A stretch of 64,000 bases of DNA from an uncultured virus (IMG/VR IMGVR_UViG_3300028840_008159) (lineage: Duplodnaviria > Heunggongvirae > Uroviricota > Caudoviricetes). Under the pieces are notes generated by a model, which did not search any database, was not told the origin of the DNA, and saw nothing but the letters and a program-made list of their open reading frames with translations. The stretch is from the IMG/VR virus record IMGVR_UViG_3300028840_008159. One strand, 5' to 3'. The translations under genes were made by a program, and so were the position numbers. This document shows positions 1 to 64,000 of this stretch, piece by piece. Every line of letters starts with the position of its first letter. The stretch's first letter is position 1.

Positions 1-843
1 ATGATGACGCCTAAGAACTGGGGGATGGAGGAGACGATCATCAACGAGGGGTATTGCGGTAAGCGCATGCGCCTCAACGTCGGGCATCGGTCCAGCATCC
101 ATCGTCACGCCAAGAAGGACGAGACGTTCTACCTCGAGGAGGGCCTCGTCTGGTTCGAGATCGGGGACGACCCGGAATCGCTCATGGGGACGTGGCTCCA
201 GGAGGGGGACCGCGTCCGGATCGAGCCGGGGAAATGGCATCGTTTCTCTGGGGCCAGGGAGTCCGTCATCTTCGAGTTCTCCACCCACCACGAGGATGCC
301 GACAGCGAAAGGTATACCTCCAGCTCCATGATCCCCCCGGAGGAGTTCAAGGCGCTCTTGAGGAAGCTCGTCGCCGACGCTACCACGGGGCATCTCGACC
401 TCGAGCGCGCGGCCGTGATCTCCCAGCACCTCAAGGACATGGGTAACGTCGTCGGGATGGTCAACGGTTGCTTCGACCTGCTTCATCCAGGTCACGTGGA
501 GCTGATCCGTCAGGCGAAGGAAAGATGCGACGTCCTCTTCGTCGGCATGAACACCGACAAGTCCGTCAAGCAACTGAAGGGCGATGGCCGTCCGTTCGTC
601 CCGGAGGCGGGCCGCATGGTGATGCTGGCCTCGAACCGGTACGTCGACTACGTCGTCCCGGTCGACGAGACGACCTGCGTGATCCTCGTCGAGGCGATCA
701 GGCCGGACGTGTACGTCAAGACGACCGAGCATGGAAATACCGGTCCGGAGGCCAAGGCGGTAATCAAGCTTGGGGGCAAGGTGATCATCGTCGAGATGCT
801 TCCCGGGTACCACACGAGTTCCATCGCGGGGAAATTCGCGTGA
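1..843 (+). CDS. Cupin domain fused to RfaE2/HldE-type cytidylyltransferase-family (ADP-heptose synthase-like) domain; may start upstream of the window
   Basis: N-terminal KNWG..YCGK..SIHRHAKKDETFY..H cupin motif; C-terminal NGCFDLLHPGH (HxGH), GMNTDKSVKQLKGDGRP, YVDYVV. Confidence 0.85.
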   Translation: MMTPKNWGMEETIINEGYCGKRMRLNVGHRSSIHRHAKKDETFYLEEGLVWFEIGDDPESLMGTWLQEGDRVRIEPGKWHRFSGARESVIFEFSTHHEDADSERYTSSSMIPPEEFKALLRKLVADATTGHLDLERAAVISQHLKDMGNVVGMVNGCFDLLHPGHVELIRQAKERCDVLFVGMNTDKSVKQLKGDGRPFVPEAGRMVMLASNRYVDYVVPVDETTCVILVEAIRPDVYVKTTEHGNTGPEAKAVIKLGGKVIIVEMLPGYHTSSIAGKFA

Positions 844-1952
844 ACTACTACAACGACGTCGATCCCTGCGCGTCGGCGTGGCTCCGCGAGCTCGTCGCCG
901 ACGGCCTGATCCCGGACGGGAAGGTCGATGATCGTTCCATCCTCGACGTCCAGCCATCCGACCTGGAGGGCTTCGCGCAATGCCATTTCTTCGCGGGCAT
1001 CGGCGGATGGCCCTTGGCCTTGAAAATGGCCGGATGGCCCGAGGGCGAGCGAGTATGGACCGGCAGTTGCCCGTGCCAGCCGTTCTCCGTGGCCGGCAAG
1101 CACAAGGGGGAGGAGGACGAGCGGCACCTCTGGCCCGAGTTCAGGCGCCTGATAGAGGCGTGCAAGCCGCCGGTCATATTCGGGGAGCAGGTCGCCTCCA
1201 AGGACGGGCGGGAGTGGCTCGCCAACGTCCGCGAGGACATGGAGTCCCTGGGGTACGACGTGGGCGCGGCGGACTTGTGCGCGGCGTCCGTGGGGGCTCC
1301 CCACATGAGGCAAAGGCTTTTCTTCGGAGGTTTGCATGTCGATACAAGCGGCGTTGGAATCGTGCTTGGAGGAGATGCTGTCCGAACGGGCTCCGGAGTA
1401 CAAGTACGAGTGGAAGAGGTGGAGGGTCGACAAGGGACGCTCGATCCCGGCGCTGAGGGCCACTCCTATGAGGGCCGCTCGTCAGGGGTGGCCGACGCCC
1501 AGGACGGTGACGGGCGGCCCGGAAAGCTCAGCGAGGAAGAAGCAGCTCGGAAGGACGAGGAGTGGTGGAGGGGATTTGCAGGCGGCGGCGCTGATAGCGG
1601 GCTGGCCGACGGCCACGACGAGGGACTGGAAGGACAGCGCGGGACAGGCGACGGAGGCGAGGAACCCGGACGGGTCGTTCAGGAGGAGGATCGACACGCT
1701 TCCCAGGGCGGCTGTCCAGATTGGAATGGTCGATGCCGATGGCACCCCTGTCGGGATGGGAAATCCCGCAGGCTACCGGTTAAGCCATCGCTTCAGCCTT
1801 TGGCTAATGGGATATCCGGAAGAATGGGCTTGCTCCGGGGAGCGGGGAATGCTATCGTGCCAGCCGTCGCGGCGCGGTTCGTCAAAGCGTTCGTGAGCGC
1901 CTTGGGGGAAGAGGATGCGACCCGAGAGGCATTCAATAGACCTGAAGCATGA
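840..1952 (+). CDS. DNA (cytosine-5)-methyltransferase, large (alpha) polypeptide
   Basis: GTG start overlapping the upstream TGA; FFAGIGG (motif I), GSCPCQPFS (IV), FGEQV (VI), PHMRQR (VIII), GAGNAIVP (X); no motif IX in this frame. Confidence 0.85.
   Translation: MNYYNDVDPCASAWLRELVADGLIPDGKVDDRSILDVQPSDLEGFAQCHFFAGIGGWPLALKMAGWPEGERVWTGSCPCQPFSVAGKHKGEEDERHLWPEFRRLIEACKPPVIFGEQVASKDGREWLANVREDMESLGYDVGAADLCAASVGAPHMRQRLFFGGLHVDTSGVGIVLGGDAVRTGSGVQVRVEEVEGRQGTLDPGAEGHSYEGRSSGVADAQDGDGRPGKLSEEEAARKDEEWWRGFAGGGADSGLADGHDEGLEGQRGTGDGGEEPGRVVQEEDRHASQGGCPDWNGRCRWHPCRDGKSRRLPVKPSLQPLANGISGRMGLLRGAGNAIVPAVAARFVKAFVSALGEEDATREAFNRPEA
1336..1896 (+). CDS. Nested alternative-frame ORF: probable small (beta) polypeptide of the C5 methyltransferase
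   Basis: Own GGAGG RBS a few nt upstream; GWPTP/GWPTA repeats and RLSHRFSLWLMGYPEEW (motif IX-like). Confidence 0.75.
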   Translation: MSIQAALESCLEEMLSERAPEYKYEWKRWRVDKGRSIPALRATPMRAARQGWPTPRTVTGGPESSARKKQLGRTRSGGGDLQAAALIAGWPTATTRDWKDSAGQATEARNPDGSFRRRIDTLPRAAVQIGMVDADGTPVGMGNPAGYRLSHRFSLWLMGYPEEWACSGERGMLSCQPSRRGSSKRS

Positions 1953-2804
1953 GTTTCAGGCGACGTGGAATCACAGAAAATTTCTTGCGCGTTTCGTCAG
2001 GAATAGCCTCCCCTTGGGGAACATCAGGGAAGTCATGCATTCCCGAGTCGCGAACGACGTTAAAGACCCCGAGATCGAGGCTTGGAACGTGAGATTGCCC
2101 CTCGTGGGGCTGATCGCGATGGAGATGGTCGAGATCGGACCCAGGCTTTAAGGATGAGGCATGAATCCCGCCCATTTGGAGACATTCCTGCGCCGCAAGG
2201 CGTGGGCGGCCGTCTTCAATCCATCGCTCCTGTCCCCGGCGGCATGCAGGGCCATCGGCAGGCATCGCATTGTCAGGGTTCGATTTCTTTTGATGGAGGA
2301 TTCCGCCTACGAGATGGCGCGCGCCCTCGACGAGCTGGACGAGGGGCGCAGGAAGATCGCGGTCGAGAACTACAAGGCCGCGTTGAGGGAATACTCATGA
2401 TGAGGATCGACCAAATACACCCGACCCTGCGGGAGGCGCTCTGCATCTTCTCCTCGCTGAGGAAGCTCGGGTTCCCGTCCGACGACATCTTCGTCATGTT
2501 CAACGCCGGGAAGAACGAACGAGACGTCCTGGTTAGACTCTCGGAGCGTTTCCTGTCGAAGAAGATGCCCGGGACCCCCATATCTTTCCGCGCGGGGTCC
2601 ATCGAAGGGGACCACGACCCCCATTACAAGACGCTCGTCAAGTTCTGCAACCTGCCCGACGAGCTCAGGGAGAGCATCGTCGAGCGGATCATGCCGGAGA
2701 GCAACGTGGCCAATCAGGGCGCGTTGCTCGTCACGGTCCTCATGGACCACGGCGCGTCGCCATGGATCGACAAGCGAAAGGCGAAGGATGCGGAAGCCAA
2801 TTGA
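1915..2804 (+). other. Three hypothetical CDSs (1915-2151, 2161-2400, 2397-2804)
   Basis: Tandem ORFs with purine-rich RBS and ATGA overlap; no motif recognised. Confidence 0.6.
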
Positions 2805-2956
2805 TGACGGCGACGACGGATTCTTCGCCCTCCCATTCACGACGTTGAATGGCAATCTTGGCGTGGCGCTAGGGAACAAGAAACTATGCATCCTACCCGT
2901 CAAGGGGGAGTTGGGTGGAAGTCAAGGCCAGGAAAAGCAGGGCTCAACTCATGTAG

Positions 2957-3823
2957 TCAGAACTTGCAGTTTCGGTCTACCCATCCACGGACGTCTCGAT
3001 TTCCGACCCTCTTGACGAGCCTCAGCATGACCTTGGTGGCCTTATCGATGGCTACGTTCAATGGCTCTCGGTTTGCCTCGCTGTAGGGTATCCCCACGTT
3101 CATGTGAAGCCCTCCGACGCAATCGTCGGGGACGTCGATGGCCGAGTAGCGGCATTGCCAGACGATGGGCATTACCGCTTGGATGGGGTCGTTGCATAGC
3201 GTCTGACAAACCTCGTCATGCCCGTGGAACGTGGATGGCAACGGGGGCCGGTTCCTCGACTCGGAGAACTCCCTGTAGTCGTCGGCGCCGTCGTCTCCAT
3301 GGACGAAGAAGGCGGCCGACTTGCCCTTGAGGTGGTTCCTGAGCAAGGAGTGATACTTGTCGGTCATCTCCATCTTCGAGGTGGCCTTGGAGTTCTTGTC
3401 GAGTCCAAACTTACCGGCCTGCTGAACGGTCAGGCTCAGGTTGGCGCAGACGAGGCGATCAAACAGGGCCTTGACCTGCGTCGGGACGCCGTGCCAATGG
3501 ACCGGGCAGAGGACCATGAAACCGTCGCATCTCTCGATCCTGCGATAGATGTCGAAGTCGTGCATGAAGTCCGGGCGCTCCTCGTCGCCCTTCTTGTAAC
3601 AGTCGCAGGGCCAATGACAGTGAAACCCGTCGGCCGTGGAGACGCAGCCCTTGCATGGCTGGATGATCGGCCGGTCCCTCCTGACCGAGAGGTCGCAGAC
3701 GTCCGTCTCGATGCCTTCCGGCAACGCCCGCAGGCATTCTCGCAGGATGCGGGCGGTCTTGGACGTCTGATCGGGACAGTTGCCCTTGTTGCGGGGGGAG
3801 CCCTGGAGGAACATGATCCTCAT
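2957..3823 (-). CDS. Flavodoxin-family / iron-sulfur flavoprotein-like protein with C-terminal WVDRNCKF tag
   Basis: MRIMFLQGSPR start coupled (ATGA) to the upstream stop; IQPCKGC..CHWPCDC cysteine cluster; PVHWHGVPTQVKALFDRL. Confidence 0.85.
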   Translation of the reverse strand: MRIMFLQGSPRNKGNCPDQTSKTARILRECLRALPEGIETDVCDLSVRRDRPIIQPCKGCVSTADGFHCHWPCDCYKKGDEERPDFMHDFDIYRRIERCDGFMVLCPVHWHGVPTQVKALFDRLVCANLSLTVQQAGKFGLDKNSKATSKMEMTDKYHSLLRNHLKGKSAAFFVHGDDGADDYREFSESRNRPPLPSTFHGHDEVCQTLCNDPIQAVMPIVWQCRYSAIDVPDDCVGGLHMNVGIPYSEANREPLNVAIDKATKVMLRLVKRVGNRDVRGWVDRNCKF

Positions 3824-4149
3824 GTCGAGGCCCACTTGCAGTTGCGTCTGACCCACGCCCTGAGGACGTCCGCGCCCTCCTCGGGCCAGTCCTCGACGTG
3901 TCCTTCCGACTGCCGCTCGGGAAGTTGCTCGACGGGGCCGTGGTACGGGTAGGGTATCCAGCCGATGATCTCGTTGCTGTCCACGAGGTCCTTCTTGCCC
4001 TTGGACGTCGTCACCTGGGCGATCCAGGAGCCGTCGGGGAACACCTTCAGGTCCTCGATCTCGACCCACCTGCCCATGCCCGGGACGGTTATCTTGTTCT
4101 CCCCGCGAGGGGGTATATTGGGCGATGTCCACGCGATCTTTGCGAGCAT
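3820..4149 (-). CDS. Hypothetical protein with C-terminal WVRRNCKWA tag
   Basis: GAGGAG RBS; ORF coupled to the downstream flavoprotein gene. Confidence 0.75.
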   Translation of the reverse strand: MLAKIAWTSPNIPPRGENKITVPGMGRWVEIEDLKVFPDGSWIAQVTTSKGKKDLVDSNEIIGWIPYPYHGPVEQLPERQSEGHVEDWPEEGADVLRAWVRRNCKWAST

Positions 4150-4169
4150 GACGTCTCCTCATGGACATG

Positions 4170-4194
4170 TTAAACGCCGTGGCCGTATGATCCT
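4170..4194 (-). promoter_or_regulatory. Class II motif AGGA-N16-TTTAA
   Basis: Same spacing as five other copies; 20 nt upstream of ATG 4149. Confidence 0.55.
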
Positions 4195-4211
4195 CTTAGG
4201 GGTAAAGAGAC

Positions 4212-4907
4212 ATGCGTGGACAACGGATATTGATCTGCCTGCCGGCCATCTCGAGGTCCATGGCCGGAACGATGGCGGTCTTCAGGAAGGCGCCTTTCGT
4301 GGAGGTCGGGAATTTCGAGTCGACGATCCGGTCCCTTGACTTCCCGTCGGAGATGGACGTGCGTCTGCCCGGGAAGGCGTGGGCCATCAACGTCCCCGGA
4401 TGGGACCTCAAGAAGAGGAGGTTGTCTGGGATCGGCGGCCCCGGCGGCTCGCCCCTTTTTCACCCTCCATCGGCCGCGACGAGGCTTTCCAGGATATGCG
4501 GGGTTTACGATGAGTGGCGCCCGTACCCGGCGCAGCCGCCGCTCAGCAACTACGCCCGCGAGATAGCGACGAGGATCGCCCGCAAGAGGGCCAAGGCGCT
4601 GCGTCTCGTGTCCTCCTCCCTCCCGTGGGACTTCATCCTGGCCTGCGACCACGCCCCCGCCAGCGTCGCCCACCTCGACAAGGGGGAGGCTTGCCGCGTC
4701 GCGTCCGTCATGATCGACTCGGCCTTGGAGGTGGTCGCCGCGTGGCCCGACGCGGCACTCGTGATCCTCGGGCCTTATGGGGTAGGAAACGAGGACGGAT
4801 TCGTCGTATCCAATCGAATGGAGCCGTCGGTTATCGGAAACTGGGAGCAAATAAGACGATATGCCCGTGGAGAATCCATCCGCCCGATTGGGCTTGAGCC
4901 TGCATGA
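4212..4907 (+). CDS. Hypothetical protein, possibly degenerate alkaline-phosphatase/phosphodiesterase superfamily
   Basis: WAINVPG and ALVILGPYG..GFVVSN resemble AlkP-superfamily segments but lack the SDHG metal ligands. Confidence 0.35.
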   Translation: MRGQRILICLPAISRSMAGTMAVFRKAPFVEVGNFESTIRSLDFPSEMDVRLPGKAWAINVPGWDLKKRRLSGIGGPGGSPLFHPPSAATRLSRICGVYDEWRPYPAQPPLSNYAREIATRIARKRAKALRLVSSSLPWDFILACDHAPASVAHLDKGEACRVASVMIDSALEVVAAWPDAALVILGPYGVGNEDGFVVSNRMEPSVIGNWEQIRRYARGESIRPIGLEPA

Positions 4908-5424
4908 CGGGTTGACCGTCATAGGCATGGACCCCTCGTCCTACCGCAATTGCGGGTGGGCGGTCGTCCGCTACGACGGTTCAGGCGTGACGCTGGTCGA
5001 GAAGTTTACCCAGGTGTTCCCCGGCGAGGAGGACGACTGGTCCCGTTACCGGTCCGTGTACGACGAGCTCGCCCGCATGATCAAGGAACACGGGGCGTCC
5101 GTCCTCTGCCTGGAGCGATCCATGGGGGGCGGCCAGATGTTCGTCAGGAACAACCTGAGCGAGACGGTGGGCGTCGCGAAGATGTGCTGCGTCGACTACG
5201 GGGCCAAGGTTTACGAGACGAGCCCGAGCCACCTGAAGAAGGTCGTGGCCGGCCATGGTTCGGCCAAGAAGAAGATCATCAAGGCCAATATCGTGGCGAC
5301 TTTCGGGCTGACGAAGGCCGGGGCAGAGCACGAATGCGACGCGGCGGCGTGCGCCGTGTCCCTGATCATAGACATGGGATGGAAAGGGTATGTCGTAAAG
5401 GTTCCCCAGCCATCCGCGCCGTAA
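4894..5424 (+). CDS. ruvC: RuvC-like Holliday junction resolvase (start approximate)
   Basis: IGMDP..CGWAVV, LCLE, SPSHLKKVVAGHGSAKK, HECDAAACA acidic catalytic pattern. Confidence 0.85.
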   Translation: MSLHDGLTVIGMDPSSYRNCGWAVVRYDGSGVTLVEKFTQVFPGEEDDWSRYRSVYDELARMIKEHGASVLCLERSMGGGQMFVRNNLSETVGVAKMCCVDYGAKVYETSPSHLKKVVAGHGSAKKKIIKANIVATFGLTKAGAEHECDAAACAVSLIIDMGWKGYVVKVPQPSAP

Positions 5425-5455
5425 TCAATATCGACGACCAAGGAGGCGGTTAGTA

Positions 5456-5914
5456 ATGTCGATCATTTACACGATCCAGCACATAGCGAACGACGACCTG
5501 ATCAACGAGGGCCTCAAGCTCGTCATGACGGGCAACGTGGGGTCCGTTTCCGACCAGGTCATCCAAGCGGCCGCCGACGGGCGCGCGATCGTCATAACGG
5601 GTTTCTCCCTGACCACGAACGCTGGGGCTCCCGTCCAGGTCCAGCTCGGGTTTGGTTCCACGTCGACCGGCGCGTTCTTCGACGGGTTCATATCGACCAC
5701 GGCCTGCGTGAACCGCGACTTCGCGGCCGAGTCCAGGATTTACGGGGGGGACTCCGCCGACCTAGTCATAACGTCCACGGGCGTCGTCTACTACACGATC
5801 AACATGCGCCTGACGGGCTACAAGGCGGGTCTCCAGTACGTCGAGTCCGACGGGGCCGACGGCCACGCGGCGCCAAGATTCCCCGAGGCCGACCGGCGAG
5901 TAGGCTTCGAATAA
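5456..5914 (+). CDS. Hypothetical beta-rich protein, possibly virion-associated
   Basis: AAGGAGG RBS; G/S/T/V-rich composition. Confidence 0.55.
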   Translation: MSIIYTIQHIANDDLINEGLKLVMTGNVGSVSDQVIQAAADGRAIVITGFSLTTNAGAPVQVQLGFGSTSTGAFFDGFISTTACVNRDFAAESRIYGGDSADLVITSTGVVYYTINMRLTGYKAGLQYVESDGADGHAAPRFPEADRRVGFE

Positions 5915-5924
5915 GGAGCGCGGG

Positions 5925-6834
5925 ATGTCATTCTCCAAGCTTTCCCCCTTGTTTCGCCAGTCCTTGCGGGAAGTCATCGACAAGATGGCCTCGCAGGAGA
6001 AGGGGGCTTGCGGTTGCGCCTCCCCCTGCATGGGCGACGGCGACGAGAAACGCCGTTCCGTGGACGAGGTGTTGCAGCTCATCAACGACGTGAACTCGCG
6101 CCTCGTCTCGGACTGGCTGTACGCCCTCGACGACGCCTCCCGAGAGGAGGTCAAACGCCTGTTCCTGGAGCTCAGGAACCTGAGCGCGGCCGAGTTCGTC
6201 CTGCTGATGAAGAGCTCGGGAGCCTGTTGCCCATGGGAGTTCATCGGATCCATGTTCGCGACAGAGGATGAGGAGGCGAGTCCTCAGAAGGAAGAAATTG
6301 TGATCGTCGAGGAAACAACTGGTCCGGCGATCTAGGAGAAACAGGATGGACCCGCTAGGCAACGCAGTCCGAGACATGTTGAGGCGCCAACGAGACGACA
6401 TGGTGAGGACGGCATCCTCCCTCGCCGAGGAGTTGAAGTCAGAGGGCATGACGCCCGAGCAGGTCGAGGAGATGTTGTTCGCCAGCGGTTTCGATTCCGG
6501 CGTCGTCTCGGAGGCGATGGACTCGTTTCCCGAGAGAAAATAGCGGAGGCCGCCGATGAGATGGTACATTCGCAAGACGGCCTCCAGACCCCCCGCCTAC
6601 CTCCAGGAAAGATTGTCTGACCTGTCCCGCGTCACGAGGGCTTCCATGACCGAGCCGGGGCACGCTCGCGGGTTGCTCGAGGACGTCATCACGAAGCTCC
6701 GGAAGCATGGGGACGACGAGTACGCGGGACCGCTCGAGGAGGCGGTCAGGCGCGGCCTGGACAACCCCTCCACGATGAGGACGCTGGTCGAGGCCGTCAT
6801 GATGACCATGAAGAGGGACTCGGAGGATGATTGA
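5925..6834 (+). other. Three hypothetical CDSs (5925-6335, 6346-6543, 6556-6834) carrying K/R-x-A-S motifs
   Basis: Each has an RBS; DKMAS, VRTAS and MRWYIRKTAS near the N-termini. Confidence 0.7.
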
Positions 6835-7472
6835 TGGCGGAAAAGAACGAGATTTCCAAGACAGATGACCCGTTGACCAGCATGATCCTGTCGAAGATCG
6901 TCGACGGGTCCATCAAGGTCAAGCGCTGCGTGGTCTGCAACTCGCCGTTCCGCAACGACGCCGAGAAGATGTTCGAGGACGGACAGGCCTTCGCCTCCAT
7001 AGCCGAGTTCCTGGAGGAGAAGGGCGACGACAAGGTGACGGCCCTCCTCGTCAAGCATCACATCGATAATCATTACAAGAACCTCGCGCGCGTCGAGGTC
7101 CTGCTCGACTACGCCGAGAACATGCGGGCCGTCAGGAAGCGACGCCTGGAGCGCCGGGAGCTCCTCCAGAGCACCATCGACATCGGGCTCGTGGAGCTGA
7201 CCCGAGCGATCCCCCTCCCGACCTACGGGGACCTCGGGAGGGAGAAGGAGCGCACCGACCTGATCCTCAGGATCATCAAGAGCATAAGGGAGGGCGAACA
7301 CGCCCTCCGGGAGGTGGACGGGACGGAAGCCGAGATACGGGCGATTCACGAGCGGTTCGTCGCGGTATGGAAGGCCAAGATCGACGGGGCCCAATCACCG
7401 GAGGAGAAGAAGGTGCTTTATGATACCCTCCAGGACTTCCGCCGGTTATTGAACAAGGAGAGCGACGCGTGA
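6834..7472 (+). CDS. Zn-binding (CxxC..HxxxH) helical protein
   Basis: RCVVCNS..KHHIDNH followed by predicted helices. Confidence 0.6.
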   Translation: MAEKNEISKTDDPLTSMILSKIVDGSIKVKRCVVCNSPFRNDAEKMFEDGQAFASIAEFLEEKGDDKVTALLVKHHIDNHYKNLARVEVLLDYAENMRAVRKRRLERRELLQSTIDIGLVELTRAIPLPTYGDLGREKERTDLILRIIKSIREGEHALREVDGTEAEIRAIHERFVAVWKAKIDGAQSPEEKKVLYDTLQDFRRLLNKESDA

Positions 7473-10400
7473 ACAACATCAAGTCCATTCGTTCCTTCCT
7501 TCGCGGCCTCCTCGGCGACAACCCGATCAAGCTGTTCGACCGCCACATGGACGAGTTCGCCTGTTGCGTTAAGACGTGGGCGCTCTCCGACCTGAAGTCC
7601 AGCTCGGAGGACGTCAAGGAGCGTTTCACGAACGTCTCGTACGGCATCCTCAGCGAGGCCGTCAAGCTCTTCCTCTCCGAGAAGTACTCCAAGGAGGACG
7701 GCAGCCTGAGCGTCGAGATCACCGAGTCAGAGATATACGACGAGGGCCATCACCGCATCCCCGCCATCGTCGCCCTCCGCGAGAGGCAGGAGGAGATCAT
7801 CGAGTTCATGGTTCGGAACGCCATGAGGGACTTCGAGGCCGGGCGCAGGCTCGCCAAGGTCATCGTGGCCCGAGCCCGCAAGTTCGAGTCCGACAAGATG
7901 GACGGCGCTCGTCCTCCGGCGAGGAGCCGGATTCCGGCCGAGGCCATCGAGGTCGAGATCATGAGGCTCGAGAAGCGTCTCAGCGAGCTTACCCCCGAGG
8001 AGGGGCGTCGCTTGTCTGGGCTATACGAGGTGCTTGGCGCATGCGTTGGGAGCTTGTAAAGGCCGCGTGGGGGCTCGCCGTCGAGGCGTTCCCCGACAAG
8101 CGCGTCTACGTCGCCGCCCCGGCGAGGATCGCCCCGGCGGGCCGCATGAAGGTGATCGACCTGGCCGACGGCGAGAAGGCCGGCGAGATCGACTACAAGG
8201 TGGATCGTTCCGGGCGGATGGTCCTGAAGGCGGGCGACAAGTCGAGGGAGCTCTCCCTGCCGAGGCTCTCCAGTCATTCGTACCGAGTCAGGAAAGAGCC
8301 GCGCTCCCCCGACGAGATTCAGCACGGGATGGCCAAGGCGGCGTCCAGCGCGAGGAAGAGGTTCAAGCCGTACGAGAAGTGCAGGATCGTGGACCGCCGG
8401 TCCATGGAGTTCGGGGAGCTCGGCCAAGTCCTGTCGTCCGCCAGCCGCGAGGGGAGGAGGTTCTATCTCGTCTCCGTGGACGGCTCAGGAACCCCGATGT
8501 GGTTCGCGGAGGAGTCCCTCGCCCCCAACATGGTCGGGGCCGTTATCTACAGGCCCTAAGGAGCAATTCGTGCCCGTCATCCCCAAGATCAAGGTCAACC
8601 CCAGGAAGGCCATCCTGGCCGCCAAGCAACAAGCCCAGGCGAGGCTTAGGAGGCTGGCTGTACGGGAGGAGCCGGAGCGGTTATTCGAGGACATCATCAA
8701 GGACATGCCGTCCCCGAGGGCCGTCATCAACATGTCGGAGCACGATCTCAAGGCTTTCCTGTCCGGTGGCAAGACGGGACGCTCGATGCCGCCATGGCCC
8801 GAGGATCGTCTCGGGGCGTTCGAACGGGAGATCGGCGCGGAGCCCTGGCACGTGTCTCTTGACCAGTCGGGGGTGGGCGAGAGGACGCTAGGGGCTTATT
8901 CCCTTTCCCTGGCCTCGTTGCCGGAGGACGCGTTCTGCATGATCGGCGACGTCGGAAGGCTCTTCGACCCCGAACGCGATGATTACACGAGGAACATAGA
9001 GGAGGTCGTTTGCGCCGCTTCCGGGGCCGGCGTGGCCATGGCATACGCGATGGTCTCCGGGATGGCCACGGCGGACGCCGCCTCGTCGCCTTCCTCCGTC
9101 CTGTCGTTGGCTCGCGAGAATCCCGCTCGGACCAAATGCCGGGCTTTCCTGACGAAGCCCCCGCGCCCCGAGGACGTCTCCGTCATCGTCGCCTCGGACG
9201 AGGACGGCGCGACGAAGGCCAGGGCGTTGCTCGAGTCGATCGGGAAGGCGGTCCCCGTCGCGGTGTTCCCGGGGAGGCTTCCCGTTCGCGAGGTTGAGAG
9301 GGAGTCGGCCGGATCGCTCCCCGTCGTCGCGGAGTTGAGGTACTTCGAGCCCGGCGACCGCGTCAGGACGAAGTTGACGGCGTCGATCCCGTCACGAAAG
9401 GGCGTCATTTCGGACGCCGCCGCGAACAGGGTCGTCGTGGAATGGGACGACGCCGAAGAGAGGACCGCGATGGACCTCGTCGAGGCCATGGCGTCGCTAA
9501 TGTGGGAACCTAGGGAGGAGCCCCCTTCTCCGGTAGTATACTCGCTGCCGGGCATGGACGAGGAGACGTGCTCCGTCCTGGCGTCGGCGGGGGTAGATCC
9601 CGTCGACCTGTACGCCCTGGCCTCCCATCACGCCCCCTCCTCGCCGTACTCGGAGGGCTGGCAGGATTCCCTCATCGAGGCTTTGTCGTCGATGGGGGTC
9701 GACGCGGTGGTCGTCGATGGGCACGCCCTGAGGGACGGGAAGTTCGGGAAATCGAAGTGGATCGAGGGGCGCGTTGGCGGCAACCGGCTCGTCGTTGATC
9801 TCGGGCCGGGACGCCTTGAGATCAGGGCCGGGAATCCTTGGACTCACGTCGCGGGCTCCTCCTTCTCCGTATAATCGAGGGGAGGAGCTGACCAATGAAA
9901 TTGATGGAGTTTGCCCTACAGAACGCGGAGCTCATCCAAAAGCTCTTCTCGGACGAGAACGACGGCGAGATGGTCGTCTCGATCGATGACTTTTGCTTCA
10001 ATTCCAGCGACCTGGAGGTGGAGTGGGAGGAGACGGCCCTCAAGTTCTCGGTGGAGGTCGACCCGTTCAAGTTCGTGACGACCATGATGCCAGAGGAGAT
10101 GAAGGAGAACGTCGACAGCATCAAGTCGATCAGCGACCCCAACGTGCGACAGAAGATCGTCGAGTTCATGGAGACCGAGATCAAGGAAACGGTCGAGGGC
10201 GAGAAGGACATGGCCGTCGACAACCTGGAGGAAGCCAAGGGGGCGCTGAGGGAGGCGGAGGAGACGATGAACAACGTGCTGGACGCCATCTCCGACGTCA
10301 AGCATGACTGGGGGGTTCCATGAGCCTGTGGTCCTACGTCGGGATCGATCAATCCGAGAAGGCGGTCAAGGGAAAGGTTCACGCCGACGACGAGGAGTCG

Positions 10401-10760
10401 GCCAAGAAGCGCGTCGCCGACCTCGGAATCAGGTGTCAATCCGTCAAGGAAGTCGGGGCGATCCCGAAGGAGACGACGACCGCCGAGCAGGACTTGGCGG
10501 CCGAGCGGACGGTGGCGTCGATGAACCAGGCCGTGAAGTCCTTCCAGGAAACGTCCCAGATGGGGGTCGGCCCCAAGGAGGCGCCGAAACCCAAGGAAAA
10601 CAAGCCAAGGCAATACGTGCTGTACGGGAACGGGACGCAGGTTCAATCCCAGGCCGAGCCGTTCCTGGTAGCGGGAGGCCGCGTGATACACGCCAAGATG
10701 TGCCCGGACGGGACGGGGCGGCCGCAAGTCCTGCTGGTCATCGAGGAGGAGAACTCGTGA
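7469..10760 (+). other. Hypothetical CDSs 7469-8059, 8041-8559, 8570-9874, 9895-10323, 10320-10760
   Basis: Tandem coupled ORFs with RBSs; SH3-like segments (FKPYEKCRI, FEPGDRVR..VVVEWD) in two of them. Confidence 0.65.
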
Positions 10761-11044
10761 GAAAGATAGCCTTGATCATCGTGGTAGGCGCTTGTTTGGC
10801 TTGCGCTAGCTGCCAGAAGCACAATGTAGCGCGAAACCATAATGGCTACGCGAACAAGTATCGGAAAGAGATGGACGAGGGGAGGACGACCCCCGAGCAG
10901 GACAAGCGCTTCATCAGGGCCAACGCGAACCAAGCCTACGAGTTGGACCGGGCCGTCCGGGGGAAGAAAAAGGCCGATGCGACGCGCGCCGCCGCTCTGT
11001 ACTATGACGGCGACGAGGGCGTCTTCGACCTCGATAACGAATGA
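10757..11044 (+). CDS. Predicted lipoprotein
   Basis: GTG start after GAGGAG; MRKIALIIVVGACLACASC signal peptide and lipobox-like Cys. Confidence 0.65.
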   Translation: MRKIALIIVVGACLACASCQKHNVARNHNGYANKYRKEMDEGRTTPEQDKRFIRANANQAYELDRAVRGKKKADATRAAALYYDGDEGVFDLDNE

Positions 11045-11090
11045 GCAAGACGAGACACGACGGGGACCTGGCCGACGCTATGGTCGCGCG

Positions 11091-11483
11091 TTAGACGATA
11101 AGCAATCCAATCAAAACTTTCACGGCTTGTGGGGCGAGCGTGTACAGGACGAATTGCTTCAGCGCGTCCATGAACTTCTCGCGCGTCTCGTTCCATTCCT
11201 TGAGTTCCGCCGTGTCCATTTGCATCTGGGCGATGATGTCCTCGGCGGTCATCGACTGGAGCATCAGGTGGAACGCCTCGTCGTTCTTGCCCTGTTGGAC
11301 GAATCCCAGGAAATCCAGGAAGGTTTGTTTTCCCATCCTGAACAGGATGAGCTTGTATCTCAAGACGAAGTCAACGAGCTCCTGCTTGATAATGGCTTCG
11401 ACGGTCTGGTCTCCGACCTTGACCTTGATGGTATTCCCCGCCGAGGCTTCCATGACCTCGAGTAATTTGTCGACCCAGTTCAT
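11091..11483 (-). CDS. Hypothetical protein with hydrophobic C-terminus
   Basis: AAGGAGG RBS before MNWVDKLL. Confidence 0.7.
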   Translation of the reverse strand: MNWVDKLLEVMEASAGNTIKVKVGDQTVEAIIKQELVDFVLRYKLILFRMGKQTFLDFLGFVQQGKNDEAFHLMLQSMTAEDIIAQMQMDTAELKEWNETREKFMDALKQFVLYTLAPQAVKVLIGLLIV

Positions 11484-11532
11484 CGGCCCCTCCTTTTGTA
11501 TCATGTTCTGAGGACGGGAGGCTAGATCATTC

Positions 11533-12594
11533 ATGGCTCGGATAAGAACCTACGCGACCCATTTCTGCGGAGTCGGGGGCGCTTGCGCTGGCCTCCACGC
11601 CGCGGGTTTGGAATGCAAGCTGGCCATAGACAACTGGGCCCCGGCCGTCGAGTGGCGGGAAAGGAACCTCGGCCACAAGGCCCTCCACATGGACATCGTC
11701 GACTACGAGCCGGATGATTCCCACGCGGCGGACTTGCTATGGACGTCGCCCCCCTGCCAGACTTTCTCCTCGGCCCGCGAGACGAACTACGACAAGGAGG
11801 ACCGCCGCAACTACCTTTACCTGAACTCGGTCATGTACGCGGAAGTCTTCAAGCCCCGCTTCGTTGTCATCGAGAACGTCCAGGGGCTACTCAACCACGA
11901 CTTCGGGGCGACCCTGGACGGCTTCAAGAAAGCCTTCGGACGACTCGGCTACAACTTCGAGTGGAACATCCTGAACGCGGTCAAGTTCGGTGTCCCCCAG
12001 AGCAGGCCGAGGCTGTTCATGGTTTGCTCTCGGGAAGGGGACCGAGGGCTCATCCCGGCCCATCCAAGGCTCGACAAGCAGCCCAGCTTCGGGGACATCA
12101 TGGAGCACCAGAAGGAGGAGCTGGGGTGGGGCGGATCGACCTACGGAACGGCCCTCCGCAAGAAGGACAGGACGGGCGTGACGTTCAAGATCGTCGAGTC
12201 GTCCGGAAAGGACGAGAGGGGAAGGCCCTTGGACATCATGCCGACGATTACGTGCGGGTTCAACGGCGGCCCGACCCGCAAGAAGACGGCCGTCCTGGAC
12301 CATACCAGGTCGAGACTGGCTTTCCTCCGCGACCCGTCCGTCCGCGAGGGGGCTCGCGCCCAGGGCTTTCCCGACGAGTGGGAATGGCCCGAGAACACGT
12401 CCGATGCGTGGACGCTGATCGGAAACGCAGTAGCCGTCCCCGTGGCGAAAGCCATCGGGAAGCACCTGATCGCCCTTTCCGAGGGCAGGAAGCCACGCGC
12501 CAAGATTCGACACCACCCCGATGAGGTCAGGTCGGCCTGCGCGGTGGCCGAGGGCAACATGAGCGCCCCGGATCTTGGGTTCGAGGAGGAATGA
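11533..12594 (+). CDS. DNA (cytosine-5)-methyltransferase
   Basis: FCGVGG, SPPCQTFS, IENV, PQSRPR, REGARAQGFP, IGNAVAV. Confidence 0.92.
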   Translation: MARIRTYATHFCGVGGACAGLHAAGLECKLAIDNWAPAVEWRERNLGHKALHMDIVDYEPDDSHAADLLWTSPPCQTFSSARETNYDKEDRRNYLYLNSVMYAEVFKPRFVVIENVQGLLNHDFGATLDGFKKAFGRLGYNFEWNILNAVKFGVPQSRPRLFMVCSREGDRGLIPAHPRLDKQPSFGDIMEHQKEELGWGGSTYGTALRKKDRTGVTFKIVESSGKDERGRPLDIMPTITCGFNGGPTRKKTAVLDHTRSRLAFLRDPSVREGARAQGFPDEWEWPENTSDAWTLIGNAVAVPVAKAIGKHLIALSEGRKPRAKIRHHPDEVRSACAVAEGNMSAPDLGFEEE

Positions 12595-13193
12595 GCATGC
12601 ACGCAGTCCCGTTCGTCATCGAGAAGAGTTCCGGGGGCGATCATTGCTACGACATCTACAGCAGGCTCCTGAACGACCGCATCATATTCCTGGGCGACGA
12701 GATCGATTCCGACGTGGCCACCTCCATCGTGGCCCAGATGCTCCTGCTCCATCAACAGGACCCCGGCGCCGACGTCCATCTCTACGTCATGTCCACCGGC
12801 GGAGAGGCGTGCCCGGCGCTCGCGATCTACGACACGATGCAGAACATCTCGTGCCCCGTCGCGACCTACTGCGTCGGGATGGCCATGAGCGCCGCCGCGC
12901 TCCTGGTCTGCGGGGGGACGAAGGGGAAGCGGTTCGCGCTCCCGAGCTCGAGGATCATGATTCACCAGCCCTGGGGCGTCATCGAGGGGCAGGCGAGCGA
13001 CATCGAGATCGAGACGACGGAGATGAAGAGGACCAAGTCGATCTACTACGAGCACCTCGCCCGCCATACGGGGAAGTCCGTCTCGAGGATCACGAAGGAC
13101 TGCGACAGGAACCGGTACATGTCGGCTCAGGAGGCCACGAAGTACGGGCTCGTTGACCGCATCCTGACGGGCTTGCCGAAACCGAAGAAATGA
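12591..13193 (+). CDS. clpP: ClpP protease subunit (third triad residue appears to be Asn)
   Basis: YDIYSRLLNDRIIFLG, GMAMSAAA (Ser), IMIHQP (His), DCDRNRYMSAQEA..YGLVD. Confidence 0.95.
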   Translation: MSMHAVPFVIEKSSGGDHCYDIYSRLLNDRIIFLGDEIDSDVATSIVAQMLLLHQQDPGADVHLYVMSTGGEACPALAIYDTMQNISCPVATYCVGMAMSAAALLVCGGTKGKRFALPSSRIMIHQPWGVIEGQASDIEIETTEMKRTKSIYYEHLARHTGKSVSRITKDCDRNRYMSAQEATKYGLVDRILTGLPKPKK

Positions 13194-13753
13194 GGGATTA
13201 CCACGTAAACAAGGAGGCTTGGCACGAGTCCTGGCTGAGGAACTACGTCGGGATGAGCCGCCAGTACCTCGCCCGCGAGTACGGCGACGGGGAGACCGCC
13301 GCGTTGATCGTCAGGCTAACGGACGGCGACGTCCGGGGCGAGGCGATCTACCACGTCAAGGGGGAGGTCATGATGCCCAGGGGGGGCGGCTTCCTGTGCG
13401 CCCTAATGGCCCCCTACACGCTCGCCCCCGACCTCATCAACGCCCCGGACCGGATCGTGGGGTCGGAGATGAACGACTTCCCCCCGGAGACGTTCTTCCT
13501 GGAGGCGTTGCTCGAGGCCGCCTACCCCTACAAGATCGACGGGAGCGGGTTCAAGGCTCACGCCGAGCTCATGATAGAGTACGAGAACCTGTCGCAGATG
13601 ACCGAGGAGGGCGCTCGGCACATGGCGTTCTTCGGGTACGGGTTCCTGTTGATGAACAAGGTAAGGCAATTGATCGACCCGCTCGCCAGCCCCGAGCGGA
13701 TCGCTTCCCGCTGCTGCGAGTCGTACCTTTGCGTGATGGAGAGGGACAAATGA
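13190..13753 (+). CDS. Hypothetical protein
   Basis: ATGA-coupled on both sides. Confidence 0.7.
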   Translation: MRDYHVNKEAWHESWLRNYVGMSRQYLAREYGDGETAALIVRLTDGDVRGEAIYHVKGEVMMPRGGGFLCALMAPYTLAPDLINAPDRIVGSEMNDFPPETFFLEALLEAAYPYKIDGSGFKAHAELMIEYENLSQMTEEGARHMAFFGYGFLLMNKVRQLIDPLASPERIASRCCESYLCVMERDK

Positions 13754-15105
13754 AGACCAAGAAGATGCCACCTTTGGAATATTACGAGGTCTCGGCGGCC
13801 GGGATGCATCCGTTCTTCCTGCGCTCGACGGAGTACCTGATCTCGACGTTGGTCATGGAGCACGGGGCGAAGATACATTACTACACGTTCATGATGGGCA
13901 ACACGTTCGACGAGGAGAGCATCGACGAGGTCGTCGAGCTCATGGACGGCAAGCAGGTGAAAGTCATCGAGAACTCCTTTCCGCTCGCGGGCATGAACTC
14001 GGCGAGGGATCGGGTATCGGGGAGCAATCTGACCATAACGCAAGGGGCGAAGGACGACTTGTGGGAGTTCAGGGGGCTGACCAAGCATCCCGTTTATCTC
14101 GGGGTCGTCAACTGCTTCAACATGGACTATAGCCGCCGTCCTTCGGTAACCTCGTGCCCGTTCGTGGCGAGCTTCGACATGGAGGAGGCGGTCATGCTGA
14201 TGACCTGCCTGCGGGAGGCCGTCCGGTCCTACAACAGGAGGACGCAGCGCGTTGTTGACGCGAACGGCATCCAGATCGAGAGCTTCCGTAAGTTCGAGTG
14301 GGACCAGATATTCCTCAAGGGGGACATGGTCAAGGACATCCGGTCCGAGGTGGACGGCTTCTTCGAGGCGCGTACCATGTACGAGAAGCATGGGCTCGAC
14401 TGGCGGAGGGGGTTGCTCCTGGTCGGTCCGCCCGGAAACGGGAAGACGGCCATTTGCCGGGCCATCGCGACGACCTCCAAGGTTCCCGTCGTTTATTGCC
14501 TCCTGTCGGACGGCGATCCATATAACATGTTGCAGGCGGCGCACCACACGATAGTACGCAACGCGCCATGCGTCGCCATCTTCGAGGACGCCGACAGCTT
14601 CGGGGCCGACGATGGGGTACGCTCGAGCATGCTGAACCTTTTCGACGGCCTGATATCCAGCAACGGCGTCCTGACGATAGCTTCCACGAACTGCCCCGAC
14701 AAGCTGGACGCGGCGATGACCGGGCGCCCGAGCCGCTTCGACAGCCTGTATCACGTGCCCAATCCGGGGGCGCGTGAGCGCAAGTCCATCATCTCCCACC
14801 GGCTCGGAAAGCAGGCGCGGAGGCTCTCAAAGGCCATCGACGAGGTCGTGTCAAACAGCAACGGCCTCTCGGCGGCGGCGGTACAGGAGATAGCGGTCTA
14901 CGGGATGTTGAGCGCCCTCAAGCAACAAAAGGCGGTCAAGCCCCAACACCTGAAGGAAGCCCTGGAAAAGGTCAAGAAGCACATGCAATCATCGAGGGCC
15001 GGGATGGAGAAGCTCTCCAGTGGGTCAGTCGGGTTCTCCACGTCCCCAGAGGGCCATCCTGGCGTCCCGATGGCCCCGAGCCAAGGCGTAGCCCCTCCTT
15101 TCTGA
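13750..15105 (+). CDS. AAA+ ATPase (classical AAA clade)
   Basis: GPPGNGKT Walker A, AIFED Walker B, STN..LDAAMTGRPSRFD second region of homology. Confidence 0.9.
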   Translation: MKTKKMPPLEYYEVSAAGMHPFFLRSTEYLISTLVMEHGAKIHYYTFMMGNTFDEESIDEVVELMDGKQVKVIENSFPLAGMNSARDRVSGSNLTITQGAKDDLWEFRGLTKHPVYLGVVNCFNMDYSRRPSVTSCPFVASFDMEEAVMLMTCLREAVRSYNRRTQRVVDANGIQIESFRKFEWDQIFLKGDMVKDIRSEVDGFFEARTMYEKHGLDWRRGLLLVGPPGNGKTAICRAIATTSKVPVVYCLLSDGDPYNMLQAAHHTIVRNAPCVAIFEDADSFGADDGVRSSMLNLFDGLISSNGVLTIASTNCPDKLDAAMTGRPSRFDSLYHVPNPGARERKSIISHRLGKQARRLSKAIDEVVSNSNGLSAAAVQEIAVYGMLSALKQQKAVKPQHLKEALEKVKKHMQSSRAGMEKLSSGSVGFSTSPEGHPGVPMAPSQGVAPPF

Positions 15106-15191
15106 TTTTGCCCGTTTTGTGATTGACAACTACGCCTACCCCACCGTAACCTAGTGGTAGTGAATGGTCCATGAACAGGAGGAAAGTCGCG

Positions 15192-16666
15192 ATGTCGACG
15201 AAGCAGAAGTTGCCCGCCACGCTTGAGCCAAAACCCCTACAAGAAAAGAAGGAGGAAGCCACGCCCAAAAGCCCTACCGAAAGCGCGACGACCCAGACGA
15301 CGTCGCCACCCGCGCCCTCTAGTGATCGCGTGGCGAAGGCGCTCGCAAAAAAGAAGAAGGACAAGGACCAACCCAAGCCCAGCAAGTTCCTTGACCTTGG
15401 GGCCGGCTACTCGATCTCCGCGAACGAGGGCTCGGGCTATTACCTCCTGCTCAAGGCCATGAAGCGCCTGTGTCATTTCGAGGAGGTCGTTGGGATTTTG
15501 GAATCCATCGATCCATCGGACAAGGCGCAGGCCGAGAAGATCGTCGGCAGGAAGGACGATCCCGGTGCCGGCCTGGGCATGGTCTGGCGCGACGAGCTCG
15601 AGTCCGAGACTCGTTCCGACGGCGACTGGCAGTCCCATGCGAGCGCCAAGATCAAGTCGCTCAAGATGCTGGCCAAGGCGTCCAGCAAGACTGCCGAGGC
15701 GACCCTTTCCAACAAGGCCAGGGTCAAGGGCAACAAGTGGCTCGGGAACGTCCGCGAGATGATCTCCACCTGTTGCTCGTCCTACCCGGAGAGCAAGAAC
15801 AGGAACACGCGAAAGTTCCAGGAGGCGGCCGTCGTGTTTAGGCAGTTCCCGCTCAGGCCGAAGCGCAGCGACAAGGTCTACGTGATGATGTTCCCCAAGA
15901 AGTACATCAAGACCATCCGCTCCTGCATCGAGACCGTCCACGGGATCAAGGAGCCACGGAAATGAAGGAGGCCGACAAGTCCTTCGACCTTGGAGGCGGA
16001 TTTAGACTGAAGTTCTCCGGGGGCGACGTGAACGAGAAAGACGTCGTCGAGGAGGCCAAGAAGGTTCGGGACGAGGTTGACAAGGCATACGCCAACCCGA
16101 ACGTCCAAATCCTGTCGCGAGTCCGGTACATGTTCGAGCACAAGGGCTTGCCCTTCGTATGGCTCAAGAACCCCTCCAGCTTCACTGAGGAGTCGACTCC
16201 GGAGTTTCTCGAGGCGATTTGGCAATCCGCCATCAAGTTCGAGGGGCGAGGGCTCCCCATCGGGTCCCTCAAAATCAGCAAGATAGAGCATCTGGAGGTT
16301 TCGGGGACCCGCGTCATCCTTCTCCGGCCCCTTTTCCCTCCCATGATCCCGTTCTGCTACAGGATCGCCATGGTGGACGCTGACAAGCCGCTTTACCTGA
16401 CGCAAGAGCGAACGTCGGAGTCCATGAGGAAGGAAACGAAGGCCGATTCGGCCTTGTGCTCGTGGGAGCCCGTCGGGGATGATATTCGCGGCGTCGCTGA
16501 CATGCGACACGGTAATTACTTGCATTTCATGTCCAGGAGACGGTCCGCGATGATGGAGGCCATAGAGGGCGTTCTGGAGGGGCGCCTGAAGGCGGCTTCC
16601 CTCCTCTCGAAGGTCACATCGAGTCCGGGATATGGACCGAATCCCAGCTCGGCATCGCGTTCTTGA
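15192..16666 (+). other. Two hypothetical CDSs (about 15192-15965 and 15962-16666)
   Basis: Coupled ORFs; both contain FLDLGAGY/SFDLGGGF-like segments. Confidence 0.65.
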
Positions 16667-16970
16667 TCCTGCCCTCGACGTCCGGGACCGACCCGACGAA
16701 GAAGTACGTGAACTCGCCCTTCCTCGCCATCCAGCATTCCTGGCCATCGGACTTGCGACCCAATATCATGCCGAGGGTCAGGATGTCCAGCCGATGATGG
16801 AGGGTCTTGCTGTACCAGGCGTCGGAAATCCGGGCGAGGTCGATCTCGTCCTTATGGGAGATCGCCACCTGGATGCGGGGGTCGCTCTTGAAGGGCATGC
16901 CGGCTCCGGGGGCATTCGGGTCCGCTAGGATCGCCTCCTCGACAACTCGCTCGTCGATATCCTCGGTCAT
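16614..16970 (-). CDS. Hypothetical protein
   Basis: GGAGG RBS and upstream TTGCAA-N16-TATCGT (17022-17049). Confidence 0.7.
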   Translation of the reverse strand: MTEDIDERVVEEAILADPNAPGAGMPFKSDPRIQVAISHKDEIDLARISDAWYSKTLHHRLDILTLGMILGRKSDGQECWMARKGEFTYFFVGSVPDVEGRIKNAMPSWDSVHIPDSM

Positions 16971-17048
16971 CTTTCCATCCTCCGCGGACTAAAGAAACCG
17001 GATTTGGCGATACCGTCGCCAACGATAACCATCATATCGTCCTTTGCA

Positions 17049-17073
17049 AGGGTTAAGATGAGCGAATTCCGAA
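17049..17073 (+). promoter_or_regulatory. Class II motif AGGG-N16-CCGAA
   Basis: 22 nt upstream of the CCA-enzyme ATG. Confidence 0.65.
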
Positions 17074-17095
17074 AAAAAAGAAGGAAAGGGATCAT

Positions 17096-18856
17096 ATGGA
17101 GCCTTTAGGGCGTTGGTTCGCCGGCAATTGCAAGTTCGCGTCATCGGAACCGGTCATCGGCCCTCCCGTCAAGGTCGACGCCGTTTCTCAACGCATCATA
17201 GACACCGTCCTGGCCGTCGCGCAGGAGTTCGGATTGTCGACGACATTCCGCGTCGCGGGCGGATGGGTCAGGGACAACCTGCTGGGAGTAACCAGCGACG
17301 ATCTCGACTTCGCCCTGGACGACATGACCGGCGCCCGGTTCGCGTCGTACATGGCCGACTACTGCGACCGGCATCCGAACTGCGGCATCTCCGAGGCTCA
17401 TGAGATCAAGGCCAACCCCGACAAGAGCAAGCACCTGGCCACGGTGACGGTGGTCATCCATGGGTTGAAGGTGGACTTCGTCAACCTGCGCGTCGAGACC
17501 TACGGCGAGAGCCGAATCCCGACCATGGAGATGGGGACGCCAGACAGCGACGCCAGGCGCCGCGACCTGACCATCAACGCCCTGTTCTATAACGTCCATA
17601 CGGGTCAGGTGGAGGACTTCCTGGGGGGTCAGGGGTTGAAGGACCTCGGTCTCGATACCGGTACCATCGTCATCAGGACGCCTCGTGACCCCGGGAAGGG
17701 GCAACTCGAGTCGACCGTCAGGATATTCAGGGACGACCCGCTGCGCATGCTCCGGGCGCTACGATTCTACTCGCGATACCCGAACGCTGTCATGGACCCT
17801 TCCATCGTTGACGCCCTCTCGATGCCGGAGGTTCAGGAGCGGTTCACCTACGTGAGGGGAAAGAAGTCCGAGAAGCCGGGGGCGGAGGACGAGCCCGACA
17901 AGGGCGTCGCCCCGAGTCGGTCAGGACCCGAGCTCATCAAGCTCTTCCAGGGGGCCAAGCCCGCGGAGGCGCTGAGGCTGATGTACGGCTCGGGCTTCGA
18001 CAAGAAGGTTTTCGACGTGCCGGGCTACAACGCGCTCATGGACTTGACGATGGAGCAACGGAACCCCTATCACGCGTATACGCTGCTCGAGCATACGATG
18101 AAGGTCGTCGAGAACATGAACAAGGTGGCCAACGAGGCCGGCCTCCCCAAGGATACGCGTGGCTTGCTGAACTTCGCCGCGTTGTTCCACGACCTCGGCA
18201 AGGCCAAGCCCGGCGTCGGCAAGCCCAAGGAGAAGGACCCCGCGCATTACACGTACGAGAATCACGAGCAGTTCTCCGCGGACATAGCCGACGAGATCCT
18301 CAGGCATGTCGACGTGGGTTCAGATGACCGTCAGTTCGTCGAGATGATGGTGGCCATGCACATGCGCCCGCATCGTCATCGCGTTGGCCCCGAGCAGCCC
18401 GCCTGGACGCCCAAGGCCATGGGTCGATTCGTCAGGGAGACGCGGCCCCACGGCAAGGAGGACCTCGCTAAGGACTGGTGGAAATACGCCATGATGCTGT
18501 CCATGGCCGACGTGATGAGCAAGGGGACGGGCGACATCGAGGCCGAGACCGCCGAGCGCTGGGAGCATATCAAGGGGTTCGAGGAGTTCCTGAAGCCTGC
18601 CCCCCAGAAGGCTTCCCTCATGAAGCCGCTCCTGAACGGGCATGACCTCATAAAGATGTTCCCGGATATCAAGCCGACGAGGATAATCGATGGCAAGAAT
18701 TTCATTAAGTACATACAGGACAAGATGTTGGACGGTCAGGCCACGGGCGATATAACGCCAGATAACGTTCGAGAGAAGGTGATGGAGATCGCCGCCGAGA
18801 TGCCCGATTACCGGAGCACGGAGGCGTGGGTTGATAGTAATTGCAAGTTAGGTTGA
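17096..18856 (+). CDS. Class II CCA-adding tRNA nucleotidyltransferase / poly(A) polymerase family with HD domain; tagged at both termini
   Basis: AGGWVRD..DLD, DFVNLR, DARRRDLTINALFYN, DDPLRMLRALRF, HT..LFHDLGK; N-terminal WFAGNCKFA and C-terminal WVDSNCKLG. Confidence 0.92.
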   Translation: MEPLGRWFAGNCKFASSEPVIGPPVKVDAVSQRIIDTVLAVAQEFGLSTTFRVAGGWVRDNLLGVTSDDLDFALDDMTGARFASYMADYCDRHPNCGISEAHEIKANPDKSKHLATVTVVIHGLKVDFVNLRVETYGESRIPTMEMGTPDSDARRRDLTINALFYNVHTGQVEDFLGGQGLKDLGLDTGTIVIRTPRDPGKGQLESTVRIFRDDPLRMLRALRFYSRYPNAVMDPSIVDALSMPEVQERFTYVRGKKSEKPGAEDEPDKGVAPSRSGPELIKLFQGAKPAEALRLMYGSGFDKKVFDVPGYNALMDLTMEQRNPYHAYTLLEHTMKVVENMNKVANEAGLPKDTRGLLNFAALFHDLGKAKPGVGKPKEKDPAHYTYENHEQFSADIADEILRHVDVGSDDRQFVEMMVAMHMRPHRHRVGPEQPAWTPKAMGRFVRETRPHGKEDLAKDWWKYAMMLSMADVMSKGTGDIEAETAERWEHIKGFEEFLKPAPQKASLMKPLLNGHDLIKMFPDIKPTRIIDGKNFIKYIQDKMLDGQATGDITPDNVREKVMEIAAEMPDYRSTEAWVDSNCKLG

Positions 18857-18896
18857 CATTTCGATATACGTGGTAGTATTAAATTGGGAGGCGGTC

Positions 18897-19661
18897 ATGG
18901 ACTGGTACGATAAGGCGAGGGTCATCAAGGGCAAGCGCGGGAAACGCAGCGCGGCCCCATTGCTGCGGCGCCTCATTACGGCTGGCGGCATCTCTCGCAT
19001 CTTTCGGCACCTCAAGGAGGGACCGTTCGCCATCGTTTCGGCCGCCAGGCCGGAGAAGACTCCCGAGCAAAACGCGCGTGATTTCGCGGAGCTCAAACGG
19101 CGCATCGTCGAGGACGGCCTTGGCTTCTATCCGGCGGATGGGTTCTTCGAGGGCTTGCCGGAGGACAGCATTTTCATCCCCGGCGCGTCCTTGGAGAAGG
19201 CCATCGAGTACGGGGGCATGTTCGATCCGCCCCAGTATTCCGTCATGTGGGGTGACGAGGGCCGATACGGTTTCTATGGCATCGAGGACGGTCGTTACCA
19301 GTTCGGCGGCGACGTGGGAGAGGATTTCACCATCCTGAAGGACGAGGAGGTTCGGAAGCTGATCGAGGAGAAGTCCGAGATCGGGTTCACGGAGATCGGT
19401 CGCGGGGGCCAACGGCCCTGGACGACGGACCCGTCCATCAAGAAATGGCGCGAGAAGGAGAAGCGCGAGGAACTCGAGGACGAGGCCGAGGAAAGGAAGG
19501 TCGCCTGCGTGATCTCCGACCCGCGACGCCACATGGCGATGGGGAACTACCAGGGCGTCTACAAGTTCACGGGCGTGGACGGAAAATACGTCAACTTCGA
19601 CGACAAGCGCCTCAAGTCCGACTCGATCGAGGCGTTGCTCGCGTTCATCCCGATGGGGTGA
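18897..19661 (+). CDS. Probable T3 SAMase-like S-adenosylmethionine lyase-fold protein
   Basis: FAIVSAAR..QN..GFFE..EDS..QYSV..GFTEI..RPW matches, in order, the T3 gp0.3 motifs as recalled; GGAGG RBS. Confidence 0.6.
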   Translation: MDWYDKARVIKGKRGKRSAAPLLRRLITAGGISRIFRHLKEGPFAIVSAARPEKTPEQNARDFAELKRRIVEDGLGFYPADGFFEGLPEDSIFIPGASLEKAIEYGGMFDPPQYSVMWGDEGRYGFYGIEDGRYQFGGDVGEDFTILKDEEVRKLIEEKSEIGFTEIGRGGQRPWTTDPSIKKWREKEKREELEDEAEERKVACVISDPRRHMAMGNYQGVYKFTGVDGKYVNFDDKRLKSDSIEALLAFIPMG

Positions 19662-19662
19662 C

Positions 19663-20766
19663 TTACTCGACGTAGTCGATGATCCGACGGAATAGGTGGT
19701 AAGCAAAAAGCGGGGGAACCGCATTCCCGATTTGGCGTCCTTGCGAATACCGACTACCCGTAAAGCAAACCCAATCGGGAAAGGATTGGAGCCTGGCTTG
19801 CTCTCGAACGGTTAACTTCCTCGTCCCTCGAAGTATCGAATTAGATTTTCGACGCCCTTCCGCGGGCGCGGAAAAAGAAACCCAGGGCGGACTCTTGTGT
19901 CGAAAGAACGCCTGGGTATCATTTTGGACGTGTAGATATTCGGAGGGTTCATCAGGAGCGGGTCCGGGTACAAATGCTGATGATGCAGGTTCCTCGCAGA
20001 GGGCAAACTCGTCACCTCTCGTCCGAAGCGTAAAGGCCGGTTCTGTATGGGCACATCGATTCCGGGGTCCACGCATTTTTGAGTTTGCTCTATGGGAGAA
20101 AAAGTTTCCAACGGGAAGCACAAGGTCGCCGAGGGCTTCGTTCACGCTAACATAGTTAGGAAGGAGGTCAGAAAACAAATCCTTTTTCTTGCCGTTGTTG
20201 TATCGTTTCTCGGGCCATCGGAATTTCTCTCCGCAATTGTTCCCCACGAATATCGCGCGATTGCGCAACTGTGGTACGCCATACTGCGCCATGTTTACGA
20301 TTTTATAGTCCAAAGTATATCCGATAGCGTCGAAATCTTCGATTACCTGCTGAAGTATCACCCCATCGCCGATGTTGGTAATACCTTGTACGTTTTCCAT
20401 TACCATCCAAAGTGGCTTAAAGTACGCTACCGCACGTACGAATTCCTTGTAGAGATGATTGCGAGGGTCATCAACAAAGCGGAAACCCCTCGCAAGCGAG
20501 AATCCTTGACACGGAGGACCGCCAATGACCACATCGACCGTTGGGAACCTATCTTTGGGAGCCCAATCTTCAATGTTTCCTAGGTATACTTCTTGGGCTG
20601 CGGGAAACAGATTTCGGTAGGTTTTTATTGAATCCCTGTCGTTATCTACGGCGCAAATGGGATTTCCGCCAGCCATTAAGAACCCAATGCTCAATCCGCC
20701 TGCACCGGAGAATAAGTCTATGCATGTGGGTTGTTTGCTGATGTTGATATAGTCGATGTCGATCAT
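19663..20766 (-). CDS. DNA (cytosine-5)-methyltransferase, low-GC
   Basis: DLFSGAGG, GGPPCQGFS, MENV, PQLRNR, REQARLQSFP, IGNAVPP. Confidence 0.93.
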   Translation of the reverse strand: MIDIDYINISKQPTCIDLFSGAGGLSIGFLMAGGNPICAVDNDRDSIKTYRNLFPAAQEVYLGNIEDWAPKDRFPTVDVVIGGPPCQGFSLARGFRFVDDPRNHLYKEFVRAVAYFKPLWMVMENVQGITNIGDGVILQQVIEDFDAIGYTLDYKIVNMAQYGVPQLRNRAIFVGNNCGEKFRWPEKRYNNGKKKDLFSDLLPNYVSVNEALGDLVLPVGNFFSHRANSKMRGPRNRCAHTEPAFTLRTRGDEFALCEEPASSAFVPGPAPDEPSEYLHVQNDTQAFFRHKSPPWVSFSAPAEGRRKSNSILRGTRKLTVREQARLQSFPDWVCFTGSRYSQGRQIGNAVPPLFAYHLFRRIIDYVE

Positions 20767-20785
20767 TCGTGTCAAGCGACTCGAG

Positions 20786-21244
20786 TTAGCTCGAAGGGCT
20801 GAACGTGCTCTTTGTAGGCGTGATGATTATCGCCCTCTTGTTGTAGTCGAACGTCCAACGGTGTCCTGGTGGCACGTCGTACTTCTTCTCGAGTTCAAGG
20901 CAGAACTTGTCCCTTTCCTTGCGCGCCTCCATGGCTTTGTTGGCGGTGGCCTCGATCCTATTGCGTATCATCTCGGATTCGATCATCAGGTTGCCGCCTT
21001 CGATGATGGCCGTCCTCTCCTGGGTCAGCAGAACGTCCATCCTGTCGAAGTCCTCCTTGGACAACACGCGTTCGTTGCCGCCGGCCCCGATGACAGACAT
21101 GCCCTCCTGGATCGCCGGGGGGACGACCTTCTCGGAGTCGGCCATGACTTTCGGCTCCTTGGATTCCCTGGCCTCCTTGACCTCGTCTTTAGGAGCGGCC
21201 GTTTGTTCCTTCGCTTCTTCATTCTTGTCGCCAAACTTGCTCAT
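20786..21244 (-). CDS. Hypothetical coiled-coil protein
   Basis: AAGGAGG RBS before MSKFG. Confidence 0.7.
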   Translation of the reverse strand: MSKFGDKNEEAKEQTAAPKDEVKEARESKEPKVMADSEKVVPPAIQEGMSVIGAGGNERVLSKEDFDRMDVLLTQERTAIIEGGNLMIESEMIRNRIEATANKAMEARKERDKFCLELEKKYDVPPGHRWTFDYNKRAIIITPTKSTFSPSS

Positions 21245-21334
21245 GTGATTTCCTCCTTGTCTCATGATGATACGTCAAGAAGGCGGTCCTTTGCCTTGGG
21301 CATATCACCATTTCTAACACCCCTTTTACTTGAC

Positions 21335-21362
21335 TTGACTTGATTTATAGTCATGATATAAT
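21335..21362 (+). promoter_or_regulatory. Sigma70-like promoter TTGACT-N16-TATAAT
   Basis: Near-consensus hexamers in an AT-rich divergent gap. Confidence 0.8.
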
Positions 21363-21399
21363 TCTAGTGGAGGATTGGCTCAAGGAAGGAGGTGTTACC

Positions 21400-22247
21400 A
21401 TGAGGTTCGCGATGATAAGGAACGCCATCCTAGACAAGGAGAAATCCCTGCTGGAAAAGGACTTACGGAAGAAGTTGATGCCCCCATTTGTCGTCGGGGC
21501 CCGGTTGAATGGACTCGAGCTTTGTCGCAAGATCAAGAACATCAAGGAGTTGGACGCGATAATCGCGAAGCGCCAGAAGGAGGAGGTCAAGATAGCCCGG
21601 AAGGGCAACGTCGAGGCGTACTGGAGACACCGCAACGCCACCATCGAGGCCATGAAGGTCAGGAAGCTACTGGACGGCGCCATCAATACGAAGGCGAAGG
21701 TCGGAAAGAGAGTAGCCAAGGAATTGGCGGAGGCGATGGGGGAAGAGCGATGAGCGATCCCGAGCCGAAGGTGGTCTTCGACACGGACGAGCATATAAAC
21801 GAGGTTTTGAAGGACTCGTCCAAGATGGTCGTCATCGCCATGCTGATGCGGCCCGGCGTGCGATCACTGATGATCGCCACGGAGTGGCGGTTATTCTGCC
21901 CGTACGACGAGGGGCTCAACGAAAAGTTCCAGCTCATCCTGAAGAAGTGGCAGGATTTGCCTTGCGTCGTGATGGTCGTTCCCCTCTCCTACAAGGAGCA
22001 GGTTGAGGAGATCGCCACCGAGCTCAGCCTCAAGCTCGTCCAAGGCAGGACGCTCATCGTCATCGGCGGAGAGAAAGGCGTCGACAGCTTCCCCATTCAT
22101 TGCGACGAGGATCGGATGTTCACCGTGGAGAACGTTGCGGGGAGCGCCGTCTACGCCAACGATCCCGGTCTTTTCCAGAAGGAGACGGACGGCCTGGACA
22201 AGTTCGAGACGGAGGAGAAGCAGAAGGCCGCCGCCCGTTATCAATAA
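21400..22247 (+). other. Two hypothetical CDSs (21400-21753, 21750-22247)
   Basis: AAGGAGG RBS; ATGA coupling. Confidence 0.7.
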
Positions 22248-23637
22248 CGCAGAAACACGACCTGGTCGGGATGAAGTTGTTCCATGCCGAAGGACTCGAT
22301 CATGGCGAAGGCGTCGTCGAGGGCCGTCTTGACCACGTCGTCGCAAATCTTGACCATGACGTCCCCGAAGACGAACTTCGTCTTCCCGTCCAATATAGAA
22401 TTCGTTATGTTGAACATCGTATAGCCATCATAATGGACGGAGGGCCTGATCGAGAGTTCGAGGTAGGACTCCCCCTCGTCCCATGGCGTCGTCCTGAGGG
22501 TCAGGCACGCGATGGCGTCCCCGGAATGTCCGCTCACGCTCCACAAGTCGGAATTGGGGCCATGCCCGTCGACTTTCATCGGGTCCAACAGGAGGTTGAG
22601 CACGTAGTCCCAGTCAGGCCCCTTCTCGAGGAGGATGATCGAGTTCAGATTATTTTTCGTTCTCAACCCTGTCCTTCTCCTGGGCGAGCCACGTCTCGCG
22701 TTCCTCCTCCGAGGCGAACTTCTTGAAGTCGATGCAGTCGTAGGTAAGCCCGTCGGCCTTGACGATCATCCGGCCCAGCTCCAGGACGTGTTTCTTCTTC
22801 TTCTTGTCGTAGAGCTCATTGGCGGGCTGCGTGACGATTATGTTCTTGGCCTCGATCTTCCTGAACTTGTCGGTATAGGCCACGACGTCGGGGTCTCCGG
22901 TCACGAAAGTGGCGTAGGCTCTCATTGATCACCTCCTTCGTTGATGATACCGTCGTTCAACGCCCGTGCCAGGCGTCGATTGCCGAATTCAACAACGACC
23001 GGGAGTAGGGCGTTGTCGGATACTCGTCCAGGTAGTCGAGGAGGCAGTCCATCTCTTCTTCATGGTCCATGTAAAAATGCATGACATCCGCCAACGTGTC
23101 CGTCGTCGGTATAGCGACACCATCGACCCCGTTCTCCTCGTACTTGCGGGCGAGGATGAAGTCGGCTATGAAGGTCATCCGCGGGTCCGCGAAGAGAGCC
23201 CTGAATTGTTCCGGCTTATTGCCTAGCACGACCCTCTTTATGCTCAACTCGTGATCTACGTCAAGGCTGGCGATGGGGTACAGGAGGCTTTCCCAGTAGC
23301 CATCCCACCTGTTGTACCAATCCTCGATTACGTTCGGCTTGTTATCGGTATCCCCGAAAGCCCTGATGGTAAAGCTGCCTTCCTTCTTATCCACGGCCTT
23401 GAGGAGCCCGCAAGGCATTGATTCCTCGAGGCATCGGGCTAAGTTTATGATGCCGTTCTCGATGGCGTCATGGGAGTCGAAGACGCTTATTGCAGGAAAC
23501 TCTTTGGAGCTTAACTGGCCGGACGTCCATGGGGGGCGATTCGTCCTTATGCTTGGCAGGAAGCCCCACGTCCCCCAAAGCCCCCGTGCTAGGACGAGGT
23601 GTGGGTACTTGGGCGGCGGGATGACTTGTTCTTCCAT
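22241..23637 (-). other. Three hypothetical CDSs (22957-23637, 22650-22925, 22241-22666)
   Basis: Tandem ORFs downstream of the recombinase. Confidence 0.65.
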
Positions 23638-24227
23638 CAGAACCCCGCGATGTGATGGCTGTGCTCGGCCAGCAGCGCCGAGCGAGTCTTGGTCGGGCTC
23701 AGGACGCGGGCGTAGATCAGCGTCGTGTTGATGTCGTCGTGCCCCAGATGCTCCCTGATCTCGTCGATCGGGATGCCCATGTTTCGCAAGTGGACGCCTA
23801 TCGAGTGGCGCAGGACGTGGGGATGGCGCAGGTCGGCCGGGAGCCCGAGGGACTCGGCGACGTCCCGGAACATGAGGTAGATGGCCTGCCCGCTGACGGG
23901 GGCCCTGACCCGGCTCAGGAACAGCGGCTCCAGCCCGTCGGCCCTCGTCGCCAGGTAGTCTCGGAGCAACCGCGACGTCCTGGACCAGAGGGGTATTTCA
24001 TGCTCGTAGAGGGAGCCCTTCTTGAGGCGCTTGACCTTCAGCATCCCGGCGTGGCCACGGTCATTAACGAAGTCGTCCCTCCTCAGGAGGGCGATCTCGG
24101 ACCGCCTCAGGCCGCAGTTATACATGACGGCCAGGATGGCCTTGTCCCGGATTCCAGGCGCGGCTCGGATGATCCGTGTCACGTCCTCGGGTTGCAGGTA
24201 CTTGACCGACGAAGCCCTGATCGGCAT
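23637..24227 (-). CDS. Tyrosine recombinase, catalytic domain only, FimB/FimE-like
   Basis: GLRRSE (R), KRLKKG (K), HPHVLRHS (HxxR), LGH, TLIY (Y); 196 aa with no N-terminal core-binding domain. Confidence 0.9.
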   Translation of the reverse strand: MPIRASSVKYLQPEDVTRIIRAAPGIRDKAILAVMYNCGLRRSEIALLRRDDFVNDRGHAGMLKVKRLKKGSLYEHEIPLWSRTSRLLRDYLATRADGLEPLFLSRVRAPVSGQAIYLMFRDVAESLGLPADLRHPHVLRHSIGVHLRNMGIPIDEIREHLGHDDINTTLIYARVLSPTKTRSALLAEHSHHIAGF

Positions 24228-24253
24228 GGCCTTCCCCTTTCGATGCCCGGGAC

Positions 24254-24268
24254 GGGCCTATCTTTCAC
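24254..24268 (-). promoter_or_regulatory. GTGAAA-GA-TAGGCCC motif copy
   Basis: 26 nt upstream of the recombinase ATG; 7 other copies in the window. Confidence 0.7.
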
Positions 24269-24338
24269 CAAATCGACGAAAACCCCTTGCTCCGTGTAGA
24301 AACGTCCTGTATCTTCCCCCCCACAACAGGAGAATACC

Positions 24339-24545
24339 ATGCACCCAGCTTTTCGCAAGCTCGTACACGAATTGGAACAAAAGGCCTCCAAGAACGGCAT
24401 CTCCCCGCAGGACCTCCGCAGGATCATCGAGGGCAACTCCATTCCGGACGACCTCCCCGACAACCTGCGTACGAGCATCAAGGCCATCAGCTACATGACT
24501 TCCGACCCCCGTCCCGAGGGTCGCAAGCCCCCGTTGTTCGGCTAA
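24339..24545 (+). CDS. Small hypothetical protein
   Basis: AGGAG RBS; TTGCTC-N17-TATCTT upstream. Confidence 0.7.
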   Translation: MHPAFRKLVHELEQKASKNGISPQDLRRIIEGNSIPDDLPDNLRTSIKAISYMTSDPRPEGRKPPLFG

Positions 24546-24556
24546 TCCCCCCCTGA

Positions 24557-24581
24557 AGGATTCCATGGGACGTCGCCCGAA
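24557..24581 (+). promoter_or_regulatory. Class II motif AGGA-N16-CCGAA
   Basis: 23 nt upstream of ATG 24605. Confidence 0.7.
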
Positions 24582-24604
24582 CCCGTCAGGAGAGGGAATA
24601 CGAG

Positions 24605-25740
24605 ATGCCCATTATTATCCGCATCGCCGCCAACTTGAGCCCCTGGGACATCAGGAAGAGCGAAATGGAGTGGCTCGAGTTGCTCATAGAGGAATCGGAT
24701 CGCGTTGGAAACCCCGAGACGGGCCTCTCGACGGAGGAATTGAACAACGCCATGTCGCGCAAAACAGGGAGGCCGAAGGTAGCGCACGAGGTGGCCAGGG
24801 CGCCGTTGCTGCGCTTGTGCTATTACAAGCTCGCCGAGAACAGGAAGGGCAACTTCGTGCCGACGGGGGCTGGCCGGAAGGTCGCGGAGATGATGGGCCA
24901 GCGGGCCAAGTTATGGGGCGCCCTCCTGAAGCTCGTGGAAACCGGCAAGCTGTCCCCGCAAGACGTCCTAGGGGCCGTACAGAAGGGTTACAAGAAGGAC
25001 GCCGCGGAGATACTAGGCTTGATCGGGAAGGAAGAATGATGGAGCGTTACGAGCTGACCCCGAGGGGATGGGACGTCGTCAACGATCTCCGGGCGCAGGA
25101 ATTCCAGCGCGCCGCCGGGACGGCCAACGTACGAGTACGCGTCGCGGCAGAGCTGGCGCCCGAGGTGCCGGAACCGGCCGAACCGGAGCCGGAGGCTCCT
25201 CAGCCCCCCCCGAGGTTAAGCCCCTTCAAGACGCCCGAGGGATTCGTCAAGAAGGTGACTGCGGGTTACGAGGTTTACCTCCTGGCCCTCGCCAACTTGC
25301 AGGACAAGGGCATCTCCCCCACGCTCGTCGAGTGGGGCAGGGAGGTCGCCAGGCTCAAGCAGGAATCCTGCAAGAGATGCAAGAAGAAGATCGATCCGAA
25401 TTGCAAGAGGTGCGAGGGAACCGGCATCATTACCTCCATCTCCGGTCCCGGCGTCGGCGAGCAAGCCGACCTCCTCGTCAAGATGGGGCTCGTCCGCAGG
25501 ATGGGAAGCCAAAGGGCGATCGACTTGACGGAAGGCGGCCGCAGGGAGCTTACGGAATTGTCCAAATTTCGTGGCTTGGAGGCCTACATGGACGCCCCGA
25601 GCATCGTGTCCCACCTCATCGAGGAAGGCAAGATCACGGAGCAAGACGTGGTCGACGCGGTGGGGGCCTTCGACCCGGAGGCCAAGGCCAAGCTAGTCAA
25701 TCTTCTTCGGGAGCCGGAGGTTCCGGAGCCCGTCGACTGA
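24605..25740 (+). other. Two CDSs (24605-25039, 25036-25740), winged-helix-like; the second has a CxxC..CxxC insert
   Basis: PTGAGRKV / LTEGGRRE wing motifs; CKRC..CKRCEGTG; IIIRIAA and VRVRVAA motifs. Confidence 0.65.
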
Positions 25741-25745
25741 ATATT

Positions 25746-26219
25746 TCAAGCCGGTCCGTTGGACTTGGCCTTGTTCCTTTTGTCCTCGGCCTCGGCGAGC
25801 TTCCCGGCCATGGACATCAGTATCATCCTCGACATCTTGACGGCCTTGTCGACCTCCTCTCGGTCCGAGTCGCGGGGGGGCTTCAGGACGCCGTTGTCAA
25901 CCAGCGTCATCGTCAGGAGCGTGGCGGTCTTCATGTCGAGGGGAAGCGTCTTGGCGTTGCCCTCCGCTAGCTCGGCGACGATGTCGAGGCACGCCTCGCG
26001 GCATTCTCCCGGGTCGACCTTCTCGACGGCGTCGGCGGCGGACTGGATGGCGTCGGACATCTTGACGGTCGCCTTTCGCCTCATCTCGTCGTACACGCGT
26101 ACGGCGATGGCGGCGGCCATGATGAGGTTGAGGTCCTTGGTGCGACCATCGAGCTCCGGTGGCTCGTACTCGGCGTCGCCTTCAAGGAACCTGTCGATGT
26201 CCTCGAACTCGAATTTCAT
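25746..26219 (-). CDS. Hypothetical protein
   Basis: GGAGG RBS; coupled to the upstream methyltransferase. Confidence 0.7.
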   Translation of the reverse strand: MKFEFEDIDRFLEGDAEYEPPELDGRTKDLNLIMAAAIAVRVYDEMRRKATVKMSDAIQSAADAVEKVDPGECREACLDIVAELAEGNAKTLPLDMKTATLLTMTLVDNGVLKPPRDSDREEVDKAVKMSRMILMSMAGKLAEAEDKRNKAKSNGPA

Positions 26220-27460
26220 GACTCCTCCATGACGCGCTTTATCACGCGCCCCAGCCACTCGATGACGGGCGGCACGACGGAGTTCCCGATGAGGCGGACG
26301 CGTTCCTTCTCGGACAGCCCCTCGATCGCGGTATGACCGACGGGGAACCCCTGGATTTGCTCGTATTCCTTGGCCCCGAGGGCGTAGACGCCGTCCTCCA
26401 GGACGAGGCCCATGCCGGACATGTTGCTCGCCGTGGTCGTGGGGGCCGTCCCCTTGGGCCCGGCGTAGCAGGAGGGGAGCGATCCGGGGATGATGGTCCT
26501 GTTGATCAGGTTGTACTTGTCCCCGGACTTTCTGAGGTAGCCCATCTCGGAAAGCTGGTCGAGCTCGGCCTTCGTGGCCTTCAGTTGCCTGGCACTGAAC
26601 CGGGCGATGCACGATCCTTCCTCGCCCTTCTTGTCGATCAACGACCAGACGTGTTCCTGGTTCCTTCGCCGGACGTCGTCCAGTATCTTCTCCTGGCGCT
26701 CGGATACGTCCCCGAACAAAGACACCTTCCAGGTCGGGATCGATCCCGAGCCGAGCCTGTTGTCCCTGATCCTGAGCATCCGGCGGGGCTTCTTGGCTAT
26801 TCTCTCGCGCAGGACGCCCAAAAGCTTGTCCGGGACGTCTATCCGCGTGGACGGCCGCAGGCCGGAGAGGTCCCCTTGGATGGGATCGTGTTGCGGGACG
26901 ACGGGGATCAGTCCGGGCAGGCGCGACGCGAGGAGGTTGCGCTCCGCCGGGTTGGCGGTCATGGGGAAGATGTCTCTGGTAACGCCGACCAGGAAAGCCC
27001 GAACGCGTCTCTGGGCTACGCCGAAGGAGGAGGCGTCCAGGAGGGCGACGTCGCATCGGTAGCCAAGCCCGTTGAGCATCTCCAGCATGATCCGGATGGT
27101 CCGACCCTTGTCGTTGGTGAGTAGACCGCGAACGTTCTCGATCAGGAAGAATGGTGGTCGCTTGGCTTTCAGGACGCGGTGGACGTCGAAGAATAGGTTC
27201 CCCCGCTCGTCGGCCATGCCCAGGTTCTTGCCCGCGTGGGAGAAGCTTTGGCATGGGAACCCGGCCGTCAGGAGGTCGTGGTCGGGGACCTTATTGGCAT
27301 CCAGGGATCGGACGTCGCCCTCGAGGACGTCACCGAACCTGGAACGATATACTTCGCAGGCCGACGCGTTCACGTCGTTGGCGAGGACGCATTCCATGCC
27401 GAGGGGCTCGAGCCCCAGTCTGAATCCCCCCACGCCGCAGAACAATTCGACGTATCTCAT
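26216..27460 (-). CDS. DNA (cytosine-5)-methyltransferase (alternative starts 27469/27472)
   Basis: ELFCGVGG, AGFPCQSFS, IENV, AQRRVR, QIQGFP, IGNSVVP. Confidence 0.93.
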   Translation of the reverse strand: MRYVELFCGVGGFRLGLEPLGMECVLANDVNASACEVYRSRFGDVLEGDVRSLDANKVPDHDLLTAGFPCQSFSHAGKNLGMADERGNLFFDVHRVLKAKRPPFFLIENVRGLLTNDKGRTIRIMLEMLNGLGYRCDVALLDASSFGVAQRRVRAFLVGVTRDIFPMTANPAERNLLASRLPGLIPVVPQHDPIQGDLSGLRPSTRIDVPDKLLGVLRERIAKKPRRMLRIRDNRLGSGSIPTWKVSLFGDVSERQEKILDDVRRRNQEHVWSLIDKKGEEGSCIARFSARQLKATKAELDQLSEMGYLRKSGDKYNLINRTIIPGSLPSCYAGPKGTAPTTTASNMSGMGLVLEDGVYALGAKEYEQIQGFPVGHTAIEGLSEKERVRLIGNSVVPPVIEWLGRVIKRVMEES

Positions 27461-27477
27461 GGGTTTCATCATACGGC

Positions 27478-27505
27478 TTGACGTTTTCGGATTCGATGGT
27501 ATCAT
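27478..27505 (+). promoter_or_regulatory. Sigma70-like promoter TTGACG-N16-TATCAT
   Basis: Upstream of ORF 27532. Confidence 0.7.
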
Positions 27506-27531
27506 ACACGACGAATGGGGGAACATGATAC

Positions 27532-27732
27532 ATGAGATGCTGTTATGGCGGTTGCAAGAGGAAAGCCGTGGAGAAGGGGCTTTGCGATGGGCACGCGGGG
27601 AAAGACACGAGATTATGCCTGAAATGTCGCAAATGGTTCGTGAAGAAATCCAAGTACGACGGGCTTTGCGACGGCTGCGAGAAGCATAACGACTCGATGC
27701 GGGGCAAGACGGAGCATCGGGCCATTTTCTAG
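27532..27732 (+). CDS. Small Cys-rich (Zn-finger-like) protein
   Basis: CxxxC..CxxH and CxxC..CxxC. Confidence 0.65.
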   Translation: MRCCYGGCKRKAVEKGLCDGHAGKDTRLCLKCRKWFVKKSKYDGLCDGCEKHNDSMRGKTEHRAIF

Positions 27733-27743
27733 GAGAGGGAAAG

Positions 27744-28598
27744 ATGAAGAAGGGACGAGCGGCGGCCTTGAAGGCGTGGAAGACGCGACGGAAGAACGCC
27801 AAGAAAAAGCCCAAGAAACGGGTCACCGGGACGCGCGAGTGGGCCAGCTCTACCCGGAACTGCGTCAACGGATGCAGCCATGGTTGCAAGTACTGCTACG
27901 CGACGTACGACGCGAGTGACCGGTTTCACCGGATGAAGCGAGAGGAATGGGTCAACATGCGCGTCCGATGGGCAGCCGCGCGCAAAAAACAAAATAAGGA
28001 GAAGGGCGTCGTCATGTTCCCGACGACCCACGACATACAACCCGAGGTATTGATGCCATGCATGATCCTCCTCAGGAACCTTGTGGAGGCCGGGAACAAA
28101 GTTCTCGTCGTCAGCAAGCCCCACCTGGAATGCATCGACCGCATTACGGACGAGCTCTCGGGGTTCAAGAAACAGATCATGTTCCGGTTCACGATCGGGG
28201 CCATGTCGGACGACATCCTCAAGCATTGGGAGCCCGGGGCGCCGAGCTTCGACGAGCGTTTCACCTGCCTCGCGATGGCCCGGTCGAGGGGCTTCCGGAC
28301 GTCGGTTAGCTGCGAGCCGTTGCTGGAGCCCGAGATCGTAGACAAGATGATCGAGAAGTTCGATCCCTACGTTACGGACACGATATGGATCGGGAAGCTC
28401 AACCATATCGACAAGCGCGTCCACGCGACGACCAAGAAGGACAAGGCGGAGGTCAGGCGCATCAAGGGCTGGCAAACCGACGCCGTCGTCAAGTCCATCT
28501 ACGAGCGTCACAAGAAGAACAAGAAGGTTCGCTGGAAGGACTCCTACAAGGAGGTCGTGGGGCTGCCGAGCGCCGAGGAGGAAGGCCTCGACGTCTGA
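27744..28598 (+). CDS. Radical SAM protein (phage Gp37/Gp68 / SPL-like)
   Basis: GCSHGCKYCYA (CxxxCxxC), WEPGAPS..ER, VSCEPLL. Confidence 0.85.
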   Translation: MKKGRAAALKAWKTRRKNAKKKPKKRVTGTREWASSTRNCVNGCSHGCKYCYATYDASDRFHRMKREEWVNMRVRWAAARKKQNKEKGVVMFPTTHDIQPEVLMPCMILLRNLVEAGNKVLVVSKPHLECIDRITDELSGFKKQIMFRFTIGAMSDDILKHWEPGAPSFDERFTCLAMARSRGFRTSVSCEPLLEPEIVDKMIEKFDPYVTDTIWIGKLNHIDKRVHATTKKDKAEVRRIKGWQTDAVVKSIYERHKKNKKVRWKDSYKEVVGLPSAEEEGLDV

Positions 28599-28645
28599 CC
28601 CCTGGTCGCGTTCGCGCCCAGGGAAGGGCGCAGGAGGTAAATTTC

Positions 28646-29530
28646 ATGAGGACCCTGACCTACAAGGGCGAGACGCTGAATTTGCGGGGATGGGAGAAGA
28701 GGCTCGGCCTCAACCCCGGAACCATCACGGCCAGGCTGCGCGCCGGGATGCCCCTGGAGATGGTGCTATCGCCGGGGAAGCACAAGCGCGGGCCCAAAAA
28801 CAAGCGACCCCTCGTCCTCACCTTCGATGGCGAGACGCTTGGACTCGAAGAGTGGGCGGACAGGATCGGGTTCAAGGCCGGCACCATTCTCGCTCGTCTC
28901 AAGCGGGGGCTCCCGATGGAGCAAGTCCTAAGCCCGAGGCATCTAGGTAACGGCATCCCGAAATGCCGTTGCCCCATGGTCAAGGACGGCCAGGAGAAAT
29001 CGATGACCCAATGCGCCCAGGAGCTTGGGATCACGATATCGGCCATGTCCAGGCGCGTCAGCCGCGGGAAGAAGGACGTCTTTTCCCCGAAGTACCATCG
29101 CGAGAAGGACCCCAGCCGTCAGATGCCGGAATACCGGAAGTGGCAGGGAACGAGGGCCGCCGGGGCCACGTGGTCGTGGGAGGAGTTCATGTCCGAGGTG
29201 GGGATCCAGCCGTCCAAGACGTCCATCCTGGCGAGGAGGGACCCCGCGAAGCCATGGGGGCCGGGGAACGCGGAGTGGATCACCACGACGGCCGGCAGGA
29301 CGAGCCCCGCCGCGAGGCTGCTCCGCTACAAGGGGGAGGTCATGTCCACGCGTGCCTGGGCGCGACGCTGCGGCCTATGTACGCTCGTCTTGAGGGGGAG
29401 GCTGCTAAGGGGATGGTCCGTCGAGAAGGCGCTGACGACGCCGCCCCTGAAGCCTGGGCCACGACGCGGGTCAAGGAAAAAGAGGCATCAATACAAGTTC
29501 ACCGGGCCATGCGTCAAAGGGCGACCTTGA
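28646..29530 (+). CDS. Homing-endonuclease-derived protein: repeated DNA-binding modules plus degenerate HNH-like core
   Basis: 3-4 repeats of LTYKGET..W..RLG..GTI.ARL..G.PLE.VL; ILARRD..WGPGNAEWIT in place of SLDRID..Y.P.NCRWAT. Confidence 0.7.
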   Translation: MRTLTYKGETLNLRGWEKRLGLNPGTITARLRAGMPLEMVLSPGKHKRGPKNKRPLVLTFDGETLGLEEWADRIGFKAGTILARLKRGLPMEQVLSPRHLGNGIPKCRCPMVKDGQEKSMTQCAQELGITISAMSRRVSRGKKDVFSPKYHREKDPSRQMPEYRKWQGTRAAGATWSWEEFMSEVGIQPSKTSILARRDPAKPWGPGNAEWITTTAGRTSPAARLLRYKGEVMSTRAWARRCGLCTLVLRGRLLRGWSVEKALTTPPLKPGPRRGSRKKRHQYKFTGPCVKGRP

Positions 29531-30515
29531 CGATCACGTTCGCCCTCGACGCGAACGCCTTCCCGAACCCCAGGAAGTCCATGACCGCGTGCGCCTCGGA
29601 CTCGTCGCCGAACCTGCTCAGGGTTTGCAGGAGCTCTCGCGGGCTCTGGGAATCGCGTATCGTCCAATCCGGCTCCTCTTCACGGCTTTCCTTGTTGAGC
29701 TTCGTCTTCTGGAACACGTTCTCCTTGGACGAGAAGTCGTTGTCCCGAGAGCTGTACCGGAACTTGTAGATCGGCATCTCCTTGCCGGGCATGTATATGT
29801 CCAGTACTCGGTCGATGCGCTGGGCCCAGCCCTTCTTGGGGTTGCCTTCCGCGTCGAAGACGACCTTCCCGGACTTGTCCTTCCTCTTGGTGGGGAACCA
29901 CCTGACGAGCTTCTGCGCCTTGGCCGTGTACCTTCCGAGCTGGAAGTCCTCGACCTCGTCCTCCTTCTGGTGGCCTCCCTCCGGCTTGAACTTCTTCTTG
30001 GGGGCCGGGGGCTCGGGTTTCTCGGGCTCGGCCGCCATCCTGGCGGCGCTCGACTTGGCCTTGAACTCGTTGTAGACCATCAGCTCGAGTTCTTCGTCGC
30101 CCTTCGCCTGCCCGTATTGGTTCAGGAACTCGTCGACTAGCGTCTCCGGCAGGTCGATGAGGGGCATCTTGCCGTCCATGACCTGAACCCACCCGGGGAC
30201 GGCCTTCGAGGGGCGAGTAATCAGCCCTGACGGCTTCTCTTCGGGGGCGCCGAGCTCCTGCGCCTTGGCCCGGGCGAGGTTGGCCTTCTCCGTCTCTCCG
30301 GCCTCCTCCCAATGCTTGACCGAATCTTGCAGGGCTTCGATGAGGGCGCGTCCCTCGGTGTAAGCCCCGACGCTCAGCGCTTCTTTGGCCCCGTCCGACA
30401 GGAGATCCTCGACATCGGGCGCGAAGGCGAGGGCCACGAAGGCGCCCTTTTTGGTGGGGAAAATGCGACCCGGGAGGCCGTGTACCATCCAGCCGCTTGA
30501 CGTCCTGGTAAGCAT
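29514..30515 (-). CDS. Hypothetical protein ending FASRANVIVKVAL
   Basis: AGGAG RBS; class II motif upstream. Confidence 0.75.
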   Translation of the reverse strand: MLTRTSSGWMVHGLPGRIFPTKKGAFVALAFAPDVEDLLSDGAKEALSVGAYTEGRALIEALQDSVKHWEEAGETEKANLARAKAQELGAPEEKPSGLITRPSKAVPGWVQVMDGKMPLIDLPETLVDEFLNQYGQAKGDEELELMVYNEFKAKSSAARMAAEPEKPEPPAPKKKFKPEGGHQKEDEVEDFQLGRYTAKAQKLVRWFPTKRKDKSGKVVFDAEGNPKKGWAQRIDRVLDIYMPGKEMPIYKFRYSSRDNDFSSKENVFQKTKLNKESREEEPDWTIRDSQSPRELLQTLSRFGDESEAHAVMDFLGFGKAFASRANVIVKVAL

Positions 30516-30541
30516 GTCGTTTCTCCTGTCTCCCGTTCTTA

Positions 30542-30566
30542 TTGGGCAAGGGGCACGGGACTTCCT
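30542..30566 (-). promoter_or_regulatory. Class II motif AGGA-N16-CCCAA
   Basis: 26 nt upstream of ATG 30515. Confidence 0.65.
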
Positions 30567-30677
30567 GCCCGAACAGGAGGGTGGAGGCTTCCATTTTTTC
30601 CCAGGATTCATGCCGTTTGGGGGTTGACAAGCCCGTTTCTCGTGCGACAATAAAAGCATGGGAAAGGGAGGATAGTC

Positions 30678-31541
30678 ATGGCGAAGAAGAAAACCGTCGA
30701 CTCGCTTACGAAGGAGCAGGAAGCCCAGCTAGGCGTCTGGGCCGACAAATGGAACCAGATCGGACTGTGTACGAAGCCGATCAACGTTCCAAAGGCCAAG
30801 AAAGCCCTGATCAAGGCTTACAAGGCTGCCGGGTTCGAGCCCCCGAAGGAATGGGTCGTCCTTCCTTCTCCATACCAAGGGGCGATGAAGGCGATGGAGC
30901 TCAACGGGGGCCAGTACGTCGCCCCGTTCTTCGGTTGCCACGAGAGCAACTGGCTGGGCTTCTACGAGTTCTTCGGGGAAGTCCTCGAGATGAAGGAAGA
31001 GGTCGCCCCGGTGGCCGGGCTCATCGAGTACGCCAAGTACGGCGGGTGGGCGTGGCTGTTCACCGACGTGGCCATCATGACGGACCGCCCGGCCGAGATA
31101 CACCTCGACCCCGAGGGGCGCCTCCATTGCGAGACGGGCATGGCCTTCAAGTGGCGCGACGGGACCGGGGACTACGTCTGGCACAACGTCCGGGTTCCCG
31201 AGAAGGTCATCATGGAGCCCGAGAAGATCACGCTCGAGGAGATCGTCGGGGAGAAGAACGCGGAAATCCGCCGCGTGATGATCGAGCGCTTCGGGCGCGA
31301 GAAGTTCATCGACCTGCCCGGGACCAAACTTGTCCATTCGGATGAGTGGGGAAAGCTGTATCATCATGTCATCGACGGGACGACGTACGCGTTCGTCAAG
31401 GTCATCAACTCGACGCCTGACCCCAGCGGCGCCGTGAAGGAGTACATCCTCCGGGTGAACCCGGACATCAAGACGGCCCGCGAGGCCGTCGCCTCGACCC
31501 AGCCGAGGATCGAGAATTTCTGCCCGGCCGAGGAAACCTAA
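30678..31541 (+). CDS. DUF6745-like conserved protein
   Basis: WLGFYEFF..GGWAW..DRP..GRLHCETGMAFKWRDG..WHNVRVP..NAEIRRVMIERFG..NSTP; TTGACA-N16-GACAAT promoter at 30624-30651. Confidence 0.75.
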   Translation: MAKKKTVDSLTKEQEAQLGVWADKWNQIGLCTKPINVPKAKKALIKAYKAAGFEPPKEWVVLPSPYQGAMKAMELNGGQYVAPFFGCHESNWLGFYEFFGEVLEMKEEVAPVAGLIEYAKYGGWAWLFTDVAIMTDRPAEIHLDPEGRLHCETGMAFKWRDGTGDYVWHNVRVPEKVIMEPEKITLEEIVGEKNAEIRRVMIERFGREKFIDLPGTKLVHSDEWGKLYHHVIDGTTYAFVKVINSTPDPSGAVKEYILRVNPDIKTAREAVASTQPRIENFCPAEET

Positions 31542-31604
31542 AGGCTTGACGCCAGCCCTCGCGTGTGGTAGGGTTTGAAGACAAGGAAGAAAGGGAGGAT
31601 CGAC

Positions 31605-31955
31605 ATGAAGAAGGGACGCAATCCCAAGCATCGTAGGCAGGGGGACGTCGGGTTCTCGCAGCTCGACAAGATGCCCGACCTGGCGGGAATGAAGCAAGTC
31701 TCGCCCAAGAACGGGCTGCTCGTCCTGGCCGAGGGTGAGGCGACGGGCCATCACCACAGCATCGTCCTGGACGACCCCAAGACCGCCGACGTGGAGCTGT
31801 ACGAGGCCCCCAACGGGACCATGTACCTCCGCAACAAGAAGGCGGTCAAGGTTGGCCACCAGGAGCATGATACCATCACGCTCCCGCCAGGCGTCCATCA
31901 GGTGGAACGCCAGGTGGAGTTCGATCCCGAGGGGGATCGCCGGGTAGCCGACTGA
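31605..31955 (+). CDS. Conserved small His-motif protein, usual partner of the DUF6745-like gene
   Basis: RQGDV..LAEGEATGHHH..HQEH..LPPG..RQVEFDP..RRVAD. Confidence 0.8.
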   Translation: MKKGRNPKHRRQGDVGFSQLDKMPDLAGMKQVSPKNGLLVLAEGEATGHHHSIVLDDPKTADVELYEAPNGTMYLRNKKAVKVGHQEHDTITLPPGVHQVERQVEFDPEGDRRVAD

Positions 31956-32124
31956 CCAAGGGACTCCCATCGGGGGTAGCTAGGTTCATGGCCGAGACGC
32001 CGAGTTTCAAGCGGCTCGGGTCGCGCCTCGTGGCGCGACATCCATTCGCCTTGGCCTTGGTTCTTGTCTAGCCTCATGGGAATTGAAACAGGGATACCGT
32101 CCAACATGCTTGGTAGCGTATCCC
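31955..32124 (+). ncRNA. Candidate structured non-coding RNA or leader
   Basis: Nested complementary segments 31965-70/32076-81, 31979-84/32067-72, 31990-96/32050-56, 32000-04/32015-19, 32020-27/32032-39, 32091-97/32118-24. Confidence 0.5.
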
Positions 32125-32126
32125 GG

Positions 32127-32162
32127 CCTCATGGGGAGCGACCCTCTCCATGAGGTTTTTTT
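32127..32162 (+). terminator. Intrinsic terminator
   Basis: CCTCATGG...CCATGAGG stem followed by T7. Confidence 0.85.
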
Positions 32163-32173
32163 AGGAGTAAATC

Positions 32174-32371
32174 ATGGGCCAACCGCCCCGCAGGAGACAG
32201 TCCAAGGCCAGGCAGGCTGGACGCCGGGCTTCGTACATGCGCCGGATCAAGAGGGCTCAGAAGAACTACGACGAGGCCGCCCTGGAATGGGCCACCAAGC
32301 ACGGTAAGCCGGTCGAGAAATTCCCGGTACCCAAGCCACGGTCGCCTGGACAAGTTACCGCCGCCGCCTGA
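32174..32371 (+). CDS. Small basic hypothetical protein
   Basis: AGGAG RBS directly after the terminator T-run. Confidence 0.65.
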   Translation: MGQPPRRRQSKARQAGRRASYMRRIKRAQKNYDEAALEWATKHGKPVEKFPVPKPRSPGQVTAAA

Positions 32372-32373
32372 GC

Positions 32374-32398
32374 AGGATCGAGGACCCGCGCCTCCTAA
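32374..32398 (+). promoter_or_regulatory. Class II motif AGGA-N16-CCTAA
   Basis: 22 nt upstream of ATG 32421. Confidence 0.65.
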
Positions 32399-32420
32399 GT
32401 AGGCCATTGGGAGGCTCGCG

Positions 32421-33737
32421 ATGCCCTATAGACCATTCTCACGTCCACGACGTTCAAGAAGGAGAAGTCCGGCGGCCTCTGGGCCTGACCGATATTACCA
32501 CGGAAAGATCATCCGTGCCCAGTCCGGGGCCAGCGGGGCTCGCCGTTGGTACCTTTACGTCCTCCAGCCAGATTACTATTGGGTCGATGGCAAGGTCATC
32601 CGCGAGGCGCCTACCATCAAGTGGTTCACCAACGTCCCGATGCCCAACTCAAGGGGGGGCATGGTCAAGGAAGGCGACGAGATATTCATCAAGGGCAAGT
32701 TCCGGGAGCACAGCTCCATCCGGCCGTCCGGCGACCTGATCGGGAACGTCTTGGCCCTGAAGGAGGAAGAGTTCAAGAAGGTGACCGGCTACCCGGCGGG
32801 TCGGCCGGAGGTCAAGCCCGAGCCGGAGAAGCCCAAGCCGCAGCCGTGCTCCAAGCGCGTCGACGCCCTCATGGAGAGTCTTCGCGAAGCCAAGAAGAAG
32901 ATGGACGATATCCGTGAATCGGGGCTGAAGGAGCTGGACAAGCAAATCCCCGGATCCGCCAAGGACCAGGACTTGTTCAGGCGGGTGCAGGAGGCGAATT
33001 CGTTCGACGAGGCGTACCTGGAAACGCCAGACGGACGACAAAGCATCCAGCGCGTCCTCCCCGAGGTCAAGACGGAACACGACGTCATCGTCTCCCCGGA
33101 GGTCTTCCTGGACATCGCCAAGAAGCTCAGGGAGCACGCCATGACGGTCCTGAACCTCGCGGCCGAGGACCCCGAAAACGCGTCCGAGTGGGGCGACGTG
33201 GGCGACATCAGCGTTACCATCGAGCCGTTCCCGGGGGAACAGGAGACGATCACGCTAAAGCCCATGTTCGAGCCCGACGACCTGATGAAGGGCCCGGATT
33301 ACGTCGAGAACGAGTTCATCGTCCCCCTTCAGGCCGAGATGGAGAGGGCCGAGGGGGCTAGGGCGCAGGGAATCCCGGAATTCGACCATCAACTCCCGTT
33401 CGTTCCCCAGTCCGTCAAGCGGGGACGCGGAGGACAGGAGATAAGAGAGGACGTCAAAAGGGTTTACGAGGACTCCAAGCAGAAGTTCGAGTCCACGAAG
33501 GAAGCGATCAATAAAATACTGGAAGATTTGGGCATTTCCGAGGCCCAAGAGTCGTATAGAAAGGCCAAGCAGTACCTCGACCTGGCCAGATGGGATTGTC
33601 CCGGCGACAAGGACCGCATCGACAAGTTCAAGCGCGACCTGGAGTTGGGGAAGGCGGCCGCGTGGCTTGACAGGTCATGCCGGTTCGCTGGTGAGTATGG
33701 CGTGGTGGTAAAGGTGGCCGGTTTCCCGACCAAGTGA
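32421..33737 (+). CDS. Hypothetical protein (OB-fold-like N-terminus, acidic helical body) with C-terminal WLDRSCRFA and VVVKVA
   Basis: GGAGG RBS; VKEGDEIFIKGKF segment; terminal tag. Confidence 0.75.
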   Translation: MPYRPFSRPRRSRRRSPAASGPDRYYHGKIIRAQSGASGARRWYLYVLQPDYYWVDGKVIREAPTIKWFTNVPMPNSRGGMVKEGDEIFIKGKFREHSSIRPSGDLIGNVLALKEEEFKKVTGYPAGRPEVKPEPEKPKPQPCSKRVDALMESLREAKKKMDDIRESGLKELDKQIPGSAKDQDLFRRVQEANSFDEAYLETPDGRQSIQRVLPEVKTEHDVIVSPEVFLDIAKKLREHAMTVLNLAAEDPENASEWGDVGDISVTIEPFPGEQETITLKPMFEPDDLMKGPDYVENEFIVPLQAEMERAEGARAQGIPEFDHQLPFVPQSVKRGRGGQEIREDVKRVYEDSKQKFESTKEAINKILEDLGISEAQESYRKAKQYLDLARWDCPGDKDRIDKFKRDLELGKAAAWLDRSCRFAGEYGVVVKVAGFPTK

Positions 33738-33748
33738 AAATAAGGCCC
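33734..33748 (+). promoter_or_regulatory. GTGAAA-AT-AAGGCCC motif copy
   Basis: Contains the upstream TGA stop; 27 nt before ATG 33776. Confidence 0.75.
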
Positions 33749-33775
33749 GTCCATGTCGTCGAAAGGGGCGATAGC

Positions 33776-34269
33776 ATGGACCAGGCATTCCTTAACAAGA
33801 TGTACGACCTGATCGGGACGGAGGAGGTCGAACGAATACGTTCGGCGGCCAAGAAGCTGTCCGAGGACCACGCGCCAGAGAACATCGACAAGTGCCAATG
33901 CAGGATTTGCGAACTGAAGCGCAAGGGTATAGACTATTACAAGCAGATGTCCCAGGGACGCGGGGATTGGATCAAGAGGGAACTGGAGCAACGGGAGAAT
34001 CGAAGGGGCATCCCGAAGCTGTCCTCCACGAAAGAAAAATGAGCAACGAAGAGATCATCGAGGCCGTCAAGCGTCACCAGTCGCGCCCGTACTTCCATCC
34101 ATTGACCTGCGCCGTGTCATCCCACCATGAAATCCTAGAGGCCATCGAGAGAGACAAGCGCGTCGTGCTGAGATGCCCGACTTGCGGCTGGATTCAGGAG
34201 TGGATTCCCGAATTCGTGTTGGACGCGCCTCCCGATCTTCCGCTGGATTACCCGTTCGGGTCGAAATAA
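33776..34269 (+). other. Two small Cys-containing CDSs (33776-34042, 34039-34269)
   Basis: CQCRIC; HPLTC..CPTCGW; ATGA coupling. Confidence 0.7.
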
Positions 34270-34397
34270 TTCTTGTCATCCCACTTTCATGGCTTATAGT
34301 CGTCGTTGGCCGATCCCGAGGGGAGGTCGGTGTCCCTGGAAACCCCTCCTCCACGCCCGTCTTCCCCGAGGGATGGCCATAAAAAAAAGGAGGACAC

Positions 34398-35389
34398 GTG
34401 AAAGTAGACGACTTCTCCCCCGGCGACTTCTTCCGCTGCGTTAACGTATCCGAGAACGACGTGTACATGGTCATTCAAAGAAACGCGTGGTCGCTGCGCC
34501 TCGACGAGGCGGACATCGCGAAGCGCTTTCAATGCGCTGTCATCTGCGTCTATTCCGACAGGGGGGAGCGCGGCGAACTGTACCGATGCGACCGCGGCTC
34601 CGAGAACGTCGTCAAGATGAGTCCCGTCGTCTCGAGGGAACATAACGTAGTGACGGCGGCGGAGGTCGGGACTGGCGAGTTCGCCTGTTGCGACCGCATC
34701 GACGACGTCATCATCGCGCATCGCTCATTCTGCCCCACCAGCGGGCCCAGCCTCGGGCCCAGCCTGTTCAGGATGTTCTTCGGGAGCAAGGGAGACGTCA
34801 TCATGCTTCCCGGAGACGTCAAGATGACCCTCTTGGAGGTTGACTTCGAGGACTCGTTCGACGAGGCGTTGCCTGATGGGAAGACGATCCCCTCGGAGGT
34901 CATGGAGGTCGCAACGGTCTTGAATAAATGATCAACAAATTACCCGGGCCCGGACAATTCTTCCAGATGAACGACGATGACATTTACATGGTCCTCGGGG
35001 AACGAGCGACTCGCTGCCTGGAAGACAACGAGAAACTCTCCATTTGCGTCCATTGCATCGACAATGTCCAAAGTCATCGCGGCAGGCTTCACCCCCTCCC
35101 CGCTCCCCACGAGTTGAAGGCCATTCGTGCCGTCATAAAAGGCGAGGAGTCCGACCCCATCCTCGCCACCGACATGAAAAAGGGTCAAATCGCGTGTTAT
35201 GACGTCGTTGGCCAGGTGGTGGTCTTATATGGCATATTCAAGGCCGAGGACTCAAGGGTGGCGCCCGAGGACTCGGTGGCGGTGTTCTTCGGATGCGACG
35301 ATGGGGAATTCATCGTCGTCGCAAGACCGGGCGAGACGAAGGTGACGCGCCTGGAAGTTGAATTCGAGGATCCAACCACGAACCCCTAG
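34398..35389 (+). other. Two tandem paralogous CDSs (34398-34931, 34928-35389), PG(D/Q)FF family
   Basis: SPGDFF..DVYMVI / GPGQFF..DIYMVL; FFG; LEVDFED / LEVEFED. Confidence 0.75.
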
Positions 35390-36832
35390 ACTTGTTGATC
35401 TACCTCATCGAACATGTCCGAGAGGAGGACCCCCAGTCGTTCTGCAACCTTCTTGCTGGGCTTGACGGGCTTCGTTCTCTTCTTGGGCTTTTTAGGGGCC
35501 GGATTCATGGGCTCCTCGAAGAAGCCGAGCTTCCTCCAGTCGTACCGATGAACCATCTTGCGCGAATAGAACGTCCGATAGACGAGCCCGGAGACGAAGT
35601 GTTTTCTCTTGCCATCCTCGCGCTGCATCCCGAAGATGTACGTGTGATGCCATCGCTCGCCATCCACGAAGTCCTCGCAAACCCGGATCGCGTCATCGAG
35701 ATGGTCTATCGGTACCGACGACAGGCTAATCTGGACGGTATCGACCTTTTTCTTGGCGATCTTGCGCCACCCGCGATCCATCAGGACGAAGTTGCCCCGC
35801 TTGAGCTCGACGAAGGGCTTGTACCAGGTATCTCGACAGAATTCGAACTTCGGGAGGTGGGCCAGGCTCGGGAATTCCCACCCCAGCGGTCTGGAAACCT
35901 CCTTGGAACTCCTCCTCGTCCGGGCCGTCGGCGAGGCGATCCCCCAACATCGACGATGCCAGATCTTGCCGTCGTCGGGCCACACGAAGCCGGCCCCGTG
36001 GTCATTTACCATGGGACCCCCGTCATGAATGAAGGGCCCGGCGTACGCGTCGCCGCGATTGTACAGGACGGCCTCTTCTCCGTTGATGAGCTCTTCCTTG
36101 CATCCCGGGCAATTCGGGTGTTTGATGTGCGGCATCGCTCGCTCCTCTCGTGAACAGACGATAGCATGAGGGAAAGGGGTTGTCCACGAGAAAGACTAGG
36201 CTATCTAGGGAGATGCAAGATGTCTATCATCTCTCCGCCGCCTTCCTCGATCCTCTCCGCCTCGGCGCTGCAAAGGGCTTGGATCGCGCCTCCACGTAGT
36301 CGCGCCCCCTCGACCGCGAAGAAAACGTCCGGTCCGATGGGCAGTACGAACAGCGTGTCGTTGCCGAGGTAGCAGCGATCCGTCAAGAAGAAAAGGACTC
36401 TCCAAGCTCGTCGTTCGTTCATAGTCGTATCGTGACGAATTCCCTTCCGCCATGCATCTCGCGCTCGACGGTCCCGCCCCCCGTGTCGTCGCGGTGGTAC
36501 TTGCCCCACCCGTCGATGATGTAGATGGCCCCGCAAGAGCATCCCTCCATGCACGTGCGATGTCCCGCCCGTATCTCGAAGCCGCATTTCTCGCATTTGA
36601 AGCTGAACGTCTCGCCCACCCAGGCCATGTAGGCGTCTAGCCTGAGCTTCGCCTCGCTCTCGGTGAAGCCGAAACGCCCCATCAGGATGGCGTACGCGTC
36701 CTCCCTCGCGTTGGGTATCTCGCACAGGACGTCGAAGTAGATTCTGAAGCGAGTCTCGTCCTCAAGGAAGTCGAATACCTCCTTTTCGTAGGGATACTCG
36801 CCGATCTCGTCCCGAGGGAGTCGCGGGATCAT
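35386..36832 (-). other. Three hypothetical CDSs (36419-36832, 36201-36422, 35386-36135), two with CxxC motifs
   Basis: Coupled ORFs; CEKC..CSC; CPGC..HxxC. Confidence 0.65.
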
Positions 36833-37425
36833 CGCTTGCCCCTCCCCTCGACGCCCTCGATGAACATCGAGTCGGGCTCGGCCCATGCCCGTTGCTCGAT
36901 GCTTCCGATGTCGTAGGATTGGCCCGTCTTGACCATCCTGTCGTACAGGACGATGTTGGCCGCCGCCGCCAGGTTGAGGCAATGCCTCGTGGGGATGACG
37001 ATGAACCTGTGACATAGCGACAGGATGTGCTTGGGGAGGGTCCCGTCCTCGGGCCCGAACACGTAAACGGCTTCCTCGGGATGCTCGAAGTCGGTCAACC
37101 GCTCGCTATTCGGCCTGACCTCGATGGCCACGGGGACCGTCCCCTTGGGGAACTGGTCAAGGGGGCGGTCGAAGTTGACGAGCTGGACGTCCTTGTAGCC
37201 CCTCATTCGCTCCTCGCGGGGCAAACGCTCGCCCTTCCCGGGATCGAGCCTGACCCGGTCGCCCGTCCACCACAACTGCTCTACGCCGAAGCAACTGCAA
37301 GCCCTCTGGATGGTCCCGACGTTGTGGGGGAACTTGGGGTTGATGAGGACGATGGCCGGCGCCTCCCCGTAGCAGGGGGCGTTCTTGCCGACGACCATCC
37401 GTTTCTCGTGTTTCGGCTTTTTCAC
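36829..37425 (-). CDS. SpoU/TrmH-family (SPOUT) RNA methyltransferase
   Basis: NPKFPHNVGTIQRACSCFG, YVFGPEDGTL, IPTRHCLNLAAA..LYDR. Confidence 0.9.
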   Translation of the reverse strand: MKKPKHEKRMVVGKNAPCYGEAPAIVLINPKFPHNVGTIQRACSCFGVEQLWWTGDRVRLDPGKGERLPREERMRGYKDVQLVNFDRPLDQFPKGTVPVAIEVRPNSERLTDFEHPEEAVYVFGPEDGTLPKHILSLCHRFIVIPTRHCLNLAAAANIVLYDRMVKTGQSYDIGSIEQRAWAEPDSMFIEGVEGRGKR

Positions 37426-37441
37426 GGTCGTTCGCCTTTCA

Positions 37442-37852
37442 TCAGAGGTCGTAGATGACGACCCTCGCCGAGCTGTCGTCCATGGCGGCCACGTTCGCGT
37501 CAGCGTCCGCCCCCTGCGCGACCCCCACGGGACCGGCCCCGAAACGGACGCAGGCGATCTCCTCCCCGGCCTCGAACCCGATCTTGTCGAGGCTCTTCTT
37601 GATGATGGCCGGGGCGTCCCTCCATCCGTCCTTCCCCAGGGAGTGACAGGCGATGGCGTGGAAGACGCGCCCGTCGATCTCCTTGCTCAGGACGACGCCG
37701 TAACCCAAGTCCCCGTGGTAACGCAGGTTCTCCCATTTCTGGGAAATGACGCCCGCCAGGCCGCTGTCGTTGATTCCCTCGACGTTGATTGCGAAGCACA
37801 CGTGCTTCTCCTCGCAGCTCAACACGTTACCCTTCTTGGTCTTGATGATCAT
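37442..37852 (-). CDS. Macro-domain-like protein
   Basis: KGNVL..FAINVEGINDSGLAG..IACVRFGAGPVG. Confidence 0.6.
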   Translation of the reverse strand: MIIKTKKGNVLSCEEKHVCFAINVEGINDSGLAGVISQKWENLRYHGDLGYGVVLSKEIDGRVFHAIACHSLGKDGWRDAPAIIKKSLDKIGFEAGEEIACVRFGAGPVGVAQGADADANVAAMDDSSARVVIYDL

Positions 37853-38253
37853 GGTCGATCCCTTTCGCGTTTTCTCCGTTCGGGCTTCAGGCCAACGACC
37901 TCCCCGAAAAACTCGGAAAGGTCCTTCGGGGTCGCGGGCCGGTCTATGGCCCGGGGCTCGGAAGACGCCCGGATGTTATGGATCAGGAGCTTTTTCAAGT
38001 GGGACCACCACGTATCGTCGTTGGGCGTCCCGGCCCCGTGGCCGTAAGGGAGCTTGACCTCCTTCATCCACGCCTTGATATGGGACTCCATGAGGCGTAT
38101 CAACGGCAGGTCGTGATCATCCAGGTACTCGACGGGGCGATCGGCGAACTTGACCCCCGCCCATTCGTCGGACCATAGGGCCACCCCGACGGGGACGAGC
38201 CTCGTCGTCTTGCCCTCGCGTTTCCTTCTCTCGAAGATCATGCAACTAGCCAT
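37849..38253 (-). CDS. Hypothetical protein
   Basis: GGAGG RBS; TTGCCA-N16-TATTAT at 38271-38298. Confidence 0.7.
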   Translation of the reverse strand: MASCMIFERRKREGKTTRLVPVGVALWSDEWAGVKFADRPVEYLDDHDLPLIRLMESHIKAWMKEVKLPYGHGAGTPNDDTWWSHLKKLLIHNIRASSEPRAIDRPATPKDLSEFFGEVVGLKPERRKRERDRP

Positions 38254-38305
38254 GTCAGTCCTCCATGAACATAATAACACGTATTGCCGTCCTGGCAAGC
38301 TCGTC

Positions 38306-38336
38306 GGGCCTTAGTTTCACGGTGAAAAGAAGGCCC
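38306..38336. repeat. Back-to-back inverted pair of the GTGAAA-NN-AAGGCCC motif (31-bp imperfect palindrome)
   Basis: GGGCCTTAGTTTCAC-G-GTGAAAAGAAGGCCC at a strand-divergence point. Confidence 0.85.
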
Positions 38337-38363
38337 GGCGTGGGGCGCAAAGGAGGAAGTGAA

Positions 38364-38618
38364 ATGAGCGCGAAAACCAAGGTCGTCAGGTCGGCGGACA
38401 TGTTCTTCCAGAAGGGCACGTCCGACAAGGTCTACCACGTCCAGGTCGTCGAGGAGGGGGCGGGATACCACGTCCACTTCCAATACGGCCGCCGGGGTTC
38501 CAACCTACAGGAGGGGAGCAAGACGAAGGCCGCCGTCTCCCTGGATGAAGCCCACGAGATTTTCGAGAAGGTCGTCGAGCAGAAGGCGGCCAAGGGCTAC
38601 GAATGCATGAGAAAGTGA
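38364..38618 (+). CDS. Stand-alone WGR-domain protein
   Basis: GTSDKVY..QYGRRG..EQKAAKGY. Confidence 0.85.
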   Translation: MSAKTKVVRSADMFFQKGTSDKVYHVQVVEEGAGYHVHFQYGRRGSNLQEGSKTKAAVSLDEAHEIFEKVVEQKAAKGYECMRK

Positions 38619-38626
38619 GAAAGACA

Positions 38627-41503
38627 ATGGCGTCCAAGGTTTTGCCGCCCGACAAGGGATTCAAGGTCAAGCTGGAGGTCAGCGGCCCCCCCACGATGGC
38701 GGGCGACTACGGATTCTCGGGTCCCTTGTACGACCCGAAGGTCAGCGTCGACCTCATGATCCACGCCCTGAACATGGCGATGGAGTCGGGGATGACGCTC
38801 AAGGAGTGTAAGAAGCTCGTCGAGCGGGCGTTCAACTCGACGCGCTTCACCCTGCCGAAGAAGAAGCTCAAGGTCAGGCTGAAGGGCCGGAAGAGGGACG
38901 CGAGGCTCGGCATAAGCAAGTCGGAGGAGCGATGATTCTGCGGCATGAACATGGAGCCGCTTGACTAACGCCGAGAAGATCGAGAGGATGAGGCTTGACG
39001 ACCCTCGTCACGCTGGTAATATTCGAAACGGAGGAACGAGATGCCTTGCAGATGCGACGGATACGAGGAAGAAGAACGCCGGGCCCGGGAACGCAGGCAA
39101 CGCCAGGCCAAGAAGCGGTTTGACCGGATGGCGCGGCTCCTCTGCTTCGCGTGTGGCGAGCTGATGGAGGACGGCCTCTGGGAGCGGTACGCCAAGGAAT
39201 GCCCCGACCTGAAGTCGTGGTTCGAGAAACACAACGCCGCCGACGTCAAGCGCGTCCGGGCGGCCATGGTGACCGAGCTGTCGAAGAGCAAGCCCCTGTC
39301 GGCCTCCGCGCTGGCCACGAAGTTCGTCAAGCGCGCCGAGAAGGTTCACGCCGTGAGTCGCTGGCACAAGAAGAAGTGGTTCCCGAGCGTGGCCGATCAG
39401 GCCGTCATGGGCGCCCGCATGAGCCGGGAGAAGTCCGAGAAGCGACGCAAGCGCGTCAAGCAGGCTCTCGCGAAGCTCTCGCCTCAGGACCGCAAGATAC
39501 TGGGATTGTGAACGCCAAGCGCCTCAAAGCGTTGAAGTCGGAGGCCGACGCCCGGATCACCAGTAGTCTAGGCCCGGACTTCGTCCTTGGCCTCGTGAGG
39601 GTTCCGCAGTGGACTCGGATGAACGAGATTCAGATGATGCTAAGAGAGCGTTTTTCTCGAAGCTCTTTGGGAGCGGCATTGTCAGTTCAGGAGGACGAGG
39701 AGGCGGTGGCGAACCTCCGAAAGCCTCGACTATCGGTCCTTCACGCGGAGCTGGAGTCGCTGGGGGGATTCGCTTCGAGATGTCCGGTCTGCCAAAGGGG
39801 GGTATTGGCGGTCCATCGGGACCCAAGGTCCTTAATTATCCTGCGAGAGGACCGGTGCTTTCTGTGCGCCCAGAGTTTCCTTTATCTGGACCAACCGCAT
39901 CCGCGTCCAACAATCCGGTAAAGGAGGAGGAGATGGAAAGCGAGACGTTTTTCAAGAGCCTGATCGACAAGGAGGGCTTCTGGATCGTCCTGGGGGTTTT
40001 CATCGTGTGCGTTGCCATAGGCGGGGCTTCCGGCTGGTACAATTACACGGTGATGGTCGTCAACAAGACGGCGATCGAGCAAGGCTACAGCCGTCAGACG
40101 TTACCCGGGGAGGAAGGAACGCATTGGGTGAAGAACGGCGCGAAGCTCGACGAGGATACCCTGCAACCGGAGACAGAGAAATGAAGTTCGGAACGGAGAC
40201 GTACGACCCGAACGAGGTCAAGGCTTCGTTGGAGGAGTTGTTGGGGGACATGCAACGCGTCAAGGACGCGGGGGACGACCTCTCCAAGATCGACATGATG
40301 TTACACCTGATCGATAGGTCGGACAGGTACGCGAGCGCCCTGCGATGCGTCCTGGCGTTCTTCGGCGCGCCCGAAACGGAAGGAGAGGACGATGATACCG
40401 AGAATCCCTGACAAGGGAAAGCGGGAGAAGATCGGGCTCATGGACACGGGGATGCAGCTCCTCTTGAAGATGTCGGAGGGCAACCCGGGCGCCGCCACCG
40501 TCCTGTCCGACATGATGAAGGGCGGCACGAACGGGTTCTTCGCGATCCTCGGGCTCGACGACATGAACATCCGGGGCTCGCAGATATGGGTCGGCTACAA
40601 GGACCATTGCGGGATGGACATGGACAGGTTCATCCAGGCGATCAAGAACCGCGACGCCGCCATGGTCGATAAGATAAACGAGGTTTGCGCGCTGACGGCG
40701 GAGGACGAGAAGGCGGTGACCTCCGGCGCGTCCTTCAAGAGGTAAGGATCGATGTCAAAGCGACATGATGGCGACCTGTCGTTATCGAGTTTCCATCACC
40801 GCCTGTGGTCCCTCCACCAACGGGTGGTACTCCAATTCAACTGCTACACGGTATTCACGGTCCAGGAGATGCACGTCCCGAAGCGCATCGACCAGGTCAT
40901 CCGCTGGTTCGTTCCAGCGGACCATCCCCTGCGCTACGAGGTCATCAAGTTCCTGGAGCACGAGCTCGAGGACGAGAAGAGGGAGCCGGTGACGGTGGCC
41001 GGGACGGACATCCCAAGGTCGGTCGTCATGGTCATGGCGATGCCGTTCACGGGTCTCCAGCCCTACCTGGAACGCGACGAGGCGAAGAAGCTCGCCAAGC
41101 AATGCTTCCAGGAGTTCCTCCAGAACATCAAGAAACACAAGAAAGACGAAGACAAATGAGGGACAGGAGGTTCGGTGACTTCGACTCGGTCACCGTCGAG
41201 GGGATGGAGTTCGTTTGTCAACGCTCGCATGGATTCGAGTACGGTGACGAGGGGTCCGGGTTCCCGTTCCTGCCGCTTCGTCACCAGGAGATCATCGACG
41301 GCGAGCACGCGTGGTTCATGGACGCCGAGGGCATCGTCTGGATTCTCGAGAACGGCTCGTTCTCGCGACCATGCCTTAGGTTTTGCCTGGATTACATCCG
41401 GGGCCATCACCCTAGGGGGAACGCGATGGCCATCGAGGTCATCGACCTCGTCCTGGAGGCGGAAAGGGAAAAAAACGACCCGAAAAAGGACTTTGTGGCT
41501 TGA
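38627..41503 (+). other. Run of short hypothetical CDSs (38627-38935, 39041-39511, 39508-39921, 39933-40184, 40181-40411, 40392-40745, 40752-41159, 41156-41503)
   Basis: Coupled ORFs with RBSs; promoter TTGACG-N16-TAATAT at 38995-39022. Confidence 0.65.
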
Positions 41504-41555
41504 CTTGATCGTGCGTCGTGGTAGGTTTCAAACACGCGAAGAAACGGAGGCGAAA

Positions 41556-42530
41556 ATGAAACGTTCGGAACAGGATCGCATCATGGAGGAGTTGAGCAAG
41601 TCCCGACGGCAGTTCGCCACGAGCGACGGGTGGTCGTTCTCGCCATGCTCATCCACCTGTCGCAGGCTGATACCCGGGTTCTACAAGTTCCTCAGGACGA
41701 ACCAGGGGCCGATCTACGTCAGGCAGAAGCCCAACCCGGAGCCGTTGTTCCAGATGCCCGGAACCCCCGTCGAGGAAATCGCGTCCGAGATCAAGCGGTT
41801 CTGGACGCTGGAGAAGCATTACAAGCAGCACGGCCTCAACTTCAAGCGCGGGCTGCTCTTCCACGGGCGCGCCGGGACCGGCAAGAGCTGCGCGGTCAGG
41901 CTCGTCGGGCAGGACGTGATCGATCGCGGGGGAATCGTGGTCGTCGATTACGACCCGAACTTCGCCACTTGCTACCAGCCTTTCCGGGAGATCGAGCCGG
42001 ACACGCCGTTGCTCGTCGTCATGGAAGACCTCGACTCCATACTCGAAAACTGGGACGAGAGCTCCGTCCTGAACGTCATGGACGGGATGTTCATGCTACA
42101 CAAGGTCGTCTTCCTGGCGACGACGAACCACATCGAGCGCCTCAGCGAACGCGTCAAGAACCGACCGAGCCGGTTCGACCGCGTCTTCGAGATCGGCGCG
42201 CCGATCGAGGCCGCGCGCCGCATCTACCTCAAGGCGATCTGGCCCGACGGCCCCGAAGAAGAGATCACGGAGTGGGCCAGGAAGAGCGATGGTTTCTCCT
42301 TCGCCCACCTGAAGGAGCTCTTCGTAGCCGTCCACATGCTGGAACACAAGCTCGACGACGTCGTGGAGCGACTACGTAACATGGGCAAGAAGAAGAAGTC
42401 CAAGAAGCGCAGCGACGACGAAAAGGACCCGGACAGTCCCGTCGTGGTGACGGCCACGTTCGCCAAGGCCGAACGGACCGAGGCCGAATGCGAAGAAGGA
42501 CCATGCGAATGCGAAGGCGCGGGCTGCTAG
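41556..42530 (+). CDS. AAA+ ATPase, same family as 13750-15105
   Basis: GRAGTGKS, VMEDLD, TTN..NRPSRFD; promoter TTGACT-N16-TAGGTT at 41500-41527. Confidence 0.9.
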   Translation: MKRSEQDRIMEELSKSRRQFATSDGWSFSPCSSTCRRLIPGFYKFLRTNQGPIYVRQKPNPEPLFQMPGTPVEEIASEIKRFWTLEKHYKQHGLNFKRGLLFHGRAGTGKSCAVRLVGQDVIDRGGIVVVDYDPNFATCYQPFREIEPDTPLLVVMEDLDSILENWDESSVLNVMDGMFMLHKVVFLATTNHIERLSERVKNRPSRFDRVFEIGAPIEAARRIYLKAIWPDGPEEEITEWARKSDGFSFAHLKELFVAVHMLEHKLDDVVERLRNMGKKKKSKKRSDDEKDPDSPVVVTATFAKAERTEAECEEGPCECEGAGC

Positions 42531-42711
42531 TCAACGCCAGGCTAACCGTGACGTTGCAGGCAAAGGCTTCCCGAAAGCTTGGATTCTCGCCGTTGGACAC
42601 GATCCTCGCTTATTCCTGGCCCCTGTTCCAGGGTGACGTGATTCGCCAAAACCTCAGGGGTCGCTGGTTGGCTTGTCAGGGGAGGCCGTTTCGGGCGTAC
42701 GCGAGCCGGGG

Positions 42712-43259
42712 CTACCAGCTTCTTGAGCGGCACTCCCTGATCATCTTGTCGAAACAGGGATCGCAATGAACCCCGCATCCGAGCCCGTTGTCGATCCTCT
42801 CGCGACCCTTGTCGTTACCGCATGTCCAGCAAGTCGTGGCCAGAACGTGCTTGGCCTGCTTGAACTCCTTCCCCCACAGGACGTCGCCGTGGCCCGTGTC
42901 CTCCTCGATGGCCTTGACGAGTTTTCGAAGCGCGCATAGCGGGCTCATGCGTCATCCTCCTCGCTTTTCCCTTCGTCTTCCCAGAGCTTGGCTTCTCCCA
43001 TTTCCACGGTTTTGCCGGCCAATTCATGGTGGCAATCGGGGCAAAAGTGGATTTTTCCGTCCGTCACCACCGAATGGCACCTGGACTGGGGATGATGTTG
43101 GTTGCAGAGCAGGGAGGGATGGAACGTGGGATTTTCGACGTCGCCGTTGAAGGACCAAGGCGGGACGGTGAAAGCGTGGGCGTTTTTGCAACCGGGGCAC
43201 CAGAACCAGTACTGAACGCCCTGCTTGTTTTTCAAGTTATGGGCTTCGACCTTGGGCAT
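42712..43259 (-). other. Two Cys-rich CDSs (42945-43259 DUF6527-like; 42712-42948)
   Basis: FWCPGC..WSFNGDVENPTFHPSL..CHSVVTDGKIHFCPDCHH. Confidence 0.7.
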
Positions 43260-43279
43260 TAGGCCACCTTTCGTTTGGG

Positions 43280-43339
43280 ATGATAGTCTTAAATTCGACC
43301 AACGTCAAGCGTTGACGCGTGGCTTCCTTATGGTAGATT
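43280..43339. promoter_or_regulatory. Divergent sigma70-like promoter pair
   Basis: Minus TTGACG-N17-TATCAT (43280-43308) and plus TTGACG-N16-TAGATT (43312-43339). Confidence 0.75.
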
Positions 43340-43356
43340 CGATCATGGAGGGTCGC

Positions 43357-44063
43357 ATGAGCTACGTGGACGCGAAGGACATCAGCCCCGGGGACTTGTT
43401 CCTCCAGATCCCGACGGAGTTATGGATGCCGGAAAGAGGAAACACGTTCGCCCCCATGAAGTCCGAGGAGCTGGAGCTGTTGGACAACGACAAGAAGGGA
43501 TATTACCTGGCCGTCCACTACGACACGAACGAGATGGATGGCGTAGCTAACGTGGGTGGAATCCTCGCCGTCTCCATGCGGGGACGTCCTTGCCTGCTCT
43601 CCAAGCTGAGGGCCGTCATCGCGTCCTCCGTGGAATTCGAGGGCATCGGGTCATGCCCGATCGGGATCATGTCGCCCGGCCAGTTCTTCATGTTCGGAGA
43701 CCAGGTCATCATGCGAGGAGCGAAGGTCAACGGGTGCGTCTTCAATTACTCCATGAGCGGTTTCGTCATATGGAACCTGCCGGCGCAGACGAGCTGCGAG
43801 ACGCTGAGGCTGAAGGCCCGGTGGGAAAGGAACGGTGGATGATGTCCGGTCCAGGTTATTTCGGGGCGACGGGAGAATTTCCTGACGGCGAGCTCGGGCC
43901 AGGTGACGAGGGCGAGCTGTCGTTCGGCATCACGGCCGACCAGGGCAACGTCATCCTGATTTTCGGCAAGCAGGTGGAGTGGCTCGGGATGCCCCCGGAC
44001 GTCGCGAGGGCCCTTGCGGAGAAGCTGATTGAGAAGGCCGACGAGATCGACTCTAGGCCCTAG
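43357..44063 (+). other. Two CDSs: 43357-43842 (PGD-family paralog) and 43839-44063
   Basis: ISPGDLF..YLAV..SPGQFF; GATGEFPDG..DEGEL. Confidence 0.7.
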
Positions 44064-45288
44064 AGGCGAACTTGCAGTTCCTCGTCACCCACGCGGCGGC
44101 CTCGAAAAGCGGGTACTTCCTGTACTTGGCGGGAACCTCCGGTATCTTGACGTGGGGCTTGAAGCATGCCTGGGCGAAGTCCTCCCAGAACTTGTCCATC
44201 AGGACGTCGAACGGGTCCGCCGTCTGGCCCTTCGCGCCTTGCTCCTTCTTGATGCCGGTCCAGACGGCCGCCTGGTATTGGCGCGGCTCGACGCCCTTCT
44301 CGTAGGCTAGGTCACGGATCGCGTCCGCGAGAATCTCGTACATTTCGGGCTTGCTGAGGATCGTGGTAGACGTCGAACCGAGTGCCCTGGCCATCCACAC
44401 GTCAAGCGTTACGGCGTCCGCGTCGCCCCATAACGCCCTCGCGAAGTTGTCCACTTTGGAGCCGCTCAGCTTGACCCCGGACATGGCCCTACCGATGTTC
44501 CGGACGTGGGAGCGCATGAAGTACTTGGACATCCTGGCCTTGAAATCGGGGTCGTCCCCCAGGGAGACCTCGCCGCTGGCGCCCGTGACCCTCTTGAACT
44601 CGTTGACGTACTTGTTGAACGCCTGGATGGCCTTCGAAAGGTTGCGCTCGACGGGCGTCCTCGGTGAGGTCGCCGAGAGGAGCTTCGCGAACGTGACCGC
44701 GTTCTCCTCGCCGAAGTACTTCGTCAGCAGCCCGCGCACGTTGTCGTACCACCCAAGGCCCGACACGCCTTCCTCGAAATAACGGTCGAGCGTCTCCTTG
44801 ATGGACGCCGCCGAGGCCGGCTTCTGGGCGATCGCCATGTCGCACGCCTTCCGGATGTCGTCCAGCGCCTCGAGGGCGGTCTTTGGCTTCTTCTTCGCCG
44901 CGGTGACCGGCTCGAGATCGGGCTCGTATCCACCGGGCTCCGTCCCGATCTCCTCCGCGAGACCCTCGGGGAGCGCCTGCTCCAGGTCGATCTTCTCCTG
45001 GTCCTCGGCGGCGGTGAACAGGTCGGGCTCCTGCATGGCGCGTTGCATGGGCGCGACCATGGCCATGGCCATGGCCCTGATCTGCCTTATCAGGGGGGCG
45101 ACCTTCCGGAGGCCGGCGTCCTTCATGCCCTTGAGCGTCTCGCCCATGGCCTGGAGTTCGGGCCAACCCTGGACGTCATGGACCGGGATCGCCTTCGCGA
45201 GGTTCCTGATGCCCTGTAGGATTCTCCCCACGTTCGTGGATCGGTTGTTGGCGTTGACGAGCCTGAGGGCTCTCTGGAGGGCGAGCAT
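44053..45288 (-). CDS. Protein with a possible HhH-glycosylase-like phage domain and C-terminal WVTRNCKFA tag
   Basis: WY..LSATSPR..N..GSKVDNF..VTLDVWMAR..QAAVW. Confidence 0.6.
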   Translation of the reverse strand: MLALQRALRLVNANNRSTNVGRILQGIRNLAKAIPVHDVQGWPELQAMGETLKGMKDAGLRKVAPLIRQIRAMAMAMVAPMQRAMQEPDLFTAAEDQEKIDLEQALPEGLAEEIGTEPGGYEPDLEPVTAAKKKPKTALEALDDIRKACDMAIAQKPASAASIKETLDRYFEEGVSGLGWYDNVRGLLTKYFGEENAVTFAKLLSATSPRTPVERNLSKAIQAFNKYVNEFKRVTGASGEVSLGDDPDFKARMSKYFMRSHVRNIGRAMSGVKLSGSKVDNFARALWGDADAVTLDVWMARALGSTSTTILSKPEMYEILADAIRDLAYEKGVEPRQYQAAVWTGIKKEQGAKGQTADPFDVLMDKFWEDFAQACFKPHVKIPEVPAKYRKYPLFEAAAWVTRNCKFASRA

Positions 45289-45313
45289 TTGGTTACCTTT
45301 CCTCTGGGTCCTA

Positions 45314-45338
45314 TTCGGGGACCGGGGCTTTAGTTCCT
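45314..45338 (-). promoter_or_regulatory. Class II motif AGGA-N16-CCGAA
   Basis: 25 nt upstream of ATG 45288. Confidence 0.7.
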
Positions 45339-47835
45339 GTGGACTTGGGGAGGAGCCGCGCTATCATGTCTCCAGGAGGAGACATGTCTTATACCGCCGT
45401 CGTCAGGGTATTCACGTGGCCATGCTATCGCGGGGCGTTCTCCGTCGGGCCCTTCTCCGTACTGCGCGAGGTGACCGTTGGCGAGATCATCGAGGCGGCC
45501 AAGAACAACGCCTATGTCGCCGGACTAAATCATTCGTGGGTCACGGGAAGGGACGTTGATGAGGCTCTGGATTTCGGGATGATCATCCTGGTAGGGAGCG
45601 TCCCGTACGATCCGTCCGAGGATCCCGTACACTTCTCGATGGAATATCGCGTCCCGCATTACGGTATTTGCGTCACGGGGACGGACGACGGCTACGTCAG
45701 GTTCGCCAACGATGGCAAGCTGTTCGCCGGACACACGGGATACTCGTCGAACTCGGTCGCGCCGCTCGCTCGATTTAGGCAGATCGCGCTAGGACCCAGG
45801 AGATGGAACGAATTTTCATCGAACGCAAGTATGGCGACCGAGAAGGTAGAGGCTCGCGTCAAGTCGAGGGGGCCGACCCCTCCTAGTTCCATCATGGACG
45901 CCCTCAACCTGCAAAACGGCCTTCAAACAGGATTGCTTAGCTTGATGTGGAACAGAAGGTGGAACAGGCCGCCATGGGAAAGACGGAGGAGGGATGCGGT
46001 GACCGACCCCATTCCGTTGCTTCCCATGATCGAGTTCGTCCAAGAGAAAATGGGGGTGAGATGATCAAGGAATACGGGCACTGGGAGCAGTTCGTCGTCA
46101 AGGAATGCGTCGACGAGCCCGAAACCTTGCGGGAGGCGCTCGACAGGCTCGCGGAGGTCATCGAGTCCTCCAGAACGATCTCCCTCGACTCCTCCTGCAA
46201 CGCCATGATCTCCCATCCCTGCTTCAGGGCCATCCGGGCCGTCGGCGAGCCGGCCCTGGCGTGGCTCCACGAGAGGCTCCGGAAGCCACGGCGCAAGATG
46301 GGCTGGGAGATAGAGGCTACGGAAGCGATCCTACTTGATCTTGGGGTTCCGATGCCCAATTTCCCGGAGAGCCACCGGGGAAAGGTCGACCTGATATGGA
46401 TCGACGTCCGGAAGCACCTGAAGAAATCGCTGACCAAGTCCGGGCGCCTCAAACACTACGCCAAGCAGGAGCCGGGCCGTTGCAAGTGCGGCAGGAGGGG
46501 GGAGTGGATAGCTGACGGGATCTCCAGGTACGGCTTCTACTGCAAGCGCTGCTCCAGAAAAGCCTTGGAGAACGCGTGATGTCGTGGCTGAGGGGGCTCT
46601 TTCGGCGCTGTTTCGCCAAGCGCGGGGTGATCCGGGTGAGGGTTTACAAGGGGGCTCACATGGAGATGCCCCAGGAGTCGTTCGCGGCCTTCAGCGCCGC
46701 CTTCGAGGGAGGCCGACACGCGGAGACGCCGATCAACATCCGGGCCAATATAACCAAGATAGACATGCGATACCTGATTCTTCGGCCCGACCAATGGCCC
46801 AGCGACGTGGACGCGAACTTGGTGGTCCCGTGCCAACGGGAAGGCCAGTTTCGCGACTGGCATCAAGCCCCGGCGGCCCGCAACGATATCATGTGGACTT
46901 CGGTGAGGGAACGAATCGGGTTGTCCAGGCGCGACATGAGCGATCTCTAGGAGGCCGTCATGAATCGAAAGCGAACCTGCCCGACTTGCGGCGTCCCCAT
47001 GAAGAAGAACCGATGCCCGGTCGCGATCCGCCACGTGGCGATCAACGCCCGGCGCGTGACGTGGTGGATGGGAAAGGAGAAACGCAATGAGAATGCCCGA
47101 TAAGGACGAGGACCTCGTCGGAAAGGTTTGCGTATGCTCGGTCGGGCGCGTCGCTATCGTGACCGGCAGGCGCATGTTCAAGTTCGACGACGACAACGAG
47201 GTCGAATGCTGGACCGGGCTCGGCCTGGACGGGAAGGGGACATGGGCCTCGACGGGGCCATGCGTCATCGCCGAGACCGGCCAGGAGTTTCACGACAAGC
47301 TGCTGAAGCGGTTCGGCGGCAAGATGGCGTACAACGGGTGAGGAAATCATGAAGATCGAGAACCTGCAACATACCTGCCACGCGTGCCCCTCCCAATGGG
47401 AGTTCGTCACCGACGGGGACCGTCCAGTCTACGTCCGCTACAGGTGGGGATGGCTGTCGGTCCGGGTGGGCCGCAAGCCCGGCGACAACGCCGTGACGGA
47501 GGGCGTCTCCATCATCGGCGAGCAGCTCGGGGACTCCCTCGACGGAGTTCTCGACTGGGAAGTCGTCGAGGAGAAGATCAGGGATCTAGACGTAGAGAAA
47601 GAATTGGCGGCTCGTAATCCTGCGTCGGATTCCCCAGGCTGATGAGGGCGTTCATGGCCGGAACGAACGTCTCCTGAACCCGGGCAAGCAACTCGTCGTC
47701 CAGCGCCGGAGCCTTCCTTCGCAGGATGCCCAGCATGCTCTTGGATGCCAGCGCGTACATCCTGGGCCGCAAGTTCCTCGTCGACCGTATCTTGTACGAG
47801 GCCGTCATGTTGGCGGGCCGAGCGTTCATGACCGC

Positions 47836-47894
47836 ATGATACTCCCACGCCGTCCCTCGTCAAGCCTTGACTTCGTCGCCCCATGGAATACCAT
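47836..47894. promoter_or_regulatory. Divergent sigma70-like promoter pair
   Basis: Minus TTGACG-N16-TATCAT (47836-47863) and plus TTGACT-N16-TACCAT (47867-47894). Confidence 0.75.
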
Positions 47895-50513
47895 TAAGGC
47901 AAGGAGAAGCCGTGCCTGACAACAAGGACGTCCTGCAAAAGATCAAGCTGTTCACGTCGGGATGCCTGGACCGACTGTCGATGGATCATCGCGGCCAGGA
48001 CGTCTCGGTGGGGGCTTGGAGCCGGATCAAGTCCATCCTGAGCATGAGCAATACGCCCTGGGGGGCCATCAAGGGATGCGGCATCCGGAAGTTTCACCTG
48101 CCGGAGGAACTCCGAGGAAGGGAGCATACCGTATGGGGGAAACTTGATGAGGAGGCGAGACATAATGTTCCCAAAGATGGCGATGATAAAGAGGGAGGTG
48201 AGAAAAAACGTCTTTGAGTCGTTGTGGGCACGCGGGATGCTGGGGGTTCAGTTTACGGTAATCGGGCCGCGCTTCGCCGGACTGCCTACGTCAATGATGG
48301 CTACGCCGATGATATTTGGGACGAGATAAAAAGGGCTGGCAAATGAGAAAGATGATAATCGTCCGCTTCCGTTGGTTCGTCCTGGGCGACAACTCCGCCC
48401 GAAGGAGCCCCGGCACGCTCTGCGCCGAGATGAAGGTGTCGTCGCAGGAAACCCCCTATGAGAGGCTGCAACTCGACGGGCGTCCCATCTCCTTGGGAAC
48501 GTCCGCTCAGTACGCGATACAAATCCCCGTTTCCGAGACGACGCGCGATGGGGAAAACGCCGTTGTCTTCATGGCGCGCCTTTGCATCGACAGGGTCATC
48601 GAAGATTGGGCGAGGATGGTGGTGCCCGGCGTATCGCTTCCGGGGCAGATCATTGACCGGGTACGCGCTGTCACGCGACGGCGTGTGGCGGGGCGTATCG
48701 AAACGCCTTTCAGAACACGTCGTGGAGGAGGCATGAGGAGATGGACGAGTTGAGATTCTACGCCGTGAGGAACTCGAGCGGACAATGGTTCCACAGGAAG
48801 GGCTACGGCGGCTACGGGGATACCTGGGTCGGCGACCTCAAGAAAGCCCGCATCTACGTGAACATCGGGGGAGCCCGTGCCGTTTCCGGGTGGTTCGCCA
48901 ATAATTACCCCGACTACGGCGTCCCGGAGATCGTGGTCTTCAAGGCCGAGGTCGAGGAAGTCCTGGACGAGGCCGCGCGGCGACGCAAGGCCGAGGAGAA
49001 GGAGGTCGAGCGCGAGGAGAAGCGGGAGAAGAAACGGGCCAACAAACGACTCGAGCAAGCCAAGAAGGAGCTCGAGAAGGCGAAGGAGCGCGTCGAGGAG
49101 CTACGGGAATGAACTCCTTCCTCTACCGCGACGAGCGTCGCAAGTGGCATCATCCGGGAGAAAATCCTCCTCCCCTGAAACACGAGGCCATCCATTACGA
49201 ACTGAAGCGGGAGGCGCTGTCTCGCCTGAAAGCATCCGTCTCGGACAACGTCTCGTTGGGGCCGATGATCCAGGATTGCCCTGACCGGCTCATGGACTTG
49301 CCGATCTCCAGCGTGTACTGGAAGGCCGGAGTCGTCTTGTTCATCGAGAGAATAGGCCCGGCCGTCATCAATACGGCGGCGTTGGATAGGATTCACATCC
49401 CGGAAGGCGGCATCAAGCTCAAGAAGAGGATCGAGTGGCCCCTCGAGAGGCAGAGGATCATATGGGCATGATGAACAAGGTCAGGAAAGCGTTCGTGGTG
49501 GTCGTCCTGATGTTGGCGACGCTGGTCCCGAACGTACTGGTCGCGTCGTTCGCCTGCCTGACCTACGGGGAGGACTTCTGGAAGTTCTTCGCCATCATGA
49601 ACGGGATCTCGGTGATACTATGGATAGGGCACGCGACGAGCGAATGGTGAGACGCAACGTATCCACGGACGAGATGGGGATGCGAACCCGTCAACGGATG
49701 CCGCTGGAGGAGTCTTTATGGGAGGCAGCCTGGGGCGTTTGGATGGGACACATGATGCAGCGCGGTCACGATGACCGGGCGATGTTCTGGCGTCGCGAGC
49801 ATTTCCGGCACGCGTACGGCGTCCTGCGCCAGATGTTTGACTCGCGGTAGCGCCAAGGTATCATTCCTATAGGGAGAAGATCATGAAGATATGCCAGAGT
49901 CGCGGGCTGTTCATCGTCCACATGTTCGTGTTTTACGGGCTCGCCATCGCGATCCCCGTGTCCATCGGGATCGTCGTCATGCGGGTTCTCATGATCTGGC
50001 TGGAGAGGTGGCAGAAGAAGACGCTAAAGAAACTCCGGGCCCAGCGGGCGAGGCTCGAGAAGGCCCGCTGGTACCTGGACGAGATGAAACGGGAAGAGAA
50101 GAAGTTCACGGACATCACCTCCAAGGACGCCGAGGACATTACGTGGGAGGAGAAACAACGCGCTCGCCAACTCCTGGACCGCATGAAGGAGCTCCACGCC
50201 CACGCGTGCTGGCTCCTCGTCCATGACGAGAAGGACGAGGAGAGGCGACAGGAGCTCATGGAGAATGTCATGAGGGCTCCGAACCTCGGAATGTTCCCGG
50301 TCGAGACGGGGAAGGAAAGGGAAAGAGAGGGGCATGAAAAATAAAAAGCCCATTTGCCCCTACTTTACTTGGAAAGTAGACAACGAGTACGAGGTTCACG
50401 TCCCTCCCAGACCGGGGCCCCTGGCGTTGATTCGGACCGACATCGGCAAGAAGGTATTTATGGGAATAACGAGGACTCACCCATTGCACGACCCGATTCA
50501 GTTTATGAGGGAG

Positions 50514-50549
50514 AGAACCGAACTAGTCATCAGAACCGAACTAGTCATC
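50514..50549 (+). repeat. Perfect 18-bp tandem duplication, in frame (RTELVI x2)
   Basis: AGAACCGAACTAGTCATC x2. Confidence 0.95.
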
Positions 50550-51819
50550 ATGCGGGAGAACGCCAGATGACGAAGGTAAGCGGGAACGAACTCGTCGCCG
50601 GCGACTTCTACCAGTTGAAATCCAACGGCATCACGTTCTTCGTGGTGGAGAAATCCCCTGGTGACCTGGTGGCGATCGGGTCAGGCGGAACCAAGTGGTC
50701 GATATCCAGAGGACTGATCAAGGATCGCCTGAGGGCCGACCACGTTAATTTCGTCCCGCTTGGGATGGAGAAGGTCGAGGACATCGCGCCCATGGTTTTT
50801 TTCTCGTCGCGGGCGTTGAGAAAAGCCCCCCCTACACCTACATGGGACACGTGGATCGTAGAAGAGGAGGAGGTCATGCTCGTCAAGGCGATCGACAGGG
50901 TTTACAGGGCGGACGGAAAGCCCGTCGACGGCGTCGAGGGAGGAATGATGATCGAGACGTTCAAGGCGGTGATCGGTTGAAACATCTCAACCCCGTCATC
51001 ATCCAGAGGGGCGTCTTCATCGAGTTTTACCTCGACGGCGCGACAGGCGTGCCATGGGAGCCGTTCTTGAAAACCCAGTTTTCCTACGACTCCCTTTTTA
51101 AGTGGGAGGAGCCGCCGTGGTGGCCGTCGATCCGTATGGTCGTCGAATGCTATTACAGGGCAGGCAGGTGGGAGCAAGGTTGGTTCGGAAAAAGGAGCCC
51201 GATTCATGAATCCTAGGCAATTGCTGGAGTTCGCCGAGAAGCATGGTTGCGCGGACTACGAGATATGCTTCTCCAACCTGGTTTGCGTGGACGAGGAGGA
51301 GGAGCTGACGGGCGTCCTGGACGTTCCCATCCACGGACTGGCCCCCAACGAGGAGACCGAGGAGCTGCGGATCGTCGTGGTGACCGACGACGTGGAACGC
51401 CTGTGCAAGAGGCTCGGGCATCAATGCAGGATCATCCCCATCGAGGACGACGATGATGAAGAAGAAGAGGAGGGGGGGCCCGACTCGGCCGTCGTCTAGG
51501 CGGAACCTATTCTTCGCGGTCGTTTGCGAACGGCTACTAGGGATACAGAAGATGAAGCGTGAGTATGTCTGGCCCCCCATCTACCAGATCGACCCTCCAG
51601 GGGGATTCTCGAATCGCGTGTCCGACATTTTCGACGAGACCTTGCGACCCGTGTTCAGGTACAGACGCTACTTGATCTCGTGGATGGGCGGTTATATAAC
51701 CGTCTGCGCGTGGATGGAGGAGAGCGTCGCCAACCGCGCCCTCAGCGCCATGTCCCCCGAGGGGATCGGGCAAATGAGGCTTCTGATCGAAAACCCGCCC
51801 AGGAAGACCGCCAGGGCGC

Positions 51820-51834
51820 GTGAAAAGAAGGCCC
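51820..51834 (+). promoter_or_regulatory. GTGAAA-AG-AAGGCCC motif copy
   Basis: 25 nt before ATG 51860; identity with the 38322 copy extends to GTGAAAAGAAGGCCCGGCGTGG. Confidence 0.8.
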
Positions 51835-53554
51835 GGCGTGGACGTCGAAGGAGGACGACATGAACATCAATGTCCTGCTCATCGACGAGGAGTACGGGTA
51901 TCAGCGGTGGATCAACTTCCTTACGGACAAGGAGTTTGAGGAAGCCAAGCGTCGCTGGAAGAGCATGAAGGGGCTCAATTGCCTCGTCGGCATCCAGATG
52001 ATATTCCCGAAGGCTCGCAAGAGCACGCTGGCGGAATGGGAGGACTGGGCGGACGCGGACACAAGATCGGCTTCGGCCCCGGAAGGCCATCGGATAATCC
52101 AGGTTCACGTCCACGAATGCGACGACTCCCGGATCGAGGGGTTCGACTGGACGATCCCCGAGGCCGACGTATTCGAGATCGAGGGCGTCAAGTACGACAA
52201 CGAGGACTTGTACGCCATGAACCAGCCTGACGCCGAGGAATAGACATGCCGAAGAAAAAGAGGACGGGACTGGCGCGGGCGTTCGACATGCGAGCCGAGA
52301 GGCTCGCCAAGGCCGAGAAGGACAAGCTCGCCCGGGACAAGGAGCGCGAGGCCAACGTCGGCAAGGCCCTGCAAAGGCTCTACAAGCTCTTCGACCTGAT
52401 GGAGCTTGAACCGCCCAAGGGCGAGGACGTGCCCATCGACGCCGACAAAAGCACGACGAACGCGTTCGTGCGAGCCAAGGCCGAGTTCGACAAGATGCTC
52501 CTGAAGATCAGGGTCGCGTCCAATAAGGACGAGCACTCCTGGCTATACCAGGTGGAGGTATACGCCCCCTACATCCACAACCCGATCAAGAAGTTCTTCG
52601 CCAACGATGACGCCAAGCTCGTTGACGACCTCGTGGTATGGTTCTCCGAACGAAACCCGCTTTAGGAGAGCGAAGATGCCAGAAGACGCCAAGCTCAACA
52701 TCCACATCCACGCGCCAGGAGAGAAGACCGAGAGCCTCACCTGCAACTGGTGCAAGGAGCCCCACGCGGTCGAGCCCTCGTACAAGGAGACGTTCCTCAA
52801 GCGGACCTCGGAGAAGCTGCGGGAGGTCGCCGAAACCCATCCCGAGGTTGAGCTTCCGGACGTCGAGGACGCATGGACCTGCGGCCGATGCATGCTGGCG
52901 ATGATGGGTAAGGAGCCGGGTTTCGTCCGGACGGACTGCCACGAGCACGACGTCCCCGAGCAGTCCGAGATCGGGGGTCAGCTCAGGAATCTCTCCGAGA
53001 TGAGGTAACTGGCGCATGGCCTTCTACAACCTAGCCTGTCACGTGTCCTTCAAGACGAACCCTTGGGTCACGACGTGCCGGCTGAAACCCGGGGACTTTT
53101 TCCGCAACCAGTCGGTCCCCCACGGGAACGTCTACCTGGCGGTCCTCAAGGACGGACGCCTGAACGCCATGTTTCTCGGGGACGACAAGGGCGTCTCGGA
53201 GATGGTCGTCGAACGTCACATGGGGAGCGGCGCCTTGTTCCTGCTGGAGGAAGGGGGCAAGCCGATCTCCACGATGCGCTTTCAGGTCGCAAGCTCGGTG
53301 TTCTTCGACCCGCCCTCCGAGAAAGCGTCCCCTCGTCGTCCTGGTCTGATAGCCCTGGACGAGATGATGACCCCGTGGGACGTCCAGCCGGGCGTCCCCT
53401 TCCTGTCCCTGGTCGACGTCGGCCATGGCGACGAGGAGACCATCGTCGTTCGCTCCGATGGCGGGATCGGCGGACATGTTTTCAACGTGAGCAACGGGGA
53501 ACCGGTTCCCGAGCTGGGTCCCCCGCTCGACTTCTATGCCTTGAGGGTCGTCTT

Positions 53555-53986
53555 CTAGCGAGGCTTCCTGAGGTCCCACTCGACCATCTGGCGATGACGG
53601 AACGCGTCGAAGGGCTCGCTTCTCGCGGGGGCCGCCATGGAGTCCTGTTTCTTCGGTTCGCTCTTCATCGTGCCCTTCGGGACGTCGAAGCTCAGTTCCA
53701 GCTTTCCTTGCGAGAGCAGCATGTTGAAGATGCGCTTGGTCACCTCTAGCTCGTTCTCCGCCACGCGGAGCCTTTCGGTCGTCTCCCGCAACAGGAGCCA
53801 TTGCGCCTGGTTCTCGTCCTTCTGCGCCTCGAGCTGCATCTCGCGCCGAGCGTCGCGACGGCTCATCGACACGATGGTCGTGAACGACCATGCTATGTAA
53901 TATCCGACCAGGAGGGTCAACGCGACGTACGCCGTCTTCCAGAAGAGGGACTTGGACGCCTTCTTGACCTCTATCGTGTCGCTCAT
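53555..53986 (-). CDS. Membrane-anchored coiled-coil protein
   Basis: AGGAGG RBS; one hydrophobic helix then heptad-like region. Confidence 0.7.
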   Translation of the reverse strand: MSDTIEVKKASKSLFWKTAYVALTLLVGYYIAWSFTTIVSMSRRDARREMQLEAQKDENQAQWLLLRETTERLRVAENELEVTKRIFNMLLSQGKLELSFDVPKGTMKSEPKKQDSMAAPARSEPFDAFRHRQMVEWDLRKPR

Positions 53987-55043
53987 GGGCCACCTCCTGC
54001 GAACAAATTCGCGGGGGCTTGACCCGCTCCCTCCACGTGATATCATTCTGGCATGAGGAACTTGTCCTACGAAATGATGCTGCGGCGCATGACCCAGTTG
54101 TCAGGCGAAAAACACGCAAGGAGATGGCGCGTTGCCGTTCGGGGGGCAAGAACCCCGGTCATGGACTGGAGCCTGGTTTGCGACCCTTATCGGGAGGGGA
54201 TTGTCGGGATTACGCGCGTCTACGGGGACCTGCTTCCATGAGACCAACGCCATCCACGAGGCCACACGTGAAACTCTGGCGCATGCAACAACGCATCTGG
54301 GCCAAGATTCTGCGCGCCAACAAGAAACCGGACACGGCCGGGTCTATCGCGGCCGGCCTGACGCGACGCGAGGTATCGTGGCCATGGGAGCGGCCGTGGA
54401 ATTTCTACGCGGGCATCGAGCGGATCAAGTACGACGAGACGCTCAAGCAGATGCCCGCGTCGAGGGCGACGAACGACTTGATCTTGGACTTGGGTTCCCC
54501 GACGATGGGCCCCGGCCCGCGGGTTTGGATAGGCAACGAGCACAGGGACGCGTGGCTGTATTGGAGGTTAAGATGATACCCAAGGTGGAGGAAGATCAAG
54601 GCTTCGTCGTTCGACTATACGACATGTTCGACGGCTGGATCGACGTCTCGGAGCCCGTCTCCAAAGGCGAGGCGTGGAGGATCTGGAACGAGAAGACCGA
54701 CAATGGGACCAAGAACACCGGGTACGCCGACGGAGATTACTACGACATCTTCCCGGCGCATACCGTCATGTGGGATACGCCGGAGCGGAGGGGGAGATGA
54801 AGCGCGAGGTTTGCGGGTGGCGCATCCAGAGCGAGGTGGTCAACCCATGGGGGGAGCATGTCTTGATCAACGCGGACAGAGTACCGGTACAACCCGGGAA
54901 GCGGCCCGCGATTCATCGCGTCGATCACCCGGGGGGCCACCGTGCCCCTCGTCCGAGACCAGGCCAGCGGCCCGTCGGGATGAATCGGGACGCCGGCCTG
55001 ATCCCCGTGTCGTGGTAGGATTAAGGCGAGGAGGAGAAAACGC

Positions 55044-56177
55044 ATGTGGCTATGCTACCTCATCTGTGCCGTCCCCATAGTGGGCGGCTTCGTTGCGTGG
55101 AGGAAGTCCGACAAGGTAACCCTTGCGGAATGGATCGTCCCCTCCGTGGCGTGCGTCATGACGGCGTTCATATGGCACCTATGCATCGTGTGGGGATCGT
55201 CGACGGATCAGGAGACGTGGTCGGGTTACGTTAACCGGGCGGTTCGCTACCCTCAATGGGTGGAGAAGTACCAGCATGCCGTCTACGAGACCAGGCTCGT
55301 CCCCGAGTTCGACTTCGAGAGCGGCACCGTCAATATGCGCCTCAAGAGCGTCTTCTCGCATCACGAGGATAGGTTCAGGACGCATGGCGAGACATGCAAG
55401 GCGTCGGACACGCTGGGGCAGGAGTACGAGATATCGCGGGCCATGTTCGACGAGTACGCCTCGCATTTCGAGCCCCAATCACAGCCCGGGAACAAGCGCG
55501 GCTTCCATCAGGGCGACCCCAAGATATACGTCTGCCGGGGGGACAAGGCGCTATACCCGACGACCATCATCAAGGAATGGACCAACAACGTGAAGAGCGC
55601 GCCTTCCTTGTTCAAGTACGCCGAGATACCCGAGGGGACGAAGGTTTTCGAGTACCCGTTCACCAGCGGGTGGAGCGACTCCAAGAGGCTACTGGGAAGG
55701 GCCGCCGAGAAGGTTGCGATCAACGACTGGGACAGGCTCAACGCCAGGCTGGGGCCCACCAAGAAGGTCAACCTGATCGCCTGCGGCTTCCCCGTCCAGG
55801 GGGACGGCGACTTTTGCATGGCCAAGTACCAGGAGGCGGCGTGGCTTGGGGGGAAGAAGAACGACCTCGTCATATGCTTCGGTGGCTCGCCGGAACAGCC
55901 GTCGTGGGTCAAGGTATTCGGATGGACCGAGAGAGACGCGTGCAAGAGGAACCTCGAGGACATCGTCCTCAAGGAAGGTTTCCTTCCCGCGACGCTAACG
56001 TCCATCGAGAAAGAGGTCTCGGACAACTACGAGATCAGGGATTGGTCCGCCATGGACTACCTGGGCGTCGAGCCCTCCGGCTGGGCGTACTTTACCCTGG
56101 TCATGATACTGGTCGTCACGCAGGGGGTCATGTGGGCCATCGCTCTCAGGAACGACGTGGACAAGAAAGGGGCTTGA
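55044..56177 (+). CDS. Membrane protein (2 N-terminal and 1 C-terminal helices, large soluble loop)
   Basis: Hydrophobic termini; DQETWSGYV, AWLGGKKNDLVICFG. Confidence 0.75.
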   Translation: MWLCYLICAVPIVGGFVAWRKSDKVTLAEWIVPSVACVMTAFIWHLCIVWGSSTDQETWSGYVNRAVRYPQWVEKYQHAVYETRLVPEFDFESGTVNMRLKSVFSHHEDRFRTHGETCKASDTLGQEYEISRAMFDEYASHFEPQSQPGNKRGFHQGDPKIYVCRGDKALYPTTIIKEWTNNVKSAPSLFKYAEIPEGTKVFEYPFTSGWSDSKRLLGRAAEKVAINDWDRLNARLGPTKKVNLIACGFPVQGDGDFCMAKYQEAAWLGGKKNDLVICFGGSPEQPSWVKVFGWTERDACKRNLEDIVLKEGFLPATLTSIEKEVSDNYEIRDWSAMDYLGVEPSGWAYFTLVMILVVTQGVMWAIALRNDVDKKGA

Positions 56178-56178
56178 C

Positions 56179-57872
56179 ATGGGAAAATCTAAATCGCCAG
56201 CGGTCCTGGGCGCCCGTTTCGACGTGTTTTTCGGTAACAGGCAAGTCAGGTCGTGGACCAAGAACGAGGATGACCCGAAGAAAAAACACTTCCGCGTGGG
56301 CATCCCGGTCCTGTTGAAGCCCGGTGGCGCCTTCGACGAGGTATTCGAGGAGATATTCTCCAAGTCTCCCATCGTCATCCACGTCCCGCATTTCAAGTCG
56401 GAGGCTTTGGAGTACCATGATTGTATCCTCGTCGAATTCGTCATGCGGGCCGCGCCCGGCAACCGCGTCGAGGTCGAGTTGACGTTCGCCTATCGGATCA
56501 AGAAGAAGGTCAAGGCAAAACCCGAGCTCGCCAATTCGTTTCCCCGGAAGGTCATGACGTGGGAGGACGTGCCGAACTTCATCGCGTTGGCATCGAAGGT
56601 CGTCGAGACGCAGACGGAGGTCAAGAGACTCGAAAACGAAATCCAGGAATTGCTCGCGCAGGAGGACTTGTGATGGTTCGGGTCGCCGACGACGATCCAG
56701 ACGACGATCCAAATAGGAAGGCCATCCGTTTCTACGCCAACATCCAGCCAGCCGAGGCGGCCCCGGTCAAGCACAAGGGCAACGCCTGCTTCTACCTATA
56801 CGCTTACGACACGGAAGGCTTCAAGTGCAAGCTGCGAGGCGGGGCGATAACCGAGAAGGCGATGCGGGCTTTTGGGATGCGGTGGTTCGGCACCGGCACC
56901 GACATGAGGCTCCCCTTCGCGACGTTCCTGGGGGATGACGTGGGTGAGATGGCGGAGATCAACTACGGGTGGCCGGACGTCCGAGCGTGAACGGGAGATA
57001 AGCCGTGAATAGGCAGGTGGGCCGTTTCCAGGAAGGGATTGATTTCGGACTCGTGACGAAAACGATGTCGGGCTTGTACGAGAAATTCCCGCTCCGTTCC
57101 GACCTACGACATCGAGTCGTACCCGGTCTCGGTCCGATGTTTCATCCGGTCGCGTTCATGGAACATGATGCCCTCCGTCGGGCCGGCGCCCCCATCGGGG
57201 TTGCCCGGTTACATATTACATAGATAGGAGATGGACGTGAAACGGACCCCGTTGGAAGCGGCAATGTGCAGAATCGATTTCGAAGTATGGCGCCACGTTT
57301 GGAAGAAATGTTCCGACGTTGGCGCCCCCGCGCCATACGAGGCCCCATGGTCGTCCGGGCGCGAGGATTTCATGACGTCAGGACTTAGAGGTCGCTGGTC
57401 GGAAAAGGAGTTCGCGACGATAGATTTTCGGATAGATTTTCGGACTTTCGGCGAGCCTGGTCGTAAAACATAGGGACACAGAATGGACATCGTCATCTCC
57501 AGCAGACGTGCATACCACCGGGAATTGTTCCGCATTCCGGTCGCCTTCGACGCGGGCATGGGGGATGATAGCTTCGATCCGTTCTGTTACATCCTGATGA
57601 AGGACGTGGAATATAGGTTCCCGCGCTATCGGCACTTGATCGATAAGATAATGCCGTTCCCCATGACCTTGAAGATTCTCGTGTTCGAGAACGCCAGGAT
57701 GGCCGAGATCGAGGAGTTCGTCTGCGCCCTGGCCGAGCAGTACGCCGAGAAGGAGGAGCGCGTCGTGACGTCCAACCCCTGCGGTGAGATAGGGTTAGGC
57801 GACGGCCTGGACCAGGCATGCCTCGACTGCATTGAGTTCGAAGAGGAAAATGACACGGAGGGGCGGTGGTGA
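56179..57872 (+). other. Short hypothetical CDSs (56179-56673, about 56673-56990, 57005-57223, 57231-57473, 57483-57872)
   Basis: Tandem ORFs. Confidence 0.55.
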
Positions 57873-57883
57873 AACTAAGGCCC
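57869..57883 (+). promoter_or_regulatory. GTGAAA-CT-AAGGCCC motif copy
   Basis: Contains the upstream TGA stop; 28 nt before ATG 57912. Confidence 0.8.
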
Positions 57884-57911
57884 GTCCAGAGAAGAGAAAG
57901 GAGATTTGACG

Positions 57912-58118
57912 ATGAGACGATTTGATGGAAGCACCGCTCGATGGCGGCGTTGTCCCGAACCCCAGAGATTCGCCTCGGACTTGCCACCGCGGAGCGTCCG
58001 GGCCATCCGAAGGGCGAGGCGCCGGGGCGTCTCGTGGCGCAATCTAGAAAGACAGTTCAACCTCGCCCGCTGCCATGGCATGACTGCCTACCGAGCGTTC
58101 TACAGGAAAATACGCTAG
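57912..58118 (+). CDS. Small basic HTH-like protein, paralog of 60697-60954
   Basis: GVSWRNLERQFNL..GMTAYRAF. Confidence 0.75.
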   Translation: MRRFDGSTARWRRCPEPQRFASDLPPRSVRAIRRARRRGVSWRNLERQFNLARCHGMTAYRAFYRKIR

Positions 58119-58121
58119 GAA

Positions 58122-58136
58122 GTGAAACCAAGGCCC
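58122..58136 (+). promoter_or_regulatory. GTGAAA-CC-AAGGCCC motif copy
   Basis: 21 nt before ATG 58158. Confidence 0.8.
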
Positions 58137-58157
58137 GGCTGTCGGACCAGGAGAAAG

Positions 58158-58265
58158 ATGAAATTGCTGATCCTCTCCCTGATTTGCGTGATCGTCGGGC
58201 TTCCCGTCGTGTGGGGCTTGACGCGGTGGGCGAGGTGCCTCGGCAAGGGTCAGTTTTGGGAATAA
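58158..58265 (+). CDS. 35-aa single-helix membrane peptide (not in the ORF track)
   Basis: AGGAG RBS; MKLLILSLICVIVGLPVVWGLTRW... Confidence 0.6.
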   Translation: MKLLILSLICVIVGLPVVWGLTRWARCLGKGQFWE

Positions 58266-58279
58266 TGGGAGGAACGACG

Positions 58280-59026
58280 ATGGGAACGAGATCATTGGTC
58301 CGCGTCTACGACGAGGAAGACAGGGAAATCTTCTGCCTGTACCGGCAGTTCGACGGCTATCCCTCCGGCATGGGAAAGGACCTCGCCGAGGCTTGCAAGG
58401 TCAGGCTGGTCAACGGGATGACGGATCACGAGCCCGACCAGGCCAACGGCATGGGTTGCCTCGCGGCCAGGATCGTGGCCATGCTCAAGGTCCAGTGGGA
58501 GGACAAGTCCTACGTCAAGGCCAAGGCTCCCTGCATCCAGCCGGGCAACGTCTACCTTCACGCCCCCGGCCTGGAGGACTGCGGCGAGGAGTTCGAGTAC
58601 CACGTTCGTTGCGTCCTGGACAAGAAGAACGCCTCGGACCCCGTGGACCTGCGTCGTTCCCCGGGCAAGATCGTCCTCTCCTGCTACGTGGTATACCATC
58701 CCGACTTCGACATCGAGAAGGGGGAATTAGGCAAGCGAGAGCTTTTCCCGCTCGCCGAGAAGGTCGCCCCCGCGAAGCTCGTCGCCTTGGCCGAGAAGGG
58801 CCAGAAGAAGTACTCCGTACACAGGGCGGCCCTCGACATGGACAAGAAGTTCAAGGGGGAGCCCTGGTACTGCTCGACCGCCATCGCCAACGACGCGCTC
58901 GTGGTCCTTTGCCACAAGAAGCCCCCGCTCAGGAAGGTTCCCAAGACTTGCGAGTGGGACGAAGAGATCAAGGTCAAGACGCGGGTCATCGGCAAGGCCA
59001 AACCCTCTAGGAAGAAGAGAAAATGA
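58280..59026 (+). CDS. Conserved phage-type hypothetical protein
   Basis: MGTRS..LYRQFDGYPSGMG..NGMGCLAA..EFEY. Confidence 0.75.
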   Translation: MGTRSLVRVYDEEDREIFCLYRQFDGYPSGMGKDLAEACKVRLVNGMTDHEPDQANGMGCLAARIVAMLKVQWEDKSYVKAKAPCIQPGNVYLHAPGLEDCGEEFEYHVRCVLDKKNASDPVDLRRSPGKIVLSCYVVYHPDFDIEKGELGKRELFPLAEKVAPAKLVALAEKGQKKYSVHRAALDMDKKFKGEPWYCSTAIANDALVVLCHKKPPLRKVPKTCEWDEEIKVKTRVIGKAKPSRKKRK

Positions 59027-60700
59027 GCCTCAAGAAACTCAGCGCGGCCATCCTCGCGTACGACGAGGCCAAGAAGGCCTACGATCAATTCCAAGGTTGG
59101 GGCCCCGACCGATCCGAACACGAGCTGGAATGCGAGCTCAGGACCGCGCTCGGCCATCGCGAGCGCGAGGTCATCGAGGCCGCGAGGGGCGTCGTCACCC
59201 ACTCGTTCGAGGTCGTCGTCGAGGAGGAGATCACGTACGACATGGCCAAGAGGCTATACGAGAAATGCAAGGACTGCAACGCGGGGAGGGCTTGTGGGCT
59301 CAATTACGTCTCGTTCGACAGCGTGGCCCCGAGCCGCGACGAGGCCGTCAACATGGCCGTCGAGGTCCTCGAGAACTTCGGTATGACCGTCAAGGGGATC
59401 GATTACAAGGAGGAGAACGATGGGTGACTTCAGCCTGGCTTGCGGTGCCACGGGCGTCTCGTTGATGAACGTCCGGGTCGTCCTGATCCCGCTGCTCAAA
59501 ACCCGGTTCACGGACTCGTTCGAGAGCGGCGCGCACCTCGTGACCAACGAGGGGGCGTACCATTACTACCACCCCATTACCCTCCCCATATTCGGGACGC
59601 TTGACTCCTACGGTCGGCTAGAGGATATCGAGCGCGACGCCAACGTAGAGTTCCTGGAGAAGAAGCTGGGCGTCCCCATCGAGACGTTCGCCGAGGCTTG
59701 CTCAACGGGCCTCGAGGGGGACGAGTACGAGAAGATACTGACGGCCCTGATCGGCCCCCTCGACCCCAAGACGATCCGCGTCGCCTTCCATCAGGACCAC
59801 CTGCGACAGGTCGGCGTCACCGACAAGAAGATCGTCGAGCGCGAGGCCAAGCGAGTCAGGGCCGAGGAGGTTGAGAAGGAGAAGGCGCGTCGCCGGACGA
59901 TCCTGCGCGGGATGATCGTCCACCGGGACGCGTGGGACCACATGACTACCACCTCGTTCCGCGACTACGACGGCGCACCGGACTGGTCCATGTGGGACGA
60001 CCATTACCATTCGTTCTCCGCCGCGACCTTGGAGTTCCTAGGGTTCGAGACCTTCAAGGGGAGGGGAAAGGGCGTCCATTTCAAGCACCCCGATATTCAC
60101 GGTCTCGTGGCCGTCGTCGACGACGACGTGGAATTCCGAATCGGCAATCGCAAGGAGACTTACATCCATTCCGTCGAGTCCCTCGAGAAGTTCATGTCCT
60201 CCTCCAAGAGGAAGGGCGTCTCCAAGTCGCTTCCGCGGGAGGTTCGCGAGCTGGCGAAGAAGACGCCCGCGAGGCTGTCGGGGCTCATGAAACGGCTTTC
60301 CGAAGGCAGATTGAGGCTGTCGTCGACTGCTGACTACGAAAGGATCAACGACCTGTACGGCGAGAAGATCGCGACTCGAAAGCTGAAACCGGGGATGTCC
60401 ATGAAGGACGTCGAGCACCATCGCAAGCGCATGAAGGACATCGACGTCGATCCAGGTAACCGCATCTCCTTGGACATGGAGAACGCCATGTACTATGATC
60501 GCAAGGTGATCCATGGGTTCTTCCTGAACGCCCTGGCCGACCTGAGCTCGTTCACCCTCTACCTAATGAGCATCAACCGGATGTACGCGCCGACCTACAA
60601 CGGCCCCCAGTACGGAAACTTCCACGCGACCAAGGAGATCGCGGAGTTGACGGCCAGGATCGCGGGCGAGAAGATCAAGGAACGAGAGGAGGACGAATGA
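59023..60700 (+). other. Two hypothetical CDSs (59023-59427, 59420-60700)
   Basis: Coupled ORFs; MGDFSLAC..LPIFGTLDSYG. Confidence 0.7.
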
Positions 60701-60954
60701 GCGAGACGGGAAACCGCCACCGCAGGCTGAGCCCCGCGGACTCGGCGGCCATGGTAAGATACCTCAGCGACATGACGCGACGGTCGCGGAGCGTTCTCGA
60801 CCTCAAGCCACGAACGTTCAGGGCCATCTGGATGGCAAGACATAAAGGCATGTCATGGCGAAAGATAGAGAGAAAGTTCAACCTGCTGCCCAACAACGGG
60901 ATGACAGCGTACCGGGCGTTCCACCGCGCCATGCGGCAACCCGGCGGACCATAG
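60697..60954 (+). CDS. Small basic HTH-like protein, paralog of 57912-58118
   Basis: GMSWRKIERKFNL..GMTAYRAF. Confidence 0.75.
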   Translation: MSETGNRHRRLSPADSAAMVRYLSDMTRRSRSVLDLKPRTFRAIWMARHKGMSWRKIERKFNLLPNNGMTAYRAFHRAMRQPGGP

Positions 60955-60968
60955 TGAAACGAAGGCCC
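60954..60968 (+). promoter_or_regulatory. GTGAAA-CG-AAGGCCC motif copy
   Basis: Abuts the upstream stop; 30 nt before ATG 60999. Confidence 0.8.
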
Positions 60969-60998
60969 ATCCCCTAGCTAGGACAAGGAGGAGGACGG

Positions 60999-63307
60999 AT
61001 GATCGAACCCAAGCCCGAGTACAACATCGGAACCCGCGCCGTGACTCATCGCCAGGCCGCGAACGCGATCTTTAACAAGTTGAACTTCGCGTTGTCAGTC
61101 GCCCACGTCAACCCGACCTCGGGCGCCCTGGTCAAGGTTCTGAGCGAGGCGTTGCTCCTGTCCGACGCCATCGTCAAGGAGCCCACGCCGGAGGAGGAGA
61201 AGGCCAGGAAGGCCATGGAGGCTGCGGAAAAGGACCGCGAAGGAGCCACAAAATGACGGACGACGAGATGAAGGTGGAGTTGGAGGAAATAGAGCGACTC
61301 GTGAACGATATCTGGGATTCCGTCCTCGTGTTCAGGCGTCGCGGGACGGAGTTCCTCTTCGCCGCCAAGGAGAAGCAGGTCGTCCGCGCCCGCGCCCTCG
61401 CCGACCAGCTTATCGCGGAGGGGGATAGCGTCTTGGACCTCATCAAGAAAACGTCTATAAGCGACGATCTGGCGCAGGAGTTCATGAGGGTTTCCGGGAT
61501 GGACGTCCGCGACACGTCGGCGCGCCTGACCGAGGAGGTGGAGGGGATCATGGAATGCGTCAACAGGTGGATGTCGGCCAACCCGTAAGGGAGAAGAACG
61601 ATGCTTGAGGTTCTCGAGTTCCTGTTCAGCGACTTCTGGCACTGGCTCGGCGGCCTGCTCTACCTGGCCGTGATCGTCGGCGCCATCGGCTGCGTCGGGG
61701 TGAAGCAGATCAACAACTACGACGCCAAGTCCAAGAAGGAGGAGAAATGACCGTCTTTAGATACTGCGTCGACGCCGGGGAGACCGAGGATACGTTCCTG
61801 AACATAGAGGTTTGCCGAGCCACCAAGGAATGCCCCGACCGCGATACGCTGGAGTCATGCGACGAGGACGACCCGAAGTGGTGGGGAGAACCCCGCTGTT
61901 TCGAGATGAAGATCAAGAAATTCGAGGCCTTCCTGAAGGAGGCACGGATCGAGGTCCCGATCATGAAGCTCGAGAACAAGACCGGGACGAGGACGAGGCG
62001 CGTCTTCGAGGGGATCACCTTCCTCCAGTTCCACGCGAAGAAGCCGAGGGGGACCGACCAGAAGGTCCTCAAGTCTTCCGTCGACTGCCTTGACTTCCGA
62101 TCGCAGGCCCGGCGCGCCTGCGAGAAGCTCTATTCCAGGCTCTTGGGAGGGCGCCTCTGATGTCCGTCATGAAAATCGTCGTCACCCCGTCCGGTCCCCG
62201 CTGGGCCAGGAAGAGCGGCCTCTTCGGCAACGACAAACACCTCTGCAAGCATCCCTGGCCCCCCGAATGCTTTTGCCAGTGCGGAGAGAACGGGCTCGTC
62301 CTTGGAAATCGAGGCTCCTCGGCCGAGGAGGCGTTCGGTCACATGGTCACTGGAACGAGCCCCGCCGGGTACCGGACGGCCTTCTTCGAGGCCTTCCCGC
62401 CCATCGGTCCGTTCCGCCACAAGGACCCCGAGTTCCAGACGGACGGGTTGTTCATCCGTGGCGAGGGCAAGACGCTGCTCGAGGCCGAGGACGATTGCTG
62501 GCGCAAGTTCAGGCTCTACTACGACTGCCTCCACCACGAGATCGTCCGGCACCCCAAGCGAACGGACGGCTGGGCCCGTTGCAAGAAATGCGGGATGACG
62601 GGGTCGCTGCTGCCCCCTTCCACGAGGTGTTGCAAGTGCGACGCGCCGACCTACCATTACCGCGACGACGACAAGGGCGAGTGGTATTGCGAGGACTGCA
62701 TGGAACTCGCCGAGGGACAGCCCTGCCACATCTGCGGGAAGTCCAACCCGCCGACCACCCTCATGGAACCCGCCTGGTCCAAGAACCTCCCGAGGCCGTC
62801 CGAAGAGAAGCGCCCATACAGGGAGTTCCTCCACCCGGAATGCGAGGCTTCCGACGAGGACGGAAGACTCAGGACGAGACGCGCCTTCGACGAGCTTTTT
62901 AGCGGAAGGAAATGAGCATGTGGAACCAGCGCAAACAGAACGCCCAGCGAGGGGCCAAGGATCTCCAGAAGAAGCTGGGAGGCCGCCCATGGAAGACCCG
63001 GGTTTGGTTTAACATGGGCTGGCATTACTGCTGCTACCTCGCCGACGGGGAGATATCCGTCTACCCCGACGGCGACGGCAAGTTCCATTGCATGATCAAC
63101 GTCGATAGGGGGTTCGCCGGCGACTACAGGTGGAGCAAGCCACGACATTCCTACAAGGATCCGCGACTGGCCGTACGACGCACCGTCGAGGCCGCCGAGG
63201 AAGTCCTTTGCTTCGAGCTCACGAAGTTCAAGACGCTGCTTCACGATAATCGCAGGGTCGTCGACCCCATCCTCCGTAACAAGAAGCTCGCCACGAAGAA
63301 TACTTGA
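60999..63307 (+). other. Run of hypothetical CDSs (60999-61256, 61253-61588, 61601-61750 small membrane protein, 61747-62160, 62160-62915 Cys-rich, 62912-63307)
   Basis: Coupled ORFs with RBSs. Confidence 0.7.
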
Positions 63308-64000
63308 CGCTGCCCCTTATTTCAGGGAAGATCGCCCTCGAAAAGGGGGTGTTTCGTCATGAGCGTGGACTCAAGGGATCGTCCTGGCATGCTGAGCCCT
63401 GGGCCGGAAGGGATCCTCGACCCGGCGTCCGTCTTTCTCGGGGTCGTCAGCCGACCCGAGCGCGTCGTCCGTAGGGGAATGGGATGGAAGCTCATGGACA
63501 TCGCCTTCGCCAGGTGGCGGGAGGTGACGCTGCCGCTCAACGGTATCTTCCAGTATTCGGTATGGGCCGACGCCCACCCACGCGATCATGAGCCCGTCGG
63601 ATGGATGTCGTCACGTTGGGGGGTCGACCCCGTCGGTCATCCCGCCTGGCGAGTGGCCGACGGGGTCGCAGACGAGATAGTCGATGTCGATGAATGAGGA
63701 CCGAGTTGCGCGCATCGTGCCCGTGTTGCGTGATCGCACCGGCAGCGGCGTTGGAGGCCCCGGGGCTCGCGTCGCCGTCATGGTCTTGTTCAGGATACAT
63801 GAGGCTTGGTTCCCGCGTCGTAGATCGGTCATCCGATTGAAGGAGCTTGCCACCATCCTGGTCGCGGAGAGACTTGGGAATCCGTCATGAAGAGAATACC
63901 AACCGGGCGGCTGGAGGTGATCGTATGGTGGAGGATCCAGGAGAAGTGGAACAACATCCTGCACAAAACCTACGGAGGACCAGAAGAAGAAGTCTCCTTT

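Follow-up and report, generated by a model that had tools for sequence, protein, structure and literature searches.

A nine-residue peptide shared by unrelated proteins of a large uncultured phage and its relatives: a candidate head-loading and protease-processing tag

A large uncultured phage and its relatives place the same nine-residue peptide, W-x3-N-C-K-F-A, at the starts, ends and internal joints of many unrelated proteins. The peptide (tag) was analyzed in a stretch of 64,000 nucleotides, hereafter the window, which is part of a contig of about 547 kb. Based on sequence comparison, we hold with moderate confidence that the tag combines a head-loading address helix with a putative protease cut site and acts like the capsid-targeting sequence (CTS) of phage T4.

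When all six frames of the window were searched with the pattern W-x3-[NS]-C-[KR]-[FWL], exactly six copies were recovered, all inside long ORFs, in agreement with the number and positions given by the first-pass annotation. The chance expectation for this pattern is 0.010 (118 called genes, 19,161 aa). W-x3-N-C-K was also the best four-residue gapped motif of the whole window proteome (log P -20.5), and the best motif per shuffle in 12 shuffles of this proteome ranged from log P -14.0 to -17.8. The six copies are carried by five unrelated proteins and all lie within 25 residues of a protein end (P about 8e-6). Five of them are found 8, 11, 9, 24 and 12 residues from the C-terminus, and the sixth begins at residue 7 of its carrier. 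Another locus in the dataset (L019) is identical to window positions 34066-54091.

Copy 1 (2960..2983, minus strand) ends at Phe, without Ala, directly before the stop, and closes a 288-aa flavoprotein of the FMN_red flavodoxin fold (2957..3823, minus strand; Pfam PF03358, E-value 1.7e-12), for which no sequence relative was found in PDB. The start of this gene was corrected to 3823, where its ATG overlaps the stop (ATGA) of the first gene of the unit (3820..4149, minus strand). The latter encodes a 109-aa protein of unassigned function with copy 2 (3829..3855, minus strand) at its C-terminus; the same 109-aa sequence is present in the protein collection. A 586-aa nucleotidyltransferase of the CCA-adding/poly(A)-polymerase family with an HD domain (17096..18856, plus strand; PF01743 and PF01966) is tagged at both ends. 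Its N-terminal copy 3 (17114..17140, plus strand) has K-F-A followed by Ser, and its C-terminal copy 4 (18827..18853, plus strand) has Gly in place of Ala. Copy 5 (33663..33689, plus strand) stands 24 residues before the end of a 438-aa protein (32421..33737, plus strand) with no Pfam, PHROG or ESM Atlas assignment, and is followed by a further K-V-A. Copy 6 (44065..44091, minus strand) is C-terminal in a 411-aa DUF7178 protein (44053..45288, minus strand; PF23802) with a probable helix-hairpin-helix DNA glycosylase-like domain. Phage matches of this protein are annotated as N-glycosylase; Foldseek with its model gave no match at E<=0.001 and weak OGG1/AGOG rows at E 0.4-1. The window also encodes ClpP and an AAA+ ATPase, as does another tagged locus (L064).

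The tag is portable and lies outside the folds of its carriers, as had been proposed. None of the 62 long-form phage CCA homologues is tagged, and two cellular homologues of the flavoprotein from the flavodoxin family end before the tag. The AlphaFold model of the CCA enzyme (pLDDT 88.8) places the tags as low-confidence helices (residues 2-11 and 575-582, pLDDT about 55-62) appended outside the enzyme fold. Orthologues differ in carrying the tag at the N-end, the C-end, both or neither: among 58 short CCA homologues the counts are 5 (N-end only), 15 (C-end only), 7 (both) and 31 (neither), and among 11 DUF7178 proteins three are tagged at both ends, six at the C-end only and two not at all. 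In a core-domain tree of 75 rows built with FastTree, all 30 tagged rows fall inside one 44-row branch (support 86), within which the tag position changes.

The first-pass annotation had described a terminal peptide, which is true of the window and does not extend to the relatives, because about half of their copies are internal. A profile search, which favours multi-copy proteins and includes its own training proteins, gave 56 matches (two of which, P0279 and P0303, look like repeats rather than genes) with 104 copies, up to four per protein: 40 N-terminal, 51 internal and 13 C-terminal. Internal copies sit at the joints between shuffled modules. The 98 segments delimited by tags group into 71 families, and the four segments of one protein (P0251) are found elsewhere, either as entire tagged proteins or in a different order. 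Modules of this polyprotein type are found in P0251-P0254 and P0271, and tagged modules in the relatives include GNAT, ADP-ribosyltransferase (ART-PolyVal, in L011) and nucleotidyltransferase domains. The window proteins differ from these multi-domain relatives in that most of the five are single enzymes. No recognised structural protein was seen among the tagged proteins, and neither a MuF nor a portal family was found among the 56 profile matches or the domain-scanned subset.

Several other searches were negative. Pattern scans of IMG/VR (1 and 5 loci) gave short or non-coding frames, or frames without an in-frame tag, and no genuine tagged gene. The CCA enzyme and the flavoprotein, each used alone as a query for loci, gave no match, an alignment search with DUF7178 gave 13 loci, all without the tag, and ESM Atlas had no usable match for P0257. 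A search of 185,579 cellular genomes showed no enrichment of the pattern (19 loci against about 35 expected from uniform-base arithmetic). A resemblance to PF23626, a cysteine-cradle domain described as a nematode matrix-protein family from C. elegans aECM proteins, was rejected as a short chance match (12-20 of 54 positions).

On sequence similarity, the window lineage appears to be related to Bacillus phage G (JN638751). The window has seven genes in common with the relative G005, and another tagged locus (L028) matches 12 G005 proteins, mostly in the order of the G005 structural block including the tail tube. The tagged genes of L028 lie in this structural block, whereas those of the window are scattered. 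G005 has a capsid protein 54% identical to phage G gp27, a portal homologous to gp14 and, upstream of the capsid gene, a giant protein with a PHROG head-maturation-protease domain (48% identity over 112 aa to gp19, which has been named a head maturation protease; PMC12484599). The head genes of the window's own phage are not within the 64,000 nucleotides. No tag was found at any of 80 capsid loci, and G003 gave no capsid or protease match. In PDB, no sequence relative was found for the portal of mycobacteriophage Rizal, and phage G gp27 was the only one for its capsid.

Sister phages carry another version of the tag, W-Y-x(n)-K-x-A, on orthologues of tagged proteins. G005 and G008 gave no match to W-x4-C-[KR]-[FL]-A and bear W-Y-x(n)-K-x-[AS]-[QS] leaders. 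When L058 was compared with its G005 orthologue, S-V-T-F followed directly after each one's own K-x-A, and P0287 and P0276 pair with G008 proteins in the same version-swap manner. In L321 and L325, CCA-like genes that follow the capsid gene at a distance of 1-3 kb open with the W-Y version. A 92-aa window protein (6556..6834, plus strand) opens with W-Y-x2-K-T-A-S, and the genes at the same position in G005 and G008 open with W-Y-K-x-[AS]-Q; this equivalence is positional, through a conserved next gene, rather than sequence orthology. Phage G has basic leaders, [KR]-R-L-x-K-x-[AS], on several small genes, and no Trp/Cys tag was seen at the inspected N-termini and K-x-A sites of its first 45 kb.

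The end of the tag, [KR]-F-A, matches K-x-A and is mostly followed by Gln or Ser. K-x-A was the top spaced pair in 120 protease-scaffold homologues, which are related and not independent samples (4490 against 1828+-39; ratio 2.46), whereas A-X-E-type motifs had ratios of 1.06 ([SAG]-x-E) and 1.21 ([LI]-x-E). The sites are kept in variable linkers, the position before K is rich in Ile, Leu and Val, and the full nine-residue tag is absent from all 120 homologues. K-x-A is in excess in the scaffold part of the G005 protein (25 vs 9.8), in phage G gp19 (8 vs 2.5) and in Rizal gp94 (19 vs 8.3); within phage G, gp7, gp14 and gp21 also have an excess, which cluster C mycobacteriophages share. The 18 head-module genes of G005 contain 54 (vs 32) and its 557 other genes 571 (vs 539), with a mild excess in ten replication/metabolism proteins too (39 vs 28.6). 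K-x-A was borrowed from relatives, since no head genes were recovered for the W-x3-N-C-K-F-A lineage itself, and it gives indirect support for a tie between the tag and head maturation.

The last residue of the tag also differs with position. In doubly tagged proteins, which form three related and not independent groups, Ala is kept at 10/10 N-ends and 2/10 C-ends. Overall, Ala is present at 15/17 N-ends, one of which is a false pattern match, and at 16/31 C-ends (Fisher p 0.013).

According to the favoured reading, the first part of the tag, W-[VIL]-x-x-N-C-[KR]-F, would form a short amphipathic helix. Active at any exposed site, whether at the start, at the end or between domains, this helix would dock proteins made late in infection into the prohead core during assembly, for packaging. 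The second part, [KR]-F-A, would be an instance of K-x-A recognized by the group's prohead protease. After head assembly this protease would clip N-terminal leaders and split polyproteins into modules, presumably by a cut after Ala. C-terminal copies would require the address alone, and lose Ala. The freed CCA enzyme, flavoprotein and glycosylase-like protein would then be delivered at infection, as would the freed GNAT, ADP-ribosyltransferase and nucleotidyltransferase modules of the relatives. To our knowledge, CCA enzymes and flavoproteins are not typical ejected proteins, which counts against the head-cargo reading.

As far as the accessible sections of the sources describe it, the T4 CTS is carried by IPI-III and Alt and processed by gp21 (PMC9958956, PMC5694885). 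The tag resembles it as a short peptide on unrelated proteins, proposed to be a prohead-core address and ending in a site that matches the putative rule of the head protease, and an ADP-ribosyltransferase is among the tagged proteins of one relative. However, there is no sequence likeness, and the head lineage is phage G-like: T4 has a gp23/gp21/gp22 module, whereas the relatives here have phage G-type capsid, portal and protease. The CTS is an N-terminal leader of about 10 residues, while the tag is also found at C-ends (5/6 window copies) and internal joints. Unlike the CTS, a C-terminal copy would stay on the protein after a cut behind Ala. The SPN3US/phiKZ prohead protease cuts propeptides at A-X-E (PMC10052503). 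In the available text of that study, both the propeptides and the protease likewise contain repeats of a three-residue spaced motif, with a small hydrophobic residue preferred before it and Ser after; the propeptides are mostly long and no shared address peptide is named there, and the motif here is K-x-A, suggested by enrichment. Polyvalent proteins are virion-borne, multi-domain sets of shuffled effector modules for which packaging and injection are predicted (PMC5512222), and tagged proteins here share ART-PolyVal and GNAT domains with them. In that account their processing is ascribed to built-in zincin-like peptidases or their delivery to MuF/portal fusion, whereas here the same nine-residue tag marks each joint. 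A literature search, largely of papers outside subscription, found no description of the tag or of K-x-A, in line with the earlier statement, which matched the motif to no described system, and no cleavage specificity for the phage G-type protease.

Encapsulins, which have an HK97-fold shell, load unrelated enzymes through short portable peptides at either terminus. They differ in being cellular compartments with no protease step and another peptide sequence, whereas the tag here would serve a tailed-phage head and has internal copies. No encapsulin family was found by Pfam among 101 window ORFs.

The tag could instead be a helix for docking or membrane association that brings late proteins together at a shared site or partner in the infected cell (a factory, membrane or chaperone), and not a mark of virion cargo. 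We consider this unlikely. The tag is a predicted helix with a hydrophobic face and basic residues at positions 3, 4 and 7, which would suit such a role, as would its service at either end, the retention of C-terminal copies and the housekeeping-type enzymes among its carriers. However, this explanation does not account for a tag ending in the K-x-A of the scaffold, for the Ala asymmetry or for copies at module joints. A still less probable reading gives the nine-mer no part in addressing and makes it just an extended protease site or degron. Either the prohead protease or the phage ClpP/AAA+ pair would recognize it, to activate proteins or limit their time. The presence of ClpP and AAA+ genes in the window and L064 favours this reading, as does the Ala kept by internal copies (99/104 of all profile-match copies, with a profile that itself selects Ala). 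Against it, C-terminal copies keep W, N and C, lose Ala and often end the protein, so that they leave nothing to cut; scaffold K-x-A sites lack the Trp helix; and a ClpP match was absent from the called genes of G005 and of the examined part of G008, phages that use the sister version.

That function resides in the conserved Cys (disulphide, metal or lipid), with the rest as context for a modifying enzyme, appears very improbable. Cys is present in 104/104 profile-match copies, for which the profile selects. The Trp/Cys modification site offered earlier as an alternative is weakened because Thr replaces Cys in two C-terminal copies found by homology (P0018 and P0027) and the sister version has no Cys on orthologues; the Ile/Leu/Val-rich position before K in scaffold sites also fits a small hydrophobic role. 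We dismiss the possibility that the tag has no function in the protein and is a DNA-level repeat, a mobile micro-element or a chance match. Of 120 metagenome pattern matches, 42 fall in short frames, and most of these are probably due to chance. The six window copies, however, are in coding frame and conserved in orthologues, and their DNA has just 12-20 of 27 bases in common. Synonymous codons vary freely among 47 distinct copies from related contigs, which bears out the conservation at peptide level noted before.

We also analyzed the upstream motif AGGA-N16-CCNAA, which had been reported before all tagged units. The strict motif, taken as a promoter-like site, stands before two of the four, those of the genes at 32421 (32374..32398, plus strand) and 44053 (45314..45338, minus strand). 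The CCA enzyme gene has a site with one mismatch (17049..17073, plus strand) and the flavoprotein unit a relaxed match (4170..4194, minus strand). A relaxed pattern, loosened after the fact, covers all four units at -45 to -50 among 8/118 window genes. The motif was found on 2/3 tagged genes of an independent contig and exactly before the G005 capsid gene. The reading as a late promoter is weak, because only 8/72 capsid genes (background 3.4%) and 3/38 decoration genes have it.

In a wider and more tentative reading, which we regard as possible, phage G-like huge phages would share a general tag-and-cut cargo code, in which lineage-specific, position-independent helices are fused to the protease's K-x-A site and the acquisition of about nine codons turns a gene or module into head cargo. 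Its versions would be W-x3-N-C-K-F-A in the window lineage, W-Y-x(n)-K-x-A in the sisters and [KR]-R-L-x-K-x-A in phage G. If so, tRNA-repair and redox enzymes would arrive ready-made in the host, and polyproteins would be cut inside the head. The idea lends itself to testing on virions that are already available, because both phage G and the cluster C mycobacteriophages, which share this K-x-A excess, are in culture. K-x-A would be a first cleavage rule for phage G-type prohead proteases, and a tag active at either end would offer an easy means to load very large capsids with proteins. The tag bears on the question of which proteins jumbo phages outside the T4 group select for their heads and, if the label is real, sequence alone would suffice to list the proteins that uncultured huge phages probably inject, most of them without a known family.

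When the window was searched in six frames for the nine-residue tag W-x3-N-C-K-F-A (pattern W-x3-[NS]-C-[KR]-[FWL]), exactly six copies were found, every one inside a long reading frame and at the positions reported in the first-pass annotation. Five lie near C-terminal ends; the other, in a CCA enzyme (17096..18856, +), begins at its residue 7. The five carriers are this CCA/poly(A)-polymerase-family enzyme with an HD domain, a flavodoxin-fold protein (2957..3823, −), a DUF7178 protein (44053..45288, −) and two unknowns of 109 aa (3820..4149, −) and 438 aa (32421..33737, +). The flavoprotein start at 3823 is coupled to the stop codon of the 109-aa gene. The DUF7178 protein matches phage genes annotated as N-glycosylase and gave weak matches to OGG1-type folds. 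Four of the five tagged proteins are recorded on one 546,851-base contig, so the source is a huge phage.

By chance, 0.010 copies are expected among the 118 called genes of the window. W-x3-N-C-K was the strongest gapped four-residue motif in the proteome, exceeding the best motif of each of 12 shuffles, and the probability that six positions would be near-terminal by chance is about 8e-6. At DNA level, the six copies have 12-20 of 27 bases in common, and synonymous codons are used freely in 47 copies from other contigs; thus, constraint acts on the peptide, as had been proposed. All tagged genes had also been placed behind the promoter-like motif AGGA-N16-CCNAA. This was true of two of the four tagged units, the other two lacking a strict match; a relaxed pattern precedes 4/4 units (at −45 to −50) and 8/118 genes in total, and should be read as one defined only after the strict result.

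Homologue comparison and a structural model place the tag outside the carriers' folds, in agreement with the earlier reading. The two plasmid-borne flavodoxin-family homologues that were aligned stop before the tag, and AlphaFold models the two tags of the CCA enzyme as short helices (pLDDT about 55-62) lying outside the core, whose mean is 88.8. When 185,579 cellular genomes were scanned with the tag pattern, no enrichment was observed (19 loci versus about 35 expected by uniform-base arithmetic), and two of the 19 are phage-like contigs, nearly duplicates of each other, assigned to an archaeal bin. These contigs (G003 C1 and C2; L146-L157) are near-identical, 106-108 kb long and 55-61% GC, and carry tagged genes; other sampled contigs of the same MAG are 33-36% GC.

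CCA and DUF7178 homologues were collected by whole-protein search, which is therefore blind to the tag. Among 58 short CCA enzymes, both ends were tagged in 7, the N-terminus only in 5 and the C-terminus only in 15, with 31 untagged, versus 0/62 tagged long forms. The 11 DUF7178 proteins were tagged at both ends (3), at the C-terminus only (6) or not at all (2). In a catalytic-core tree of 75 of the 120 rows (every row shorter than 720 aa and one long form in four), all 30 tagged rows fell within a single branch of 44 rows (support 86), and the tag changes position within it. A metagenome pattern scan returned at least 121 loci, of which 120 were examined, and the tag was within a frame of at least 75 codons in 78 of these. 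Among loci of at least 2.5 kb, proteins of two related huge phages were matched in 19/34 with such a frame versus 5/25 with a short one. The portable tag is real and well supported. The 62 long phage CCA homologues (at least 720 aa; within P0033-P0130) have N- and C-terminal extensions, which may be another means of localising the enzyme.

The tag had been described at protein termini, and it proved not to be confined to them. A profile built from 44 tag segments recovered 56 proteins out of 1.84 billion representatives, with 40 N-terminal, 51 internal and 13 C-terminal copies (104 in all); the search is biased to multi-copy proteins and contains its training proteins, and two of the 56 matches resemble repeats. 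When split at the tags, these proteins gave 98 segments of at least 45 aa in 71 families, and the four segments of one protein (P0251) were found elsewhere as separate tagged proteins or reordered. Judging from these sequences, the tag marks internal joints between shuffled modules, similar to the shuffled modules of phage polyvalent proteins in the available part of PMC5512222. Known families are rare among the segments (GNAT, Pol-beta nucleotidyltransferase, ParB-like, FtsK-like and sigma region 4); at one locus (L011), an ART-PolyVal ADP-ribosyltransferase lies upstream of an internal tag.

The CCA alignment search led to huge IMG/VR phages. One of them, G005 (488 kb, direct terminal repeats), has 7 genes in common with the window. 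For 12 G005 proteins there is a match at a tagged locus (L028), and the arrangement of most of them follows the G005 structural block. The G005 capsid protein shares 54% identity with Bacillus phage G gp27, and the portal 33% with gp14. The genes for the decoration and capsid proteins are preceded by one for a long protein (the protease-scaffold), whose first domain has 48% identity to gp19 across 112 aa and matches a PHROG head maturation protease. The accessible part of PMC12484599 names gp19 as head maturation protease and is inconsistent about its detection in particles. Capsid and protease genes of the W-x3-N-C-K-F-A lineage itself were not recovered from 80 capsid loci and G003, so its grouping with these phages is based on common genes and synteny. 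The structural block of these huge phages contains a gene of the actin-fold Volactin family (L028:12955-14064; G005 L257:6002-7036). In the window, ClpP, a 187-aa gene, an AAA+ ATPase and a further gene (12597-15965) are in the same order as in a tagged locus (L064), and four C5-cytosine DNA methyltransferase genes (840-1952, 11533-12594, 19663-20775 and 26216-27472) occur in 64 kb.

The tag DNA pattern had no match in five huge phages identified by way of the CCA search, including G005 and a second relative, G008. Several genes of these two carry leaders of a sister version, W-Y-x(n)-K-x-[AS]-[QS]. A protein of locus L058 and its G005 orthologue (L252:11947) both have S-V-T-F directly after K-x-A, a kinase-like protein is tagged at the N-terminus with the Cys version in L061 and at the C-terminus with the W-Y version in G005, and two proteins (P0287 and P0276) have W-Y-led counterparts in G008; orthologues thus exchange tag versions. 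W-Y/F is also found at the N-terminus of four distant CCA homologues and at the start of CCA-like genes that closely follow the capsid gene of L321 and L325, and the window gene at 6556 has a W-Y-type leader. In the first 45 kb of cultured phage G (L281), a basic leader, [KR]-R-L-x-K-x-[AS], recurs on at least five small genes (gp13, gp20, gp38, gp53 and gp56), and gp10, gp17 and gp57 have looser forms of it. Further N-terminal window leaders with Trp or K-x-A, at 18897-19661 (+, behind the CCA gene; W-Y-x-K-A), 8041-8559 (+; W-x3-K-A-A) and 3820-4149 (−; K-I-A), may be degenerate versions. A second short motif, a Val/Ile run then [KR]-[VI]-A, is located in 24605-25740 (+), at the start of 24605 and in the early part of 25036, and also terminates 29514-30515 (−) and 32421-33737; the genes at 24605 and 29514 are preceded by strict AGGA-N16-CCNAA sites and have no Trp tag.

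In 120 protease-scaffold homologues, K-x-A was the top spaced pair (4490 versus 1828±39 in shuffles), counts that are not independent trials because the homologues are related. The next residue is mainly Ser, Tyr, Gln or Phe, and the sites are kept in linkers that otherwise vary; Glu-ending motifs of T4 or SPN3US type were near background in the same set. In G005, K-x-A was in excess in the scaffold (25 versus 9.8) and 18 head-module genes (54 versus 32), mildly so in ten replication/metabolism proteins (39 versus 28.6), and not in 557 other genes (571 versus 539) or the capsid and decoration proteins (1 versus 1.8). Excess was also observed in phage G gp19 (8 versus 2.5), gp7, gp21 and gp14, and in mycobacteriophage Rizal gp94 (19 versus 8.3). 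The distribution resembles that of SPN3US, where several protease motifs lie within scaffolds and propeptides (PMC10052503, accessible part). The tag itself closes with [KR]-F-A, Gln being the commonest next residue (50/104 copies), and K-x-A is a candidate prohead protease cut site. The Rizal major capsid protein (L378:28678-29679; cluster C) has an N-terminal extension of ~35 residues relative to phage G gp27, containing R-F-A, identical to the last three residues of many tags.

Ala9 was present in 10/10 N-terminal and 2/10 C-terminal copies of ten doubly tagged proteins (three related groups), and over all homology-found copies in 15/17 versus 16/31 (p 0.013; one N-terminal row is a false pattern match). 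This asymmetry would be expected if Ala is part of a cut site required only where something downstream has to be released, and the Trp helix is an address. A separate [KR]-x-A within the first 12 residues of 6/18 C-only CCA enzymes gives suggestive but partial support to a cut site. The upstream motif precedes 2/3 tagged genes of an independent contig and, in exact form, the G005 capsid gene; late expression of tagged genes is weakly supported, as the motif precedes only 8/72 capsid genes.

The tag is proposed to act as the capsid-targeting sequence of T4 does (PMC9958956 and PMC5694885, parts available). However, it also occurs away from the N-terminus and the head of the relatives is not T4-type, and membership of that family was rejected on both grounds. 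A literature search that covered few subscription papers found no description of the tag; the accessible parts of PMC7824862, PMC13282480, PMC8570332 and PMC12484599 do not mention one.

Among other explanations, a helix docking to a non-virion site is possible at a distinctly lower probability than an address to the prohead. Trp, Asn and Cys are retained where Ala9 is lost, and it is doubtful that the tag is purely a protease site or a ClpP degron; modification of the Cys is improbable, and an artefact is scarcely credible beside the chance expectation for the window. Packaging, cleavage, late expression and a partner for the helix are all inferred, and we consider it reasonably probable that the tag combines a prohead-core address helix with a protease site. 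This mechanism is probable but unproven: the address helix would direct cargo to the prohead core, the protease would cut at the K-x-A-type site, and the tagged cargo would be delivered upon infection.
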